In this document: one piece after another, positions 1-64,000 of the stretch
Position numbering within the stretch: the stretch's first letter is position 1
Layout of the letters: every line of letters begins with the position of its first letter
DNA from: an uncultured Gemmatimonadales bacterium
GTDB taxonomy: Bacteria; Gemmatimonadota; Gemmatimonadetes; Gemmatimonadales; Gemmatimonadaceae
Reading direction: 5' to 3'
DNA: 64,000 bases
NCBI GenBank assembly: GCA_963851265.1
Contig: CAWKNZ010000002.1
Span: 1 to 64,000, forward strand
The notes under the pieces: model-generated
Told to the model about the DNA's origin: nothing
Seen by the model: the letters and a program-made list of their open reading frames with translations, nothing else
Database searches by the model: none
Position numbers and translations under genes: made by a program

Positions 1-162
1 AGCATGGGGGGAGCGCTATCGCGCTCCCCCCTCTGTCGTCCAGTCCTGGTCGTGGTACGCGTCGCACGTGTTCCGGGTAGAACGCGGGCCAGCATCCGGC
101 ATCTCGCGCGCGCCACGCCGTCAGCGGTTCCGAGGCGTTCCGTTTCACACTCCGGCCGACCC

Positions 163-774
163 ATGCCCACCGCCCTCTTCGCCCAGGCGCTTGCCCTCGC
201 GACCGCCGCCGGCATCAGCACCTACGGCACGGTCGCCCTCCTCGGCGCCGCGGCCCACTTCGGCTACATCGACGCGCTGCCGGGCAGCCTCGCCCCGATC
301 GGGAACCCGCTGATCTTCGGACTCGCCGCGGCTCTCTACGCGCTCGAGTTCGCGGCCACCCTCATCCCCGGCGTCGCGTCGCTCTGGGAAACCGTTCATG
401 CCGCCATCCGCCCGGTCGCCGGCGCGGCGATCGCCGCGGCAACGGTTTCCCACGCCGACCCCCGCATCGCGCTCGCCGCCGCACTGCTGGGCGGCACGCT
501 CGCACTCGGCACCAACGTCACCAAACTTGGCGCACGCGTCGCCATCGACACGAGCCCGGAGCCGTTCACCAACGGGGCGGCCAACATCGCCGAATTGGGA
601 CTGTTCGGCGCGCTCACAATCGGGGCCACCCAGCATCCCTACATCGCCCTCACGCTCGGCATCGCCGTCGTGTTCGTCACCGGGCTCCTCGTGCGTGCGG
701 CGTACAAGGCGATCCGCGGCGCACTCGGACGTTTACGACCGGGACGCATGGCAAACACCTTGCGCATCAAATGA
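163..774 (+). CDS. DUF4126-family membrane protein
   Basis: Hydrophobic protein, AAGISTYGTV...LEFAATLIPGVASLWETVHAAIRP...IDTSPEPFTN pattern typical of DUF4126; ATG 163. Confidence 0.8.
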   Translation: MPTALFAQALALATAAGISTYGTVALLGAAAHFGYIDALPGSLAPIGNPLIFGLAAALYALEFAATLIPGVASLWETVHAAIRPVAGAAIAAATVSHADPRIALAAALLGGTLALGTNVTKLGARVAIDTSPEPFTNGAANIAELGLFGALTIGATQHPYIALTLGIAVVFVTGLLVRAAYKAIRGALGRLRPGRMANTLRIK

Positions 775-860
775 TCCGCGTCACAAAATGACGACGGCGC
801 GCTGACGCGGATGTCGGCGGGCGCCTCGCCTCGCGCGTGTCCCCCTCCGAAGGTCCCGCC

Positions 861-2540
861 ATGACCGAATCGCTCACGACGTGGACGCCCATCTACGATC
901 GGCGCTCGGCAGAACCGCGCACGACGGACGCGCCGCTCCGGCCGGCAGAGCCGGGCGTCGCGATCGCGGCAGGTTCCATCGGGTTCGCGCCGGTGTTGCG
1001 CTCCACAGAGCCGGTCCCCGCCGAGCTGCATGACTTCGTCACGCGGAAGCTCAGCGCCCTGTTCGTCGACCGGACCACCGGGGTGCCCGCGACGCTCGTC
1101 CCGCTGAGCGCGCTCATGGCCAGCGGAGAGCCGTGGCCGACCGACCTCGCGCTCCTGCTCGTGCGACGCATCGCCACCCTGCTCGACACGGCAGAGCGGA
1201 ACGGCATGATGCTCGGCACCTTCACCGCCGAATGCGTCGCGTTTCACGGCCCACACGTCGCGCTCGCACACCACGACGACCGCGCGGGCCTCGATCCGGC
1301 CTACGTCGCCCCCGAACAGCTACGGCCCGGCACGCTCGTCGACGCGCGCGCGAGCCAGTACGGGTTGGCCCTGGTCGCCGCGACACTCCTCACGCGTGCA
1401 ACCGGCGAGCGACACGGGCGCGACCGGTGGTACGGCCGGCTGCGCGGCGGCGCATACGGCCTTCGCGGCCGCCGGGTCGCCGACGTGCCGGACCCACACC
1501 TCGGGCCGGCCGTGCGAAACGTGCTGCGAACCGCGCGGAACGCCGATCCGGCGCGGCGGTTTCCGACCGCGGGCGAGTTCGTCGCCGCCCTCGAGCACGC
1601 CTGCGTCGAGTGGTGGGCGTCCGAACCGACGACGGCCGGAGCGCCCTCCTGGCGCGCCGTCGCCGACGCGCGAACGACCACCGCCCTGGCCCTGTCCTGC
1701 GGCGCGGCCATCTGGTGGCTCGCGGCGCGGCACCCCGCGGATGCGATCCCGCCCGAACTCCGCGACGACAGCGCGGGCCGGCGCGTGATCGCCGCGCTCT
1801 CGACAGTGGCGCCGTCCGACGCGAACTCGGCATCGACCGACCTCGGGGTGACCGACACCGGCGCGAGCGCGGCGTCCGACCGCGCGCTGCTCGCCGGTGT
1901 GGGACTCGACGCCGAACTGTCGCCCACCACGCTCATGAGCGGCTTCTCGGGGCTGGGCTCCGACCAGGCGTCGTGGGACTCGAGCGCGCCCGGCCCGTCG
2001 CGCCAGGACGCCGCACGGCCGTCGGCTTTTCCCACGAAGTCGGCGCTTTCGCAATCGGCACTCGACGCCCGGCTCGGCGCCCTCGCGCAGTCGCTCGTCC
2101 GCCCCGGCGCCGACGCGGCCACGCGCGCCGACCTGTCGCGTCGACTCACCGATCCCGACGGCTTCGCCACGGGCGAGATCACGCGCACGCTCGCGAGCGA
2201 CCAGGGCGCGGCCGACTCGCCAGCCCCCACCGCCATTCGCGACTCGATCGACCCGTGGGTCGGACCCAAGCCTAAGGCGGTGCCGGGCAGCGACGGTCCA
2301 CGCTACCCGGCCATCCTCGTGAACCACCGCGTGCAGGGCGAGGTGGTCGCGCGGTTTGTGATCGACAGCACAGGCCGCGTCGATCCGCACAGCTTCGAGG
2401 TCGTCCGCTCGACGCACGTGTCGTTCACGAGCGCCCTGCGTGAATCGCTGCCCCGCCTCCGGTACGTGCCGCCGGAGCGCGACGGACACCCCGTCGCCCA
2501 GACCGTCGAGCAGACGTTCCGGTTCGTCCCGCCACGCTGA
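861..2540 (+). CDS. Degenerate Ser/Thr kinase C-lobe + TM + TonB C-terminal domain fusion
   Basis: AYVAPEQ, DARASQYGLA, DPARRFPTAGEF kinase remnants; C-terminal PRYP...GEVVARFVIDSTGRV...TVEQTFRF TonB_C pattern. Confidence 0.65.
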   Translation: MTESLTTWTPIYDRRSAEPRTTDAPLRPAEPGVAIAAGSIGFAPVLRSTEPVPAELHDFVTRKLSALFVDRTTGVPATLVPLSALMASGEPWPTDLALLLVRRIATLLDTAERNGMMLGTFTAECVAFHGPHVALAHHDDRAGLDPAYVAPEQLRPGTLVDARASQYGLALVAATLLTRATGERHGRDRWYGRLRGGAYGLRGRRVADVPDPHLGPAVRNVLRTARNADPARRFPTAGEFVAALEHACVEWWASEPTTAGAPSWRAVADARTTTALALSCGAAIWWLAARHPADAIPPELRDDSAGRRVIAALSTVAPSDANSASTDLGVTDTGASAASDRALLAGVGLDAELSPTTLMSGFSGLGSDQASWDSSAPGPSRQDAARPSAFPTKSALSQSALDARLGALAQSLVRPGADAATRADLSRRLTDPDGFATGEITRTLASDQGAADSPAPTAIRDSIDPWVGPKPKAVPGSDGPRYPAILVNHRVQGEVVARFVIDSTGRVDPHSFEVVRSTHVSFTSALRESLPRLRYVPPERDGHPVAQTVEQTFRFVPPR

Positions 2541-2588
2541 GCAGGCCGCCAGCCGGCGCCGGTTCGGGACGGCGACGCGGGCGTCCGC

Positions 2589-3557
2589 TCAGAACGGCTC
2601 GAACGTCGACAACACCTCGCCATACGGCGTGATCAGCTCCCCCGTGAACCGATCCAGCATTCGCGCCGCGTCGTAGCGGTGCCGGAACTCGCGCGGCCGC
2701 ACACCCAACTGCCGGAACAGGTGGCGGCTGAAGGCCTGCGCGCTCGAGTGCTCCAACTCCGTCGCGACCGCGCTCACCGTCCACTGCGGCGACTCGAAGA
2801 GCCGCGCCGCCCGCACCAGCCGCGCGAGCGCCAGGTAGCGTCGCGGCGCGGGCAACCCGGCCCGGAAGAATCGGCTCACCATCGTCGTCGGCAGCACCCC
2901 GAATTGCGCCGCGTAGCGCTGCACCGTCCGCACTCGCACCGGCACCTCGAACAGGGTCAGCACGAACCGGCGCATCGCCGGCGATGCGTCCGCGAGCGGC
3001 ACCGCCAGCTCCTCGGCGGCCCGGGCAGCCAGCGTGCGTACCCCGGCAGAGGGCCAGAGCGCCTGCACCGCTGCCCACCCCTGCGCCCCGCGCACGTCGA
3101 GCACGGCGCGCGCCCCGATCCGCCCGAGCCCGACGAGCACCGCGGGCGCGACGTCGCCACCGACGAGCACGACGAGGGGGATCGCCGCGAAGGTGCGGCC
3201 GAACGCCGCGATCGCCGGCAGCGCGCGACCACCGGCCGCGGCGAGCACCGCGGCCGACACCACCACGCCGTCCACCGCGCGTTCGCGAAGCGCCGCCCCG
3301 AGCGCGGCCACCGACTCGAGGTGCGTCGGAACGCACGCGCCGCGCATCGCGAGGTCGAACCGTGCCCGCTCGTCGGGCGTCAGCAGGGTGAGCGCCCGCG
3401 GCAGATCGCCGCGCGCCGCCGCGTCGCGGGAGTGCTGCCCCACTGGCGGCGGGACGTGCGTCCGACCGGCGCGTGGTTGGTAGGTGATGCGGGCGCGCGC
3501 GTGGGGGGCGGGCCACCGAGTGGCGTCGGCTGTGGTGGCGAGAGCGGCGGTCGTCAT
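2589..3557 (-). CDS. AraC-type HTH transcriptional regulator with receiver-like N-terminus
   Basis: C-terminal RLVRAARLFESPQWTVSAVATELEHSSAQAFSRHL AraC signature; start uncertain. Confidence 0.75.
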   Translation of the reverse strand: MTTAALATTADATRWPAPHARARITYQPRAGRTHVPPPVGQHSRDAAARGDLPRALTLLTPDERARFDLAMRGACVPTHLESVAALGAALRERAVDGVVVSAAVLAAAGGRALPAIAAFGRTFAAIPLVVLVGGDVAPAVLVGLGRIGARAVLDVRGAQGWAAVQALWPSAGVRTLAARAAEELAVPLADASPAMRRFVLTLFEVPVRVRTVQRYAAQFGVLPTTMVSRFFRAGLPAPRRYLALARLVRAARLFESPQWTVSAVATELEHSSAQAFSRHLFRQLGVRPREFRHRYDAARMLDRFTGELITPYGEVLSTFEPF

Positions 3558-3706
3558 CGGTCGGCGGTGGGGAGTGGGCGAGGGAGATGGGCGGGTGGGG
3601 AATTGCCCGGCCATTCACCATACGCTGCGGGCGTCACACCCCCGTCACCTGCGGTCGAGCTCGCCACGCCGCTCGCGGCCACGCCCGCCCGCCCGCCTGG
3701 CCGCGG

Positions 3707-3712
3707 TATATT
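3707..3712 (+). promoter_or_regulatory. Putative -10 box (TATATT) of rnpB
   Basis: AT-rich hexamer about 6 nt upstream of the P1 helix start. Confidence 0.5.
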
Positions 3713-3717
3713 GCCGT

Positions 3718-4260
3718 CGTGGCGGCCGGTCGGACGGTCGCGAGACGGGCGGCCGCCAGATCACCGGCGCGCCGCGTCCGCTCGAGGAAAGTCCGGGCTC
3801 CGCAGGGCAGACCGCCAGGTAACGCCTGGGCGCCTCCGACCACCCGGCAACGGGCGGCCGCGCGGGGGCGACGGACAGTGCAACAGAGAGCAGACCGCCG
3901 ATGGCCGCCGGCAACGGAGGCACAGGCAAGGGTGAAAGGGTGCGCGGCAGCGGGCCGCGGCCGGCACGCGCGTCGCAAGGCGCGCGGCGCCGACGGGTAA
4001 GAGCCCACCGCGCCGCCGGCAACGGCGGCGGCCCGGTAAACCCCGGTCGGAGCAAGGCCAAATAGGCGGCGAGAGACGGCCCGTCTCGCACAGCCCGCGC
4101 GCGCGTGCGTTGTTTGCCCGCCGCCGGAGCAAGCCGCGGGTAGGCTGCTAGAGCGCGCGGGCGACCGCGCCCCGAGAGAAATGACCGTCCGGTGGTCGGA
4201 GTCGCGAGCAATCGCGCCTCGGGCCACCGACAGAACCCGGCTTACAGACCGGTCGCCACG
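3718..4260 (+). ncRNA. rnpB: RNase P RNA, bacterial type A
   Basis: GAGGAAAGTCCGGGCTC, AGTGCAACAGAGAGCAGACCGCC, GGTAAACCCC..GGAGCAAGGCCAAATAGG and ACAGAACCCGGCTTA conserved blocks; P1 CGTGGCGGCCGGTC pairs with GACCGGTCGCCACG. Confidence 0.97.
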
Positions 4261-4277
4261 CTCCACCCCTCCATCTG

Positions 4278-5267
4278 TTGCTCAAATACCGCAGCACGCG
4301 CTACAGGCTCGTCGACCGCGGCAGCGCCGTTGCGGCTGTTGCGCTGGCGGCAGCCTGCGGCGGGGGCACGCCCGCGCCTTCGGTCGCGCCCGTGCCGGCC
4401 GACGTGCCCGCCCCCGCCGCTCCGGCGAGTGCGCCCGTGAGCGGCGCCACGCGTTTCACGTGGGGCGCCGCGGAGCGTCGGATCGAGGTGCACACCGACG
4501 CCCTCGTCACGCGCGACGTCCCGACCGCGACCGGAGCTGCCGCGGCGGCGCCCGACGGCGAGCACGTGGTCAGCACCGCGTACCTGACTGCGGTGTTCGC
4601 GCCCTCGGACGCACCCGGCGCCACCGTGTTGCGGGGCACGGTCGACTCGCTCGTCGTGAGCGCGTCGGACCGCGTGCGCGGCACCGGCTCGGTGTCGACC
4701 GCGTCGCCCGCGGCGAACGCCGCACCAGCCGGCGCCGCGACGAGCACCACCCTGCTCACGGCGTTCGCGTACCGAGGGGCGAGCGACGCGCGCGGTGTGC
4801 GGGTCGAGGCCGCGGACCCGGGCACCGACCTTCGCTGCACCGCCCCCGCGGGCGCTGCGTCGCTCGGCGCGTTGGCCGCCATTCGCGAGGCGCTGCCGCG
4901 GATCCCCGCCGGCCTCGCGCCCGGCGTTCGGTGGCGCGACACGACCGTGAGCGCGAGCTGCGCCGGCCCGGTCATCCTCGTCGCGCAGACCATCGCCCGC
5001 TACGAGAGTGCCGCCGACCCTGCCACCCCCGGCCGGATTCGCGTGACGCGCCAGAGCGCGACCACCGCGCGCGGCCAGGGCACCGCGGGCATCCGTCCGA
5101 TGAGCGTCGTCGCGAGCGGGTCGGCGCGGGCCGTGTACGCGCTCGATCCCGCGCGCGGGCAGCTCGTGGATGGGGGCGGGGAGGGGCGCACCGTCGTCAC
5201 GGTCACGGTGGCGGGGGTGGCGCAGCGGTTCACGCAGCAGACGCGCACGCAGCTCGTCGTGCGCTGA
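4278..5267 (+). CDS. Hypothetical lipoprotein
   Basis: LAAACGG lipobox after a hydrophobic stretch; beta-strand-rich body; TTG start uncertain. Confidence 0.6.
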   Translation: MLKYRSTRYRLVDRGSAVAAVALAAACGGGTPAPSVAPVPADVPAPAAPASAPVSGATRFTWGAAERRIEVHTDALVTRDVPTATGAAAAAPDGEHVVSTAYLTAVFAPSDAPGATVLRGTVDSLVVSASDRVRGTGSVSTASPAANAAPAGAATSTTLLTAFAYRGASDARGVRVEAADPGTDLRCTAPAGAASLGALAAIREALPRIPAGLAPGVRWRDTTVSASCAGPVILVAQTIARYESAADPATPGRIRVTRQSATTARGQGTAGIRPMSVVASGSARAVYALDPARGQLVDGGGEGRTVVTVTVAGVAQRFTQQTRTQLVVR

Positions 5268-5277
5268 CGGCCTGCCC

Positions 5278-6237
5278 CTACGCGATCGTCAACCGCCGCT
5301 GACTGCGCGTGAGCTGGTGCGCCGCGTCGACGATCTCCTCCGCGGACGCCCGGATCGCCCAGGCCGGCCCCATCGCGTCGAGCACGGGGTCCACCAGGCG
5401 CGCTCCCACGTAGTAGCCCGCGCGTTCAGGAAGCACCCAGCGCCCGTCCACCGCGCGGGCGTCCTCGCTCATCCCGCCCGACAGCCAGCGCAGGCGCAGG
5501 CCGAGCGCGGCCACGTCGAGTTCCGACATCGCCGCGCGGGCGAGCTGCGGCTCAAGTTCGCGGACGCGGGCGTACTGGCGGCGGCCGTAGCCGAGGTACT
5601 CCCAGGCGGAGTGGTCCGGGGCGACGCGGCGGGCCACCTCGACCGCGAGGCCCTCGTTGACGAGGTGTTCGCGGAGCGGCGCGCGACGCCCCGTCTCCCA
5701 GTACGAGTAGTAGCCGTCGGCGCCGTGCACGAGTTCGCGCAGCACCGAGCGGCTCGTGGGTGACGTGTAGCGGACCGCGTGCGCGGTCTCGTGCGCCACC
5801 CAGAGCGGGATCAGCTCGGGGTCGAGGCCGAGCCCCTGCGTGCTGGGGTTGGCCACGGCGGTGAAGTGTTCGACGCAGACGAAGGCGACGCCGCGGCCGT
5901 CGACGACGAGTTCGCCCGCGTTGGCCGCGCCCACGCCGACCATGACGACGACGTCGGTGTCGATGTCGGCGTCGAGCAGGGCGGCGGCGCGCCCGTGGGC
6001 GTCGGCGGCGACGGCGGCGACGTCGACGCTCGCGAGCAGGGCGTGCAGGTCGTCGCGATCGGCTTGCACGACGGCGCGGGCGACCTCGTCGAAGAACGGC
6101 CCGTCGGGGTCGACGACGTAGTTGTCCCAGTACGCGGCGAGGATCGCGCGGTGCGCCTCGAAGTAGCGGCGGTAGGCCGCGAGGCGGTCCTCACTCGCGA
6201 GGACGCCCAGGAAGTCGGGCAGCAGGTTGATCAGCAA
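5278..6237 (-). CDS. Putative Zn-dependent peptidase (DUF2268-like)
   Basis: HETAH zinc motif followed by LVNEGLA and GYYVG; TTG start at 6237. Confidence 0.7.
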   Translation of the reverse strand: MLINLLPDFLGVLASEDRLAAYRRYFEAHRAILAAYWDNYVVDPDGPFFDEVARAVVQADRDDLHALLASVDVAAVAADAHGRAAALLDADIDTDVVVMVGVGAANAGELVVDGRGVAFVCVEHFTAVANPSTQGLGLDPELIPLWVAHETAHAVRYTSPTSRSVLRELVHGADGYYSYWETGRRAPLREHLVNEGLAVEVARRVAPDHSAWEYLGYGRRQYARVRELEPQLARAAMSELDVAALGLRLRWLSGGMSEDARAVDGRWVLPERAGYYVGARLVDPVLDAMGPAWAIRASAEEIVDAAHQLTRSQRRLTIA

Positions 6238-6322
6238 CGGAATCGACGACCCGGGACTACCTGGGAGCGAAGCGGAGGGCGAAGATAGCCGCGGGCCGGT
6301 GCGCCGGACAAGCCGCGCCCGC

Positions 6323-6337
6323 TGGCACAGAAATGGC
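6323..6337 (+). promoter_or_regulatory. Putative sigma54 -24/-12 promoter
   Basis: TGGCACAGAAATGGC = GG-N10-GC upstream of the DUF2225 gene. Confidence 0.45.
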
Positions 6338-6500
6338 CTTGGGTTTCCCCGCCGACACCCGTTCCCCGGTCTCGCAACCGCACGCAACCGTAAGTGAGCG
6401 CCTGACTTAGCGCCCACTCAGCGCCCAGCTTAGTGCCCAAACCGGGCAGTAGCTCATTCACGAGGCGGAACGCGACTTAGCGATTGGCAGGAGCAGGCCG

Positions 6501-7184
6501 ATGACCACGCTGCAACAGATCGAACTTCAGTGTCCCGTGTGCGAGACCCGGTTCCGCTCGCAGGCCGTGGTTTCGACCAACTCGTTCGGTGGCAAGCGCA
6601 CCGATTTTCACGAGCGCGCTGCGGGAACGCAGCCCCTGCCCTACCTGGTGCACATGTGCCAGAACTGCGGCTACACGGGGGCGGAGCGTGATTTCACCGA
6701 CGAGGCGGACGTGACGCCGCTAGTGCGCGAGCACGTCTGGACGGAGCTCGCGCCGCAGGTGGCGCAGGCTACGATCACGTTGGGCTCGCCGTCGCGCTTC
6801 CCGATCGCCGGGTCGGCCAAGTACGAGGCGGCGGCGAAGGTCGCCGAGTGGCAGAACCTGGAGCCGCGCCACGTGGCGGACCTGCTGCTGCGGGCGGCGT
6901 GGTGCTGCGTGGACGAGGGTGACGTCGAGGCGGAGCGCTACTTCCGTCGCAAGGCGGCGTGGGCGTTCGCGAGTGCGCTCGACGGCTTCGACGGCGTGGC
7001 GCGCGAGGAGCGCGCGGTGCTCACCTACCTCGTCGGCGAGCTGTGGCGCCGTGTGGGTGACCGCGCGCAGGCGTGCGAGTGGTTCGACCGCGTGGCCGGC
7101 GAGGTGGTCGACTCGTCCACCCAGCAGTGGGTGATGGACGCCGCGCGCCAGCAGCGCGACTGCCCGCGGGAGTGGTTCGGCTGA
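6501..7184 (+). CDS. DUF2225-family protein (Zn ribbon + TPR-like helices)
   Basis: CPVC...CQNCGY, LRAAW, YLVGELWRRVG; RBS AGGAG. Confidence 0.85.
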   Translation: MTTLQQIELQCPVCETRFRSQAVVSTNSFGGKRTDFHERAAGTQPLPYLVHMCQNCGYTGAERDFTDEADVTPLVREHVWTELAPQVAQATITLGSPSRFPIAGSAKYEAAAKVAEWQNLEPRHVADLLLRAAWCCVDEGDVEAERYFRRKAAWAFASALDGFDGVAREERAVLTYLVGELWRRVGDRAQACEWFDRVAGEVVDSSTQQWVMDAARQQRDCPREWFG

Positions 7185-7191
7185 GTTCGCC

Positions 7192-7893
7192 CTACCGCGT
7201 CCCGAACAGTCGGTCGCCCGCGTCGCCGAGCCCGGGCAGGATGTACCCGAGCTCGTTCAGCTCCCGGTCGAGCGCCGCCGCGTAGATCGTCACGTCGGGG
7301 TGCGCCGCCGCGAGTCGCCGCACGCCTGCGGGCGCGGCGACCAGACAGAGAAATTTGATCCGCGTCGCGCCGGCCCGCTTGAGCGAGGCCACCGCGCTCA
7401 CCGCGCTCCCGCCCGTGGCCAGCATCGGGTCGAGCACGAAGAACTCGCGCTCCGACGCGTCGCCCGGGACCTTGAAGTAGTAGTCGACCGGCTCGAGCGT
7501 GCCGTGGTCGCGGTAGAGCCCGATGTGCCCCACGCGCGCCGACGGCACCAGGCGCAGGATGCCCTCCACCATGCCGAGCCCCGCGCGCAGGATCGGCACG
7601 AGCGTCAACTTCTTGCCGCTCACCGCCTCGCCGGTCATCAACTCCAGTGGCGTCTCGACCGGCACCGGCGCGAGCGGCAGGTCGCGGGTGGCCTCGTAGG
7701 CCATCAGCGTCGCGATCTCGTCGACCAGCTCCTTGAAAATCTTGGTCGGCGTGCGCCGGTCGCGCAGCAGCGAGAGCTTGTGCCGCACCAGCGGATGCCG
7801 GACGAGCACGAGCGACGGCACCGCGGGATCGATCGCGTCCGATCCGGCGGGCGTGGCGTCCAAGGGGACGGTGTCCTCGGGGATGGCGTCCAT
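7192..7893 (-). CDS. upp: Uracil phosphoribosyltransferase
   Basis: [45 protein letters not shown]. Confidence 0.97.
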
Positions 7894-8053
7894 GCGCCAA
7901 GCTACCCGATCGACGCCCGTCGCTGGTAGCACGGCGACAGCACCGCAGCATCACCGCAGTCGCAGGAAGGCCGCGCGCTTGCGGCGCCCCACGGGTCACA
8001 GTAAGGTGTTGGCGCGCAACGCTCTACCGATGGCGCGTCCTCCACTCCCTGCC

Positions 8054-8239
8054 ATGAAAGAATATCAGGCGGTCGTCGTCCGTCTGACGCGCCACCTCCG
8101 CGATGACGAGGACGCGCTCACCGACCTGTTCAACGAGCGCAGCCGCGGGGGCTGGATTCCGACGATGATGTCGCAGGACGCCCTGCGCCTCACGGTCGTC
8201 TTCGAACGCGAACTCGGCGCCGACGCGCAGCCGGCCTAA
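8054..8239 (+). CDS. Small hypothetical protein (DUF4177-like)
   Basis: MKEYQAVVV...LFNERSRGGW...VVFERE pattern; normal codon usage. Confidence 0.65.
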   Translation: MKEYQAVVVRLTRHLRDDEDALTDLFNERSRGGWIPTMMSQDALRLTVVFERELGADAQPA

Positions 8240-8311
8240 CGGTTCTCCCCGCGCGCCCACCGTGCGGCGCGGGCGCACCCTGGCCCCGGGCTTGAACCTA
8301 CCGCGCGGCAG

Positions 8312-10507
8312 ATGCCGATCCGACCGCCCCGCCGCCTGCCGCTCGCGCTGACCGCGGTGTGCGCACCGTTGTGCGCCCTGCTCATCGCCACCGATGCCCG
8401 TTGTGGCGCGGCCGTCGCGGCTCGCGCCGACCGTGGCGCGCCGCCCCCCGACTCCGCCACCGTGCGCCGCACCGCCGACCTCGTCCGCCTCGGGCGGGAC
8501 GTGGAGCGGGCCGCCCTCGGTCCGGACGGCCGTCCCGACCCCACGCACGCCGATTCGGCGCGGCGGAGCTACCTCGCCGCCGCCGCGCTCGTGCCCGAGG
8601 TCGGTGATTGGCTGCGACTGCGTGCCGCCGGCGTGACGACTGACGCCGGGCAGCGCGCCGCGTTCCTCCGCAATCTCGCCGTACCCGCCGCGCGCGAGCG
8701 CGCGCCGCTCGTCGCCGCCGTCGCCCGCGCCCGCGCGGGCGACCTCGCCGGCGCGGCCGCCGCACTCGATTCGCTCGGTCGCCCGGCCCAGGCGCTCGGC
8801 GTCCGCTTGCAGGGCGCGACCGACCCCGACGCGCGGCGCGCCGTGCGCCGCGCGCTCCTCGATCTTCTGCCGAGCACGACCGACACCCTGGCGACGCCGG
8901 GGCCCGCATCCGCCGCCGGCGTCGCGGAAGCGCCGCGCGAGCGGGCGCGGGCGGCCGCCGTGCTGCTCGACAGCGCCTTCGCGGGCGACGTCGCCGCCCC
9001 GCTCGCGCCCGCGGAGCGCCTGCGCGTCGCGCGCGCGCTCGCCGACGTGCGCGACCAGCCCACGCTCCGGCGCGCCGCCGCGGCGTTCGCCGCGGCGCGG
9101 AGCGCGCCCGACGCCCCCACCACCCCCGCCGACCGCTTCACCGAGGCGGGCGTCCTCGCCCGTCTCGGGCGGTGGCGCGAGGCGGCCGCGCTGTACGCCG
9201 CGCTCCAGGGCGCGCCCGCGCCGCTCGGCCCGTCGGCGGCGTACGAGCGTGCGCACGCCCTCGTGCGGGCGGGCGACGCGACGGCCGCGCGCTCCGCGCT
9301 CCGCGCGCTGGCCGACGCGTCCACTGCCTCCGGCGCCGCGGACACCGCGGCCGCCGCTGCCCGCTTCCTCCTCGCCGAACTCACGGCGGACGACGGGCGG
9401 GAGGCCGAGGCGCGCGCGGAGTACCTGCGCGTGGCGCGCGAGCAGCCGAACTCGCGGTGGGCGCCGCTCGCGCGGTTTCGCGCGGGGGTGATCGCGCTCG
9501 CGAGCGGCAACGCCCGCGCTGCGGGGGCCGACTTCGACAGCGCCGGCACCGGCGCCGGGCTGCGCGACAGCACGCCCGACGCGGCGTCGGTGGCGTCGAC
9601 CTCGCCAGCCGCAGCGTCCGTCGCCGCCGCGTACTGGGCAGGGCGGGCGTGGGCCGCGGCGGGCGACAGCGCGCAGGCGCGTGCGCGCTGGGCGCTCGCG
9701 CTCGCGCGTGACCCCGCGTCGTACTACGCCTGGCGCGCCGCGGTGCGACTCGGCCGGCCCTGGACGCCCACCGCTGCCGGCCCGGGCGGAACGCCGCCCA
9801 TCCCCGTCGACCCGGCCGCCGAGGCTGCCGGACGCCGCGCTGCACTGCTGGAGCGCATCGGCCTGACGCCCGAGGCGGGGTACGAGCGCGACTACCTCAT
9901 CCGCCGGGCCGGCGACGCGCCCGACGCCCTCCTCGCTGCCGCACACGCGCTCGCCACCGGGCCGCGGCCCGGCGCGGGCATCCGTCTGGCCGCGCGCGCG
10001 GTGGAGCGTGGCGCCGCGCGTACCCCGAGCGTGTGGCGGCTCCTGGACCCGCTGTTCTACGCCGACGCGCTCCGACGATCGGCTGTGGCCGCGGGGGTCG
10101 ATCCCGCGCTCGCGGCTGGGGTGATCCGTCAGGAGTCCAACTTCACCGCCGACGCCGTCTCGCCCGTGGGCGCGCGCGGCTTGATGCAGCTCATGCCCGA
10201 GGTGGGGCGGGCGCTCTGGCGCGGCGAGGGCGCGCGCGCGTGGTCGCCCGACCTGCTCTTCGCGCCCGAGGTCAACCTCGCGCTCGGGATGCGGCACCTC
10301 GCGGCCGGGCTGCGGGGCTACCCCGACCCGGCGTACGCGCTCGCCGCGTACAACGCCGGCGGGGCGCGCGTCACGCGCTGGCGCCGGCAACCCGGCGCCG
10401 ACGATCCCGAGCTGTTCGTCGAGCGCATCCCCTACGCCGAAACCCGGGACTACGTTCGCATCGTACTGCGCAATCGGGAGCTCTACCGCGCGCTCTACGG
10501 GCTGTAA
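8312..10507 (+). CDS. Soluble lytic transglycosylase (Slt-like, TPR-rich)
   Basis: IRQESNF, GARGLMQLMP, ALAAYNAG, IPYAETRDYV motifs. Confidence 0.92.
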   Translation: MPIRPPRRLPLALTAVCAPLCALLIATDARCGAAVAARADRGAPPPDSATVRRTADLVRLGRDVERAALGPDGRPDPTHADSARRSYLAAAALVPEVGDWLRLRAAGVTTDAGQRAAFLRNLAVPAARERAPLVAAVARARAGDLAGAAAALDSLGRPAQALGVRLQGATDPDARRAVRRALLDLLPSTTDTLATPGPASAAGVAEAPRERARAAAVLLDSAFAGDVAAPLAPAERLRVARALADVRDQPTLRRAAAAFAAARSAPDAPTTPADRFTEAGVLARLGRWREAAALYAALQGAPAPLGPSAAYERAHALVRAGDATAARSALRALADASTASGAADTAAAAARFLLAELTADDGREAEARAEYLRVAREQPNSRWAPLARFRAGVIALASGNARAAGADFDSAGTGAGLRDSTPDAASVASTSPAAASVAAAYWAGRAWAAAGDSAQARARWALALARDPASYYAWRAAVRLGRPWTPTAAGPGGTPPIPVDPAAEAAGRRAALLERIGLTPEAGYERDYLIRRAGDAPDALLAAAHALATGPRPGAGIRLAARAVERGAARTPSVWRLLDPLFYADALRRSAVAAGVDPALAAGVIRQESNFTADAVSPVGARGLMQLMPEVGRALWRGEGARAWSPDLLFAPEVNLALGMRHLAAGLRGYPDPAYALAAYNAGGARVTRWRRQPGADDPELFVERIPYAETRDYVRIVLRNRELYRALYGL

Positions 10508-10566
10508 CCGCCTACGCGGCGCGGCGCGCCACCCCTCTCCACGTCTCCTTCCCGGAAGCCGCCCTC

Positions 10567-11196
10567 ATGCCCGCTTCACACCGCGCCGTACGCGGCACAG
10601 TCGCGCTCGTCCTTCTCGCCGCCGCGTGCGGCCGCAACGCCGAGCGACGGGCGGCCGACGCGCAGGAAGCGCAAGTCGACAGCCTCGCGCGGCAGGCCGC
10701 GCGGCTCGCCACGGGCGACGGCTCGCCGGCCGAGCGGGCGCGGGTCGACGGCCGTGTAGGGCTGCCACAGGTGGCGGCGGGCGATTCGATGCGCATCGCG
10801 AGCACCGACGGCGCCGTCGTCTACACGCTCGCCCGCGACACCGTGCGCATGCAGCTCGGCGACAGCGTCGTCCGCCACGTGCGGCAGGAGGTGAACGCGG
10901 GCGCCGATTCCGCATCGGGCACCTTCGCCGGCTTCATCAAGAGCACCGTGGCTGGTGCGGTCGGATCGGCGATGGGCTTCGTGATGAAGACGCCCGTGCG
11001 CGACATCAAATCGGCCACGTACGACAACGGCGAGCTGCGCATCGAGTCGCGCGGCGGCATGATGCGCAATGGCACGTTCAGCGTCGGTCGCAAGGACGAC
11101 ACCCGCGGCGGCGACCACACCGCGTTCGCGCGCGCCGACGCCGAGCGGTTCATCGCCGCGATCGACGCGCGTCGGCGCGCGCTCGGGGTGCGGTAG
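10567..11196 (+). CDS. Hypothetical lipoprotein
   Basis: VLLAAACG lipobox. Confidence 0.65.
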   Translation: MPASHRAVRGTVALVLLAAACGRNAERRAADAQEAQVDSLARQAARLATGDGSPAERARVDGRVGLPQVAAGDSMRIASTDGAVVYTLARDTVRMQLGDSVVRHVRQEVNAGADSASGTFAGFIKSTVAGAVGSAMGFVMKTPVRDIKSATYDNGELRIESRGGMMRNGTFSVGRKDDTRGGDHTAFARADAERFIAAIDARRRALGVR

Positions 11197-11200
11197 GAAC

Positions 11201-11240
11201 GCGGGGGTACGCCTAACGCCAGCGTTAGGCGTACCCCCGC
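11201..11240. terminator. Perfect 19-bp inverted repeat between convergent genes (terminator/REP-like)
   Basis: GCGGGGGTACGCCTAACGC-CA-GCGTTAGGCGTACCCCCGC. Confidence 0.7.
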
Positions 11241-11246
11241 CGCGCG

Positions 11247-11558
11247 TCAGGTGCGCTCCGGCGTACTCGTCATCCGCGTGACGATGACGCTGTACGGGTC
11301 GGCCTGCAGGTCCTGGACGGCCTCGTCCATCGCCGTGAAATGCGGCGTCGCCATGTGCCGTTTGAGCGCGGCCTCGTCGGTCCACGACTCGTGGAACATC
11401 AAGAACGCCGGCTGGTCGACGCTCTGGTGCAGGTCGTAATAGATGTTGTCGGGCTCGGCCCGGGTGGGGGCGATCATCTTCAGGAGTTCCGCCTTGAGCG
11501 CCTCCTCCTTTCCGGCTTTCGCCGTGAAGCGTGCGAACACGACGAGCGGGTCGGCCAT
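11247..11558 (-). CDS. ABM-family (putative quinol) monooxygenase
   Basis: PTRAEPDNIYYDLHQ...FHESW...HMATPHF. Confidence 0.88.
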   Translation of the reverse strand: MADPLVVFARFTAKAGKEEALKAELLKMIAPTRAEPDNIYYDLHQSVDQPAFLMFHESWTDEAALKRHMATPHFTAMDEAVQDLQADPYSVIVTRMTSTPERT

Positions 11559-11806
11559 GTGGGGTACCTCGGTCGGGCGTGAGAGGGAGCGGCCCACCCA
11601 ACGCGCGGCCGGTGCCGGTCACGCGCGTCGTCCGGTGTGGGGAGTGGGCCCGGGTTCCGGCGGCGCCCACGCGAGATCCGTGCGCCCCGGCCCGTGTCGC
11701 CGCGGGTCCTGGGACTCCTGCGCGACCGGCCCGTCGGCACGACAGATTTCCATCTGGCTACCGCCGGCTACCGCGTGTGTGTCTCCTCCTCCCTCCCTGC
11801 CCGTCC

Positions 11807-12430
11807 ATGACGTCTCGCTCCCCGCTCCCGCGACTCGCCGAGCACCCGAGTGTCGCGCACGAGGCAGCGATCCTCCGCAACCTCGCCGCGCGGACCGGCC
11901 ACCCGCTCGACCACTGGCTGGCCCAGCTCGCGCACAGCGGTGAGACCGAGGCGCGCGCCCGCGCGCGGTGGCTGCAGACCGCGTGCGGGCTGGGGCGTGA
12001 CACGGCGCGCGTGATCGTCGCGCAGGCGCGCGGTGGGGACGCGGAGCCGGACGCGACGGCGTCGGACGCCCCGGTGGATGCCTTGGCGCGCCTGTTCAGC
12101 GGCCCCCGCGCGGCGCTCCGGCCGGTGGCGGATGCCGTCCTCGCCGCCGCGGCCGCGCTCGGCCCCGACGTCGTGATCACGCCGGGCGCGACGATCGTCC
12201 CCATCCGGCGGCGCCACGTCTTCGCCCAGATCCGGCCGGCGAGCCGCACCCGCGTCGACGTCGGGCTGGCGTTGCGCGCCCACCCCGGGCCACTGCCCGA
12301 CCGACTCGTCGACACGGGCGGCGCCGCGAAGGGCGACCGGATCACGCACCGCATCGCGATCGCGAGCGTCGACGCGGTGGACGACGAGGTGCGCGCGTGG
12401 CTGTCGGTCGCGTACGCGCTCGACGCCTGA
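11807..12430 (+). CDS. DUF4287/DUF5655 domain protein
   Basis: NLAARTGHPLDHW; FAQI...RVDVGLAL...RITHRI...VDDEVRAWL..AY. Confidence 0.75.
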   Translation: MTSRSPLPRLAEHPSVAHEAAILRNLAARTGHPLDHWLAQLAHSGETEARARARWLQTACGLGRDTARVIVAQARGGDAEPDATASDAPVDALARLFSGPRAALRPVADAVLAAAAALGPDVVITPGATIVPIRRRHVFAQIRPASRTRVDVGLALRAHPGPLPDRLVDTGGAAKGDRITHRIAIASVDAVDDEVRAWLSVAYALDA

Positions 12431-12467
12431 CGCACCCACCGCGGCCACCGCTGGCCGGCGTCACGAC

Positions 12468-13292
12468 ATGCTCCGCCTGACGAACGCGCGGGTCACGCTG
12501 CCCGACGGTCGCGACGCCGAGCGCTACCCGTTCGACGTCGCCGCCGTGCGCGCGCTCGCCTCCCTTTCGACGGGGCTCGTCTTCGACCGCCCGGTGACGT
12601 GCTTCGTCGGCGAGAACGGCTCGGGCAAGAGCACGCTGCTTGAGGGGCTCGCCGTCGCGGCGGGGTTGCCGGCGGTGGGGAGCGACGACCTGCCGCGCGA
12701 CCCGACCCTCGCGCCGGCCCGCGCGCTCGCCCGGCGATTGAAGCTGTCGTGGGCGCTCAAGGCCGACCGCGGGTTCTTTCTTCGGGCGGAGGACTTCTTC
12801 GGCTTCGCCAAGCGCCTCGCCCGCGAGCGGGCCGAGATGCAGCAGGAGCTCGCCGACCTCGACGTGGAGTACGCGGCGGCGGACCGCTCGCCCCACGCGC
12901 TCCACCTCGCCCAGGGCCCGCTCCGCTCCTCGCTGGGCGACATGACGAGGCGCTACGGCGAGGACCTCGACGCGCGTTCGCACGGCGAGAGCTTCCTGAC
13001 GCTCTTCCACGCGCGTCTGGTGCCCGACGGCCTGTTCATGCTCGACGAACCCGAGTCGGCGCTCTCGCCCCAGCGGCAACTCGGGCTCTTGGCGATGATG
13101 AAGGACTACGTGGGGCGGGGCGCGCAGTTCGTCGTCGCCACCCACGCGCCCATCCTGCTCGCCTACCCCGACGCGCGCCTCTACAGCTTCGACGAACACC
13201 CGCCGCGAGCGGCCGCGTTCGACGACCTCGAGCACGTGCGGCTCACGCGGGATTTTCTGGCGGCGCCTGAACGGTTCTTGCGACATCTCTGA
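12468..13292 (+). CDS. Predicted ABC-type/AAA ATPase (COG3910-like)
   Basis: GENGSGKS Walker A, SHGESF, LDEPESALSPQRQ, ATH. Confidence 0.9.
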   Translation: MLRLTNARVTLPDGRDAERYPFDVAAVRALASLSTGLVFDRPVTCFVGENGSGKSTLLEGLAVAAGLPAVGSDDLPRDPTLAPARALARRLKLSWALKADRGFFLRAEDFFGFAKRLARERAEMQQELADLDVEYAAADRSPHALHLAQGPLRSSLGDMTRRYGEDLDARSHGESFLTLFHARLVPDGLFMLDEPESALSPQRQLGLLAMMKDYVGRGAQFVVATHAPILLAYPDARLYSFDEHPPRAAAFDDLEHVRLTRDFLAAPERFLRHL

Positions 13293-13342
13293 GGCCATCA
13301 CCCCACGGCAGAGGCTGCCGTGGGATTCCTCAGCCCGCATCC

Positions 13343-13969
13343 ATGTTCTGGAATCTCTCGCGCACCACGCTCCTCGCGGCGGCAGGCACCGCGTTCGTCG
13401 CCGTGGCCGCCCACGCCCAAACGGCCGCCACCGCCGCGCGTTACGACGTGCGCTCCCCCGCGATGCCGCACGCCGGCTTCACGCTCACCAGCGCCGACGT
13501 TCCGGGCGGCCGACTCACGGCGAAGCAGGAGGCGAACACCTTCGGCTGCAGCGGGCAGAACGTGTCGCCCGCGCTCGCCTGGCGCGGCGCTCCCGCGGGC
13601 ACCAAGAGCTTCGCGGTCACCGTCTTCGACCCCGACGCGCCCACGGGCAGCGGGTTCTGGCACTGGGTGGTCTACAACATCCCGGGCGCGACGACCTCGC
13701 TTCCGGCCGGCGCGGGTGGGCCCCAGAGTGGCAGCCTTCCCGCCGGTGCGGCGCAGGCCACCACCGACTACGGCGCGCCCGGGTACGGCGGCCCGTGCCC
13801 GCCGCCGGGCGACGGGCCGCACCGCTACATCTTCACCGTGCACGCCCTCAAGGTCGACCACGTCGACGTTCCCGCCGGGGCCACGGCCGCGGTCGTCGGC
13901 TACACGCTGCACGGTAGCACGCTCGCCACGGCCAGCTTCACGGCGCGCTACGCGCGCAACGCCCAGTAG
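13343..13969 (+). CDS. YbhB/YbcL (PEBP, Raf kinase inhibitor-like) secreted protein
   Basis: DPDAPTGSGFWHW, YGGPCPP, HRYIFTVHAL; signal peptide. Confidence 0.93.
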   Translation: MFWNLSRTTLLAAAGTAFVAVAAHAQTAATAARYDVRSPAMPHAGFTLTSADVPGGRLTAKQEANTFGCSGQNVSPALAWRGAPAGTKSFAVTVFDPDAPTGSGFWHWVVYNIPGATTSLPAGAGGPQSGSLPAGAAQATTDYGAPGYGGPCPPPGDGPHRYIFTVHALKVDHVDVPAGATAAVVGYTLHGSTLATASFTARYARNAQ

Positions 13970-13987
13970 CCGGGGCGGTCGCCGGGC

Positions 13988-14911
13988 GTGAGCACGAGCC
14001 CCGTGGGCGACCGCGACGCGCACGCGGCGCGGGCGCACGCGCCGCGGTCCGTCTGGAGCGCGGCGGCCGGTCTTCCGGCCGCACCGCCGCGCACGCTCGT
14101 CCTCCTCGCCCATCCCGACGACGAGACGCTCGGATCGAGCACCCTCCTCGCCGCCCTCGGCCCCGCGGCGCACCTCGTCCACGTGACCGACGGCGCGCCG
14201 CACGCCATGGGCGACGCCGTGCATGCGGGCTGCGCCACCCGCGAGGCGTATGCGGCGTTGCGCCGGCGCGAGTTGGCCGCCGCGCTCGCCCTCGTCGGGA
14301 TGGACGCGTCGCAGTACGAATCGCTCGGCGGCATCGATCAGGAGGCGTGGCGCGACCTCGCCGGACTCGCCCGCACCGTGCGCGCGCTGGTCGAGCGGGT
14401 GCGCCCCGCGTTGCTCGTCACGCACCCTTACGAAGGCGGGCACCCCGACCACGACGCGACCGCGTTCGCCGCACACGCGGCGTGCGCGCTGCTCGCGGCC
14501 GACGGCGCCGCAGCCCCGGTCCTGCTCGAACAGACGTCGTACCACGCCGACGCTGCCGCGCCCGGCGGGCTCGCCACTGGGGCGTTTCTGCCCGCGCCGA
14601 ACGGCACGCCTGGCATCGCGCCGGATGTGACGGTCGCCCTCGACGTCGCCGAACGCGCGCGCAAGGCCGCCATGTGCGCGGCGTACGCGTCGCAGGCGCG
14701 GGTACTCGCGCAGTTCCCGATCGCGGTGGAGCGCTTCCGGCGCGCGCCGGCCTACGACTTCACCCGTCCGCCCGCCTCCGAGATCTGGTACGAACGGCTC
14801 GGCTGGGGCATGACCGCGGTCGACCTGTGCGCGGCCGCGGCCACCGCGCAGGCCGCACTCGGCGTGTCGCTCGGCGGGGAGGCGCCTGGCGGCCGGTCGC
14901 CGCACGCGTGA
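13988..14911 (+). CDS. PIG-L family deacetylase
   Basis: AHPDDE and HPDHD motifs. Confidence 0.88.
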   Translation: MSTSPVGDRDAHAARAHAPRSVWSAAAGLPAAPPRTLVLLAHPDDETLGSSTLLAALGPAAHLVHVTDGAPHAMGDAVHAGCATREAYAALRRRELAAALALVGMDASQYESLGGIDQEAWRDLAGLARTVRALVERVRPALLVTHPYEGGHPDHDATAFAAHAACALLAADGAAAPVLLEQTSYHADAAAPGGLATGAFLPAPNGTPGIAPDVTVALDVAERARKAAMCAAYASQARVLAQFPIAVERFRRAPAYDFTRPPASEIWYERLGWGMTAVDLCAAAATAQAALGVSLGGEAPGGRSPHA

Positions 14912-15978
14912 CGCTCACCGTCGTCTCGGTCGCGTACGCCTGCGCGGCGGTGCGTCCCGACACTGCGGGCGGCGCCGAACAGGTGCTCGCCACGCTCGAC
15001 CGCGCGCTCGTCTCGGCGGGCCACCGCTCGGTGGTCGTCGCGCTCGAGGACTCGCAGCCCGCGGGCACGCTCGTGCCCGTCCCGGCGCCGCGCGGCACGC
15101 TCGACGACGCGGTGCAGGTCGAGCAGCGCGGCCGCGTACGCGCCGCGCTCGTCGCCACCCTGGAACGCCTGCGACGCGACGGCACGCCCGCCGACGTGGT
15201 GCACCTGCACGGGATCGACTTCCCCGACGTGCTGCCGCCGGCCGGCGTGCCGGTGCTCGCCACGTTGCACCTGCCGCCCGCGTGGTACCCGGCCGCGGTG
15301 TGGGCGCTGCGCGGGCGCGGCGGTCCGCGTCCCGGCACGCACCTCCACTGCGTGTCCGACGCGCAGGCGCGCCGCTGCCCCCCCGAAGCCGAGCTGCTCC
15401 CGACGATTCCGAACGGGGTGCCCGTTGCCGCGAGTCCGCCCGACGTGCCCGCGCGTGACTACGCGCTCTGCCTCGGCCGCATCTGCCCCGAGAAGGGCTA
15501 CCACCTCGCTGCCGCCGCGGCCGCGCAGGTCGGGGTACCGCTCATCATCGCCGGGCAGCTGTTCGCGTACGACGCCCACCGCCGGTACTGGGAGGAGGAG
15601 CTCGCCCCGCGGCTGGGCCGCGGGCGCGCGCGCTTCATCGGTGCCGTGGCGGGCAGTGCCAAGGCGAGGCTGCTTGCCGGCGCGCGCTGCCTCGTGGTGC
15701 CGAGCGTGGCGGAGGAGACCAGCTCGCTCGTGGGCATGGAGGCGGCCGCGGCGGGCACGCCCGTGGTCGCGTTCCGGCGCGGGGCGCTCCCCGAGGTGGT
15801 CGTCGATGGCCGCACGGGCTGGCTGTGCGACGACGTGGACGGCCTCGCTCAGGGCATCGCCCGAGCGGGCCAGATCGACCCGCGCGCGTGCTGGGCGGAG
15901 GCGCGGGCGCGGTTCGACGAGCGCGTGATGAGCGCGACGTATCTCACGCGCTACGCCGAGCTGGCCGCCTTACGCTGA
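14908..15978 (+). CDS. Glycosyltransferase family 4
   Basis: GGAEQV, LGRICPEKG, EAAAAGTPVVAFRRGALPEVV; GTGA overlap with upstream stop. Confidence 0.88.
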   Translation: MTLTVVSVAYACAAVRPDTAGGAEQVLATLDRALVSAGHRSVVVALEDSQPAGTLVPVPAPRGTLDDAVQVEQRGRVRAALVATLERLRRDGTPADVVHLHGIDFPDVLPPAGVPVLATLHLPPAWYPAAVWALRGRGGPRPGTHLHCVSDAQARRCPPEAELLPTIPNGVPVAASPPDVPARDYALCLGRICPEKGYHLAAAAAAQVGVPLIIAGQLFAYDAHRRYWEEELAPRLGRGRARFIGAVAGSAKARLLAGARCLVVPSVAEETSSLVGMEAAAAGTPVVAFRRGALPEVVVDGRTGWLCDDVDGLAQGIARAGQIDPRACWAEARARFDERVMSATYLTRYAELAALR

Positions 15979-16153
15979 CCGCGCAAAGATGCCGAAACAC
16001 GCCGGACGCGACGGCATGCATACGGCAGTCACAGGTGGGTAACGCGCTACGATTAGCGAGGCGCGACACCGGGCACAGCAGGGGAGGGATGGCACGACCG
16101 GGCGGCGGATGGGGCGGGGCATCATCACACGCCAAAGCACGCCGGAGGCAGAC

Positions 16154-16648
16154 ATGCGCGAACCACAGGTCGCACGACACGACCGGAGGGCGCACGACGC
16201 GGGCGACGCGCACGAACTATTTCGTCGCTTCGCGCAGCGCACGTCGACCGCGACCGGTTCGGCCGGCGCGTTCACCCTCGCGGTCCTCACGATCGTCGTC
16301 TGGGGCGTCACGGGTCCCCTCTTCCACTTCTCCGACGCCTGGCAGCTGGTCATCAACACCGGCACGACCATCATCACCTTCCTGATGGTCTTCCTGATTC
16401 AGGCCACGCAGAACCGCGACACGCGCGCGGTGCATCTGAAGCTCGACGAACTGCTGCGCGCCGTGGACGCGGCGCGCACGTCGATGATGGAGCTGGAGAA
16501 CGAGTCGGACGCGGAGCTGGACCGGATCCGCGCGGAGTTCGGCGAGTTGCGCGCCCACGCCGAGCGGGAGGTGCAGCGCGTGGCGTCGGGCGAGGCGGAG
16601 CGGCGCGAGGCCGGGCGGCGGATGGCAGACCGGGTGCGGCAGGGGTGA
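16154..16648 (+). CDS. Low-affinity iron permease family protein
   Basis: FSDAWQLVINTGTTIITFLMVFLIQATQNRD...LKLDEL. Confidence 0.9.
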   Translation: MREPQVARHDRRAHDAGDAHELFRRFAQRTSTATGSAGAFTLAVLTIVVWGVTGPLFHFSDAWQLVINTGTTIITFLMVFLIQATQNRDTRAVHLKLDELLRAVDAARTSMMELENESDAELDRIRAEFGELRAHAEREVQRVASGEAERREAGRRMADRVRQG

Positions 16649-16715
16649 GCACGGCGCGCCGCGCGCCCGTCGAGTAAGTTCGCGACGCGCGATCTCACCC
16701 GTTCATCGCTTCCTC

Positions 16716-17237
16716 ATGTCGACCGCACCCGCCGCCCCCTCGCTCGCCCAGGTCTCGCTCGGCGACCTCGGCCAGGAGCTCGCCACCACCCGCCGCGTGC
16801 TCGAGCGCGTGCCCGCCGACCAGTGGGACTGGAAGCCGCACGCCAAGTCGATGACCCTCGGCCAGCTCGCGGGGCACATCGCCAACCTGCTGCTCTGGGG
16901 CCAGCACACGCTCAGCGCGTCGGAGGTGGACTTCGCGAGCCCGCCGCCCGCGCCGCCCAAGCACGCGAACCTGGAGTCGGTGCTGGCCGCCTACGACGCC
17001 AACGTGACGGAGGTCCGCACCCTGGTCGGCGGCGCGACCGACGAGGCGCTCGCCGGCACCTACACCGTGCGGCGGGGCGAGAAGGTCATGATGGCGATGC
17101 CGCGGGCGGCGATGCTGCGCGGGTTCATCCTGAGCCACATCATCCACCATCGCGGGCAGCTCAGTGTGTACCTCCGCCTGCTCGACGTGGCCGTGCCCTC
17201 CATCTACGGCCCGTCGGCGGACGAGGGCAGCTTCTAG
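16716..17237 (+). CDS. DinB family protein
   Basis: WKPHAKSMTLGQLAGH, HIIHHRGQLSVYLR...PSIYGPSAD. Confidence 0.9.
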   Translation: MSTAPAAPSLAQVSLGDLGQELATTRRVLERVPADQWDWKPHAKSMTLGQLAGHIANLLLWGQHTLSASEVDFASPPPAPPKHANLESVLAAYDANVTEVRTLVGGATDEALAGTYTVRRGEKVMMAMPRAAMLRGFILSHIIHHRGQLSVYLRLLDVAVPSIYGPSADEGSF

Positions 17238-17267
17238 GGCGCGGGGGGCCGCCGCCCCGCCGGGCCG

Positions 17268-17726
17268 TTAGGCGGCCGCGGCGGCCAGCTGCGAGGTGCA
17301 GTGCGGGCAGCGCGTCGCGTGCCGCGACACGGTCATCGTGCAGAACGGGCACGGGACCGTGTCGGGCGTCGGCGCCGCGGGCGCGTTGTAGAGCTTGTTC
17401 ACGGCGCGCACCAGCAGGAAGATCGCGAACGCGATGAGCAGGAACGTGATGATCGTGTTGATGAACGCGCCGTAGTTGAGCGTCACGGCCCCGGCCGCCC
17501 TGGCCTCGGCGAGCGAGGCGTACGGCGGCGCGGCCTTCGTCCCGGCCTTGAGCAGGGCGTACTTGCCGCTGAAGTCCACCCCGCCGGTGATCAGCCCCAG
17601 CGGGGGCATGAGCACGTCGTCGACGAGCGATTTGCTGATCGCGCCGAACGCGCCGCCGATGATCACGCCGACGGCGAGATCGAGCACGTTGCCGCGCATC
17701 ACGAACGCCTTGAATTCCTTCCACAT
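17268..17726 (-). CDS. mscL: Large-conductance mechanosensitive channel with C-terminal Cys4 ribbon
   Basis: MWKEFKAFVMRGNVLDLAVGVIIGGAF; CPFC...CPHC tail. Confidence 0.96.
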   Translation of the reverse strand: MWKEFKAFVMRGNVLDLAVGVIIGGAFGAISKSLVDDVLMPPLGLITGGVDFSGKYALLKAGTKAAPPYASLAEARAAGAVTLNYGAFINTIITFLLIAFAIFLLVRAVNKLYNAPAAPTPDTVPCPFCTMTVSRHATRCPHCTSQLAAAAA

Positions 17727-17861
17727 GCTGGCGGCTCTCCTGCTCGGGTAGGCGCACCGCGCGCGGAGCGCGCACGACGAACTGAGCGGCAATGTTCACG
17801 GCACGGTCGTGACGCGCCAGGGGCGGCGGCCGCCCGATGATCGACCGTTAACTTCCCGCCC

Positions 17862-18872
17862 ATGCCGCGATTCCGCTCGCCGTCCGTCGCCCCCGCGCTC
17901 GTCGCCCGGGCGCTCGCCGCCGCCGCATTCACGCTGGCGCCTGTCCCCGCCCACGCGTGGGACGACGTCGGCCACATGGCGATCGCGATCGTCGCCTGGC
18001 GCCACATGACCCCCGTCGCCCGTGCGCGCGCGATCGCGCTGCTGCGCGCGGCCCCGCCCGGCGCCGGACTCGCACAGCTCCGTCCCAACGAGGGCGGACC
18101 CGAGGCGCGCGACCTCGCCCTGTTCGCGCGCGCGAGCACCTGGGCCGACCTCGTGCGCGACCGCAGCGACTCGGTCCGTTACGCGACGTACCACCACGCC
18201 ACCTGGCACTACCTGAGCTGGTACTGGCGCGCCGACTCCGCCGCCCGCGCGGTGGTCGTCACCGGCCTCCCGACCGACTCGCAGAACGTCGTCGAGCGCA
18301 TCGACGTCCTGCGCCCCGTGCTCGCCGACTCGACGCAACCCGCCGAATCGCGCGCGATCGCCCTCGCCTGGCTCCTGCACCTCGTGGGCGACATCCACCA
18401 GCCGCTCCACACCGCCTCGCACGTCACGGCGGCGCACGCCGACGGCGACCGCGGCGGCAACGCCGTGCGCCTCATCGACGACGGGCGCCCCACCAACCTT
18501 CACGCAGTCTGGGACGACCTCTTCGACGAGCGCCCCGGCACCCGCGGCGACGGTTCGGGGCGAGGCACCCCCGGTTCGCAGGCGCGCCTCGCGCAGGCCG
18601 AACGTGTCGCCGACGCGCTGGAACGCAACGCCAGCCCCGAGTCGGTCGGGGCCAAGGTCGGCGAGGCGCGGCCGAGCGTCTGGGCGCAGGAAGGGGAGGC
18701 GATCGACGAAACGTCGGTGTACACACCCGACCTCGTCGACGGCGGCCCGCTCCCCGCCGGCTACGTGGCCCGCGCCCGCGCCGTCGTCACGCCGCGAGCC
18801 GCCCTCGCCGGCTATCGCCTGGCCACGCTGCTCAACCAGTCCTTCGGCGGTACCTCGCCCGCCGCGCCGTAG
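17862..18872 (+). CDS. S1/P1 nuclease, secreted
   Basis: AWDDVGH after signal peptide, HLVGDIHQPLH, DRGGN, NLHAVWD. Confidence 0.92.
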   Translation: MPRFRSPSVAPALVARALAAAAFTLAPVPAHAWDDVGHMAIAIVAWRHMTPVARARAIALLRAAPPGAGLAQLRPNEGGPEARDLALFARASTWADLVRDRSDSVRYATYHHATWHYLSWYWRADSAARAVVVTGLPTDSQNVVERIDVLRPVLADSTQPAESRAIALAWLLHLVGDIHQPLHTASHVTAAHADGDRGGNAVRLIDDGRPTNLHAVWDDLFDERPGTRGDGSGRGTPGSQARLAQAERVADALERNASPESVGAKVGEARPSVWAQEGEAIDETSVYTPDLVDGGPLPAGYVARARAVVTPRAALAGYRLATLLNQSFGGTSPAAP

Positions 18873-18898
18873 AGGCGCCTAACGTCGCCTGGCGGCGC

Positions 18899-19372
18899 CT
18901 ACCGCGCCAGCAACGCCTCCAGCCGCGCCGGCGGCACCACGCCCACCTCGCGCCCGGTCTCCCGCCCCGCGCGGAACGCGACGAGCGCGGGGATGCTGCG
19001 GATCCCGAACCGCGCCGCCGTTCCCTGGCTCTGGTCGGTGTCGACCTTCGCGACGAGCGCCCGCCCGGCGTGCCGCCGCGCCAGCGCCTCGACCTGCGGC
19101 GCCATCGCCCGACACGGCCCACACCAGTCGGCGTAGAAGTCCACCAACACCGGCACCGTCGCGTCCGCGACCACCCGCGCGAACGTCGCGTCGGTGAGCG
19201 ACAGCGGCCGATCGAGCGCCAGCGGCGCCCGACAGGACGCGCAACGTGGCCCCGCGGCGATTCGGGCCAGGTCCACCCGGTTCAGCGTCTGACACGCAGG
19301 GCAGGGCACGGTCGCCTTTCGCGACTCCGCACCCGACGAACTCACGTCGGAACCCACGTCGGCAGTAGACAT
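18899..19372 (-). CDS. trxC: Thioredoxin 2 (Zn-binding N-terminus)
   Basis: CPAC...CASC plus WCGPC. Confidence 0.9.
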   Translation of the reverse strand: MSTADVGSDVSSSGAESRKATVPCPACQTLNRVDLARIAAGPRCASCRAPLALDRPLSLTDATFARVVADATVPVLVDFYADWCGPCRAMAPQVEALARRHAGRALVAKVDTDQSQGTAARFGIRSIPALVAFRAGRETGREVGVVPPARLEALLAR

Positions 19373-19659
19373 GGCCGAACGTAGGAGCAGAAACGGTGCG
19401 AGCGCCACGTTTCGGCCCCAGTCCAGCCCGATGGCCGTGAGCACCGCCCCGGCGCGCGGTTACCCGCGGAGCGCCTCCCACCGCGCCCGGACCGCGGCCG
19501 GGAGCACGAGGTCGTCGGCGATCGCGGCGATCTCCTCGGCCGCGCGCCACGCGTCCGCCAGAGCGGACCACGGTTGGGCCGAGCGGCCGTAGCCGCAGTG
19601 TCGGTCGCGCCCTCGCCGGCCAGACAGGCCGTGAGCCCGCCGAGCGAAAAGCCGCCTCA

Positions 19660-20227
19660 CACGGTCAGCCGCTCCCGGCGGCCCGCGGCCGGCGGCCGGC
19701 GGGCACCCGGGCGCAGGCGCGCCGGCCGCCCTCGGCGCGGCCGTAGCGCCGGGCCATGTTCGTTCTCACGCCGCACCCGTCGACGAAGACGAGGTCCGCG
19801 GGGCGCAGCGCCGGGACCGCGGCGGCCCACGCCGCCCGCGGCGCCGCGACGTCCTCACGCGCCTGCTCGGCGGCCGAGTGGCTGGTTTTTTGTCTGCCGT
19901 AGGTCGAGTCGCCGACAGGCCCGCCACACGCTCATGACGCTGACCGCGGTCCCCGTGCGTTCGCCGAGCGCCGTGGCCAGCTCGGCGAGTGTGCGGTCGG
20001 GGCGTTCCGCGATCAGCGCGCAGCGCGGTGCCGTCGACCCGCGCCGGCGTGCCGCCGCCATGCGGCCGCGGCGCCGCGATGCCGGTCAGGCGCTCGCGGC
20101 GCCGCCAGCGGCGCACCGTGCTCTCGCCGACGCCGAAGCGCGCGGCCCCCGCGCCGTGTGGGTGGGTGTCGGCGTGAGCGGCCGCCAGCACGCGGTCGCG
20201 CAGGTCCTGCGAGTACGCCTGGGCCAT
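19660..20227 (-). mobile_element. IS630-family transposase remnant (frameshifted, truncated)
   Basis: MAQAYSQDLRDRVL...ARFGVGESTVRRW; LIAERPDRTLAEL; A6 run at 19886-19891; ADLVFVDGCGVRTNMARRYGRA; the rest of the DDE domain is absent. Confidence 0.85.
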
Positions 20228-20935
20228 CGAGCACCTCCGAGGTCGGGTGCGCGACGGCCCGCACCAGCGGGCCCGCCGCGCACTCCCCGCCCGATCCGCG
20301 ATCCACACACGCGTCGCGCCGTCCCGAACGGTGGAGAACTCCGACGACACGTACGGTAGAGACCCGGACCGGCATGCCCCTCCCCTCGCGGGACGCGTGT
20401 GGTGCCGCATACAGCGCGCAGGCGCGAGGGTACGCCGTCGGACCGGCCCGCCTGACGGCGCAACGCCGACTGAGCCTCGGCACGGCCTAACAATCCCGTC
20501 CCGAGACTCCCGCGAGTGCTGTCCCGAGACGTTCAGCGGCGTCTCAGGACTTTCGCGACTGGTCAGTCCACCGTCGCCCGCGATTGCCCGTGGCGTAACC
20601 CCGTTGGCCGTTCGCGCCCTCGGCGCCCCCACGCGGCTGCCCTACCATGCCCACGTGCCCACTCGGCGCGTTCGCGCCATCCCTCCCCTGCATCACCCGC
20701 CCGCCATGCAGCCCCACGCCGCCCCGGCCCGCCGCCCCATCCCCGCTCCCGACGGACACGGCCAACCGCCGCGACACCCGCCACACCGCCCGCCACACGG
20801 CACGACGAACCCCGCACCCCACCGAAGCTGGCGCACACCGCGCACGACTGGTTGGGCATCCTACACCCCGCGTGTCGAACCCGCGCATCGCGGTTCGGCA
20901 CCAACCGCCACGACACCCCCCCGCCAAACCCGCAT

Positions 20936-22261
20936 GTGACCACCGACCGACCCCCCGCCGACCCCGACGGCCCAGCGGCCGTCCCCGAACTTCTCCCCGC
21001 ATCCGTCTACGGCCTCGACCCAACGACCGCACTCTCCGCCGACCTCTCCACCCTCGCCGGCCACACCTCCCCCCAGACCACCCCTCTGGGCGCGGTCGCC
21101 GCCCCGTGGCTCGCGATGATCGGGACGCTCACGCACGTCGGGTATCTCCACCCCCGACACCGCCCCGCCTACCTCCGCTCCGCCGCCGCCCTCTGGACCG
21201 AAGCGGCCCTCCGCTGGAACCAGCCCCGCTTCGCGCAACTCGGCGGCCGACTCAGCCGATGGCGGTCGGCATACCCAACCCTCGCCCTCGTCCGCGACCT
21301 GCTCTGGGCACTGGAACAGCTCGAGTCCGTCGGCGGCGTTCGCCTCGCCTACACCGGACTCATTGCCCTCACCGCCCTCGTCCCGCCTAACAGCCGACGC
21401 GCCGGCCACATCCTCGCCCAGTCAGGCCGCCCACTCCGCACGCTCGGCGCCCTCGAGGCGGCCCTCGCCCGCTACGAATCGGGCATCCGGATCGGACGCG
21501 CCCACCACGACCGGTGGCTCCACGCCCGCAGCGCACTCGGCGCCGGCGGCGTCCACACCTTCCGCGGCAACCACCCCGCCGCCCGCGCAGCGTTCGCCCA
21601 CGTACTCCGCCTCATGCCCGACACCTCGGTGCTCGCCAAGGCGGCCCACCATGGCCTCGTGCTCTGCAGTACCGCGGCCGGCGACTACGCCGACGCCCTG
21701 CGACACGGCTGGACCTCCTTCCGCACGCGACGCGCCGACGCCACCGCCCGCGCGGAAGCCCTCAGCCTGCTCGCCGACCTCTGCACCCGCCTCGGTCGCC
21801 ACGAGTCGGCCATCCGCTCGGCACAAGCAGCCCTCCAACTCACGTCGCTCGTCCGCCTGCGCATCTCACTGCTGCGCATCGCCCTCCAGGCCGCACACGT
21901 CGGCCGCTACGACCAACTGACCCGCCACTACGCCGGGGCACTCGCGAACTGCATCGGCACAGGCGGCGACCTCCACGAAGACGCAGCCGGGTGGCTCGCC
22001 CTCGCGGACGTGCACGCGGCCCAACGCGACACCGCCGCCGCCCAACGCTGCCTCTCCGCAGCCACGGCCCTCGCAACACGCTGCGGTTACCACGAGCTGT
22101 CGTTCAAGATCGAAGCAGCCCGCCACCGACTCCACTCGAAAACACTCGGTGAACCTCGGCATACCTGGAACGCCACGGCAACCCTCGATCGGCACGCGGT
22201 CGCCGTCCTCGACGCACTCGCCCACCTCCCGACCGATGCTGCCGCCCTCCTCACCCTCTGA
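20936..22261 (+). CDS. Hypothetical TPR-like alpha-helical protein
   Basis: Repeated TPR-like units (GALEAALARYESG, RGNHPAARAAF, GDYADALRHG, LGRHESAIRSA); the ORF is open from 20516, so the start is uncertain. Confidence 0.6.
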   Translation: MTTDRPPADPDGPAAVPELLPASVYGLDPTTALSADLSTLAGHTSPQTTPLGAVAAPWLAMIGTLTHVGYLHPRHRPAYLRSAAALWTEAALRWNQPRFAQLGGRLSRWRSAYPTLALVRDLLWALEQLESVGGVRLAYTGLIALTALVPPNSRRAGHILAQSGRPLRTLGALEAALARYESGIRIGRAHHDRWLHARSALGAGGVHTFRGNHPAARAAFAHVLRLMPDTSVLAKAAHHGLVLCSTAAGDYADALRHGWTSFRTRRADATARAEALSLLADLCTRLGRHESAIRSAQAALQLTSLVRLRISLLRIALQAAHVGRYDQLTRHYAGALANCIGTGGDLHEDAAGWLALADVHAAQRDTAAAQRCLSAATALATRCGYHELSFKIEAARHRLHSKTLGEPRHTWNATATLDRHAVAVLDALAHLPTDAAALLTL

Positions 22262-22264
22262 CGC

Positions 22265-22504
22265 TCACCACCAGATCGGCGTCTGCGTCCGGCCCGTCGC
22301 TCCCGGAGCCGACACCACCGGCGTACCGGCCGCGGGCGTCGACCGCTCGGTCCGCGACACCCCAGCCACGGAGGCGTTGGCGGCAGGTTCGGTCGACATG
22401 GCGCGCTCTGCACAAGCGCCGGCCAACACGACGGCTGGAACCGGAACCCACAGGACAACACGACGGATCGCGGACGCGAGCGAACTGGAAATCGAGAGCG
22501 GCAT
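22265..22504 (-). CDS. Small exported peptide/lipoprotein (79 aa) ending RTQTPIWW
   Basis: RRVVLWVPVPAVVLAGAC signal/lipobox, low-complexity linker, aromatic C-terminus. Confidence 0.55.
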   Translation of the reverse strand: MPLSISSSLASAIRRVVLWVPVPAVVLAGACAERAMSTEPAANASVAGVSRTERSTPAAGTPVVSAPGATGRTQTPIWW

Positions 22505-22735
22505 GAGGCGCGGTGGTGGTGTGAGGCGGGAAGACGCGAGGCTGTTCCCACAGGCCAGCACGCTAGAGGCGCCTGACACACGGCACGCGGCTGCCACGGG
22601 CAGCAGCGTCACTCCATGTGAATTCCGCGTCATGTGGTCTGGTGCTCTCCCCTTTCCGCCCCGTGTCGAATACGCTGCAGCTGCTTTCCCGCAGCAGAAT
22701 CCCGCTCCCATGTCCTCCTGCTTCGCCACGCGCGC

Positions 22736-23755
22736 ATGGCCATCGTCGCGCTCCTGACCGACGTCACCCTGCGCCTACGGCTCACCGGCGCACTGAAGGG
22801 CTGGTCGACTCCCGTCGAGTGCGTGGCCCACGCGCGTGACGCCCGCGTCCGCCTGGCCGCGGGCGATGTGCGCGCCCTCGTTACCGGCCCCCGCGATGCG
22901 AGCGAGCGTCCCACCGCTCCCCTCGTTGCCGACGTCCGGCGCGACCACCCGAGCGTTGCCGTCGTCGCCTACTGCTCGAGCAGCGCGGGCAGCTCCGACG
23001 ACATTCTCGACCTCGTCCGCGCCGGCGCGCACACGCTCGTCGTCCGCGGCGTCGACGACGAGCGCCATGCGTTCCGCGCCGCGCTGCGCGGTGCCGAACA
23101 GCGCTGCACCGCCGCCCTCGTGTTCGAGCGCGTCCGCGACCACCTGCCGTCGGCGGTTGCCCCGCTCGTCGCTCTGTATCTGCGGGCCGACGGCATGCCG
23201 CCGTCCGTCGCAGAAGCCGCCGAACTCCTCGGCGTGCACCGAAAGACCCTCGTGAACCGCCTCGCTGCGGCCGGGTGCCCCACCCCCCGCGCGCTCCGCA
23301 CGTGGTGCCGCCTGTTCGTCGCCGCCCGACTTCTGGAAGAACCGGGACGTACGATCGACAGCATCGCCCGCCAGCTCGACTTCGACTCGACGACCGGGCT
23401 CCGCAACGCCCTCAAGCGCTACACCGGACACGGTGCCGGCGCCGTCCGCGCCGCCGGAGGTCTGGCCGACGTGCTCGCGCGGTTCAACGCCGCGTGCGCG
23501 GCGCGCCGCCCGGCATCCCCTCGTGCGCTGGCGACGGGCGCCGCTGTCTCCCCCGCCCACGTCCGCCCCCCCGCGCCGCACCCCGCCACGGTCGACCTGC
23601 CACCCGCCGCCCCGCTGGAACCGGCCAACCCTCATCGCCCCGCGCCCGCCGTGCTCGCGAGCGCAGCGAACGTGGCGGCCCGCGTTGTCGTTTTTATTGG
23701 TGCGCTCTGCCTGCAATTCGGTCCCGCTGACGAGCTACTCTGTATGGCGCTTTAG
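22736..23755 (+). CDS. AraC-type HTH regulator with receiver-like N-terminus
   Basis: LGVHRKTLVNRL...CRLFVAARLLEEPGRTIDSIARQLDFDSTTGLRNALKRYTG. Confidence 0.8.
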   Translation: MAIVALLTDVTLRLRLTGALKGWSTPVECVAHARDARVRLAAGDVRALVTGPRDASERPTAPLVADVRRDHPSVAVVAYCSSSAGSSDDILDLVRAGAHTLVVRGVDDERHAFRAALRGAEQRCTAALVFERVRDHLPSAVAPLVALYLRADGMPPSVAEAAELLGVHRKTLVNRLAAAGCPTPRALRTWCRLFVAARLLEEPGRTIDSIARQLDFDSTTGLRNALKRYTGHGAGAVRAAGGLADVLARFNAACAARRPASPRALATGAAVSPAHVRPPAPHPATVDLPPAAPLEPANPHRPAPAVLASAANVAARVVVFIGALCLQFGPADELLCMAL

Positions 23756-23840
23756 GTCACGCCCGTTTCACCGCGCGCCGCCCCGCCGCTTCCCGAGACG
23801 TCCCGATTATGGGCGTGGCGAGTTGCCGATACCGCTCCAT

Positions 23841-25799
23841 ATGGCTACCGCGTTCACCCGCGCCAAACACCTCGTGTTCGGTCGGCCCCTGCCGAGCGAC
23901 CGACTCGAGCACGAACGGCTGGATAAGCGCACCGCGCTCGCCGTCTTGTCGTCTGACGCGATATCGTCGGTCGCCTATGCCACCGACCAGATCCTCTTCG
24001 TGCTCGGCGGCGCCCTTGGGGCCACGGCGGTCGGCTACGTCGTCCCGATCTCCGCAACGATCGTCGGGCTGCTCGTCCTCGTCGGCCTCTCGTACCGGCA
24101 GACCGTCTTCGCCTACCCCGGGGGCGGCGGCTCCTACACGGTCGCCAAGGAGAACCTCGGGACGAGTGCCGGCCTCATCGCGGCGGCCGCCCTTCTCACC
24201 GACTACATCCTCACCGTCGCGGTGAGCATCTCCGGCGGCGTCGCGGCCATCACCTCCGCGTACCCGTCGCTCCTCTCCCATACCGTCGGCATCTGCCTCG
24301 CCAGCATCGTCCTGCTCGGCGTGGTCAACCTGCGCGGCGTGCGCGAGAGCGGCGCCGCGTTCTCCGTGCCGACCTACGTTTTCATCGTGGCCATGTGCCT
24401 GCTCATCGGCACCGGGCTGTACCGCCTCACGACCGGCCACGAACTCGCCCCCCTCACCGGCGCGCTCAAGGTCGACCCGGTCAGCGTGCGCGAACATCCG
24501 GCCGGCAGCATCTCGCCGATGACCGGCCTCGCCCTCGGCTACCTGCTGCTCCGCGGATTCGCGGAGGGCTGCGCGGCGATGACCGGCACCGAAGCCATCT
24601 CCAACGGCGTGATGGCGTTCAAGCATCCCGCCCAGAAGAACGCGGCGACCACGCTCGGCGTCATGGTCGCCATCCTCGCCGTGTTCTTCCTGGGCGTCAG
24701 CTTCCTCGCTCAGCACTACGCCGTGATGCCGACCACCGACCAGACGGTGCTGTCCATCCTGGGCCGGCACGTCTTCGGCAGCGGCTTCTTCTACTACCTG
24801 CTGCAGTACAGCACCTTCGCCGTGCTCGTGCTCGCGGCCAACACGGCGTTCGCCGACTTCCCGCGACTGGGCAGCATTCTGGCGCACGACCGCTACCTCC
24901 CGCGCCAGCTCGCGGCCCGCGGCGACCGCCTCGCGTTCTCCAACGGCATCATCGTCCTCGCCGCCATCGCCGCCCTGCTCGTCTGGATCTTCCGCGGCAA
25001 CACCAATGCGCTCGTGCCGCTCTACGCGCTCGGCGTGTTCCTCTGCTTCACCCTGTCGCAGGCCGGCATGGTCGTCCACTGGCGCGCGACCAGGGAGCCC
25101 GGCTGGCAGTGGCGCGCCGTCCTCAACGGCGTCGGCGCGGTCGCGACCGGTATTGTCACCATCATCCAGGTCGTCACCAAGTTCGCCGAAGGCGGCTGGA
25201 TCGTCGTCGTGCTCGTGCCTCTCATCATCTGGATGCTCGTCGGCATCCACCGGCACTACGACACGTTCGCCCGCGAGGTCGCGTTCACCGGCCAGGCGCC
25301 GCTGCTCTTCCTGCACCACACGGTCGTCGTCCCCGTCGGCGCGATCACCAAGGCGTCCGCCGGCGCGCTCGTCTACGCCACCGCCATCTCCGAAGATGTG
25401 CGCGCGGCGTACATCGAGGTCGACCCCACCGCCACCGAGCGCTTCCGCGAGCAGTGGGCGCAGTGGGACATCGGCGTCGACCTTGCCGTGCTCCCCTCGC
25501 CGTTCCGCTCCGTCCTCCGCCCGCTCGTCGACTACGTGAACGGACTGCTCCAGAAAGGGCAGACCGACCTGATCACCGTCGTCGTCCCCGAAGTCGTGCC
25601 CCACCGCTGGTGGGAGCACCTGCTCCACAACAAGACCGCACTCTACATCCGTACGGCCTTCCTCTTTCGCCGGAACGTGGTCGTCACGAGCGTCCCCTAC
25701 CTGCTCGGCCACGCCGGGCGCCTGCGCGACGTGCTCGAGCGCGACGAGGACCTCGAACAGATCCCCGCCGCGCGTGAGCCCGCGTCGGTCGTCAGCTGA
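23841..25799 (+). CDS. APC-family permease, KimA/YdaO-like K+ transporter
   Basis: LSSDAISSVAYA, YPGGGGSY, NLRGVRESG, TGTEAISNG, FADFPRL, LLHNKTAL. Confidence 0.88.
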   Translation: MATAFTRAKHLVFGRPLPSDRLEHERLDKRTALAVLSSDAISSVAYATDQILFVLGGALGATAVGYVVPISATIVGLLVLVGLSYRQTVFAYPGGGGSYTVAKENLGTSAGLIAAAALLTDYILTVAVSISGGVAAITSAYPSLLSHTVGICLASIVLLGVVNLRGVRESGAAFSVPTYVFIVAMCLLIGTGLYRLTTGHELAPLTGALKVDPVSVREHPAGSISPMTGLALGYLLLRGFAEGCAAMTGTEAISNGVMAFKHPAQKNAATTLGVMVAILAVFFLGVSFLAQHYAVMPTTDQTVLSILGRHVFGSGFFYYLLQYSTFAVLVLAANTAFADFPRLGSILAHDRYLPRQLAARGDRLAFSNGIIVLAAIAALLVWIFRGNTNALVPLYALGVFLCFTLSQAGMVVHWRATREPGWQWRAVLNGVGAVATGIVTIIQVVTKFAEGGWIVVVLVPLIIWMLVGIHRHYDTFAREVAFTGQAPLLFLHHTVVVPVGAITKASAGALVYATAISEDVRAAYIEVDPTATERFREQWAQWDIGVDLAVLPSPFRSVLRPLVDYVNGLLQKGQTDLITVVVPEVVPHRWWEHLLHNKTALYIRTAFLFRRNVVVTSVPYLLGHAGRLRDVLERDEDLEQIPAAREPASVVS

Positions 25800-25802
25800 G
25801 CG

Positions 25803-26747
25803 TTACCAGCTCACGTCGAAGTCGTACCAGCCCGCGCCCGCGTCACGATCCTCGACGCGCACCACGGCCGTGTAGCCGTTCCACGCGCGCGGCTGCTGCA
25901 CCACCGCGACCCGGCCGCGGCCCGACCGGTCGTTCACGCGCACCGTGACGTCGCGCGCCGGCAGCGTACCGCCCGCGAACTGGCTCCGCACGTCCGCGGC
26001 GCCCTGACCGCTGACCGTACGCGTGTCGACGCGACCGCCCTGAAGGCGGATCTCCTCGACGTCGTCCACCCGACCGCGCCAGTGCAGCATGCCCGAGCCG
26101 GCGTACGTACCGCCGCCGTTGTTGTAGCCGCCATTGTTGTAGCCGCCGTTGTTGTACCCGCCGCCGGACCCGTAGCGGCCGTCGCCATCCCGCCGGTCGC
26201 CATCCCGCCGGTCGCCGTCGCGACGGTCGTCGCGTCCGTCGGAGCCGCCCGGGTACCCGCCGCCATAGCCGCCGCCGTACCCGCCCGTGGGACGCCACGT
26301 CGCGACGAGGCGGTAGAAGCCGGCGCCGGCGTCGTCGTCCCGTACCCGCACTACCGCGCGGTAGCCGTTACGGCTCGTCGGCTGCTCGACGACGTCGACG
26401 CGACCTCGCCCCTCCTCGATCCGCACGTCGATCACGCCGTTGGTCTGCGGTAGCGCCGAGGCGACGCGCGCCCGCCCGCCGGCCCCGTTGTCGTAGCCGT
26501 CGATCTGCGTACGCACGTCGCCGTTCTGCATGACGATGTACGCCTCGCGGTCCACCCGCCCGTTCCACGCGTAGAGCGGGCGCGCGTTGTCGTACCCGGC
26601 GTTGTTACCCCCGCCGTAGCGGCCGTCGGTGTTCCCCCACCGACCCTGTGCCGCGGCGGGCGACGTGGCCGCCGCAGCGGCGAGCGCAACGCCCGCGGCG
26701 GCGGCGAGGGAGCGAACCATCCGATGCGTCAGCAGCGTCGTGCCCAT
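25803..26747 (-). CDS. Secreted hypothetical protein with two internal domain copies and a Gly/Tyr/Asn-rich linker
   Basis: Signal peptide; WxGRVD...GRGRVxVV[EQ]QP..NGYxAVVRV.D.DAGAGxY occurs twice. Confidence 0.75.
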   Translation of the reverse strand: MGTTLLTHRMVRSLAAAAGVALAAAAATSPAAAQGRWGNTDGRYGGGNNAGYDNARPLYAWNGRVDREAYIVMQNGDVRTQIDGYDNGAGGRARVASALPQTNGVIDVRIEEGRGRVDVVEQPTSRNGYRAVVRVRDDDAGAGFYRLVATWRPTGGYGGGYGGGYPGGSDGRDDRRDGDRRDGDRRDGDGRYGSGGGYNNGGYNNGGYNNGGGTYAGSGMLHWRGRVDDVEEIRLQGGRVDTRTVSGQGAADVRSQFAGGTLPARDVTVRVNDRSGRGRVAVVQQPRAWNGYTAVVRVEDRDAGAGWYDFDVSW

Positions 26748-26815
26748 GCGAGTCTTCCTCCGGTCGAGTTCCAACGCGTCGCGGCGGACCGCCGGGCGCT
26801 CGATATCGAGATCAA

Positions 26816-26830
26816 GCATCGGAAATGCCG
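26816..26830 (-). promoter_or_regulatory. Putative sigma54 promoter with upstream IHF-like AT-rich palindrome (26868-26890)
   Basis: Minus strand CGGCATTTCCGATGC = GG-N10-GC; AAGTCATT..AATGACTT nearby. Confidence 0.5.
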
Positions 26831-27234
26831 CGGGCCCGCCTGCGACCACCGCCCGCATGGCGATGCTAAGTCATTGCATGGAAATGACTTGTGGCGAACG
26901 ATCCGGGCGCGTGGCAGCCGATGGGCCACCGGCCGTCCACTCCGCGGGACGCCGCCCGTCCGCGCCTGCGGACGCGCCTGCGTGATCGCCAGTTGTTAAG
27001 ACGCGACCCCGTGCACGGCGCCGCCGATTGGGACGGCGTGCATGCCGCTCCCTGCCCCGGCGCGCGGCGCTACGTGGGGATGGACTCGTCGTCGCTCGCG
27101 ACTCCAACGGGCCGGCCGGCACGCGGAGAGGGCCGTACGCATTTCCGCACGTTCGCGCACGTATCCAACGTGTGCTGCCCTCTGGCCCGGATCTCGCCAG
27201 TGAGCCGCAACTTCGCGCCACCGCCTGCCACGTC

Positions 27235-29766
<2,532 letters not shown>

Positions 29767-29846
29767 CCGCCTCAGCCGTTAGGCACGGTGGGGCGGACAC
29801 GGCGAGACGGGCACGGCCGTCCAGCCGTCCCGGTCCGGCCCGAGTG

Positions 29847-30914
29847 CTATCGACCCTCGACCAAGAACCCCTTCACGCGCTCGATCTCCCGTTCCATCTC
29901 CCTCGCAAACCCCCCGCCCCGCGGCCCGACCCCCACCACGCCCACCTCCACCCCGTCCCTCCCCACGTTCGCCCACCCCACCACCCGCGCGCCCCACAGC
30001 AGCGGCAGCGCGTAGTACCCCCGCTCCCGCCGTTCCGCGGGCACGTACGCCTCGAACCGGTACCCCCACCCCCACAGCCGCTCGAACCGCCCGCGATCCC
30101 ACACGACCGGGTCGAACGGTGCGAGCAGCCGCACCCGCCGTGGCGCTTCTCCTTCGGCCCCTGGCGCCTGCCCCTGCGGCCACACCCACTGCTCGCCCTC
30201 GAACGCCTCGCCTTCCAGCTCGCCGCTGCGCAGCATCCCGCTCACCGTGGCACGCAGCGCCGGCGCCGGCACCTCGCGCCTGACGAACGGCACGTAGCGC
30301 AGGACCCGCCGGAGCGCCGGCTCCGGCAACGGCGCGAACAGCCCCGCGAGGTACCGCACCAGCTCCCGAAGCCGGTCCTCCGGCGAGAGCCCTGCGCCCG
30401 CCGGCGCCGGCGGCGCCACCGCGTACACCCGCACGCCGCGCTCGCGACGCGCCACCCGCAGCAGCCCGCGCGCGTGCAACCCCTCCAGCGCCCGCGTCGT
30501 CGCGCGCGACATCCCTCCCCACGCGTTGCGTTCGCGGAGCGTCCCGAACCGCGCGGCCGCGTCGCGCGGGTGCACCGCCCCCGCCTCGCGCACGTACGCC
30601 AGCACCTCGCCCGCGAGCCCACCGGGCGGCTCCGCTTCGCCCGGGTGCAGCAGCCGCCGCACCGCCGGGGTCACGAACCCGTACGCGTACAGCACGTCTT
30701 CGTCGAGCCCGAGCGCGGGGTACGCGCGTTCCAGGTCGCCCTCGCGGTAGCCCGCGACGCGGTGGCGGAGGATCAGGTCCTGCGCCCGAGCCGGCGCGCG
30801 GATCGGGTCCGCCTGCACGAACCCCATCCGCCCCACCGCCGCGGCCAGCGCCGTGGGGCGGAACAGCGAGCCCCGGACGACGTGCGCGCGCAGCCGGGCG
30901 AGCGTGAGCGGCAT
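29847..30914 (-). CDS. YcaQ/AlkZ-like winged-helix DNA crosslink glycosylase
   Basis: FVQADPI, LLAPFDPVVWDR, YRFEAYVPAERRERGYYALPLL. Confidence 0.88.
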   Translation of the reverse strand: MPLTLARLRAHVVRGSLFRPTALAAAVGRMGFVQADPIRAPARAQDLILRHRVAGYREGDLERAYPALGLDEDVLYAYGFVTPAVRRLLHPGEAEPPGGLAGEVLAYVREAGAVHPRDAAARFGTLRERNAWGGMSRATTRALEGLHARGLLRVARRERGVRVYAVAPPAPAGAGLSPEDRLRELVRYLAGLFAPLPEPALRRVLRYVPFVRREVPAPALRATVSGMLRSGELEGEAFEGEQWVWPQGQAPGAEGEAPRRVRLLAPFDPVVWDRGRFERLWGWGYRFEAYVPAERRERGYYALPLLWGARVVGWANVGRDGVEVGVVGVGPRGGGFAREMEREIERVKGFLVEGR

Positions 30915-30951
30915 CGGCTTGCCTACGGTTCGGCCGGTCCGCAGGCGACTG

Positions 30952-32010
30952 CTACGCGCCCGCGCCCGCCAGCCACGCGTCGTACCGCGCCGCGTACGCC
31001 TGCCGCTCCGCGTCCGGAAGGAACGCCGCGTCGAGCGCGTTCCGGTTGAGGCGCCAGAGCTCGTCCCACGTGAAGCCCTGGCGCGCGAGCAGCAGGTACT
31101 CGTCGACCAGCGTCGTCCCGAACATCGGCGGGTCGTCCGAGTTCACCGTGCACACGAGCCCCGCGTCCACCATCCGCCGCAGCGGGTGCGGCTCGCCCTC
31201 CGCGACGACCTTCAGCCGGTAGTTGCTCGTCGGGCACACCTCGAACGGCACCCCGCGCGCGCGGGCGAGCGCAACTACGGCCGCGTCTTCCAGCACGCGC
31301 ACCCCGTGCCCGATCCGCTCCGCGCCTAACGATTCGAGCGCCCCGCGAACGCTCGCCGCCCCCACCGTTTCGCCCGCGTGTGCCACCACCCGCAGCCCCC
31401 GCCGCCGCGCCTCGGCGTACGTCCCGGTGAACAGCTCCGGCGGGAACCCCACCTCCGGCCCGCCGAGCCCGAGGCCGAGGAACAGGCCGCGTTCGTGCCC
31501 GAGCGTCACGAAGTCGAGCACCGCGCGCTGCGTCTCGGGCACGTGGCGCGCGATGTCGGGGATGAAGCGCACCCGCACCCCGTGCCGCGCCTCGCCCGCC
31601 GCGATCCCGGCCTCCAGCGCGTCGAGCAGCACCTCGGGTGGCAGCGTCTGGAGCATGAGCGACGCGGAGAGGAACGCCTCCGTGTACACCACCCGCTGCT
31701 CCGCCTGCCGCGCGCAGAAGTGCTCCGCCATGAACACCCAGTCCTCGGGCGTGCGCATCGCGCGCGCGGCCGCCGTGTAGACCTCGATGAAGTGGTCGAA
31801 GTCGCGGAACGCGTAGAACGCGCGCCACGCCTCGAGCGTCGCCGCGGGCATCGGCGTCCCGTTGCGCGCGGCCATCGCCCACACCGCGTCGGCGTCCATC
31901 GCACCCTCCAAGTGCACGTGCAGCTCGACCTTGGGCATCTCGCGCAGGCGCCGGGCGAGGTCGGCCGCGACGGGCGCGGGCGGGGGAGCGACGGGAGAAA
32001 GGGAGGTCAT
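30952..32010 (-). CDS. add: Adenosine/adenine deaminase
   Basis: PKVELHVHLEG, AHAGE, RIGHG, CPTSN, NSDDP. Confidence 0.93.
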   Translation of the reverse strand: MTSLSPVAPPPAPVAADLARRLREMPKVELHVHLEGAMDADAVWAMAARNGTPMPAATLEAWRAFYAFRDFDHFIEVYTAAARAMRTPEDWVFMAEHFCARQAEQRVVYTEAFLSASLMLQTLPPEVLLDALEAGIAAGEARHGVRVRFIPDIARHVPETQRAVLDFVTLGHERGLFLGLGLGGPEVGFPPELFTGTYAEARRRGLRVVAHAGETVGAASVRGALESLGAERIGHGVRVLEDAAVVALARARGVPFEVCPTSNYRLKVVAEGEPHPLRRMVDAGLVCTVNSDDPPMFGTTLVDEYLLLARQGFTWDELWRLNRNALDAAFLPDAERQAYAARYDAWLAGAGA

Positions 32011-32108
32011 GGTGCCCTATCGAACAGCTCGCCCGCCGTGACGCAACCGCGACAGGACCGTGGCCCCCGGCCCGCTGCGGTTTGCACCCGGCCGCCCCAC
32101 ACTCCGGT

Positions 32109-32372
32109 ATGCGGCACAGCGAGCACGGCCCGGACGCCGGCGCACCCGTCCCCGAGCGCGTCGTCGAGGAGCTCGACCACCTCCTCGCCGAGCGCGTGCA
32201 CCCCGACGACACCCCCGTCGACGAGGACGCCCGCCGCGCCCGCGCCATCGAGTGGGCCGCCCGCGCCGAGCGGCGACGCCGCTTCGCGGCCGAGCACGGC
32301 GACGGGCCGGGGAATCTGGACGACGTGCCGCCGCTTTCCGCGCCTCCGTCCGCCCCTCAGTCCGCGGCCTGA
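32109..32372 (+). CDS. Small hypothetical protein
   Basis: Plausible codon usage; fills the intergenic gap; no motif recognised. Confidence 0.45.
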   Translation: MRHSEHGPDAGAPVPERVVEELDHLLAERVHPDDTPVDEDARRARAIEWAARAERRRRFAAEHGDGPGNLDDVPPLSAPPSAPQSAA

Positions 32373-34222
32373 CGCACCTCCTGCCGCTGGAGCTGCTCGA
32401 GCACGCCGGTCGCGCGGTCGTCCCCACTCGAGAGCGCCCGCGTCAGCTTGTCCTCCTGCGCCGACGTCAGCTCCGGCGGCAGCGTCGGCACGTCGGGGTC
32501 GACCACGGCGTCGATCACGAACGGCCGGTCCGCCGCGAACGCTCGCCGCCACGCGCCGGCCACGTCCTCCGGCCGCTCCACGCGCACGCCGTCCAGCCCC
32601 AGGAGGCGCGCGAAGTCGGCGTAGGGCAGGTCCGGGAGCGACTGCGTGACCGGGTTGCGCGGGTCACCCTCCATCACGCGCTGCTCCCACGTCACGTAAT
32701 TCAGGTCGCGGTTGTTGAGCACGAGCACGACGAGCCGCGGGTCGGCCCACCGCCTCCAGTGCTTGGCCACGTCGACGAGCGAGTTGAGCCCGCTCATCTG
32801 CATCGCGCCGTCGCCGGCGACCGCGACCACCACGCGGTCCGGGTAGGCGAACTTGGCCGCGACCGCGTACGGCACCGCGGAGCCCATCGTCGCGAGCCCG
32901 CCGGAGAGCGAGAAGTGCATCCCGCGCCGGATCGGCACGTCGCGCGCGAGGAGCAGCGCGCTCGACCCCGAGTCGCCGGTGAGCACGGCCGCGTCGGGCA
33001 GCTGCCGGCCGAGCTCCCACACCACCTGCTGCGGGTTGAGCGGGTTCGCCGGGGCCACCGCGTGCCGCTCGGCCGCCTCGCGCGACTCGCGCACCCACCC
33101 CTCCACCTCGGCCCGCCACGCATCGCGCTCTGCGTTAGGCGTGAGCAGCGGCAGCAGCGCGCGCAGCGTCTCCGCGCTGTCGCCCTGCAGCGCCACCTCG
33201 GCCGGGTAGCGCAGGCCGAGGTTGGCGGCCGAGCTGTCGATCTGGACGCAGCGCGCCTGCCCCTCTTCGGGGAGGAACTCCGCGTACGGGAACGACGTCC
33301 CGATCATGAAGAGCGTGTCGCACCGCTTGAGCATGCGGTTGCTCGCCGGCGTCCCCAGCCACCCCACCGACCCGGTGACGAGCGGGTGGTCGTCCGGCGT
33401 GGCGGCCTTGCCGAGCAGCGCCTTCGCGACGCCCGCGCCTAACACGTCGGCGGCGGCGAGCACCTCGTCGCCCGCGTGCAGCGCGCCCGCGCCGATGAGG
33501 ACCGCGACCCTCCGCCCGGCGGCGAGGACGTCCGCGGCCGCGCGCAGCTCCGCGTCCTGCGCGACCATCCGCGGCGCGGTGTAGCCCGCGCTCGCGTGCT
33601 GGCGCCCGTGCTCGTGCGCCGGGTGCTCGGCGGCCGGCAGGCGCTGCACGTCGTTGGGCAGGATGACCGCCGTGACCGTGCGCTGCGCGAGCGCGATGCG
33701 GAACGCGCGGTCGACCACGTGGCGCAGCTGCTCCGGGTGGACCACCATCTCGCAGTACGCGCTCGCCACGTCCTGCAGCACCAGCTTGAGGTCGATTTCC
33801 TGCTGCTCGCTCCCGCCGAGCCCCGCGACGCCCTGCTGGCCGACGATCGCGACCACGGGCTGGTGGTCGAGCTTCGCATCGTAGAGCCCGGTGAGCGCGT
33901 GCGTCGCGCCCGGCCCGCTCGTCACGACCACGACGCCCGGCTCGGGGGCGCCGCCGGCGCGCGTGAACTTCGCATGCGCCGTGGCCATGAGCGCGGCCAG
34001 TTCCTCGTGCGCGGCCTGCACGAACTCGATCGGCGGCGCGCCCGCCCCGTCCGCCCCGCCGCCGTCCGCGTCCACGCCGCCGCGGCTCTCGGCGGGCGCG
34101 GCGTGCAGGCGGCCGAGTGCGCCCATGATGCCGTTGACCCCGTCGCCTGGGTAGCCGAACACGCGGCGCACGTCCCAGCGCTGGAGGAGGGCGAGCAGGT
34201 GGTCGCTGACGAGCATCGGCAT
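32357..34222 (-). CDS. Thiamine pyrophosphate-requiring enzyme (pyruvate oxidase/dehydrogenase-like)
   Basis: FGYPGDG, HEELAA, TSGPGA, GDGAMQM...NNRDLN TPP motif. Confidence 0.92.
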   Translation of the reverse strand: MPMLVSDHLLALLQRWDVRRVFGYPGDGVNGIMGALGRLHAAPAESRGGVDADGGGADGAGAPPIEFVQAAHEELAALMATAHAKFTRAGGAPEPGVVVVTSGPGATHALTGLYDAKLDHQPVVAIVGQQGVAGLGGSEQQEIDLKLVLQDVASAYCEMVVHPEQLRHVVDRAFRIALAQRTVTAVILPNDVQRLPAAEHPAHEHGRQHASAGYTAPRMVAQDAELRAAADVLAAGRRVAVLIGAGALHAGDEVLAAADVLGAGVAKALLGKAATPDDHPLVTGSVGWLGTPASNRMLKRCDTLFMIGTSFPYAEFLPEEGQARCVQIDSSAANLGLRYPAEVALQGDSAETLRALLPLLTPNAERDAWRAEVEGWVRESREAAERHAVAPANPLNPQQVVWELGRQLPDAAVLTGDSGSSALLLARDVPIRRGMHFSLSGGLATMGSAVPYAVAAKFAYPDRVVVAVAGDGAMQMSGLNSLVDVAKHWRRWADPRLVVLVLNNRDLNYVTWEQRVMEGDPRNPVTQSLPDLPYADFARLLGLDGVRVERPEDVAGAWRRAFAADRPFVIDAVVDPDVPTLPPELTSAQEDKLTRALSSGDDRATGVLEQLQRQEVRQAAD

Positions 34223-34351
34223 GGGCAGGACGGCGGAAGGAACGACGGGTGGACGGCGGATCGGCCGCGCGGGTCGCGGCGGGGCCGCGTCGCGAGGGGC
34301 GTGCCCGCGCCCGCGTCTGGGCCCGGCACCGTCCGTGCTCCCTCGCCCGCC

Positions 34352-35719
34352 GTGACCACCACGACCATCTCCGCCCCCGCGGCGACCGCACCACCGCAGG
34401 GCCCGCCATCGCACGGACCGCCCTCGCAGGGCCCGCCCTCGCGGGTACGCGCGCTGCGCTCGCGCAACTACCGCCTCTTCTTTACCGGACAGAGCGTCTC
34501 GCTCGTCGGCACCTGGGTCACGCGCATCGCCACGAGCTGGCTCGTCTACCAGCTCACCGGGTCGGCGTGGTGGCTCGGCCTCGTCGGGTTCGTCGGCCTC
34601 CTGCCGACGCTCGTCGTCGCGCCGGTGGCCGGCGTGCTCGTCGACCGCTGGGATCGGCGCCGCGTGCTCGTCGCGACGCAGGCGCTCTCGCTGCTGCAGT
34701 CGGTCGTACTCGCCGCGCTCGTCTTCACGCACACGGTGACCGTCGCGCACATCATGTGGCTGCAGCTCGTGCAGGGCCTCGTGAACGCGCTCGACACCCC
34801 GGCGCGGCAGGCGTTCGTGGTGCAGATGGTCGACGACCGCGCCGACCTGCCCAACGCGATCGCGCTCAACTCGTCGATGTTCAACGGCACGCGCGTGATC
34901 GGCCCCGCCATCGGCGGCGCGCTGCTCGCCACCGCGGGCGCGGGCTGGTGCTTCGCGCTCGACGCGGTGAGCTACGTCGCGGTGCTCGCGTCGCTCCTGC
35001 TCATGCACATGCCCGCGCGCACCGCCGCCCCCGCGACGCGCGGCCTCGCCGCGGTCGTCGCCGAACTGCGCGAGGGCGTGCACTACGCGGCCCGCTTCCC
35101 GCCCGTGCGCAACCTCCTGCTGCTCATCGCCCTGCTCGGCGTGTTCGGCATGCCCTACACGACGCTCATGCCCGAGGTCGCGTCCAAGGTGTTGCACGGC
35201 GGTCCGCACCTGCTGGGCTGGCTGATGACCGCCGGCGGCGTCGGCGCGTTGGGCGGCGCGCTCTACCTCGCCGGCCGGCCGAGCGTGGTCGGCCTCGGCC
35301 GCGTGATCGGCGCCGGCGGCATCGCCACCGGGGCGGCGCTCGTCGCGTTCTCGTTCGCGCACACGGCGTGGCTGGCCCTCGCACTCCTCACGCTGGTGGG
35401 GGGCGCCTTCATGGTCACGACGGCGTCGTGCAACACGATCCTGCAGACGATCCTCCCCGAAGCGCTCCGCGGCCGCGTGATGGCCCTCTACACGGTCGCC
35501 TTCCTCGGCACCGCCCCCATCGGCTCCCTCCTCGCCGGAGGACTCGCGGCCCGGATGGGCACGCCCCTCACGATCCTCGCCGGCGCCGTCGGCTGCCTGC
35601 TCGCGGGCGTGTGGTTCGCGCGGCAGCGGAAGGCGTTCTCGGCGCACATCCGGCCGATCTACATCCAGCAGGGGATACTCGAGGTGCAGTCGGGGGAGGA
35701 GCGGGCGGGGCGGGCGTAG
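34352..35719 (+). CDS. MFS transporter
   Basis: RNYRLFFTGQSVSLVGTW, DRWDRRR, PARQAF, LRGRVM; about 12 TM segments. Confidence 0.92.
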   Translation: MTTTTISAPAATAPPQGPPSHGPPSQGPPSRVRALRSRNYRLFFTGQSVSLVGTWVTRIATSWLVYQLTGSAWWLGLVGFVGLLPTLVVAPVAGVLVDRWDRRRVLVATQALSLLQSVVLAALVFTHTVTVAHIMWLQLVQGLVNALDTPARQAFVVQMVDDRADLPNAIALNSSMFNGTRVIGPAIGGALLATAGAGWCFALDAVSYVAVLASLLLMHMPARTAAPATRGLAAVVAELREGVHYAARFPPVRNLLLLIALLGVFGMPYTTLMPEVASKVLHGGPHLLGWLMTAGGVGALGGALYLAGRPSVVGLGRVIGAGGIATGAALVAFSFAHTAWLALALLTLVGGAFMVTTASCNTILQTILPEALRGRVMALYTVAFLGTAPIGSLLAGGLAARMGTPLTILAGAVGCLLAGVWFARQRKAFSAHIRPIYIQQGILEVQSGEERAGRA

Positions 35720-35779
35720 GACCCGGGCCGCGTCGCGTGCCTAACGACCGGCCTCGGACGCGACGCGCGCGGCGGCCCA

Positions 35780-37310
35780 CTACCCGATCTCCACCTCCCC
35801 TCCCCCCACCCGCCGCACCCGGTGCGCGTTCGTCTCCACCACGTACGCCCCGGCCATCGCCCCCGGCTCCGCGACCCCGCGCAACACCGTCTCCACCCGC
35901 CTCGTCGCCGGGTCCAGCGCCTTCACCGCGTCGTTGTACCCGTCGGCCACGAGCAGTCGTCCGCCCTCCCACGCCAGCCCCGCCGGGTGCTGCAGGCGGA
36001 CCTCGTCGCCGACCCCGTCGCGGTCTCCGAAGTCGAACAGCCCCGTCCCCACCAGCGTCCGCACGCCGTCGTCCTGGCCGCCCTCGAGCGCGGCGCGGGT
36101 CGTCTCGCGCACCGCGCTCGCCTCCGCGTCTGCCCACCACACCCGGACGCCGTCCGACGCCAGCGCCACCGGCTGCGCGAGGAGCGCGTCGAGCGCCGGC
36201 GTGCCCGGCGGCGCGTCGACCAACCCTTCTCCCCTCCCCCCGACGACCGGCCGCGCGGTCCCGTCGCCGCCGCGCGGGTCCACGCGCCAGATCTCGTGCG
36301 TGCCCGCCATCGCGACGAGCAGCGTGCCATCGTCGAACGCCAGGAGCCCCCAGGGCGAGGCCATCGCGCCCGCGGCGCGATCTGCTGCCGTCCGCACGCG
36401 AACGCCGGTGCCCGCGACCACGCGCGTCGCGCCCGTGGTGAGGTTCACGGCGCGCACCCGGTGGGTGCCCGTGTCGGCCACGTACAGCGTCGCCGGACCC
36501 GCGCCGCGCGCCGACGCGTCGGACGCGTCGGGCGCGAACGCCAACCCCTGCGGCCGCACGAACGGGTCGCCCGCGCCGTCGTACTCGCGGTCGACCGCGA
36601 GGCGGCGCCCGCCGTCCGTTAGGCGCCCCACGAGCAGCCGCGCGCCCGGCCCGCCGTCGCCGTTGCTCGACACCGCCATGCGCCGCACCCCGCGCGCGTC
36701 GGGCGCGGACACCGCGAGCCCGCCCGGGTAGCGCAACGGCGACGCCGCGGCGCCGACCCCCGCCGCGTGGCGCGGGCTTGCGCCGCGGCGTGCTGCCCGC
36801 GCGCGGCGCGCGGTCGAGCGTGCCCGCGGCGTCGGCCGCCGCGACCACGTCGGCCACGAGGGCGGTGAGCGCCGCGAGGCGCGGCTCGCCCGCCTGCTGC
36901 CACACCACGTAGCCGCGCGGGTCGACCACCGCGAGCGTCGGCCAGCCGCGCGCGGCCCACGCCCGCCACAGGCGGAACTGCCGATCGTTGACGATCGGGT
37001 GGTGGCCGGCGCCGAGCCGTTGGGCCGCGTGCGCGATGCGGTCCGTGTCGCGTTCCGCGATGAACTTGCCGCTGTGCACGCCGACCACGACGAGCTCGCG
37101 CGCAAAGCGCGCCTCGAGCGCGGCGAGCGTCGCGATCACGTGCTGGCAGTTGATGCACCCGTAGGTCCACAGGTCGACCACCACCACCTTGCCGCGCAGG
37201 TCGGCGAGCGTGAGCGGCGCCGGCGTGAACAGCCAGTCGAGCCCTGGTGGGAAGTCGGGCGCGCGCACGGCGGCTCGGCGGACGTCGGGAGTTGGGTGCG
37301 AATCGGTCAT
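35780..37310 (-). pseudogene. Thioredoxin-like + NHL-repeat protein split by a frameshift
   Basis: WTYGCINC domain in one frame; YVADTGTHRV, GTGLFDFGDRDG, RLQHP in another; frame switch at about 36750-36810. Confidence 0.75.
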
Positions 37311-37354
37311 CGGCGGCGGGACGGTGCGGTCACGCGCACGATACCTTGTCGCGC

Positions 37355-38479
37355 GTGACCGCACCGTCCGAGCAGGACCCCGCGCGCGCACCCGCGTCTT
37401 CCGAGCCCGCGTCTTCCGCGGCGGCGTTTTCCAAGCCGGCGTCCGCACTCCCGCCTCACCACAAGCCCGGCGGCGGGTTCGTGAACCCGTGGCCGAGCGG
37501 GCGACGCGCCGGTGCGGCCGCGCTCGCGCGCTGGCTCGTCGTCGAGCGCGTGGCGCACCGGCGTGCCGTCGACCCCGACCCGCGCGTGGCGTTCCCGCGG
37601 GTGGCGAGCGCCTACGCGACGCCGCGCGCATCCGCCGACGCGATCACGGCGACGTGGGTCGGGCACGCGTCGTTCCTGGTGCAGCTCGCGGGGCAGAACG
37701 TGCTGCTCGACCCGGTGTGGGGAGACCGCGCGTCGCCGCTGCCGTTCGCGGGGCCCAAGCGCTTCACGCCGCCGGGCGTCGCGTTCGACGCCCTGCCCCC
37801 GGTCGACCTCGTCGTGCTCTCGCACGACCACTACGACCACCTCGACGCGCCCACCGTGCGCCGGCTCGCGGCCCGCGACCCGGGCGCGCGCTGGCTCACG
37901 CCGCTCGGCGTCGGCGCACGGCTGCACGCGTTAGGCGTGCCGGCCGACGCGGTGGCGGAGTGCGACTGGTGGGGCGCGGCCGACGCCGGGCCCGTGTCGG
38001 CGACGTGCGTGCCCGCGCAGCACTTCTCCGGGCGCGGCCTGGGCGACCGGGACCGCACGCTCTGGTGCGGCTGGGTGCTGCGCGCGCGCGCCGGCCCCGA
38101 CGGGGCCGCGGGGCGGGCGGTGTACTTCGCCGGCGACAGCGGGCTGCACCCCGACTTCGCGGAGGTCACGCGGCGGTGCGGCCCGGTCGCGCTCGCGCTG
38201 CTTCCGGTGGGCGCGTACGCGCCGCGCTGGTTCATGCGCCCCGTGCACTGCGACCCCGACGACGCGCTCGCCGCGTACGACGCGCTGCGCGCGGGGCAGC
38301 GCGCGTCGCACCCCGGCGCGCCCGACCCCGTGTTCGGCGCGACGCACTTCGGCGCGTTCAAGCTCACCGACGAGCCGACCGACGAGCCGCCGCGGCGCAC
38401 GCGCGAGGCCTGGGCCGCGTCCGGGCGCGACCCGTCGCGGCTGTGGGTGCCGCTGCACGGCGAAACGCGGGTGGTCTAA
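37355..38479 (+). CDS. MBL-fold metallohydrolase (NAPE-PLD-like)
   Basis: WVGHAS, SHDHYDHLD, PAQHFSGR, YFAGDSG, LPVGAYAPRWFM. Confidence 0.92.
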   Translation: MTAPSEQDPARAPASSEPASSAAAFSKPASALPPHHKPGGGFVNPWPSGRRAGAAALARWLVVERVAHRRAVDPDPRVAFPRVASAYATPRASADAITATWVGHASFLVQLAGQNVLLDPVWGDRASPLPFAGPKRFTPPGVAFDALPPVDLVVLSHDHYDHLDAPTVRRLAARDPGARWLTPLGVGARLHALGVPADAVAECDWWGAADAGPVSATCVPAQHFSGRGLGDRDRTLWCGWVLRARAGPDGAAGRAVYFAGDSGLHPDFAEVTRRCGPVALALLPVGAYAPRWFMRPVHCDPDDALAAYDALRAGQRASHPGAPDPVFGATHFGAFKLTDEPTDEPPRRTREAWAASGRDPSRLWVPLHGETRVV

Positions 38480-38634
38480 CAGTCGTCTAACAGCTGCGGG
38501 GGCGCGGGCGGGAGGCGATTTCCATCGACTCCGGACGAAACCGCAGCTATTTTTCGCGCGTTGGGCGCGGAACCCGTCGTCTGCGCCTAATTCTTGCGTA
38601 AGGCGCCGGCACACCTCCCACAGGAGACCATCAC

Positions 38635-39183
38635 ATGGCGACTCGTTCCAAAGCTTCGGGCGACACCACGTCGGGTTCGCGTCCGCGGAGCAGCTCGGGC
38701 AAGAACGGCACGTCGAAGGGTGGCGCCTCGGCGGCGTCGAAGGGCACCAAGGCGGGCGCGAAGCCCGCGGCGCGCAGCGGCGCGGCGGCGAGCAAGGCGC
38801 GCGGCGCGTCGTCGACCGCGACCCCCGCTCGGGCGAACACGAAGGCGGCGGCCAAGGTCGGGGCCGCGAAGCGCACCAAGTCCGCCGCGAAGCCGGCGAC
38901 GACGGCCAAGCGCGCGACGGCCAAGCGCGCGGCGGCGAAGCCCGCGACCACCAAGGCGTCGGGTGCGAAGACGTCGGGCACGAAGGCGGCTGGTCCCAAG
39001 ACGTCGGGCCCCCGCACGGCGGCGAAGCGCGCGGGCGCGACGCGCACCACCGCGAAGCGTGCGACGGCGAAGCGCGCCACCACCAAGCGCGCCACCGCGA
39101 AGCGCGCAACGGCCACGCGCCCCGCGGCCAAGCGCAGCCCGTCGCGCTCGGCCAAGAAGCCGGCCGCGTCGTCGCAGTCATGA
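38635..39183 (+). CDS. Histone H1-like basic protein
   Basis: K/R/A/T/S/G-rich, TAKRA repeats, RBS AGGAG, AAG-dominated codons. Confidence 0.8.
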   Translation: MATRSKASGDTTSGSRPRSSSGKNGTSKGGASAASKGTKAGAKPAARSGAAASKARGASSTATPARANTKAAAKVGAAKRTKSAAKPATTAKRATAKRAAAKPATTKASGAKTSGTKAAGPKTSGPRTAAKRAGATRTTAKRATAKRATTKRATAKRATATRPAAKRSPSRSAKKPAASSQS

Positions 39184-39250
39184 CGCCGGGCGGGGCCCGG
39201 GCCTAACCCGCCCGGGCCCCGCCGCCCCGGGCCGCCGGCCCGGCCCGCGC

Positions 39251-40636
39251 ATGTCGCAACCCGAATCGCGCCCCGCGGCGCGGCCCGCGCCGCGCCTCGC
39301 CGTCCCCGAACTCGCCCTCGTCCTCCTCGTCGGCACCGCGGGCAGCGGCAAGAGCACCTTCGCGCGCACCCACTTCGGCCCGTACGAGACCGTCTCGTCC
39401 GACGCCTGCCGCGGCGCGGTCTCCAACGACCCCAACGACCAGACGAGCACGGCCGACGCGTTCGCCCTGCTCCACCACGTCGTCGCCCTCCGGCTCGCGC
39501 GCGGGCTGCTCACCGTCGTCGACGCGACTAACGTCCAGCCCGACGCGCGCCGACCGCTCCTCGCGCTCGCGCGGCGCCACCACACGCCCGCCGTGGCCGT
39601 CGTGCTCGACCTTCCCGAACGCGTCTGCCAGGCGCGCAACGCCGAGCGCGCCGACCGCCAGGTGGGTCCGCACGTCGTCGGCAACCAGCACGCCCAACTC
39701 CGCCGCTCCCTGCCCGGCCTGCCGCGCGAGGGCTTCGCCGCCGTCTACGTGCTCCACGCGGAGGCCGACGTCGACGGCGCGGTCATCGTGCGGCAGCCGC
39801 TCGCGAGCAACCGCACCGGCGACCACGGCCCGTTCGACATCATCGGCGACGTGCACGGCTGCGCCGACGAGCTCGAAGCCCTGCTCGCCGGACTCGGCTA
39901 CGCGCCCGACGCCGCGCCCGACGCCGACGGCGTGCGCGCCTGGCGCCACCCCGACGCGCGCACGGCCGTGTTCCTCGGCGACCTCGCCGACCGCGGCCCG
40001 CGCGTGCCCGACGTGCTCCGCACCGCGATGGGCATGGTCGCCGCCCGCACCGCGCTCGCCGTGCCGGGCAACCACGACGTGAAACTCCTCAAGGCCTTAC
40101 GCGGACAGACGGTGCAGCGGACGCACGGCCTCGCGCAGTCGCTCGAGCAGCTCGACGCCACGCCGCCCACCCTGCGCGCGCGCATCGCCGAGTTCCTCGA
40201 CGCGCTGCCGAGCCACTACGTGCTCGACGGCGGCCGGCTCGTCGTCGCGCACGCCGGTCTCACGGCGGAGCTGCAGGGGCGCAGCTCGGGCAAGGTGCGC
40301 GCGTTCGCGCTCTACGGGCAGACCACGGGCGAGAGCGACGAGTTCGGGCTCCCCGTCCGCTACCCGTGGGCGGCGGAGTATCGCGGGCGCGCGGCCGTGG
40401 TGTACGGCCACACCCCCGTCGCCGCCCCCGCGTGGGTCAACGAAACCATCGACATCGACACCGGGTGCGTGTTCGGCGGGCGCCTCACCGCGCTCCGCTG
40501 GCCCGAGCGCGAACTCGTCTCGGTGCCGGCGGCGCGCCAGTACGCCGAGCCGCGTCGGCCGTTCCTGCCCGCCGCCGACCGCGCCGCCAAAGACGACGGC
40601 CCGGCGTCCGAGGCGGACGCCGGGCCGAGCGCCTAA
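39251..40636 (+). CDS. Polynucleotide kinase-phosphatase (Pnkp kinase + metallophosphatase domains, no ligase domain)
   Basis: GTAGSGKST, VDATNVQ, DIIGDVHGC, GDLADRGP, GNHD, YGHTP, IDTGCVFGG. Confidence 0.9.
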   Translation: MSQPESRPAARPAPRLAVPELALVLLVGTAGSGKSTFARTHFGPYETVSSDACRGAVSNDPNDQTSTADAFALLHHVVALRLARGLLTVVDATNVQPDARRPLLALARRHHTPAVAVVLDLPERVCQARNAERADRQVGPHVVGNQHAQLRRSLPGLPREGFAAVYVLHAEADVDGAVIVRQPLASNRTGDHGPFDIIGDVHGCADELEALLAGLGYAPDAAPDADGVRAWRHPDARTAVFLGDLADRGPRVPDVLRTAMGMVAARTALAVPGNHDVKLLKALRGQTVQRTHGLAQSLEQLDATPPTLRARIAEFLDALPSHYVLDGGRLVVAHAGLTAELQGRSSGKVRAFALYGQTTGESDEFGLPVRYPWAAEYRGRAAVVYGHTPVAAPAWVNETIDIDTGCVFGGRLTALRWPERELVSVPAARQYAEPRRPFLPAADRAAKDDGPASEADAGPSA

Positions 40637-40652
40637 CGCGAGGCGGGCGGGG

Positions 40653-41459
40653 TCACTTCGACGCCGACCCGGGTTCCGCCATCTTCCGGTGCTGCTCCGC
40701 CTTCAGCGGCTCGGGGACGAGTTCGGCGAGCACGCCCTGGATCTTCGTCTTCAGCGACTCGGCGATCACGTGGTCCTTGCCGGCCACCATCGCCTCGAAG
40801 CCCATCCGCGCCACCTCGGCCGCGTCGTCCTTCTTCGAGCTGCCGACCTTCGTGTCCTCCATGTCGGCGCGGTGGAAGAAGTTCGTCTCGGTCGCGCCCG
40901 GCTGCAGCGCGGTCACGGTCACGCCCGTGTCCTTCAGCTCGTTACGGATCGCTTCGGAGAAGCTGTGCACGAACGCCTTCGACGCGTTGTAGACCGCCTG
41001 GAATGAGCCCGGCATCAGCGCGGCGATCGACGACGTGAACAGCACCTTCCCCTCGCCGCGCGCGACCATGCCGGGCAGCAGGCGGTAGGCGAGGTGCACC
41101 GTCGACCGCACGTTCAGATCGATGAGCTCGAACACGCGGTCGAGGTCCTGGTCGAGGAACGCGCCGCCGAGGCCGACGCCCGCGTTGAGCGCGATCGCGT
41201 CGGGCGTGCGCCCGTCCGCGGCGAAGCGACCCGCGAGGCGCTCGACGCCGTCGCGCGTGGCGAGGTTCACCTGCACTGGCTCGACCGTCGCGCCACCAGC
41301 GCGGAGTTCGGCGGCGGCCTCTTCGATCCCCGCGTCCTCGGCGGCGATCACGAGGTCGTAGCCGTGCGCGACGAACTGCTTGGCGAGCTCGAGCCCGATG
41401 CCGCTCGACGCGCCGGTGACGACGGCGAGGGGACGACCGGTAGAATTCGTGGTAGCCAT
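40653..41459 (-). CDS. SDR family oxidoreductase
   Basis: TGASSGIG, NAG, YNASK. Confidence 0.93.
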   Translation of the reverse strand: MATTNSTGRPLAVVTGASSGIGLELAKQFVAHGYDLVIAAEDAGIEEAAAELRAGGATVEPVQVNLATRDGVERLAGRFAADGRTPDAIALNAGVGLGGAFLDQDLDRVFELIDLNVRSTVHLAYRLLPGMVARGEGKVLFTSSIAALMPGSFQAVYNASKAFVHSFSEAIRNELKDTGVTVTALQPGATETNFFHRADMEDTKVGSSKKDDAAEVARMGFEAMVAGKDHVIAESLKTKIQGVLAELVPEPLKAEQHRKMAEPGSASK

Positions 41460-41615
41460 CAGTTGCTCCTGAAAGTTCGGGAAACGAACGGTGGAGCGCC
41501 CGCCTGTGGCAAACCCGGCGCCGCCGCGGCGGCCACCGACGGAGTTCCGTCCGACATCGGCAGAGTGGTGGACCGCCGGTGAGCAACGTCGATCCGTGGG
41601 CCGTCCGGCAGCCGA

Positions 41616-41670
41616 GCGCGCGACGAACTCAGGCGCGCGACGAACTCACGCGCGCGACGAACTCAGGCGC
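41616..41670. repeat. 17-bp tandem repeat x3
   Basis: GCGCGCGACGAACTCA(G/C) at 41616, 41633, 41650. Confidence 0.85.
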
Positions 41671-42259
41671 CCAACGCCGCCAGCCCCGCGGCGAGCAGCC
41701 GGTCGAACTCCGCTTCGAGCGCCGCGTTCGTGCCGCGGCACCCGTCGATCACCTCGGCGCTCCAGCGCAGGTAGGCGACGCGGCGCTCCTCCGACCAACC
41801 GACCGGCGGCGCGTGCGTGACGTCGCGCACGTTGCAGATCTTGTCGCCGAGCTTGACGAGCCTGGCCGCATGCGAGGCCGCGCGCGCGTGCACGACCTGC
41901 AACCGCTTGCGCTCGGTCTTGGGCAGCAACTTGTCGTCGGTGACCTCGGCCACCACGCCGCGCACCGCGGGCCCGAACCGGCGTTCGATCTCGTCGAGGG
42001 TCGTCTCGGTGTCCTCGACCGTGTCGTGCAACACGGCCGCGGCGAGTGTGTCGGCGTCGGTCACGCCACCGACCGTCGCGAGCACGGCCGCGACCGCGAT
42101 GCAGTGGTTGATGTACGGCGAGTCCTCGCCGTCCTTGCGACGCTGCCGGCGGTGGCGCTCCGCGGCGAAGTCGAGCGCGGCAAACACCTGCGCGGCGAAT
42201 GCGCCGCGGGACGTCGCGTCCGACGGGACGGCGGCAGTGGCGAGCGAGTCGCGCGTCAT
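41663..42259 (-). CDS. Mesh1-like HD-domain (p)ppGpp hydrolase (small alarmone hydrolase)
   Basis: [36 protein letters not shown]. Confidence 0.88.
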
Positions 42260-42537
42260 GCGGTGCAACGTACGCGGCGCCAGGGTGATTTGTGCCCGCA
42301 TGCGCCGATGGCGCGGTGTGGGGGTTGACAACGATTCCGGGCGCGTGTTGGTTGGGCGTCCTGGGAGTCGCGTCCCGATGTGTGTACGAGTCGTGGGCCC
42401 CGCGTGTGAACGCGGCGGCGCACCCTCGCCCCGCTGCGCAGCGTGCGCCGGGCCACCATCGGCACGCGACTTTCGTGTTTCCGGCCCCTGCGGGATCGCG
42501 CCGCGGCCGCCTCGCCCCTTTCCCACACCCCACGTCC

Positions 42538-42693
42538 ATGCCCAACGCCAGCTCGCAGCTGCGACTCCGACCGGCCCTCGCCGGTCGCGGCGGCGCGCGC
42601 GAATGCGAGCCGACGATGTCGGGCGCGGCCCGAAGCACGTGGTGCCCGCGTCGACGCGGTACAGGTACGGACCCGGAGCGGCGCGCGCCCTAG
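42538..42693 (+). CDS. Putative leader peptide (uORF) ending [11 protein letters not shown]
   Basis: ATG 42538 to TAG 42693, directly followed by a terminator-like hairpin. Confidence 0.4.
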
Positions 42694-42722
42694 CGCCCCG
42701 CCCCGCCTTCCCGGGAGCGACT

Positions 42723-42763
42723 CGCCCCGCCTGTGCCCCGCGCCAGGCGGGGCGCTTTCGTGT
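42723..42763 (+). terminator. Putative attenuator/terminator hairpin
   Basis: CGCCCCGCCTG-10nt-CAGGCGGGGCG followed by CTTTCGTGT. Confidence 0.55.
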
Positions 42764-42880
42764 CCGCCCGGCGCATCCGCGCCGGGCGCGATCCGGACTA
42801 ACGCCGTTTCCCGCATTCCACTCGGGGGTGCGCGCTGACCGACCACCGAAACGCCAACACGGGCAACACAGCACAGCACA

Positions 42881-42978
42881 GTGGTCCGCCGTCGGCCGGC
42901 GGGTCGGGCGGTCGCGCGGACGGACACGCGACTCCCCCCGCCCGGCCGTCCCGCCCCGTCGCGCCGGCGGCGGACCAC
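42881..42978 (+). ncRNA. Putative structured RNA (long rod hairpin) in the Ro60/rtcB leader
   Basis: GTGGTCCGCCGTCGGC pairs with GCCGGCGGCGGACCAC (16 bp, one G-U); nested inner helices. Confidence 0.4.
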
Positions 42979-42983
42979 CCCTC

Positions 42984-43123
42984 GAGCCCTGGCTCGGCGG
43001 CCAGAGCGCCACGCCGCGCCATCCGCTCGTACGCGCGCCGCGCAGTCGGCCAACGGGCCGAGCAGTGAGGCCGATCGACCCGGGATCGGGAGGTCGCGGG
43101 GTCGTATCCCGCCGGGCCCATCA
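42984..43123 (+). ncRNA. Degenerate tRNA-like (Y RNA/YrlA-like) element
   Basis: D arm GCTC-GGCGGCCA-GAGC; AGGTC variable loop; T arm GCGGG-GTCGTAT-CCCGC; 3' acceptor CGGGCCC-A-TCA; lies just upstream of a Ro60 gene. Confidence 0.6.
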
Positions 43124-43206
43124 CGTACCTCGTACCGCACCACCCGCCCGCGCGCACCCCGTGCCCGAGGGCGTTCCACCACGCCCACATCACGGAGGGC
43201 GAGCAG

Positions 43207-43793
43207 ATGATCGATTTCACGCAGCACGTCGCGACGCGCCTCCGGCGCTTCGCTTACGGGATCGCCGGGGCCACCCCGCGGCGCGACCCCGTTCCGGGCA
43301 GCGCGCAGCGGCCGGACGCGGCCGGCGCCTACGCCTGGCGCATCACCGACTGGCAGCGGCTCGACCGGTTCCTGCTCCTCGGGAGCACCGGCGGGACGTT
43401 TCACGTCGGCGCACGGCCGCTCACCCGCGAGGCCGCCGGGGCGGTGGAGCGCTGCCTAACCCAGGACGGCCCTCGCGTGGTGGCCCGCGCCGCGCTACCA
43501 CGCGTGGCGCGCACGGGCACACACCGCTTTCGCAGGTCGACGCGTTCGTGGTCTTCACGGACGACCTGACGCGGGTCGGCCCGGTCCGCCCCGCGGGGGC
43601 GCTCCGGCGGTACCGCGAGCGCACGGGGATCGCCGCGACGCTCGTCGCCGTGGGGATGGCGTCTAACGGCTTCGCGATCGCGGACCCCGACGACGGAGGC
43701 ATGATGGACGTCGTCGGGTTCGACGCCGCGGTGCCCGGCGTGATCGCGGCCGTCGCGCCGGGCGTGGGCGCAGGGGATCACGCCGACCCGTGA
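43207..43793 (+). pseudogene. rsr: Ro60/TROVE (Rsr) pseudogene with a large internal deletion and frameshift
   Basis: N-term AGAYAWRITDWQRLDRFLLLGSTGGTF...DGPRVV; C-term in another frame VDAFVVFTD...YRERTGI...GMASNGFAIADPDDGGMMDVVGFD. Confidence 0.85.
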
Positions 43794-43916
43794 CCGGCCG
43801 GACATGGACGGGCCGGGGTGCCCCCGACCGGGGGTACGCCGGTCCGACCGCCGCGCCGCTCGCCGGCTTCTCTCAACACCGCATTCCAGTCGACCCGTTC
43901 CTTTCTTCTTGTTCTT

Positions 43917-45149
43917 ATGAAGATCTTCGGCCAGCATGAACCGGCCACCCTCGCCCAGCTCGCCGACGTCCGCTCGCGCGCCGCCGAGGCCGCGCTCATG
44001 GCCGACGGCCACGTCGGCTACGTCATGCCCATCGGCGGCGTCGCCGCGTACCGCGACCAGGTCTCGGTCGTCGGCGTCGGCTTCGACATCGCGTGCGGCA
44101 ACGCCGCGATCCGCACCGACCGTACGCTCGCCGACCTCGGTGGCACGCACGAGGCGCAGCGGGCCGCGCTGTCGGACCTCGCCGACGCGATCCACGCGAC
44201 CGTGAGCTTCGGGGTGGGCCGCAAGAACTCGTCGGACGACGCGCCGGTGGACCACCCGCTGTTCGAGGACGCGGCATGGGACGCGGTGCCCGCGACGCAC
44301 CGCCAGGCGCTGCGTACCAAGGCGCGCCAGCAGCTCGGCACGGTCGGCAGCGGCAATCACTACGTCGACGTGTTCGCCGACGAGACGGGCGCGCTCTGGG
44401 TCGGCGTGCACTTCGGCAGCCGCGGCTTCGGCCACACCGTCGCCTCGGCGTTCCTCGCCCTCGGGCAGGGCAAGCGCTGGGACGAGCGCGCCCCGGAGCG
44501 CGAGGTGCTCCTCGAACTTGGCGCGCCGTTGGGCCACGACTACTGGCACCTGATGGCGCTCGCCGGTCGCTACGCGTACGCGGGACGCGAGTGGGTCGCG
44601 CGCAAGGTGGTCGCGCTGATCGGCGGGCGCGAGGTCGAGTTGATCCACAACCACCACAACTTCGCCTGGCGCGAGGAACACGACGTCGGCGACGGCGTCG
44701 AGCCCGTGGTCGTCGTCCGGAAGGGCGCGACGCCGGCCTTTCCCGGACAGTTCGGTTTCATCGGTGGCTCGATGGGCGACGACGCGGTGATCGTCCGCGG
44801 AGTCGCCGGGGTGGACGAGCCCACCGCGGCCGCGCAGCGCGGCGCGCTCTACTCGACGGTGCACGGCGCGGGGCGCGTCATGTCGCGCACGGCGGCCGCA
44901 GGCAAGCGCAACCGAAAGACCGGGCAGCTGATCACCCCGGGGCGGATCAGTCCGGAGATGATGCACGACTGGCTGTCGGACCGCGGCGTCATCCTTCGCG
45001 GCGGAGGGCTGGACGAAGCCCCGCAGGCGTACCGCCGGTTGCCCGAGGTACTCACGGCGCAGGAGGGGACGATCGAGGTCGTGCACACGCTCACGCCGTT
45101 GGTGGTCGCGATGGCGCGGGAGAAGGAGTTCGACCCGTACAAGGATTGA
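43917..45149 (+). CDS. rtcB: RtcB RNA ligase
   Basis: MADGHVGY, GFDIACG, GTVGSGNHY, VHFGSRG, HNHHN, STVHGAGR, DEAPQAYR. Confidence 0.95.
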   Translation: MKIFGQHEPATLAQLADVRSRAAEAALMADGHVGYVMPIGGVAAYRDQVSVVGVGFDIACGNAAIRTDRTLADLGGTHEAQRAALSDLADAIHATVSFGVGRKNSSDDAPVDHPLFEDAAWDAVPATHRQALRTKARQQLGTVGSGNHYVDVFADETGALWVGVHFGSRGFGHTVASAFLALGQGKRWDERAPEREVLLELGAPLGHDYWHLMALAGRYAYAGREWVARKVVALIGGREVELIHNHHNFAWREEHDVGDGVEPVVVVRKGATPAFPGQFGFIGGSMGDDAVIVRGVAGVDEPTAAAQRGALYSTVHGAGRVMSRTAAAGKRNRKTGQLITPGRISPEMMHDWLSDRGVILRGGGLDEAPQAYRRLPEVLTAQEGTIEVVHTLTPLVVAMAREKEFDPYKD

Positions 45150-45201
45150 TGCAGGCGCGGAACGGGACTCGTCGACGTCGCCCGCGCTCCTACCTTCCGG
45201 T

Positions 45202-46329
45202 GTGCCGCGCCGCCCCCAACTCCGCCCCGCCCTCGCGCCGGACCACCTCCGCCACGCCACCTACTCACCCAGCACGTCCGCACGCCGCCGCGTCCTCCTC
45301 GCCGAGGTGACCGCGGCGTGCGCGCCCCTCCCGGGCACCTACCGGATGCTCGGCGCGACCGGCATCGTGATCTACGTCGGCAAGGCGAAGCGCCTGCGCC
45401 CGCGACTCCTGTCCTACTTTCGCGCCGCGCAGAACAACCGCCGTCGCGACAAGCAGGCGCGCATCCTCCGCCACGCGCACGCCATCGAGTGGGAGTACGC
45501 GCACAGCGAGTTCGCCGCCCTGCTGCGCGAGATGCGACTCATCAAGCAGTACCGCCCCCGGTTCAACATCCTGCTCAACACCGACGAGGCTCCGCGCGGC
45601 TGGCTCGCCTTGAGCGGCGGGTCCGTCCCCTCGCTCCGCATGGTGCTGCGGAGCGACGCCGAGGACGCGCCCGTGCTGTACGGACCCTTTCGGCGGCTGC
45701 ACGAGTTGACCGACGCCGCGCGCGCCCTCGCCGACGCGACCGGCCTGCGCGACTGCGGCGCCGTCCGTCCCGACCCCGCGTGTCTGCGCGCCCAACTCGG
45801 CGCGTGCGCCTGCCCCGGGCGCGCCGCGGGCGCGACGCCCGACGACTACGCGCGCCGCGTCGCGGTCGCGCGCGACTTCCTCGCCGGGCGCACGCGGGCG
45901 CCGCTCGACGTTCTGACCGGGCGCATGACCGAGGCCGCCGACGCGCTGCAGTTCGAGCGCGCGGGCGTCATCAAGCGCAAGCGCGACGCGCTCGCGTGGC
46001 TCGCCGGGCGGCTCGAGCGCTTTCACGCGGGCGCCGACCGCCTGACGTTTCGCTACCGCTCGCTCGGCCACGACGGTACCGAACGCGTGTACCTCGTGCG
46101 CCGCGGCACCGTGCGCGCCGACCTGGCCGCGCCCGCGTCGCCCGACGAGGTGGCCGCGCTCGACGCGCTCGCCGCGCGCGTGTTTTCGGCGCCCGACGTG
46201 ACCGACGCCGACGTGCCCACGCACGACCTCGACGAGTTCTACCTCGTCGCGAGCTGGTTCCGCCGCCACCCCGAGGAACTCGCGCGCGTCGCACGCCCCG
46301 ACGTGGACGGCCCGGCGCGGCCGGCCTAA
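45202..46329 (+). CDS. GIY-YIG nuclease with UVR domain (UvrC N-terminal/Cho-like)
   Basis: PGTYRM...IYVGKAKRLRPRLLSYF, SEFAALLRE, PRFN, MTEAADALQFERA. Confidence 0.85.
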   Translation: MPRRPQLRPALAPDHLRHATYSPSTSARRRVLLAEVTAACAPLPGTYRMLGATGIVIYVGKAKRLRPRLLSYFRAAQNNRRRDKQARILRHAHAIEWEYAHSEFAALLREMRLIKQYRPRFNILLNTDEAPRGWLALSGGSVPSLRMVLRSDAEDAPVLYGPFRRLHELTDAARALADATGLRDCGAVRPDPACLRAQLGACACPGRAAGATPDDYARRVAVARDFLAGRTRAPLDVLTGRMTEAADALQFERAGVIKRKRDALAWLAGRLERFHAGADRLTFRYRSLGHDGTERVYLVRRGTVRADLAAPASPDEVAALDALAARVFSAPDVTDADVPTHDLDEFYLVASWFRRHPEELARVARPDVDGPARPA

Positions 46330-46392
46330 CCGGCGCCCGCGCTCGCGGGTATGATGGCCGTGAGCAACCACCCCGCCCCCCGCGATCCCGCC

Positions 46393-47541
46393 ATGCGCCG
46401 TCTTCCGCCCGCCGCACTCCTCGTCGCCGTTCCGGCCCTCGCCGCGGCGCAACCCGCCGAGCGCGCCGCGTTCGTCGTCACCCTCGGCCGCGATACCGTG
46501 GCCGCCGAACAGTTCACCCGGCGCGGCAACGTCGTCGAGGGCGACGTCATGACGCGGCAGCCGCAGGTGCGGGTGACGCACTACACCGTCACGCTCGACG
46601 CGCAGGGCCGGCCCGCGTCGGTCGAGACCCGCACGCGCAACGCCGACGGCTCCGCCGTGCCGCGCGCCGCGACCGGCGCGACCGGCACGTTCCGCGGCGA
46701 CAGCGTCAGCTACGACATCCGCTTCGCCGACAGCGTCGCCCACCGGCGCGTGGCCGCGCCGGCGGGCACGCTGCCCAACATCAACGGCTCGTACGCGATG
46801 TACGAGACCGCCACGCGGCGCATGCGCGCCGCCGGCGTGACGCGCGACACCGTGCGCCTCGTTTCGCCCGGAGCGCCGCGCGCCGCCGCACTCCCCATCA
46901 CCCTCGCCGGCGACAGCGCGCAGCTCGACTACTTCGGGGACCCCGTGACCATGCGCCTCGACGGTGCGGGGCGGATCCAGCGCGTGGACGGGACGCACAC
47001 CACCAACAAGGTGATCGCCTCGCGCGTCGCCGCGGTCGACGTGGCCGGGCTCGCGGCGCGCTACGCCGCGGCCCCGGCGATGGGCGCGGCGTCGCCGCTC
47101 GACAGCGTGCGCGCGTCCATCGGCGCGGCGGACGTCGCGGTGGTCTACAGCCGGCCCTCGGTGCGCGGGCGCACCGTCTGGGGCGGCGTGCTCGTGCCTT
47201 ACGGCACCTGGTGGCGCACCGGCGCCAACGCGGCGACGGCGTTCCGCACCACCGCGGACCTCGCCGTCGGCGGCACGCGCGTGCCGGCGGGCAGCTACAC
47301 GCTCTTCACGCTCCCGACCCCGGCGGGCACGCAGCTCATCATCAGCAAGAAGACCGGCGAGTGGGGCACCGACTACGACGCCACGCAGGACCTCGCGCGC
47401 GTCCCGCTCACCGTCACCCCGCTCACCGCGCCCGTCGAGCAGTTCACGATCGCGCTACGGCCCACCGGCGCGGACGCGGGCGTGCTGCGCATGCAGTGGG
47501 GCGACCGCGAACTGTCGGTGCCCGTCGCCGTCGCGCACTGA
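46393..47541 (+). CDS. Secreted DUF2911-domain protein
   Basis: ASP...YSRPSVRGR..WG..VPYG.WRTGANAAT...GSYTLFTLP. Confidence 0.85.
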   Translation: MRRLPPAALLVAVPALAAAQPAERAAFVVTLGRDTVAAEQFTRRGNVVEGDVMTRQPQVRVTHYTVTLDAQGRPASVETRTRNADGSAVPRAATGATGTFRGDSVSYDIRFADSVAHRRVAAPAGTLPNINGSYAMYETATRRMRAAGVTRDTVRLVSPGAPRAAALPITLAGDSAQLDYFGDPVTMRLDGAGRIQRVDGTHTTNKVIASRVAAVDVAGLAARYAAAPAMGAASPLDSVRASIGAADVAVVYSRPSVRGRTVWGGVLVPYGTWWRTGANAATAFRTTADLAVGGTRVPAGSYTLFTLPTPAGTQLIISKKTGEWGTDYDATQDLARVPLTVTPLTAPVEQFTIALRPTGADAGVLRMQWGDRELSVPVAVAH

Positions 47542-47794
47542 CGTTTCCGGATCGCACGGTCTGGGGGCTCCCGACGCGGCGGTCCGGGCCCCCGGCCGTT
47601 GGCTCGCGTCCGATCCGGCAGCGCGCGGCTCGTCGGCGCACGTCCGGTCCGCCGCCCTGCGGACGGACCGGGCGCGCAGGGTGCGGAGCGGGCGAGTGGG
47701 CATCGGCGGGGGCTGGGCGGGGGCGCGGGCGGCGCCTAACAGGCGGCCGGCGCCGGGCCCCCCGCGCGGCGGCGCGCCGGCACGTCCCGAAACG

Positions 47795-47835
47795 CACTCG
47801 GCGCCGCCCGCGGGAGTCGCGGGCGGCGCCGAGTG
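47795..47835. terminator. 18-bp hairpin between convergent genes
   Basis: CACTCGGCGCCGCCCGCG-GGAGT-CGCGGGCGGCGCCGAGTG. Confidence 0.6.
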
Positions 47836-47857
47836 GCACGGAGCGTCGGTCGAGCGA

Positions 47858-48091
47858 TCAGGACGGCTTCTTCATGCTGGACGAGTCGGACATCATCGCC
47901 TTCCGCTTCGACGAACGATGACGGCGGCTGTGCTTCTTCATGCTCCCGGACTTCATCGACGACGAGTCCTGCATCGACGAGCCACCCATCGCCGAGCCGG
48001 AGGCCGGCTGCTGGGCGCCGGTGGCCGGCTGCTGGGCCGCGGCGGTGCCCGCCACGAGGGCGAGGGCGGCGAACGCGAGACGAGCCTTCAT
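47858..48091 (-). CDS. Small secreted Ser/Met/Lys-rich protein
   Basis: MKARLAFAALALVAGTAAA signal; low-complexity body; RBS GGAG. Confidence 0.7.
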   Translation of the reverse strand: MKARLAFAALALVAGTAAAQQPATGAQQPASGSAMGGSSMQDSSSMKSGSMKKHSRRHRSSKRKAMMSDSSSMKKPS

Positions 48092-48561
48092 GCGAGTGCT
48101 CCGTGTAGGAAAGATGGTGCGGGCGCGTGCGCGGGTTCCGCTCGCCGGTGAGCGGCTGTGCACGCGTCGCCTACGCTACAGTCGACCGCGCGCGCGCGCC
48201 AGAGGCCGCCGCGCAGGAACGCTCGCCGATTGGGGATCGGGGGCGCGGTGAGACGCGCGCCTCGTGCATCGCCGCACGATCGCGGCCGGCCGCCGCTCGT
48301 CTTGCGCAGGGCGCGCGCACGGCGCCCGATCGTCCGCGATCTGCGTTGCGCGAACGCCGGGACCGGCGTCGATACGCGGTCCGACGTGCGGCGCGGCGCC
48401 GTATGCGTGTCCCGACGCGTGGTGCGACGCCGTGGGACGCGGTGCGACGTGGGGCCGTGCGGCAGTGCGCGGCGGTGTGCCGGCGTTCGCGCGCGACGTG
48501 CTCGGTCGCATCGCAGCGATCGCTGCGACGTGAGAAGTCGCGTGAGGCGGCGTGCGGTCGG

Positions 48562-48608
48562 CGGCGTGCGACGGCGTGCGACGGCGTGCGACGGCGTGCG
48601 ACGGCGTG
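48562..48608. repeat. 10-bp tandem repeat (CGGCGTGCGA) x~4.7
   Basis: Direct reading of the sequence. Confidence 0.9.
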
Positions 48609-48660
48609 AGGCACACGGCCGTGGAGATGGGCACGGACGCGACGAATTCGTGCGCGCGCC

Positions 48661-48689
48661 TTGACTGTTGCGTCGCCGACGCTTATCAC
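48661..48689 (+). promoter_or_regulatory. Putative sigma70-like promoter
   Basis: TTGACT-17nt-TATCAC. Confidence 0.4.
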
Positions 48690-48806
48690 GTCGTCACGCG
48701 GAGTCGTGTTGCGCGCGGCGACGCGCGGCCCGGCGTCGCGCGACGACCGCGCGCACGACGCGAGCACTGCATTGGTCGCGTTCTGAATCGAACACGAGCG
48801 GTACGG

Positions 48807-48821
48807 GGCACGCGGCGTGCA
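48807..48821 (+). promoter_or_regulatory. Putative sigma54 promoter
   Basis: GGCACGCGGCGTGCA = GG-N10-GC, about 56 nt upstream of ATG 48877. Confidence 0.5.
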
Positions 48822-48876
48822 AGGTGTGACCGGCAGTCCGTCGAATACTGTCCTGAGGCGCGCATAGGAGGCGCTC

Positions 48877-50046
48877 ATGCCCACGGGTGACGGGTTGGAC
48901 GAGGAGTTCGCGCCAGACCTCCGCCTCGCGCCGCGGCGCGGCGACGACGACGACGACGACCTCGGCGGCTACGGCTACGAGGCCGAAGACGAGGACGACG
49001 AGGAGGAGGAGGACGAGGACGAGGAAGAGAGCAGCGCGGGCTACGCCGCACGGCGCAGCCGGCGCGAGCGCCTGTTCGATGATCCCGAGTCGGCGGCGCG
49101 CGAGGACCTCGACGAGGTCGAGGTGGAGGAAGACGGCGGCGGCGCGGCGGGCGACGCCGAGGAGTCGGACGACGACGACGAGCGCGGTGCGATCGTTGGG
49201 CCGGACGACGACTCGGAACCGCTCGACCTCGTCGGCGGCGCGGCAGGCCAGGACGCGGGGCAGGACGCCGACCCGCTCGACGTTGACGACGACGACGCGG
49301 AACTCGGCGGCGGCACCGGAAGCGGCAGTGGCAGTGCGACGGATTCCCACCATTCCCACGACGAGGAGACCACCATGGCCGAAAACGAGACCATCAACGG
49401 CGGCGAGAGCAGCAACACCACCGACGCCGGCGCCGGCGCCGGCGGCGCCGGCGCGGGCAACGAGGGCAGCGCGAGCGGCCGTGGCGCGCGCAAGGGCGCG
49501 CGCAAGAGCGCCGCGAAGTCGGGCGCGCGCAAGACGACCGCCAAGGCGGCGTCGAAGAGTGCCGGCAAGAGCGCCAGTAAGAGTGCGGGCAAGAGCGCGC
49601 GGAAGGCCGCGAGCAAGGCCGCGAGCAAGACCGGCGCGCGCAAGGGCGCCGCGAAGTCGGCGGGCAAGAGCGCCTCGAAGAGCACGTCCAAGTCCGCCAT
49701 GAAGGGCGGCGCGCGGAAGGCCGCCGGCAAGACCGCGAGCAAGGGCGCGAGCAAGAGCGCGGGCAAGACGGCGTCGAAGAGCGCGAGCAAGGGCGCGCGG
49801 AAGGCCGCCGGCAAGACCGCGAGCAAGACCGCGAGCAAGGGCGCGAGCAAGGGCGCGAGCAAGACCGGGTCACGCGGCGGCGCCGCGAAGTCGGCGAGCA
49901 AGACGGCCGCGAAGGGCGGCGCGCGCAAGGCGGCGGCCAAGTCGGCGTCGCGCGGCAGCGCGAGCAGCGCCCGCAAGAGCCCCGGCCGGCCCGCGACCGC
50001 GAAGCGCGGCACGGCGCAGAAGGGCGGCGCCCGCCGCGGGCGCTGA
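48877..50046 (+). CDS. Acidic N-terminal / histone H1-like basic C-terminal protein
   Basis: Poly-D/E tracts in the first ~165 aa, then KSA(G/S)/ARKAA repeats; RBS before both 48877 and 49375. Confidence 0.75.
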   Translation: MPTGDGLDEEFAPDLRLAPRRGDDDDDDLGGYGYEAEDEDDEEEEDEDEEESSAGYAARRSRRERLFDDPESAAREDLDEVEVEEDGGGAAGDAEESDDDDERGAIVGPDDDSEPLDLVGGAAGQDAGQDADPLDVDDDDAELGGGTGSGSGSATDSHHSHDEETTMAENETINGGESSNTTDAGAGAGGAGAGNEGSASGRGARKGARKSAAKSGARKTTAKAASKSAGKSASKSAGKSARKAASKAASKTGARKGAAKSAGKSASKSTSKSAMKGGARKAAGKTASKGASKSAGKTASKSASKGARKAAGKTASKTASKGASKGASKTGSRGGAAKSASKTAAKGGARKAAAKSASRGSASSARKSPGRPATAKRGTAQKGGARRGR

Positions 50047-50108
50047 GCCCGCGGCCGCCGCGCCACCGGCCCGCCCCGCGGCCGGTCTAACACCCCGTTA
50101 GACTGGCC

Positions 50109-51668
50109 GTGGGGTCGGCCGACCTCGGCGCGCCGCTCGGCGCGCCACTCGACGCGCTCCCGCTCGCCGTCTGGACCCTCGACCGCGAGTTGCGCGTCAC
50201 GGCGGCGAACCCCGCGTGGGCCCGCTTCGCCGCCGCGGCGGGCGCGCCCGCAGACCCCGCGCGCGCCGTCGGGCGCTCGCTCTGGGACGTCGTCACCGAC
50301 CCCGCCGCGCGCGCCGCCCTCGCGCGCGCGTTGGGCCGGGCGCGCGAGCGCGCGGCCCCCACGCATTGCGACCTGCCCACCGTCCCGAGCGCCGGCGATG
50401 CAGCGGGCGGTGCGGCCGGCCCGCGCACGCTGCGCGTCGACGTCGCCCCGTTCGGCACCGACGGGTTCGTGTGTTCGGCCGTCGAGCTCGCGCCCGCCCG
50501 CTGGTCCCGCGAGGCGCTCATCGACGCCGGCATCGCGCTCTCGCGCACCCTCGACCTCGACCGCATCTACGACGTGGCCGCCCGCGAGGCGCGCCGCGCG
50601 CTCGGCGCGAGCGCGTTCGCCGCCGCCGCCGCGGACGACGACACCGCCGCGCTCCGCCTCACGCACCGCGCCGGGTGGGACCGCGAGAGCGACGACGCCC
50701 TCGAGCGCCGCCTCGCACCCGCGTGGCTCGAAGCCCTCGCCACCGGCCGCGTCGTCGAACGCGCCGAGCACGAGTTCACCGCGCCGATCGCGACCGCCGA
50801 CGGCGCGATCGGCGCCATGACGGTGCGCGTCCTCGCCGCCGTCGACGACGTCGATCCGAACGTGCAGCGCGACGCCGACCCGAGCGTCGACCCGCACGAC
50901 ACGGTCGCGCGCCTGCTCGAAACGCTCGCCGCCCAGACCGCGGTCGCGGTCGAGCGCGCGTGGCTCGTGCGCCGCGTCGAGCAGAAGCGCCGCCTCGAGG
51001 CGATCGGCGAGGTGGCCGCGGGCGTCGCGCACGAGCTGCGCAACCCGCTGTTCGGAATCTCGAGCGCGGCCCAACTCCTCGGCTTCCGCGCCGCCGGCGA
51101 CCCGGTCGTCGAGAAGAACGTCGGCCGCATCCTGCGCGAGGCCGAGCGCCTCAACCGCATCATCGCGGCGCTCCTCGACTACGGGCGCCCAACGGCCGCG
51201 CGCTTCGCCCCGGGCGACCCCGACGCCCTCTGGGACGACGTGCTCGACGCGCAGCGCGCGCGCCTCGACACCAAGCACCTCACCCTCGACCGCCGGCGCG
51301 CGCCCGCCGCAGGCCCCGCCGGTGCGTCGACCGCGCGCTTCGACGCGGAGCAGATGCGGCAGGTGTTCCTCAATTTGCTCGGCAACGCCGTCGACGCCGC
51401 CCCCGAGGACAGCACCGTCACGCTCTCGTCCGCGCCCCTGGCCAACGGCGGATGGCGGTGCCAACTCCACAACGCCGGCCCCGCCATCCCGCCCGAAGCG
51501 CTCGCGCGCGTGTTCGAACTCTTCTACTCCACCAAGACCGGCGGCACCGGCATCGGACTCGCGCTCTGCCAGCGCGTGCTCGACGAACACGGCGGCACCA
51601 TCGCCATCGAAAGCGCCCCAGAAGCGGGAACGACGGTCACCCTCATGCTCCCGCCCGCCCCGCCCTGA
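50109..51668 (+). CDS. PAS/GAF sensor histidine kinase (NtrB-like)
   Basis: AGVAHELRNPL, QVFLNLLGNA, FYSTK, GTGIGL. Confidence 0.9.
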   Translation: MGSADLGAPLGAPLDALPLAVWTLDRELRVTAANPAWARFAAAAGAPADPARAVGRSLWDVVTDPAARAALARALGRARERAAPTHCDLPTVPSAGDAAGGAAGPRTLRVDVAPFGTDGFVCSAVELAPARWSREALIDAGIALSRTLDLDRIYDVAAREARRALGASAFAAAAADDDTAALRLTHRAGWDRESDDALERRLAPAWLEALATGRVVERAEHEFTAPIATADGAIGAMTVRVLAAVDDVDPNVQRDADPSVDPHDTVARLLETLAAQTAVAVERAWLVRRVEQKRRLEAIGEVAAGVAHELRNPLFGISSAAQLLGFRAAGDPVVEKNVGRILREAERLNRIIAALLDYGRPTAARFAPGDPDALWDDVLDAQRARLDTKHLTLDRRRAPAAGPAGASTARFDAEQMRQVFLNLLGNAVDAAPEDSTVTLSSAPLANGGWRCQLHNAGPAIPPEALARVFELFYSTKTGGTGIGLALCQRVLDEHGGTIAIESAPEAGTTVTLMLPPAPP

Positions 51669-51971
51669 CGGGCCGGACCCTCGATCGGCGCCCGCAGCCG
51701 GCCTAACACGCCGTCCCGCGGCCCCGCGCCCGAACGGCCGCGCGCCCGAACACCCGCGCGCCCGAACACCCGCCGCTCCTCCGGCCGACGCTGCAGCCCG
51801 CCCCCGACGCGGCACGCCGCACGACCTCGTGCGAGATTTCGATCTGCGCGCCCAGGGCGGCCGCGAACGGCGCCGCGGCGAATGCGACGCGGCGCCGAAC
51901 CGCCACCCGTGCTCCTCTGCGGCGCCGCTGCGGCGAGTCCCGGCACGCGTCTCGCGCCTTCCCCGGTCATC

Positions 51972-53360
51972 ATGCTGTCCGTTCTCATCGTCGACGACGA
52001 CCGCACCACCCGCGAGACCCTCGGCGACTACTTCGCCGGGCTCGGGTACGCCGTACGCACCGCGGCGACCGCGACCGAGGGGCGTCAGGCCGCCGGGATG
52101 CACTCGCCCGACGTCGCCGTCGTCGACGTGCGCCTGCCCGACGCCAACGGGCTGACCCTGTTCGAGACACTGCGCGCCGACGACCCCGAGTTGGCCGTCG
52201 TCTTCCTCACCGGCCACGCCGACGTGCCCACCGCCGTGCGCGCCATGCGCGACGGCGCCGCCGATTTCCTCGAGAAGCCGATCGACCTTCCGGCGCTCGA
52301 CGGCGCCGTGCGCCGCGCGGCCGACCACGCGCGCATGCGTCGCGAGCTCACGCTCCTGCGCGCCCGCGACGCCGAGGCGCTCTGGCAGGACAGCGCGCCG
52401 GCCGGCTTCACGCCCGCGATCGCGCCGTCGCTCGACCGGCTCATCGCGCTCGCCGCGCGCAACGACGAGGTGCCCGTCCTGATCATCGGCGAGACGGGCA
52501 CCGGCAAGGGGTTCGTCGCGCGCCGCATCCACGAGATGTCGCGACGCGCACCCGCCGCGTTCGTCGAGATCAACGGCGCCTCGCTCGCCGGCGCCCTCGT
52601 CGAGAGCGAGCTGTTCGGCCACGAGAAGGGTGCGTTCACCGACGCGCGCCAGGCTAAGCGCGGGCTGCTCGAGGTCGCGGGGCGGGGCACGCTCTTCCTC
52701 GACGAGGTGGCCGAACTCGCCCCCGAGGTGCAACCCAAGCTGCTCAAGGTCATCGAGGAGCGCACGTTCCGCCGCGTGGGCGGCACGGCCACATTGACGA
52801 GCGACGCGCGCCTGCTCGCCGCAACGCACACGCCGCTGGAACAGGCGGTCGCGGCCGGCCGATTCCGCGCCGACCTCTACTACCGCCTGCAGGTGCTCAC
52901 CATCGCGCTGCCCCCGCTGCGCGACCGGCGTCCCGAGATCGCCGCCCTCGCGCGCACGCTCCTCCCGCCAGGTGCCACCCTCACCGAGGTCGCGGCCTCG
53001 GCACTCGTCGCCTACGATTGGCCGGGGAACATCCGCGAGCTCAAGAACGCGCTCTGGCGGGCGACGATCCTCGCCGACGGCGGGGCGATCCTCCCCGAGC
53101 ACCTCGGCCTGGGTGCCACGCGCCTGGCCGTGGTCGAGCGCGAAGTCACGCGCCCGGTCATGACCCTGGCCGACGCCGAACGTGTCGCGATCGACGCCGC
53201 GCTCGCGGCCACGAGTGGGAACCGGACGCGGGCGGCGAGCCTTCTAGGCATCGCGCGCTCGACGCTCAACGAGAAGTTGCGCCACGGGGTGACCTCCGGG
53301 GTGCCCGAGGGACCGCCGCGCCCCCACGTGTCCGACCGAATCCAGCAACGCAGCGGCTGA
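51972..53360 (+). CDS. Sigma54-dependent response regulator (NtrC family)
   Basis: Receiver domain, GETGTGK, ESELFGHEKGAFTDA, LFLDEV, FRADLYYRL, WPGNIREL, Fis HTH. Confidence 0.95.
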   Translation: MLSVLIVDDDRTTRETLGDYFAGLGYAVRTAATATEGRQAAGMHSPDVAVVDVRLPDANGLTLFETLRADDPELAVVFLTGHADVPTAVRAMRDGAADFLEKPIDLPALDGAVRRAADHARMRRELTLLRARDAEALWQDSAPAGFTPAIAPSLDRLIALAARNDEVPVLIIGETGTGKGFVARRIHEMSRRAPAAFVEINGASLAGALVESELFGHEKGAFTDARQAKRGLLEVAGRGTLFLDEVAELAPEVQPKLLKVIEERTFRRVGGTATLTSDARLLAATHTPLEQAVAAGRFRADLYYRLQVLTIALPPLRDRRPEIAALARTLLPPGATLTEVAASALVAYDWPGNIRELKNALWRATILADGGAILPEHLGLGATRLAVVEREVTRPVMTLADAERVAIDAALAATSGNRTRAASLLGIARSTLNEKLRHGVTSGVPEGPPRPHVSDRIQQRSG

Positions 53361-53364
53361 CACT

Positions 53365-53440
53365 CGGCATGACGCAAACGACCGAAAGCCGGACGGCCCG
53401 ACACGGGACCGTCCGGCTTTCGGTCGTTTTGGGCATGCCG
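53365..53440. repeat. Long inverted repeat (21-bp perfect core)
   Basis: AAACGACCGAAAGCCGGACGG (53376-53396) / CCGTCCGGCTTTCGGTCGTTT (53409-53429), flanked by CGGCATG/CATGCCG. Confidence 0.8.
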
Positions 53441-53501
53441 TTGTGCGTGGCGAGTTCACGTAAGTGTCGATATTGCAACAGGTTGCGGGTCGGGTACACC
53501 G

Positions 53502-53516
53502 TGGCGCGCAACTCGC
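53502..53516 (+). promoter_or_regulatory. Putative sigma54 promoter with upstream IHF-like site
   Basis: TGGCGCGCAACTCGC = GG-N10-GC; TGCAACAGGTTG at 53474-53485. Confidence 0.5.
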
Positions 53517-53534
53517 CTTGGATACGTGCATCCG

Positions 53535-53990
53535 ATGGCTTCCCGCGCTCCGTTCCGGTTCGTGTCACGACACGTTCTCATCGTCGAGGATGAGCAGAGT
53601 ATCCGCGACATCCTCGCGGAGCTGTTCGACGTCGACGAGACGATCACGATCACGGCCGCGACGCTGGAACAGGCCATGGCCGCGCTCACCACGGCGCGGT
53701 TCGACCTGATCCTCACCGACCTGCGACTCGGCGGACATCGCGACGGCGGATTGCGCGTGATGGCTGCCGGCGGACTGCTCTCGCCCGACGCGACGGTGAT
53801 TGTCCTGACGGCCTTCCCGGACGACGATCACCGCCACGCCTCGGCTCGGCTCGGCGCAACACACTTTCTCGAAAAGCCCGTCTCGCTCCAACGCATCGCC
53901 GGCCTCGCGGCCGACGCGGGCGTCGCCTCGGCCATGCATCCAAATGCCTCGACCCTGCGCGAGGCCGTGCGCCAGGAAACGATGTCGTGA
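53535..53990 (+). CDS. Single-domain response regulator
   Basis: VLIVEDE, LILTDLRL, VLTA, FLEKP. Confidence 0.88.
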   Translation: MASRAPFRFVSRHVLIVEDEQSIRDILAELFDVDETITITAATLEQAMAALTTARFDLILTDLRLGGHRDGGLRVMAAGGLLSPDATVIVLTAFPDDDHRHASARLGATHFLEKPVSLQRIAGLAADAGVASAMHPNASTLREAVRQETMS

Positions 53991-54184
53991 AGGGATGAGA
54001 AACGGTACGACGTAACAATCGAAGCAGGAACGCGACAGCATCGGCGCTGTCGAGTGCCCGTGCTCGCTAGACCGGTTTCGCCACGTGTGTGGGGTGGTGT
54101 GGGGGGCGGACCGATCTAGCGGGGCGGGTACTCTTGCGTCCGGCCCCCTGGTCGGACGCCTTGCTCGCACGAGGCGCGGGCGTC

Positions 54185-54937
54185 TCAGGCCGGCCGTCGC
54201 ACCAGGCGGCCGACCGTGCGGTCATAGACTCGACTCACCGTCGCCGCCCCCGTGAGCACCGGCCGATACCCGACGTCCGACAGATCTGCACCCGACACCA
54301 GGTCGGCGTCGAGAGCGGCCACCGCATCGCCCAGCTCACGTTCGAGACGGCGCGTGAGCCCCGCGGTCGAGCGCGCGCCGTACTCCGCGGCCGTCGACGC
54401 CTCGCCGACGCGCACGACGCACTCCGGCCTGGCCGCCTCCCGGAATTCATACCGGATCGCGACCGCGACGAGCCGCGCTTCGGGCACGCTCTGGCTGATG
54501 CGCGCCAGCCCCGACCGGAACCGCAGCGCCGCCCGATTCGGAAACAACTCGCCCTGCGGAAAGAGCCACAGCACCCGGTCACGCCCGCCCCGCAGCAACC
54601 CCGTCGTGTACTCCGCCACCGCGCGCGCGTCGTCGATCGCGAGCCCCTCGCCCGTCACGCCGAAGCAGCCCACGCGGCGGAAGAACGGGTACCGCGTCAG
54701 CTGCGCGCCGTCCATGAGCCCGTACCCATCCCGCCGGAACACGTCGTGCGAAAGGAACACGGCGAGCACCGGATCCCACCACGCTCCGTGGTTGGCGTAC
54801 GCGATCACCGGCGCTCCGCCCTCGGGCCACGCGGACCCGCCCACGCGCACCCGGGCGAACGTCCCGCGCAGCAGCCGGCGCCCGTAGCCCGCGTAGAGCC
54901 GCTCCAGCACTGGCTGCTTCCGGGCCGCGATCAGCAT
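54185..54937 (-). CDS. Lysophospholipid/glycerol acyltransferase family protein
   Basis: NHGAWWD (HX4D), LFPQG. Confidence 0.85.
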   Translation of the reverse strand: MLIAARKQPVLERLYAGYGRRLLRGTFARVRVGGSAWPEGGAPVIAYANHGAWWDPVLAVFLSHDVFRRDGYGLMDGAQLTRYPFFRRVGCFGVTGEGLAIDDARAVAEYTTGLLRGGRDRVLWLFPQGELFPNRAALRFRSGLARISQSVPEARLVAVAIRYEFREAARPECVVRVGEASTAAEYGARSTAGLTRRLERELGDAVAALDADLVSGADLSDVGYRPVLTGAATVSRVYDRTVGRLVRRPA

Positions 54938-54991
54938 GGCCGCAGCTTAATGCGGTCGAGGCATCCCGACAGTGTCACCGCGAACACCCCT

Positions 54992-56005
54992 GTGAAAGAC
55001 TCGAAATCCTGGAAGCCGCTGGCCGCCCTCACCGGTGCGGTCGCCGCCGTGGCCGGGGCCGCCGCGCTGAACGCCGCGGTCGCCCGCCCACTCGGCTCGC
55101 TTCCCAATCCCATCGGCGGCGACGCTGGGTGGTACGAGTGGCGCGGCTACCGCATCGCGTGGACCCGGCGCGGCACGGGGCCGGCGGTGCTGCTGGTCCA
55201 CAGCATCCACGCCGCCGGCTGGTCGTACGAGTGGCGCCACGCGGTCGACCCGCTCGCCGCAGCCGGGCACACCGTCTGGACGCTCGACCTGCTCGGGTTC
55301 GGCCGATCCGACCGCCCCGACATCGAGTACTCGGCCCGCCTCTACGTCGACCTCCTCCGCGACTTCATCACCGAGGCCATCGCCGAGCCCACGGTCCTCA
55401 TCGCGTCGTCGCTGAGCGGGGCGCACGCGGTCGCGGTCGCGGCGGGATTCCGTCCGGTGTCCGCCCTCGTCCTCGTCGGCGCGCCCGGTATCACGGTGCT
55501 GGCCAAGCCCCCCAAGCCGCCCAACGACGCCACACACGCGATGATCGTCGCGCCGTTCGCCGGCCAGGCGCTGTACAACGCGCTGGTGACGAAGCCGAGT
55601 CTGGCGTTCTTTCTCCGGCGCACGTACGACGACGACCGCCGCGTCACGCCCGAGCTGCTCGACGCCTACTCGGCCACGGCGCATCAGCCCGGCGCGCGCT
55701 ACGCGCCCGCGGCGTTCCTCGGCATGCGCCTCAACCTCTACGTGGGCGGCGCGCTCGCGCGCGTACGCCAGCCGATCCTGCTCACTTGGGGGCGCGAGGC
55801 CAAGGAGGTCACGCTCGCCGAACTCGACGAGTACCGCGCCATCCGCCCCGACGCCCACGTGCGCACCTTCGAGGCGTGCGGCGCGCTCCCGCACGACGAG
55901 CGCACCGCCGAATGGTGCGCCGCCGTGCTGGAGTTCACGGCGGGGATGCGTCGCGCGGCCGAGGAGGGGAGCGAGGAGTCGCTCGGCACTGCCCTGTCGT
56001 CCTGA
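54992..56005 (+). CDS. Alpha/beta-fold hydrolase
   Basis: LLVHS, DLLGFGRSDRP, ASSLSG, LPHDE; start uncertain. Confidence 0.85.
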   Translation: MKDSKSWKPLAALTGAVAAVAGAAALNAAVARPLGSLPNPIGGDAGWYEWRGYRIAWTRRGTGPAVLLVHSIHAAGWSYEWRHAVDPLAAAGHTVWTLDLLGFGRSDRPDIEYSARLYVDLLRDFITEAIAEPTVLIASSLSGAHAVAVAAGFRPVSALVLVGAPGITVLAKPPKPPNDATHAMIVAPFAGQALYNALVTKPSLAFFLRRTYDDDRRVTPELLDAYSATAHQPGARYAPAAFLGMRLNLYVGGALARVRQPILLTWGREAKEVTLAELDEYRAIRPDAHVRTFEACGALPHDERTAEWCAAVLEFTAGMRRAAEEGSEESLGTALSS

Positions 56006-56011
56006 GCGGCG

Positions 56012-56056
56012 CGCCGGGCCGTCGTCCCGCGCCGCGCTCGGGATGACGGCCCGGCG
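56012..56056. terminator. Hairpin between convergent genes
   Basis: CGCCGGGCCGTCGTCCCG / CGGGATGACGGCCCGGCG. Confidence 0.55.
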
Positions 56057-56058
56057 CC

Positions 56059-57774
56059 CTACCCCCGGTACTCCGCCGTGCTGCGGACCGCCTTCCCGCA
56101 CGCCGGCCACGTCACCGGACGCCCCGTGCGCGGGTTGTTAGGCAGCGGGTCGATCCGGTCCCGCGGGATCGTTCCGGGGTCCTCGCTCGCCTGGTACGCC
56201 AGCATCGCCGCGAGCATCGCGTTCGACCGCAGGTCGCGCATCACGAGCTTGTCGTAGGTGTCGCGCGTCGTGTGCCACGTGGTCTGGAAGTAGTCCCACG
56301 ACAGCGAGTTGAGCCCGAACGCGGGCGCCCCGTAGCACGCGAACGACGCGTTGTCGCTCCCCCCCGACGCCGGACTGCCGCGATCGTCGAAGCGGATGTA
56401 CTGCGTGACCTCGGCCGGGATCTCGCCCAGGTACCGCCGCAGGAACGCCCCCGCGCCCGCGAGCCCGCCCGCGCTCATCGTCACCACGCGCCCGGTGCCG
56501 TTGTCCTGGTTGAAGAGCGCCTGCAGCCCGCGCACCACCTCCGGGTGGTCTTCGGAGTACGCTCGCGACCCGTTCAGCCCTTCCTCCTCGCCGCTCCAGT
56601 GCCCGACGAGGATGGTCCGCCGCGGGTTGGGCAGCACCTGCTTGAGCAGGCGCATCGCCTCCATCATCGTCACCGTGCCGGTACCGTTGTCGGTCGCGCC
56701 CGACCCGCCGTCCCACGAGTCGAAGTGCGCCGACAGCAGCACGTACTCGTTGGGCTTCTCGCGCCCGCGGAGCTCGGCGATCGTGTTGAACACCGGCTGC
56801 TCGCCAAGGAACTCCGATTGCGCGTCGAGGCGCACGCGCGGGCCCTGGCCGCGTTCGGCGAGGCGGACGAGCAGGCCGTAGTCCTCGCAGCCGACGTCGA
56901 AGCTCGGGAGCTTCTGCCGCGGCGACCCGAAGACCTTGTCGACGCCGGGGTAGCCGGAAAAGTTGTGCGTGAGCACGGCCACCGCGCCCGCGCCCTGCAG
57001 TGCCGCCTGCAGCCCCGTACCCCCGAGCCCCGGCGTGCCGGCCGCGCCCGCGGCCGTGAGACGCGGCTGCCAGGCGGTGCGCACCGAGTCCTGCCGCGCA
57101 CGCACCTCCGCCTGCTCCTCGGGCGTGCCGAACTCCTGGAACTGCGAGGCCGGGCGGCACGAGAGCGTCGGCGGGCTCGCGAGCACCGCGCGGCCGCGCG
57201 CGTTCCCGGCGGCGAGCCACGCCGCGAACCCGGCCGAGTCGCGCACGTCGGGCAGCAGCACCACCGCGGCCTCGACTGGGCGTCCGTTGGTCCCCGGGCT
57301 CCAGGCGAGCATCGTCGCCTCGAGCGTGCGCACCCGCGGCGCCAACAGATCGAGGTGCGCCGGGCCGCGGCGCCAGCTGTTGAACGTGCCGAACCGCTCG
57401 CGGCGCGCGGGAATCCCCCAGCGACGGTACTGCGCGAGCGCCCAATCGCTCGCGGCGAGGTTGGCCGGCGCGCCCGTGAGTCGCGGGCCGATCGAGTCGG
57501 CGAGCGCCTGCGAGAGCGCGGCGACCTGCGACCGGGCCGTCTCCTCGTCGAAGATCCGCCGGATCACCGGGTCGGTCGGCGGCGTGGTGCGGATGTACGG
57601 CGCCGTCGTCGGCTGCGCGAACGGGTTGGGTGCGGCCGACGTCGCCGCCGGCGGGGCGGGGGGCCGGGTCGGCGCGGCCGCGGGTGGCGCGGCAGGCGTT
57701 TGAGCGAGTGCGGGCGCCGCGGCGAGCAGCGCGGCGCAGAGCAGGGAAGTCGAGCGGTGGGCGGGCGTCGTCAT
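56059..57774 (-). CDS. M28 family peptidase (carboxypeptidase Q-like), secreted
   Basis: SAHFDSW, GATDNGTG, GEEEGLNGS, WHTTRDT. Confidence 0.9.
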   Translation of the reverse strand: MTTPAHRSTSLLCAALLAAAPALAQTPAAPPAAAPTRPPAPPAATSAAPNPFAQPTTAPYIRTTPPTDPVIRRIFDEETARSQVAALSQALADSIGPRLTGAPANLAASDWALAQYRRWGIPARRERFGTFNSWRRGPAHLDLLAPRVRTLEATMLAWSPGTNGRPVEAAVVLLPDVRDSAGFAAWLAAGNARGRAVLASPPTLSCRPASQFQEFGTPEEQAEVRARQDSVRTAWQPRLTAAGAAGTPGLGGTGLQAALQGAGAVAVLTHNFSGYPGVDKVFGSPRQKLPSFDVGCEDYGLLVRLAERGQGPRVRLDAQSEFLGEQPVFNTIAELRGREKPNEYVLLSAHFDSWDGGSGATDNGTGTVTMMEAMRLLKQVLPNPRRTILVGHWSGEEEGLNGSRAYSEDHPEVVRGLQALFNQDNGTGRVVTMSAGGLAGAGAFLRRYLGEIPAEVTQYIRFDDRGSPASGGSDNASFACYGAPAFGLNSLSWDYFQTTWHTTRDTYDKLVMRDLRSNAMLAAMLAYQASEDPGTIPRDRIDPLPNNPRTGRPVTWPACGKAVRSTAEYRG

Positions 57775-57824
57775 CCGATCCAGCTTATCGCCTCCCACCG
57801 CGGATGTCCCCCGCGCGCTCCGGA

Positions 57825-58373
57825 TCAGGCGCTACGCCCCAGCGCGGCCCGCACCGCCTCGCGCATCGCGAGCAGCGCGTCGCCCCGGGCCGCCGCCGTG
57901 TCGCCGCGCACGTGCAGCTCGACGCCGTCGGTCACCGCGACGCGCTGCCACTGGGCGGGCGTGCCGTCCACGACCCCGTCCGGCACCGGCGCGCCCGGCG
58001 CGGCGCCCTGCAACGCGGGGGCGAGCGCGGTCGCGACGCGCCGTTCGAGCGCGTCGCCCGCACTCTCCTTCAGTTCGCGCTTGATGCCGTCGAGCGGTTG
58101 CCCCTCGCGCTGCCGGATCTTGATCGCGAGCAGCTGCAGCAGATGCCGGTAGTGATAGATGGCCGACGTACCCGTCCCCTCCGGGCGGTCGAGCAGCCCG
58201 TTGGCGACGTAGAAGCGCACCGCGCGCGCGCTGGGCGCCGCGCGCGCCGAGGCGTTGGTCGGCCGCATCCCGGCGGCGTCGACGAGGGCCGTGGCGTGCG
58301 CCGCGAGCGAGCGGGCGTTGAACGGCGCGTGGCGGGCGTGCAGCCGCAGCAGATGCACGGGTGACTCGGCCAT
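57825..58373 (-). CDS. MerR-family HTH protein
   Basis: SARAVRFYVANGLLDRP...YHYRHLLQLLAIK. Confidence 0.8.
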   Translation of the reverse strand: MAESPVHLLRLHARHAPFNARSLAAHATALVDAAGMRPTNASARAAPSARAVRFYVANGLLDRPEGTGTSAIYHYRHLLQLLAIKIRQREGQPLDGIKRELKESAGDALERRVATALAPALQGAAPGAPVPDGVVDGTPAQWQRVAVTDGVELHVRGDTAAARGDALLAMREAVRAALGRSA

Positions 58374-58467
58374 ATGCGCCACACGATAGAAGTCGGGCAC
58401 TGACTGCGGTAGGGTGGCGCGGCGCTGGCGGGCCTGTGTCGTGAGTTCGTGACAGCAACGTCCCCGA

Positions 58468-59862
58468 TCACAGCACCCGCTCCAGGAGCGCCGCCCCTCC
58501 GTCGCGCGCCTTCTCCCACCACGGCCGCCGGTGCATCGCGTCGCGCGTCATCTCGCGGCTGTACCGCAGGTCGTTGAGGAACGTCCGCTCCATCCCACCC
58601 ACCACCGTCGAGTCGAGCATCAGCAGCGTCGTCTCGTCGTTGAAGGCGAGCGAGCGGTTGTCGAAGTTCATCGACCCCACGCTCCCCCACTGCCCGTCGA
58701 CGGTGAGCGTCTTGGCGTGCATGTTGGACGGCTGGTATTCGTAGATCCGCACGCCGCCGGCGAGCAGCTCCTCGTACCGGAACCGCCCCGCCCAGCGCGC
58801 GGTCTTCACGTCGCTCCGCGGCCCCGTCGTCAGCACGCGCACGTCGACGCCGCGCCGCGCGGCCGAGATGAGCAGCCGCCGGAAATCGTTGTCGGGGATG
58901 AAGTACGCGTTTGAGATGTAGAGCCGGTGTCGCGCCCCCGCGATCGACAGCGCGTAATACCGTTCGGCCGCGGTGCTCCCCGTCGACGGCACGGCGTGAA
59001 GGAGCCCCGCCTCGACGGCGCCCGAATCGCCCGAGGCCGGCCGGAACGACACGCCGGGATAGAAGGTGCGCCCCGTGAGCAGTTCGCCCGTCGCCTCGGC
59101 CCAGGTCGTCGCGAAGGTCGCCTGCAACTGCGCCACGGCCGGCCCCTCGAAGCGTACGTTGGTCTCGCGCCACTCGTTCGCGCGGCGCCCCCCACCCAGC
59201 CAGTAGTCCGCGAGCCCGAACCCGCCCGTGTAACCCACGCGCCCGTCGACCACCACCACGCGCGCGTGCGACCGTTCGGCCACCGTGTTGAGGTCGTTCC
59301 AGCGGAGCTGCCGCAGCCACGCCACCTCGACACCGCTGTGCGCGACGGCGTCGGCCCACCGGCGCGAGAGCGTCTGCGCGCCGAAGCCGTCGAGCAGCAG
59401 CAGCACCCGCGCGCCGCGGTGCGCGCAGTCGCCGAGCGCCGCGGCCAGGGTGTCGGCCACCGCGCCGGGCTTGGCGAAGTACATCTGCACCGTGACCGCG
59501 TGCTCGCAGCTCCGGATGTCGCGCCAGAGCCGCGGGTAGGTCCCGTCGCCGTTGTCCAGCACCTGCACGCGGTTCCCGGGGTGCAACTCCGCCCCGGTGT
59601 AGAGGGCCATCGTCCGCGCGAACAGCGAGTCGCCCGGGGACGGCGCGCCGTGCGCGTCACCCCGCGCGATCACGTACTCCACCGGCGTGCCCCGCGTCAT
59701 CGACAGCGCGCCGACGAGCGCGAGCGCCAGCACGAGGGCGACGGCCAGGTAGCTGAGCAGACGCCGCGCGACCGTCGGCCAGGGGACGTACGACGCCTCG
59801 GCGTCCGCGTCGTGGGCGGGACGGGCGGAGTCCGGAGCGGCCGGCGGAGAGGCGATGGCCAT
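58468..59862 (-). CDS. Cardiolipin synthase-like phospholipase D
   Basis: RSHARVVVVDG..GG and MHAKTLTVD..GSMNFDNRS; N-terminal TM segment. Confidence 0.88.
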   Translation of the reverse strand: MAIASPPAAPDSARPAHDADAEASYVPWPTVARRLLSYLAVALVLALALVGALSMTRGTPVEYVIARGDAHGAPSPGDSLFARTMALYTGAELHPGNRVQVLDNGDGTYPRLWRDIRSCEHAVTVQMYFAKPGAVADTLAAALGDCAHRGARVLLLLDGFGAQTLSRRWADAVAHSGVEVAWLRQLRWNDLNTVAERSHARVVVVDGRVGYTGGFGLADYWLGGGRRANEWRETNVRFEGPAVAQLQATFATTWAEATGELLTGRTFYPGVSFRPASGDSGAVEAGLLHAVPSTGSTAAERYYALSIAGARHRLYISNAYFIPDNDFRRLLISAARRGVDVRVLTTGPRSDVKTARWAGRFRYEELLAGGVRIYEYQPSNMHAKTLTVDGQWGSVGSMNFDNRSLAFNDETTLLMLDSTVVGGMERTFLNDLRYSREMTRDAMHRRPWWEKARDGGAALLERVL

Positions 59863-60033
59863 CGCGCGCGCCGATGCACCGCGCGTTCCACGCCGACGTG
59901 CCCGCGGCGCGTGGGTCACGCCGCGTGGGTCACCCCCCGCGTGGGTCCATGCCGCGTGGGATCACGCAACCGGCACGGCGCCGGTGCCGTACGTTGTCGC
60001 GCGCCGCGCCCCCTTAACCGCCCCCACCCGCCC

Positions 60034-60612
60034 ATGCACGCGACCGAGGAGTTCCAGTACCTGTCGGTGCTCGTCTCGATCGTCCTCGGCCTCGGCATCA
60101 CGCAGCTGCTCACCGGCGTCGGACGACTCGCCCAGGCGCGCGGGCGCGTGCGCGGCTACTGGCCGGCGGCGCTCTGGATCGTGCTGCTCTTTCTCATCCA
60201 CGTGCAGTCGTGGTGGGCGATCTTCGCGCTCCGCGACCATCACGCGTGGACGTTCCTCGCCTTCCTCGTCGTGCTCATGACGCCGACGAGTCTGTACCTC
60301 ATGGCCGCGCTCGCCCTGCCCGACGTCGACCTGCGGAGCGCCGAGCCGGTGGATCTGCGCGAGCACTACCACGCCCAGGCCCGCTGGTTCTTTGGCGCGG
60401 TGGAACTGGTGATTCTCTCGAGCCTGCTTCGACCGCTCGTCATCGACGGTCGGATCCCACTCGACGTCGACCGCGGCATCCAGGCCGTGTTCTTCGCGCT
60501 CGCGGGTGCCGCGATGGTGATCCGCCGCGAGGCGTTCCACCGCACGTTCGCCCTCGCCGGCGCGGCGCTGTACGCGGCGTACGTCGCCCTGCTCTTCACC
60601 AAACTGCCCTGA
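60034..60612 (+). CDS. Hypothetical integral membrane protein
   Basis: FQYLSVLVSIVLGLGITQLL; about 6 TM segments. Confidence 0.75.
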   Translation: MHATEEFQYLSVLVSIVLGLGITQLLTGVGRLAQARGRVRGYWPAALWIVLLFLIHVQSWWAIFALRDHHAWTFLAFLVVLMTPTSLYLMAALALPDVDLRSAEPVDLREHYHAQARWFFGAVELVILSSLLRPLVIDGRIPLDVDRGIQAVFFALAGAAMVIRREAFHRTFALAGAALYAAYVALLFTKLP

Positions 60613-60623
60613 GGCCGACCGCC

Positions 60624-62264
60624 GTGCGCCATCCAACGCCGCGCGTGCCCGCCGCGCTCGGCCCCGGCACGCTGACGGCACTCGCCGCGGGCGTGCTCGC
60701 GCTGCACGCCGCCGCCAACGCCGCGTCGCCCTACGGCGTGCACCGCGACGAACTCCTCTACCTCGCCATGGGCCGCCACCTGCGGCTCTGGGCGATGGAC
60801 TTCCCGCCGTTCATCGCCATCTGCGCCCAACTCACGCGTGCCGCGGCTCGGCCGTTCGGCGGCGAGCAGACCGTGGCGAACTCGCTCGCCACCCTCCGCC
60901 TCCTCCCGGCGCTCGCCGCCGCAGCCATCGTCGTGCTCGCCGTCGCGATCGCCCGCACACTCGGCGGCGGACGCGGAGCGCAGCTCATCGCCGCGGGATG
61001 CGTGCTCGCATCGCCGCTGTACATGCGCACCGGCGCGCTCTTCCAACCCGTCGTGTTCGACCAGCTCTGGTGGACGCTCGCGCTCTACGCCCTCGTCCGC
61101 CTCGAACGCGGCGCGGACGCCGCCGCGTCCGCCCCGGGCCGAAGTCGGCGCGACTGGCTGCTCCTCGGCGCGGCGCTCGGGCTCGGGCTGCTGACGAAGT
61201 TCTCGGTCGCGTTCATCGCGGTCGGCGTGCTCGCGGGCGTCCTGGCGACGCCGCTCCGCCGCGCGCTGCGCACCCCGTGGCCGTGGGCGGCAACGCTCCT
61301 CGCGCTGCTGATCGGCGCGCCCAGCGTGGTCGGACAGCTGCGGCTCGGGTGGCCGGTGGTGCAGCAGATGTCCGACCTGCGCGCGTCGCAGCTCGCGCAC
61401 GTCGGCCCGGGCGCGTTCCTGGGCGGCCAGCTCCTGTTCGGCCCGGCGGTCCTGCTCGCCGCGTTCGGCGTCTGGGCGCTCCTCGTCCGGAAGTCGTTCC
61501 GCGCCGGTCGCGCGGCAGCGGTCGCGTGCGTGGTCGCGTTCGCGCTGCTCCTCTTGGGGCACGGCAAGGCGTACTACATCGGCCCCATCTACCCGATGTT
61601 GTGGGCGGCGGGCGCTGTGGCGCTCGCGCAGGATGTCGCGCGGTGGCGTGCGACGCGGGCATCGCGCGCGCGACTCGGCATCGCGGTCGCACTCGTCACG
61701 GTGGCGCTGATTGCGCTCTACGGCCTCGCGGCCGTGCCACTCGGCGTCCCCCTCCTGCCGCCCGTGCCGATGGCCCGCTACGCGGCCGCGCTCGGTGTCG
61801 GCACCGAAACCAACACCGGCGGCCACCTCGCCCTCCCCCAGGACTTCGCCGACATGCTTGGCTGGCCCGAGCAGGCGCAGGCCGCGGCGCGCGTGTTTCA
61901 CACCCTCTCGCCCGCCGACCAGGCCCGCGCTGCGATCGCCGGCGGCAACTACGGCGAGGCGGGCGCGATCGAGCTGTACGGTCCCGCGCTAGGCGTTCCC
62001 GCCCCGGTGAGCGCCGCCGGCAGTTACTGGTTCTTCGGCCCCGGCGCGCGCCCGGGCGCCATCCTCGTCGCACTCGGCGATTCGGCGCACCTCGCGCGCG
62101 ACCTGCCTCGGCTGTACGCTCGCGTTCGCCCCGTGGCGCGCGCGATCCCGGACTCGCTCCGGCGCTGGGTCGTTCCCGAGCAGCGCAATACGTGGGTATT
62201 CGTCTGCGACGGCGCGCGGCGAACGCTACAGGACGTATGGCCGTCGCTGGGCGGTCGGAATTGA
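60624..62264 (+). CDS. Glycosyltransferase family 39 (ArnT/PMT-like)
   Basis: HRDELLY, DFPP, GLGLLTK, GKAYY; polytopic membrane protein. Confidence 0.85.
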   Translation: MRHPTPRVPAALGPGTLTALAAGVLALHAAANAASPYGVHRDELLYLAMGRHLRLWAMDFPPFIAICAQLTRAAARPFGGEQTVANSLATLRLLPALAAAAIVVLAVAIARTLGGGRGAQLIAAGCVLASPLYMRTGALFQPVVFDQLWWTLALYALVRLERGADAAASAPGRSRRDWLLLGAALGLGLLTKFSVAFIAVGVLAGVLATPLRRALRTPWPWAATLLALLIGAPSVVGQLRLGWPVVQQMSDLRASQLAHVGPGAFLGGQLLFGPAVLLAAFGVWALLVRKSFRAGRAAAVACVVAFALLLLGHGKAYYIGPIYPMLWAAGAVALAQDVARWRATRASRARLGIAVALVTVALIALYGLAAVPLGVPLLPPVPMARYAAALGVGTETNTGGHLALPQDFADMLGWPEQAQAAARVFHTLSPADQARAAIAGGNYGEAGAIELYGPALGVPAPVSAAGSYWFFGPGARPGAILVALGDSAHLARDLPRLYARVRPVARAIPDSLRRWVVPEQRNTWVFVCDGARRTLQDVWPSLGGRN

Positions 62265-62313
62265 CTTGCGGCGGTTGTGGGATAATATGCAGCCCCCAAT
62301 GCATAACATCCCG
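62261..62313 (+). promoter_or_regulatory. arg operon promoter with two ARG-box-like sites
   Basis: TTGACT...TAATAT; TGGGATAATATGCA (62278-62291) and TGCATAACATCCCG (62300-62313). Confidence 0.6.
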
Positions 62314-63336
62314 GTCGGCATCCTTGGCGCGAGCGGCTACGCGGGCCGCGAACTTTGCGCCCTCGTCGCCGCCCATCCGCGCTTCACCCTCGCCTTCGCG
62401 ACCGCCGACCGGCGCCGCGGCGAGACCGTACGCGTGGGGCCGCCCTACGGCCCGCCCGCCGCGGTCACCTTCGTCGCACCAGACGACGCCCCCCTCGGCG
62501 ACGCGGCCCTCGTCTTCGCCGCCCTCCCGCACGGCGCCTCCGCGGAGTGGAGCGCGCGCGCCCGCACCACCGGCGCGCGCGTTGTCGACCTCTCGAGCGA
62601 CCTCCGCCCCGGCCACCTCACCGACGCCGTGCGGCAGGCGCTCGCGCCCGCCGCGACGTCGACCGGCATTCCGTACGGACTCCCCGAGCTCTTCCGCGAT
62701 CAGGTGCGCTGCGCCGACGTGGTCGCCAACCCCGGCTGCTACCCGACCGCGATTCTCGTCGCGCTCGCCCCACTCGCCCGCGCGGGGCTGATCCGCCCCG
62801 GCGCGACCGTCGTCGCCGACGCGGCGAGCGGCGTCACCGGCGCGGGCAACTCGCCCAAGGAAGAACTGCTCTTCGGCGAGGTGACCGAGAACTTCCGCGC
62901 GTACGGCACCGCGAACGGCCCGTCGGGCCCCTCGGCCAACGTCCACCGTCATCTCCCCGAGATGACCGCAGCACTCGGCGCGCTCGGCGCCGACGCGGAT
63001 CTCGTCTTCACCCCGCATCTCCTGCCGGTCGCGCGCGGCATCCTCGCCACCTGCACGGTGCCCGTCACCGAACTGCCCGACGACCCGCTCGCCGTGTGGC
63101 GCGACGCGTACGCCGGCGAACCGTTCGTCGAGGTGACCGAGGCGATGCCGGCGATCACCGACGTCCAGCGGCGCAACGTCGTGCGCGTCACCGCCCTCCC
63201 GGTGCGCGGCGTGCGCACGCCCACACTGCTCGTCGTCGCGGCCATCGACAACCTCACCAAGGGCGCGGCCGGGCAGGCCGTGCAGAACGCCAACCTCATG
63301 CTCGGCCTCGACGAGACGGCCGGGCTGCCGCGCTAG
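62299..63336 (+). CDS. argC: N-acetyl-gamma-glutamyl-phosphate reductase
   Basis: GASGYAG, ALPHG, ANPGCYPT, SGVTGAG, DNLTKGAAGQAVQNAN; alternative ATG at 62287. Confidence 0.96.
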   Translation: MHNIPVGILGASGYAGRELCALVAAHPRFTLAFATADRRRGETVRVGPPYGPPAAVTFVAPDDAPLGDAALVFAALPHGASAEWSARARTTGARVVDLSSDLRPGHLTDAVRQALAPAATSTGIPYGLPELFRDQVRCADVVANPGCYPTAILVALAPLARAGLIRPGATVVADAASGVTGAGNSPKEELLFGEVTENFRAYGTANGPSGPSANVHRHLPEMTAALGALGADADLVFTPHLLPVARGILATCTVPVTELPDDPLAVWRDAYAGEPFVEVTEAMPAITDVQRRNVVRVTALPVRGVRTPTLLVVAAIDNLTKGAAGQAVQNANLMLGLDETAGLPR

Positions 63337-63339
63337 CCC

Positions 63340-64000
63340 ATGTTCGACCAGGGATCGCGCGACCACGGCATCGTCGTCGTCAAGATCGGCGGCCGCCCGC
63401 AGGCGGACCCCGCGCTGCCGGCGGCTCTCGCCGGGGTGTGGCGCGCCACCGGCGGGCGCCTGGTCGTCGTCCACGGCGGCGGCGACGCGGTGAGCGAACT
63501 CCAGCGTGCCCGCGGTGTCGAGCCGCGCTTCGTCGGCGGCCGCCGCGTCACCACCGCGGGCGACCTCGACGTGCTCCGCATGGCACTCTCGGGCCTCGCC
63601 AACAAGCAACTCGTCGCGGCGCTCGGCGCTGCGGGCGTGCCCGCCTTCGGCTGCTCGGGCGAGGACGGCGCACTCCTCACCGCCACGCGCACGGCCGACG
63701 CCGCGCTCGGCGCCGTCGGCGTGCCGGCGCGCGTCGACGCCCCCCTGCTGCACCTCTTGTTAGGCGCGGGGCGGTGTCCGGTCGTCTCGCCCGTCTCATC
63801 CGACGCCGGCGCCCCCGGCGCGGCGCTCAACGTGAACGGCGACGACGCCGCCGCCGCCGTAGCCGCGGCCCTCGGCGCCTCCGAACTGTTCTTCCTCGCC
63901 GACGTCCCCGGCGTGCTCGCCGGCGGTGCGCGCGACGGGGGTGCCCCGATCGCCGAACTCGATCAGGCGAGCGCACACGCCCTCGTCAGTAGCGGCACGG
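63340..64000 (+). CDS. argB: Acetylglutamate kinase (runs off the window end)
   Basis: VVKIGG, VVHGGG, GRRVT, NVNGD, LADVPGVL. Confidence 0.92.
   Translation, partial: MFDQGSRDHGIVVVKIGGRPQADPALPAALAGVWRATGGRLVVVHGGGDAVSELQRARGVEPRFVGGRRVTTAGDLDVLRMALSGLANKQLVAALGAAGVPAFGCSGEDGALLTATRTADAALGAVGVPARVDAPLLHLLLGAGRCPVVSPVSSDAGAPGAALNVNGDDAAAAVAAALGASELFFLADVPGVLAGGARDGGAPIAELDQASAHALVSSGT

What the first reader, a model, noticed from the sequence alone, without database searches (positions are those of the whole stretch)
8234..63765. Dispersed, highly iterated heptamer GCCTAAC/GTTAGGC that coincides with rare codons
Seen by manual count: 23 exact copies starting at 8234, 11211, 11224, 17267, 18877, 20485, 21385, 27864, 29778, 31324, 33134, 33437, 35739, 36618, 37930, 39201, 40631, 43454, 46324, 47734, 51701, 56137 and 63759, plus GTCTAAC/GTTAGAC at 38474, 38485, 43661, 50085 and 50097. 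A rough zero-order expectation at ~74% GC is about 5 exact copies, and CTAA/TTAG is otherwise scarce here. Inside genes the motif supplies rare TTA (27865, add, TPP enzyme, 37931, argB) or CTA Leu codons, and it contains 5 of the 7 TAA stops I found. It occurs on both strands, often near gene ends. Inference: a DNA-level signal analogous to DNA uptake sequences, cyanobacterial HIP1, Chi, or a nucleoid-protein or methyltransferase site. I do not know of a description for this lineage.
Basis: partly seen in the sequence, partly recalled or inferred. Interest (0 to 1): 0.8.

Follow-up and report, generated by a model that had tools for sequence, protein, structure and literature searches.

The report
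Genome-wide spaced DNA word GCCTAAC
This bacterium and about a quarter of its family have the short DNA word GCCTAAC written hundreds to thousands of times into ordinary genes against their own codon habits, spread out so that copies here rarely sit within 300 bases of each other, which looks most like the 'self tags' some bacteria use when they take up DNA, although the protein that reads it is unknown.

Summary
Confirmed: all 23 copies are at the stated places (2.5 expected). The genome (Gemmatimonadaceae) holds 1,762 copies; 1,287 in genes against 73 under synonymous shuffling; 995 of 1,276 TTA codons lie in the word. The signal is DNA-level: both gene strands show the same graded flank rule (next base G 27%, A 10%, C/T 3-5%). 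Copies are kept in genus-mates about eight times more often than other rare codons, and avoid each other within about 300 bp in both orientations (79 pairs, 206 expected). The word is rich in 67 of 250 family genomes, patchy on the tree, and in cultured Gemmatirosa kalamazoonensis, whose published methylome does not list it. No strong replichore polarity, so not Chi or KOPS. It equals the integron attC core used here, but integrase does not track it; nor do the methylase, pilin or competence genes tested. Best reading (0.45): an uptake-sequence-like tag spread by biased DNA uptake or recombination; it lacks the terminator pairs and dialects of DUS/USS. Main rival: an intracellular DNA-binding protein (0.25). 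Reader unidentified. This scan noted the same word before on other DNA; my literature searches found no description.

The parts
8234..8240 (+). word; supplies TAA stop of a 61-aa ORF (8054-8239)
11201..11240 (.). intergenic 18-bp stem hairpin between convergent ORFs holding an inverted pair of the word (11211 +, 11224 -); one of only 6 inverted pairs within 30 bp in the genome
   Evidence: -39.3 kcal/mol, z -6.7
17267..17273 (-). word; TAA stop of mscL
18877..18883 (+). word; just after the S1/P1 nuclease gene, TAG stop of an unverified minus-strand ORF
20485..20491 (+). word; TAA stop of an unverified 110-aa ORF
21385..21391 (+). word as CCT-AAC (Pro-Asn) in a TPR protein gene
27864..27870 (-). 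word as TTA-GGC (Leu-Gly) in a PAS histidine kinase gene
29778..29784 (-). word, intergenic between convergent genes
31324..31330 (+). word as TTA-GGC in adenosine deaminase (minus strand)
33134..33140 (-). word as CCT-AAC in the TPP enzyme gene
33437..33443 (+). word as TTA-GGC in the TPP enzyme gene, 303 bp from the previous copy
35739..35745 (+). word, intergenic; an independent public contig covering 35733-36064 shows no difference from the window
   Evidence: (table 8, X1 record 3)
36618..36624 (-). word as CTA (Leu) in an NHL-repeat gene
37930..37936 (-). word as TTA-GGC in a metallo-beta-lactamase-fold gene
38474..38491 (+). two direct GTCTAAC variants; the first supplies the TAA stop of the gene above
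39201..39207 (+). word, intergenic
40631..40637 (+). word; TAA stop of an AAA_33/metallophosphoesterase gene
43454..43460 (+). word as CTA in an unverified 120-aa ORF
43661..43667 (+). GTCTAAC variant in an 81-aa ORF
46324..46330 (+). word; TAA stop of a GIY-YIG gene
47734..47740 (+). word in an unverified ORF or intergenic
50085..50103 (.). inverted pair of the GTCTAAC variant, intergenic
51701..51707 (+). word, intergenic
56137..56143 (-). word as CCT-AAC in a peptidase M28 gene

Best explanation
GCCTAAC(G>A) is a genome-wide tag read on DNA by a sequence-specific protein with graded affinity (shown: enrichment, strand symmetry, graded flanks, retention, spacing). Fragments that carry the word are taken up or recombined more often, so any mutation that creates the word at a tolerated place, often by way of the weaker GCCCAAC, is copied through the population, while GC-ward mutation erodes it. 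One copy per short stretch is enough, so a second copy within about 300 bp gains little; this gives the spacing gap. Lineages that lose or never gain the specificity sit at chance level. It works like DUS/USS but is not a member of those families.
For: 1,287 coding copies vs 73 +- 6.5 under within-gene synonymous shuffles; all four coding frames enriched 8- to 26-fold. Same flank rule on both gene strands: Leu-Gly frame G 781/2,872, A 164/1,535, T 26/506, C 23/812; Pro-Asn frame G 169/638, A 17/168, T 4/81, C 9/202. One-off variant enriched (TTG 8.8% of Leu in the word context vs 1.5-1.9% before GCC, GCG, GAC, GTC) and the commonest single-step counterpart in orthologues. Retention in genus-mates 16 of 28 and 14 of 22 where the residues are conserved vs 7-8% for other A/T-ending codons. 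Depleted in atypical genes (5% of opportunities at GC3 80-88% vs 27% at GC3 96% or more) and 0 in about 9.1 kb of rRNA repeats, as reported for DUS/USS (PMC7811141, PMC2397512 passages). Pairs under 300 bp: 41 vs 117 same strand, 38 vs 89 opposite, 0 of 60 permutations as low; a second USS within 100 bp adds no uptake in H. influenzae. A 45-kb stretch of core genes has 0 copies where about 15 were expected, so no local need. Competence kit present in this genome: ComEC, DprA, ComM, ComEA-like, PilB/PilT/PilC, RadC and an orphan FimT-like pilin ending in GRxR (motif per PMC8897410).
Against: No uptake was measured and no reader was found. Every competence gene tested is also in word-poor relatives (DprA 36 of 37 rich, 35 of 37 poor; RadC and HHH_3 58 of 58; ComEC 5 of 5). 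The orphan FimT shows no residue that tracks the word (18 rich, 16 poor, permutation p 0.23). Only about 51 of 1,762 copies have a neighbour within 100 bp and 6 inverted pairs lie within 30 bp, against 23% and 17% for USS. No dialects: the same core in genomes of 63-74% GC and no substitute dispersed word in 6 of 6 poor genomes sampled at 67-117 kb each. A 7-8 bp core is shorter than DUS/USS. A 300-bp scale is short beside neisserial conversion tracts of 0.6-1.7 kb. The spacing gap was not significant in the G054+L208 pool (33 vs 37; 19 vs 26) or G180 (89 vs 75; 29 vs 36). A 1-Mb plasmid carries the word at 0.77 per kb and a 15-kb integrase-primase element has 14 copies, which an intracellular mechanism explains as well.
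Confidence: 0.45

Rival explanations
1. The word is the site of an abundant intracellular DNA-binding protein (nucleoid organiser or loader of a repair or recombination machine) that covers or acts over about 300 bp; weak selection for genome-wide coverage keeps the copies and makes near neighbours redundant.
For: Graded flanks and strand symmetry; orientation-independent gap that ends near 300-375 bp; presence on a megaplasmid and an integrative element; one unchanged word across about 25 genera, like HIP1, for which a chromosome-structure role was proposed (PMC5861425 passages).
Against: 45-kb and 22-kb deserts of ordinary genes; 174 of 250 relatives have under 100 copies of the 9-mer; high turnover, 36 of 54 three-way columns private to one species; no clear helical phasing; the desert at parB was not seen in 6 of 6 other rich genomes. 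No candidate protein was found.
Confidence: 0.25
2. One reading: it recognises the attC crossover end CGTTAGGC (as a cassette-capturing uptake receptor, or an integrase-related factor), and the chromosome filled up with the word as a by-product.
For: The strongest form, CGTTAGGC, is the right-hand end of this genome's attC-like sites (C10:188936-203674, C6:1592) and fits GTTRRRY (PMC8876359 passages). Poor genomes of another family show the same word in attC-like pairs (G027, G029), as do 4 viral contigs, so its attC use is wider than the enrichment. Transformation feeds cassettes to chromosomal integrons in V. cholerae (PMC12614218 abstract).
Against: Integron integrase over cut-off in 24 of 36 rich, 2 of 4 intermediate and 26 of 40 poor genomes; this genome's intI is in two pieces. 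Other RYYYAAC spellings are barely or not enriched (ACCTAAC 1.0, GTCTAAC 1.5, GCTTAAC 0.13). Dispersed copies have no attC hairpin partner.
Confidence: 0.12
3. HIP1-like: a methyltransferase marks the word and methyl-directed repair or methyl-dependent uptake ratchets it up.
For: One large N6-adenine methyltransferase-like gene (Eco57I/MmeI domains) is present, and a non-palindromic word with a penultimate A resembles type IIG targets (recalled). Elhai links HIPs to cognate methyltransferases (PMC4390886 passages).
Against: G. kalamazoonensis plasmid NZ_CP007130.1 has 806 copies vs 44 for the control, yet the strain's SMRT methylome lists only RGATCY, ATGCAC and CCAGN7TCA (PMC3974934, whole text). 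The methyltransferase has strong matches in 35 of 37 rich and 36 of 37 poor genomes, with 2 discriminating columns, as many as label shuffles give (124 of 300 reach 2 or more). No C5 methylase in 4 of 5 and no N4/N6-beta methylase in 3 of 5 rich genomes tested, this one included. Graded flanks do not fit an exact enzyme site. Synonymous divergence is not lower next to sites (near saturation).
Confidence: 0.07
4. A polar replication or repair signal (Chi, KOPS, AIMS).
For: Non-palindromic 7-8-mer; 163 of 281 sampled copies on one complete chromosome have GTTAGGC on the leading strand (58%, summed by hand; gene orientation not controlled there).
Against: 877 vs 885 by strand; per-opportunity rates do not switch at the dif-like site of contig C2, whereas the KOPS-like octamer does. 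The 58% lean is what the word's preference for the Leu-Gly frame would give with a modest gene-strand bias (inference).
Confidence: 0.03
5. Translational control by rare TTA codons (bldA-like), context-dependent mutation, or an assembly artefact.
For: 995 of 1,276 TTA codons are in the word; one tRNA-Leu(TAA) gene; C-to-T from GCCCAAC is one step.
Against: Equal rates in the Pro-Asn frame, enrichment at stops (TAA in 125 of 259 GCC-stop-C contexts vs 308 of about 3,370 elsewhere; TAG in 83 of 90 GT-stop-GC contexts) and between genes (0.49 per kb). GCCCAAC is enriched, not depleted. Mutation alone gives no spacing gap or retention. Seen in 67 independent assemblies and a finished isolate replicon.
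Confidence: 0.03

Closest known systems
DNA uptake sequences: DUS of Neisseriaceae (receptor ComP) and USS of Pasteurellaceae (PpdA/ComN predicted, PMC12616744)
   Same: Non-palindromic word, thousands of copies, both strands, written into coding sequence, graded flanks, scarce in atypical genes and rRNA, more even than random, competence genes present.
   Different: 7-8 bp core, almost no inverted terminator pairs, no dialects found, patchy within one family, short spacing scale, no receptor or uptake data, different phylum.
HIP1 (GCGATCGC) and alternate HIPs of cyanobacteria
   Same: One unchanged word over a deep clade, overrides codons, conserved beyond codon need, patchy loss; a role in transformation has been proposed for HIP1 (PMC13756078 Discussion).
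   Different: Not a palindrome; no cognate methyltransferase; not listed as methylated in the one published methylome.
Integron core site GTTRRRY of attC/attI
   Same: Same letters; this genome's attC-like sites end in the word.
   Different: Over 99% of copies are single, in housekeeping genes, with no hairpin partner; integrase does not track abundance.
Chi, KOPS and AIMS
   Same: Short non-palindromic over-represented word.
   Different: No switch of strand at the terminus.

Membership tests
DUS/USS | Hundreds to thousands of copies beyond codon-aware chance, both strands | tested here: met
DUS/USS | Scarce in rRNA and atypical or recently acquired genes | tested here: met
   (GC3 used as proxy; it also catches highly expressed genes)
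DUS/USS | Many close inverted pairs serving as terminators | tested here: not met
   6 inverted pairs within 30 bp among 1,762 copies vs 17% of USS within 30 bp
DUS/USS | Lineage dialects around a shared core | tested here: not met
   same core in all rich samples, only slight flank shifts; no substitute word in 6 of 6 poor samples
DUS/USS | Competence machinery present | tested here: met
   also present in poor genomes
DUS/USS | Sequence-specific pilin receptor that tracks the word | tested here: inconclusive
   orphan FimT and two PilX-type clusters do not track it; other pilins not tested
DUS/USS | Word raises DNA uptake | not testable with these tools
   needs an uptake assay
HIP1/HIP | Palindrome | tested here: not met
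   sequence itself
HIP1/HIP | Cognate methyltransferase and methylated word | tested here: not met
   raw kinetics (GSE55390) not seen and 5mC is poorly seen by SMRT (own knowledge)
HIP1/HIP | Periodicity at tens of kilobases | not tested
   only variance-to-mean by window was run: under-dispersed at 0.5-10 kb, clumped at 50-100 kb
Chi/KOPS/AIMS | Strand polarity that switches at ori and ter | tested here: not met
attC site | RYYYAAC and GTTRRRY ends about 50-140 bp apart with an imperfect hairpin, bounding cassettes | tested here: not met
   met by a handful of pairs on C6, C9, C10; none of the 23 window copies has such a partner
REP/MITE-type repeat | Longer conserved unit inserted as a block | tested here: not met
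   flanks carry only codon periodicity beyond positions -1 and +7; orthologues mostly differ by substitution at aligned codons

The most novel reading that the evidence does not exclude
A third, independently evolved sequence-biased DNA exchange system, in soil-type Gemmatimonadaceae, whose receptor is tuned to the integron attC crossover end and to short fragments of about 300 bp: it would favour capture of gene cassettes and, as a by-product, write the integron core into the whole chromosome; the specificity was gained or lost at least five times in the family.
Probability: 0.15. Interest if true: 0.92.

Novelty: new variant of a known kind. Interest (0 to 1): 0.72.

Why it matters
Sequence-specific uptake tags are established for two proteobacterial families of host-associated bacteria, and HIP1 has lacked a settled function for decades. 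A word this strong in an abundant, barely cultured phylum, present in a cultured type strain, with rich and poor species inside one genus, makes the origin and loss of such tags directly testable. It may also be a practical key to genetic tools for Gemmatimonadota (add the word to donor DNA). The match to the integron core would, if causal, tie cassette capture to genome-wide sequence evolution.

Tried and rejected
Origin exclusion: a 45-kb desert over mnmG-parA-parB in this genome was not found around parB in 6 of 6 other rich genomes; two genus-mates are only thinned (23 and 28 per 80 kb vs 75 and 68 per 140 kb elsewhere); its genes are as alike to genus-mates as their neighbours, so it is not an obvious import. 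Reader candidates that do not track the word: integron integrase, ComEC, DprA, RadC, HHH_3/ComEA-like, orphan FimT, PilX-type of L044 (27 of 29 rich, 18 of 28 poor; a lean, but present in all 7 g54 genomes and in the poor G047 and G048), PilX-type of L045 (22 of 29 rich, 12 of 28 poor, not found in the complete rich G054), the core methyltransferase, C5 and N4/N6-beta methylases, and comM neighbours (9 rich vs 45 poor loci, no family in more than 4 of 9 rich and absent from poor). Phage test: 91 viral stretches matched a two-copy pattern, 80 were returned; 6 passed my enrichment flag (two are one contig), and all were local clusters, 4 of them attC-like arrays; none had dispersed host-like copies. 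This is weak: sensitivity is low and hosts are unknown. A primase query found no viral relatives; comM against phages gave nothing. Public runs held at most 15% of the words and the difference table was cut, so no population test was possible. Helical phasing of pair distances: none clear. The first RpoB tree had two wrong-frame rows; it was rebuilt with 27 rows, leaving out the short G005 and G078 fragments and G014, which had no match. Plasmid accessions CP007128, CP007129 and NZ_CP007128.1 were not in the collection. No structure or complex prediction was run, as no candidate justified one.

Full report
1. Observation. Dinucleotide shuffles give 2.53 +- 1.67, and 0 of 100 reach 23. By my gene calls and Pfam the exact copies fall as TTA-GGC in 5 genes, CCT-AAC in 4 (one unverified ORF), CTA in 2 (one unverified), stop codons in 6 (two unverified ORFs) and intergenic in 6. 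The pair at 11211/11224 forms an 18-bp stem.

2. Organism. The window is G000:C2:1-64000 of a 4.6-Mb, 73% GC assembly. The closest named records for its ComM protein are Gemmatimonadaceae, best a Gemmatirosa sp. at 84%. Gene calls are my own dicodon model (3,720 genes), so counts per gene class are approximate.

3. Genome-wide strength. There are 1,762 copies, 877 and 885 by strand; an order-2 Markov model expects 96 and ranks the word first among 7-mers with 50 or more copies. In genes there are 1,287 against 73 +- 6.5 in 20 within-gene synonymous shuffles. The word holds 995 of 1,276 TTA codons, 125 of 433 TAA stops and 83 of 743 TAG stops. All four coding frames are enriched: 995 vs 38, 199 vs 18, 70 vs 9, 23 vs 1. 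Non-coding DNA has 284 copies, 0.49 per kb.

4. The signal is on DNA and graded. The chance that a synonymous opportunity carries the word depends on the base after it, and in the same way on both gene strands: G 27.2% and 26.5%, A 10.7% and 10.1%, T 5.1% and 4.9%, C 2.8% and 4.5%. The base before it matters less. GCCCAAC is a weak form: 1,262 vs 463 in shuffles, and TTG makes up 8.8% of Leu codons in the word context against 1.5-1.9% before four other G-starting codons. Most other one-off variants are at or under chance; GACTAAC (2.0), GTCTAAC (1.5) and GCCGAAC (1.45) are mildly up. Beyond these flanks there is only codon periodicity, so this is not an inserted repeat. Inference: a binding protein with an affinity profile, not an exact enzyme site and not a translational device.

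5. Spacing. Copies avoid each other. Against permutations among synonymous opportunities in 20-kb blocks, pairs under 300 bp number 41 vs 117 on the same strand and 38 vs 89 on opposite strands; 0 of 60 permutations were as low. Coding-only neighbours under 200 bp are 10 vs 68. Control words of similar abundance show no such gap. The density recovers by about 300-375 bp. Near copies are still several-fold above the neutral level, which suggests redundancy and not prohibition (inference). In samples of other rich genomes the gap is clear in two pools (22 vs 38 and 22 vs 30; 16 vs 29 and 12 vs 20), not significant in two (33 vs 37 and 19 vs 26; 89 vs 75 and 29 vs 36, the last with many very close pairs in both observed and expected counts) and uninformative in one of 51 sites.

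6. Evolution. Where the residues are conserved, this genome's sites are kept in 16 of 28 (G001) and 14 of 22 (G004) cases, against 7-8% for other A/T-ending codons and 9-12% for TTG; 0 of 13 are kept in the poor relative G048, which has 1 copy in 120 kb at 75% GC. Turnover is high: 36 of 54 three-way columns are private to one species, often facing GTTGGGC or GCTCGGC, sometimes with a changed residue. Rates rise from about 5% of opportunities in genes with GC3 80-88% to 27% at GC3 96% or more, and about 9.1 kb of rRNA repeats have none.

7. Distribution. For YGCCTAACR in 250 family genomes, 67 have 390 or more copies (up to 7,058), 9 have 100-360 and 174 have under 100 (counted by hand). Among 127 genomes of the phylum outside the family, only the three of genus g102 exceed 140 (143, 282, 610); in the 7-mer count two genomes of a third family were above their control. 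Genus g54 is split, 5 rich and 4 poor. On a 27-row RpoB tree the label needs 7 changes, at least 5 forced by strong branches; the tree is unrooted, so gain and loss cannot be told apart. Six poor genomes sampled at 67-117 kb have 0-1 copies, as chance predicts, and no substitute dispersed word. Genomes flagged unpublished (G011, G050, G224, G243, G308, G335) enter only these tallies, as poor.

8. What it is not. Polar signal: a dif-like site lies at C2:1,368,968, where gene orientation and a KOPS-like octamer (both motifs recalled) switch; the word's per-opportunity rate does not. A sample of one closed chromosome leans 163:118 towards GTTAGGC on the leading strand (summed by hand, gene strand not controlled). 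Methylation: the named plasmid NZ_CP007130.1 of G. kalamazoonensis KBS708 has 806 copies against 44 for the control, and the strain's methylome paper (PMC3974934, whole text) lists three m6A motifs, none this word. I did not see the raw data (GSE55390), which could bear on this. The one large N6-methyltransferase-like gene is family-wide and shows no residues that track the word. C5 and N4/N6-beta methylases were not found in this genome (94% complete) or in G001 and G217.

9. The integron link, a lead from earlier scan notes, tested here. This genome has attC-like pairs that begin GCCTAAC and end CGTTAGGC, fitting GTTRRRY (PMC8876359 passages). Poor genomes and viral cassette arrays use the same ends. 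But integrase is over cut-off in 24 of 36 rich and 26 of 40 poor genomes, and dispersed copies have no partner. The identity of the letters is striking and unexplained; a reader tuned to cassette ends is possible.

10. Competence genes are intact in rich and poor alike: ComEC 5 of 5, DprA 71 of 74, RadC and HHH_3 58 of 58, an orphan FimT-like pilin with the GRxR end described for DNA-binding FimT (PMC8897410 passages) in 33 of 35 genomes searched. Its alignment gives no tracking residue (p 0.23). Two minor-pilin clusters do not track either. These were candidates I chose; no unbiased screen was possible.

11. Mechanism. Shown: enrichment, symmetry, graded flanks, a weak intermediate, retention with turnover, scarcity in atypical DNA, short-range spacing in this genome, patchy phylogeny, no listed methylation in one strain. 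Inferred: a sequence-specific reader. Most likely (0.45) it biases DNA uptake or recombination, so that word-creating mutations spread by drive, as modelled for USS (PMC7811141 passages); DUS density was linked to conversion-tract length (PMC2397512 passages), and a 45-kb desert shows that no region needs the word. Against: almost no terminator pairs (about 3% of copies within 100 bp of another vs 23% for USS), no dialects, a short scale, and full density on a megaplasmid and an integrative element. An intracellular binder (0.25) explains the last points as well. An attC-tuned reader gets 0.12, methylation 0.07, polar signals 0.03, translation, mutation or artefact 0.03.

12. Comparison and novelty. 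It works like DUS/USS or HIP1 but fails defining tests of each (see Membership tests), so I file it as a new variant of the highly iterated signal words and not as a member. Literature searches: 'GCCTAAC' anywhere (2,802 papers, the 20 listed unrelated), Gemmatimonadota with 'highly iterated' and 'motif', G. kalamazoonensis with 'methylome', Gemmatimonadetes with over-representation terms, 'GTTAGGC' with over-representation terms (3 papers, unrelated). None describes it; subscription papers are not searched. Other papers seen: PMC4390886, PMC5861425 and PMC12616744 as passages, PMC13756078 abstract and Discussion, PMC12614218 abstract. No supplements were read. Earlier AI notes of this scan report the same word in this and at least three other genomes; they are not independent support. 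In the lines shown to me they did not mention the spacing gap, the two-strand flank rule or the split genus.

13. Verdict. Real, strong, undescribed in what I could search, and testable in a cultured strain; mechanism not shown. Interest 0.72.

Noticed in passing
G000:C7:579717-585511 (L003:7718-13512); orthologues L209-L228: A two-gene module, an 1,141-aa Eco57I/MmeI-type N6-adenine methyltransferase-like protein plus an SNF2-type helicase, is single-copy in nearly all, syntenic and about 50% identical across the family (strong match in 71 of 74 genomes). That is unusual for restriction-modification-like genes and suggests a housekeeping role.
   Followed up: partly
G000:C1:182876-227962: 45-kb stretch over mnmG, parA, parB and mnmE with no copy of the word (about 15 expected); thinned but not empty in two genus-mates, normal in four other genera. 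Unexplained.
   Followed up: partly
window 1-746: The first 746 bases of the window repeat G000:C1:9247-9993, next to dnaN-dnaA; probably an assembly overlap that places this window near dnaA.
   Followed up: no
G000:C10:188900-215025 (L047, L048) and C6:1592-6044: Integron cassette array with toxin-antitoxin-like cassettes, IS481 and IS1182 pieces and two IS110 copies that carry the word just before the gene and in its stop codon; intI on C6 is in two pieces about 2 kb apart.
   Followed up: partly
L062 (G054:C4): A 15-kb repeated unit with a phage-type integrase and primase, 14 copies of the word and two attC-like pairs: a satellite-like element that may carry cassettes.
   Followed up: partly
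L245, L269, L272, L275 (viral contigs): Runs of attC-like pairs every 350-600 bp, i.e. integron-type cassette arrays on contigs classed as viral.
   Followed up: no
G000:C2:1368968: dif-like site at the switch of gene orientation; the two rRNA copies (818 kb +, 1,411 kb -) point towards it, one only about 43 kb away.
   Followed up: no
whole genome: CTAG is strongly avoided (observed/expected 0.18), also in poor relatives.
   Followed up: no
L120-L124 (G266): This word-poor g54 genome has ATTCCCG/AATCGGGA over-represented (31 vs 5.6); may be a REP-like repeat, not examined.
   Followed up: no
window 17862-18872, 39251-40636, 43917-45149, 45307-46329: Several nucleic-acid enzymes lie in the window: S1/P1 nuclease, AAA_33 plus metallophosphoesterase, RtcB ligase, GIY-YIG nuclease; no link to the word was tested.
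   Followed up: no
G000:C7:503000-524000: A gene run that looks, from its N-terminal sequences, like a methanopterin-linked C1-transfer cluster (label recalled, not tested).
   Followed up: no
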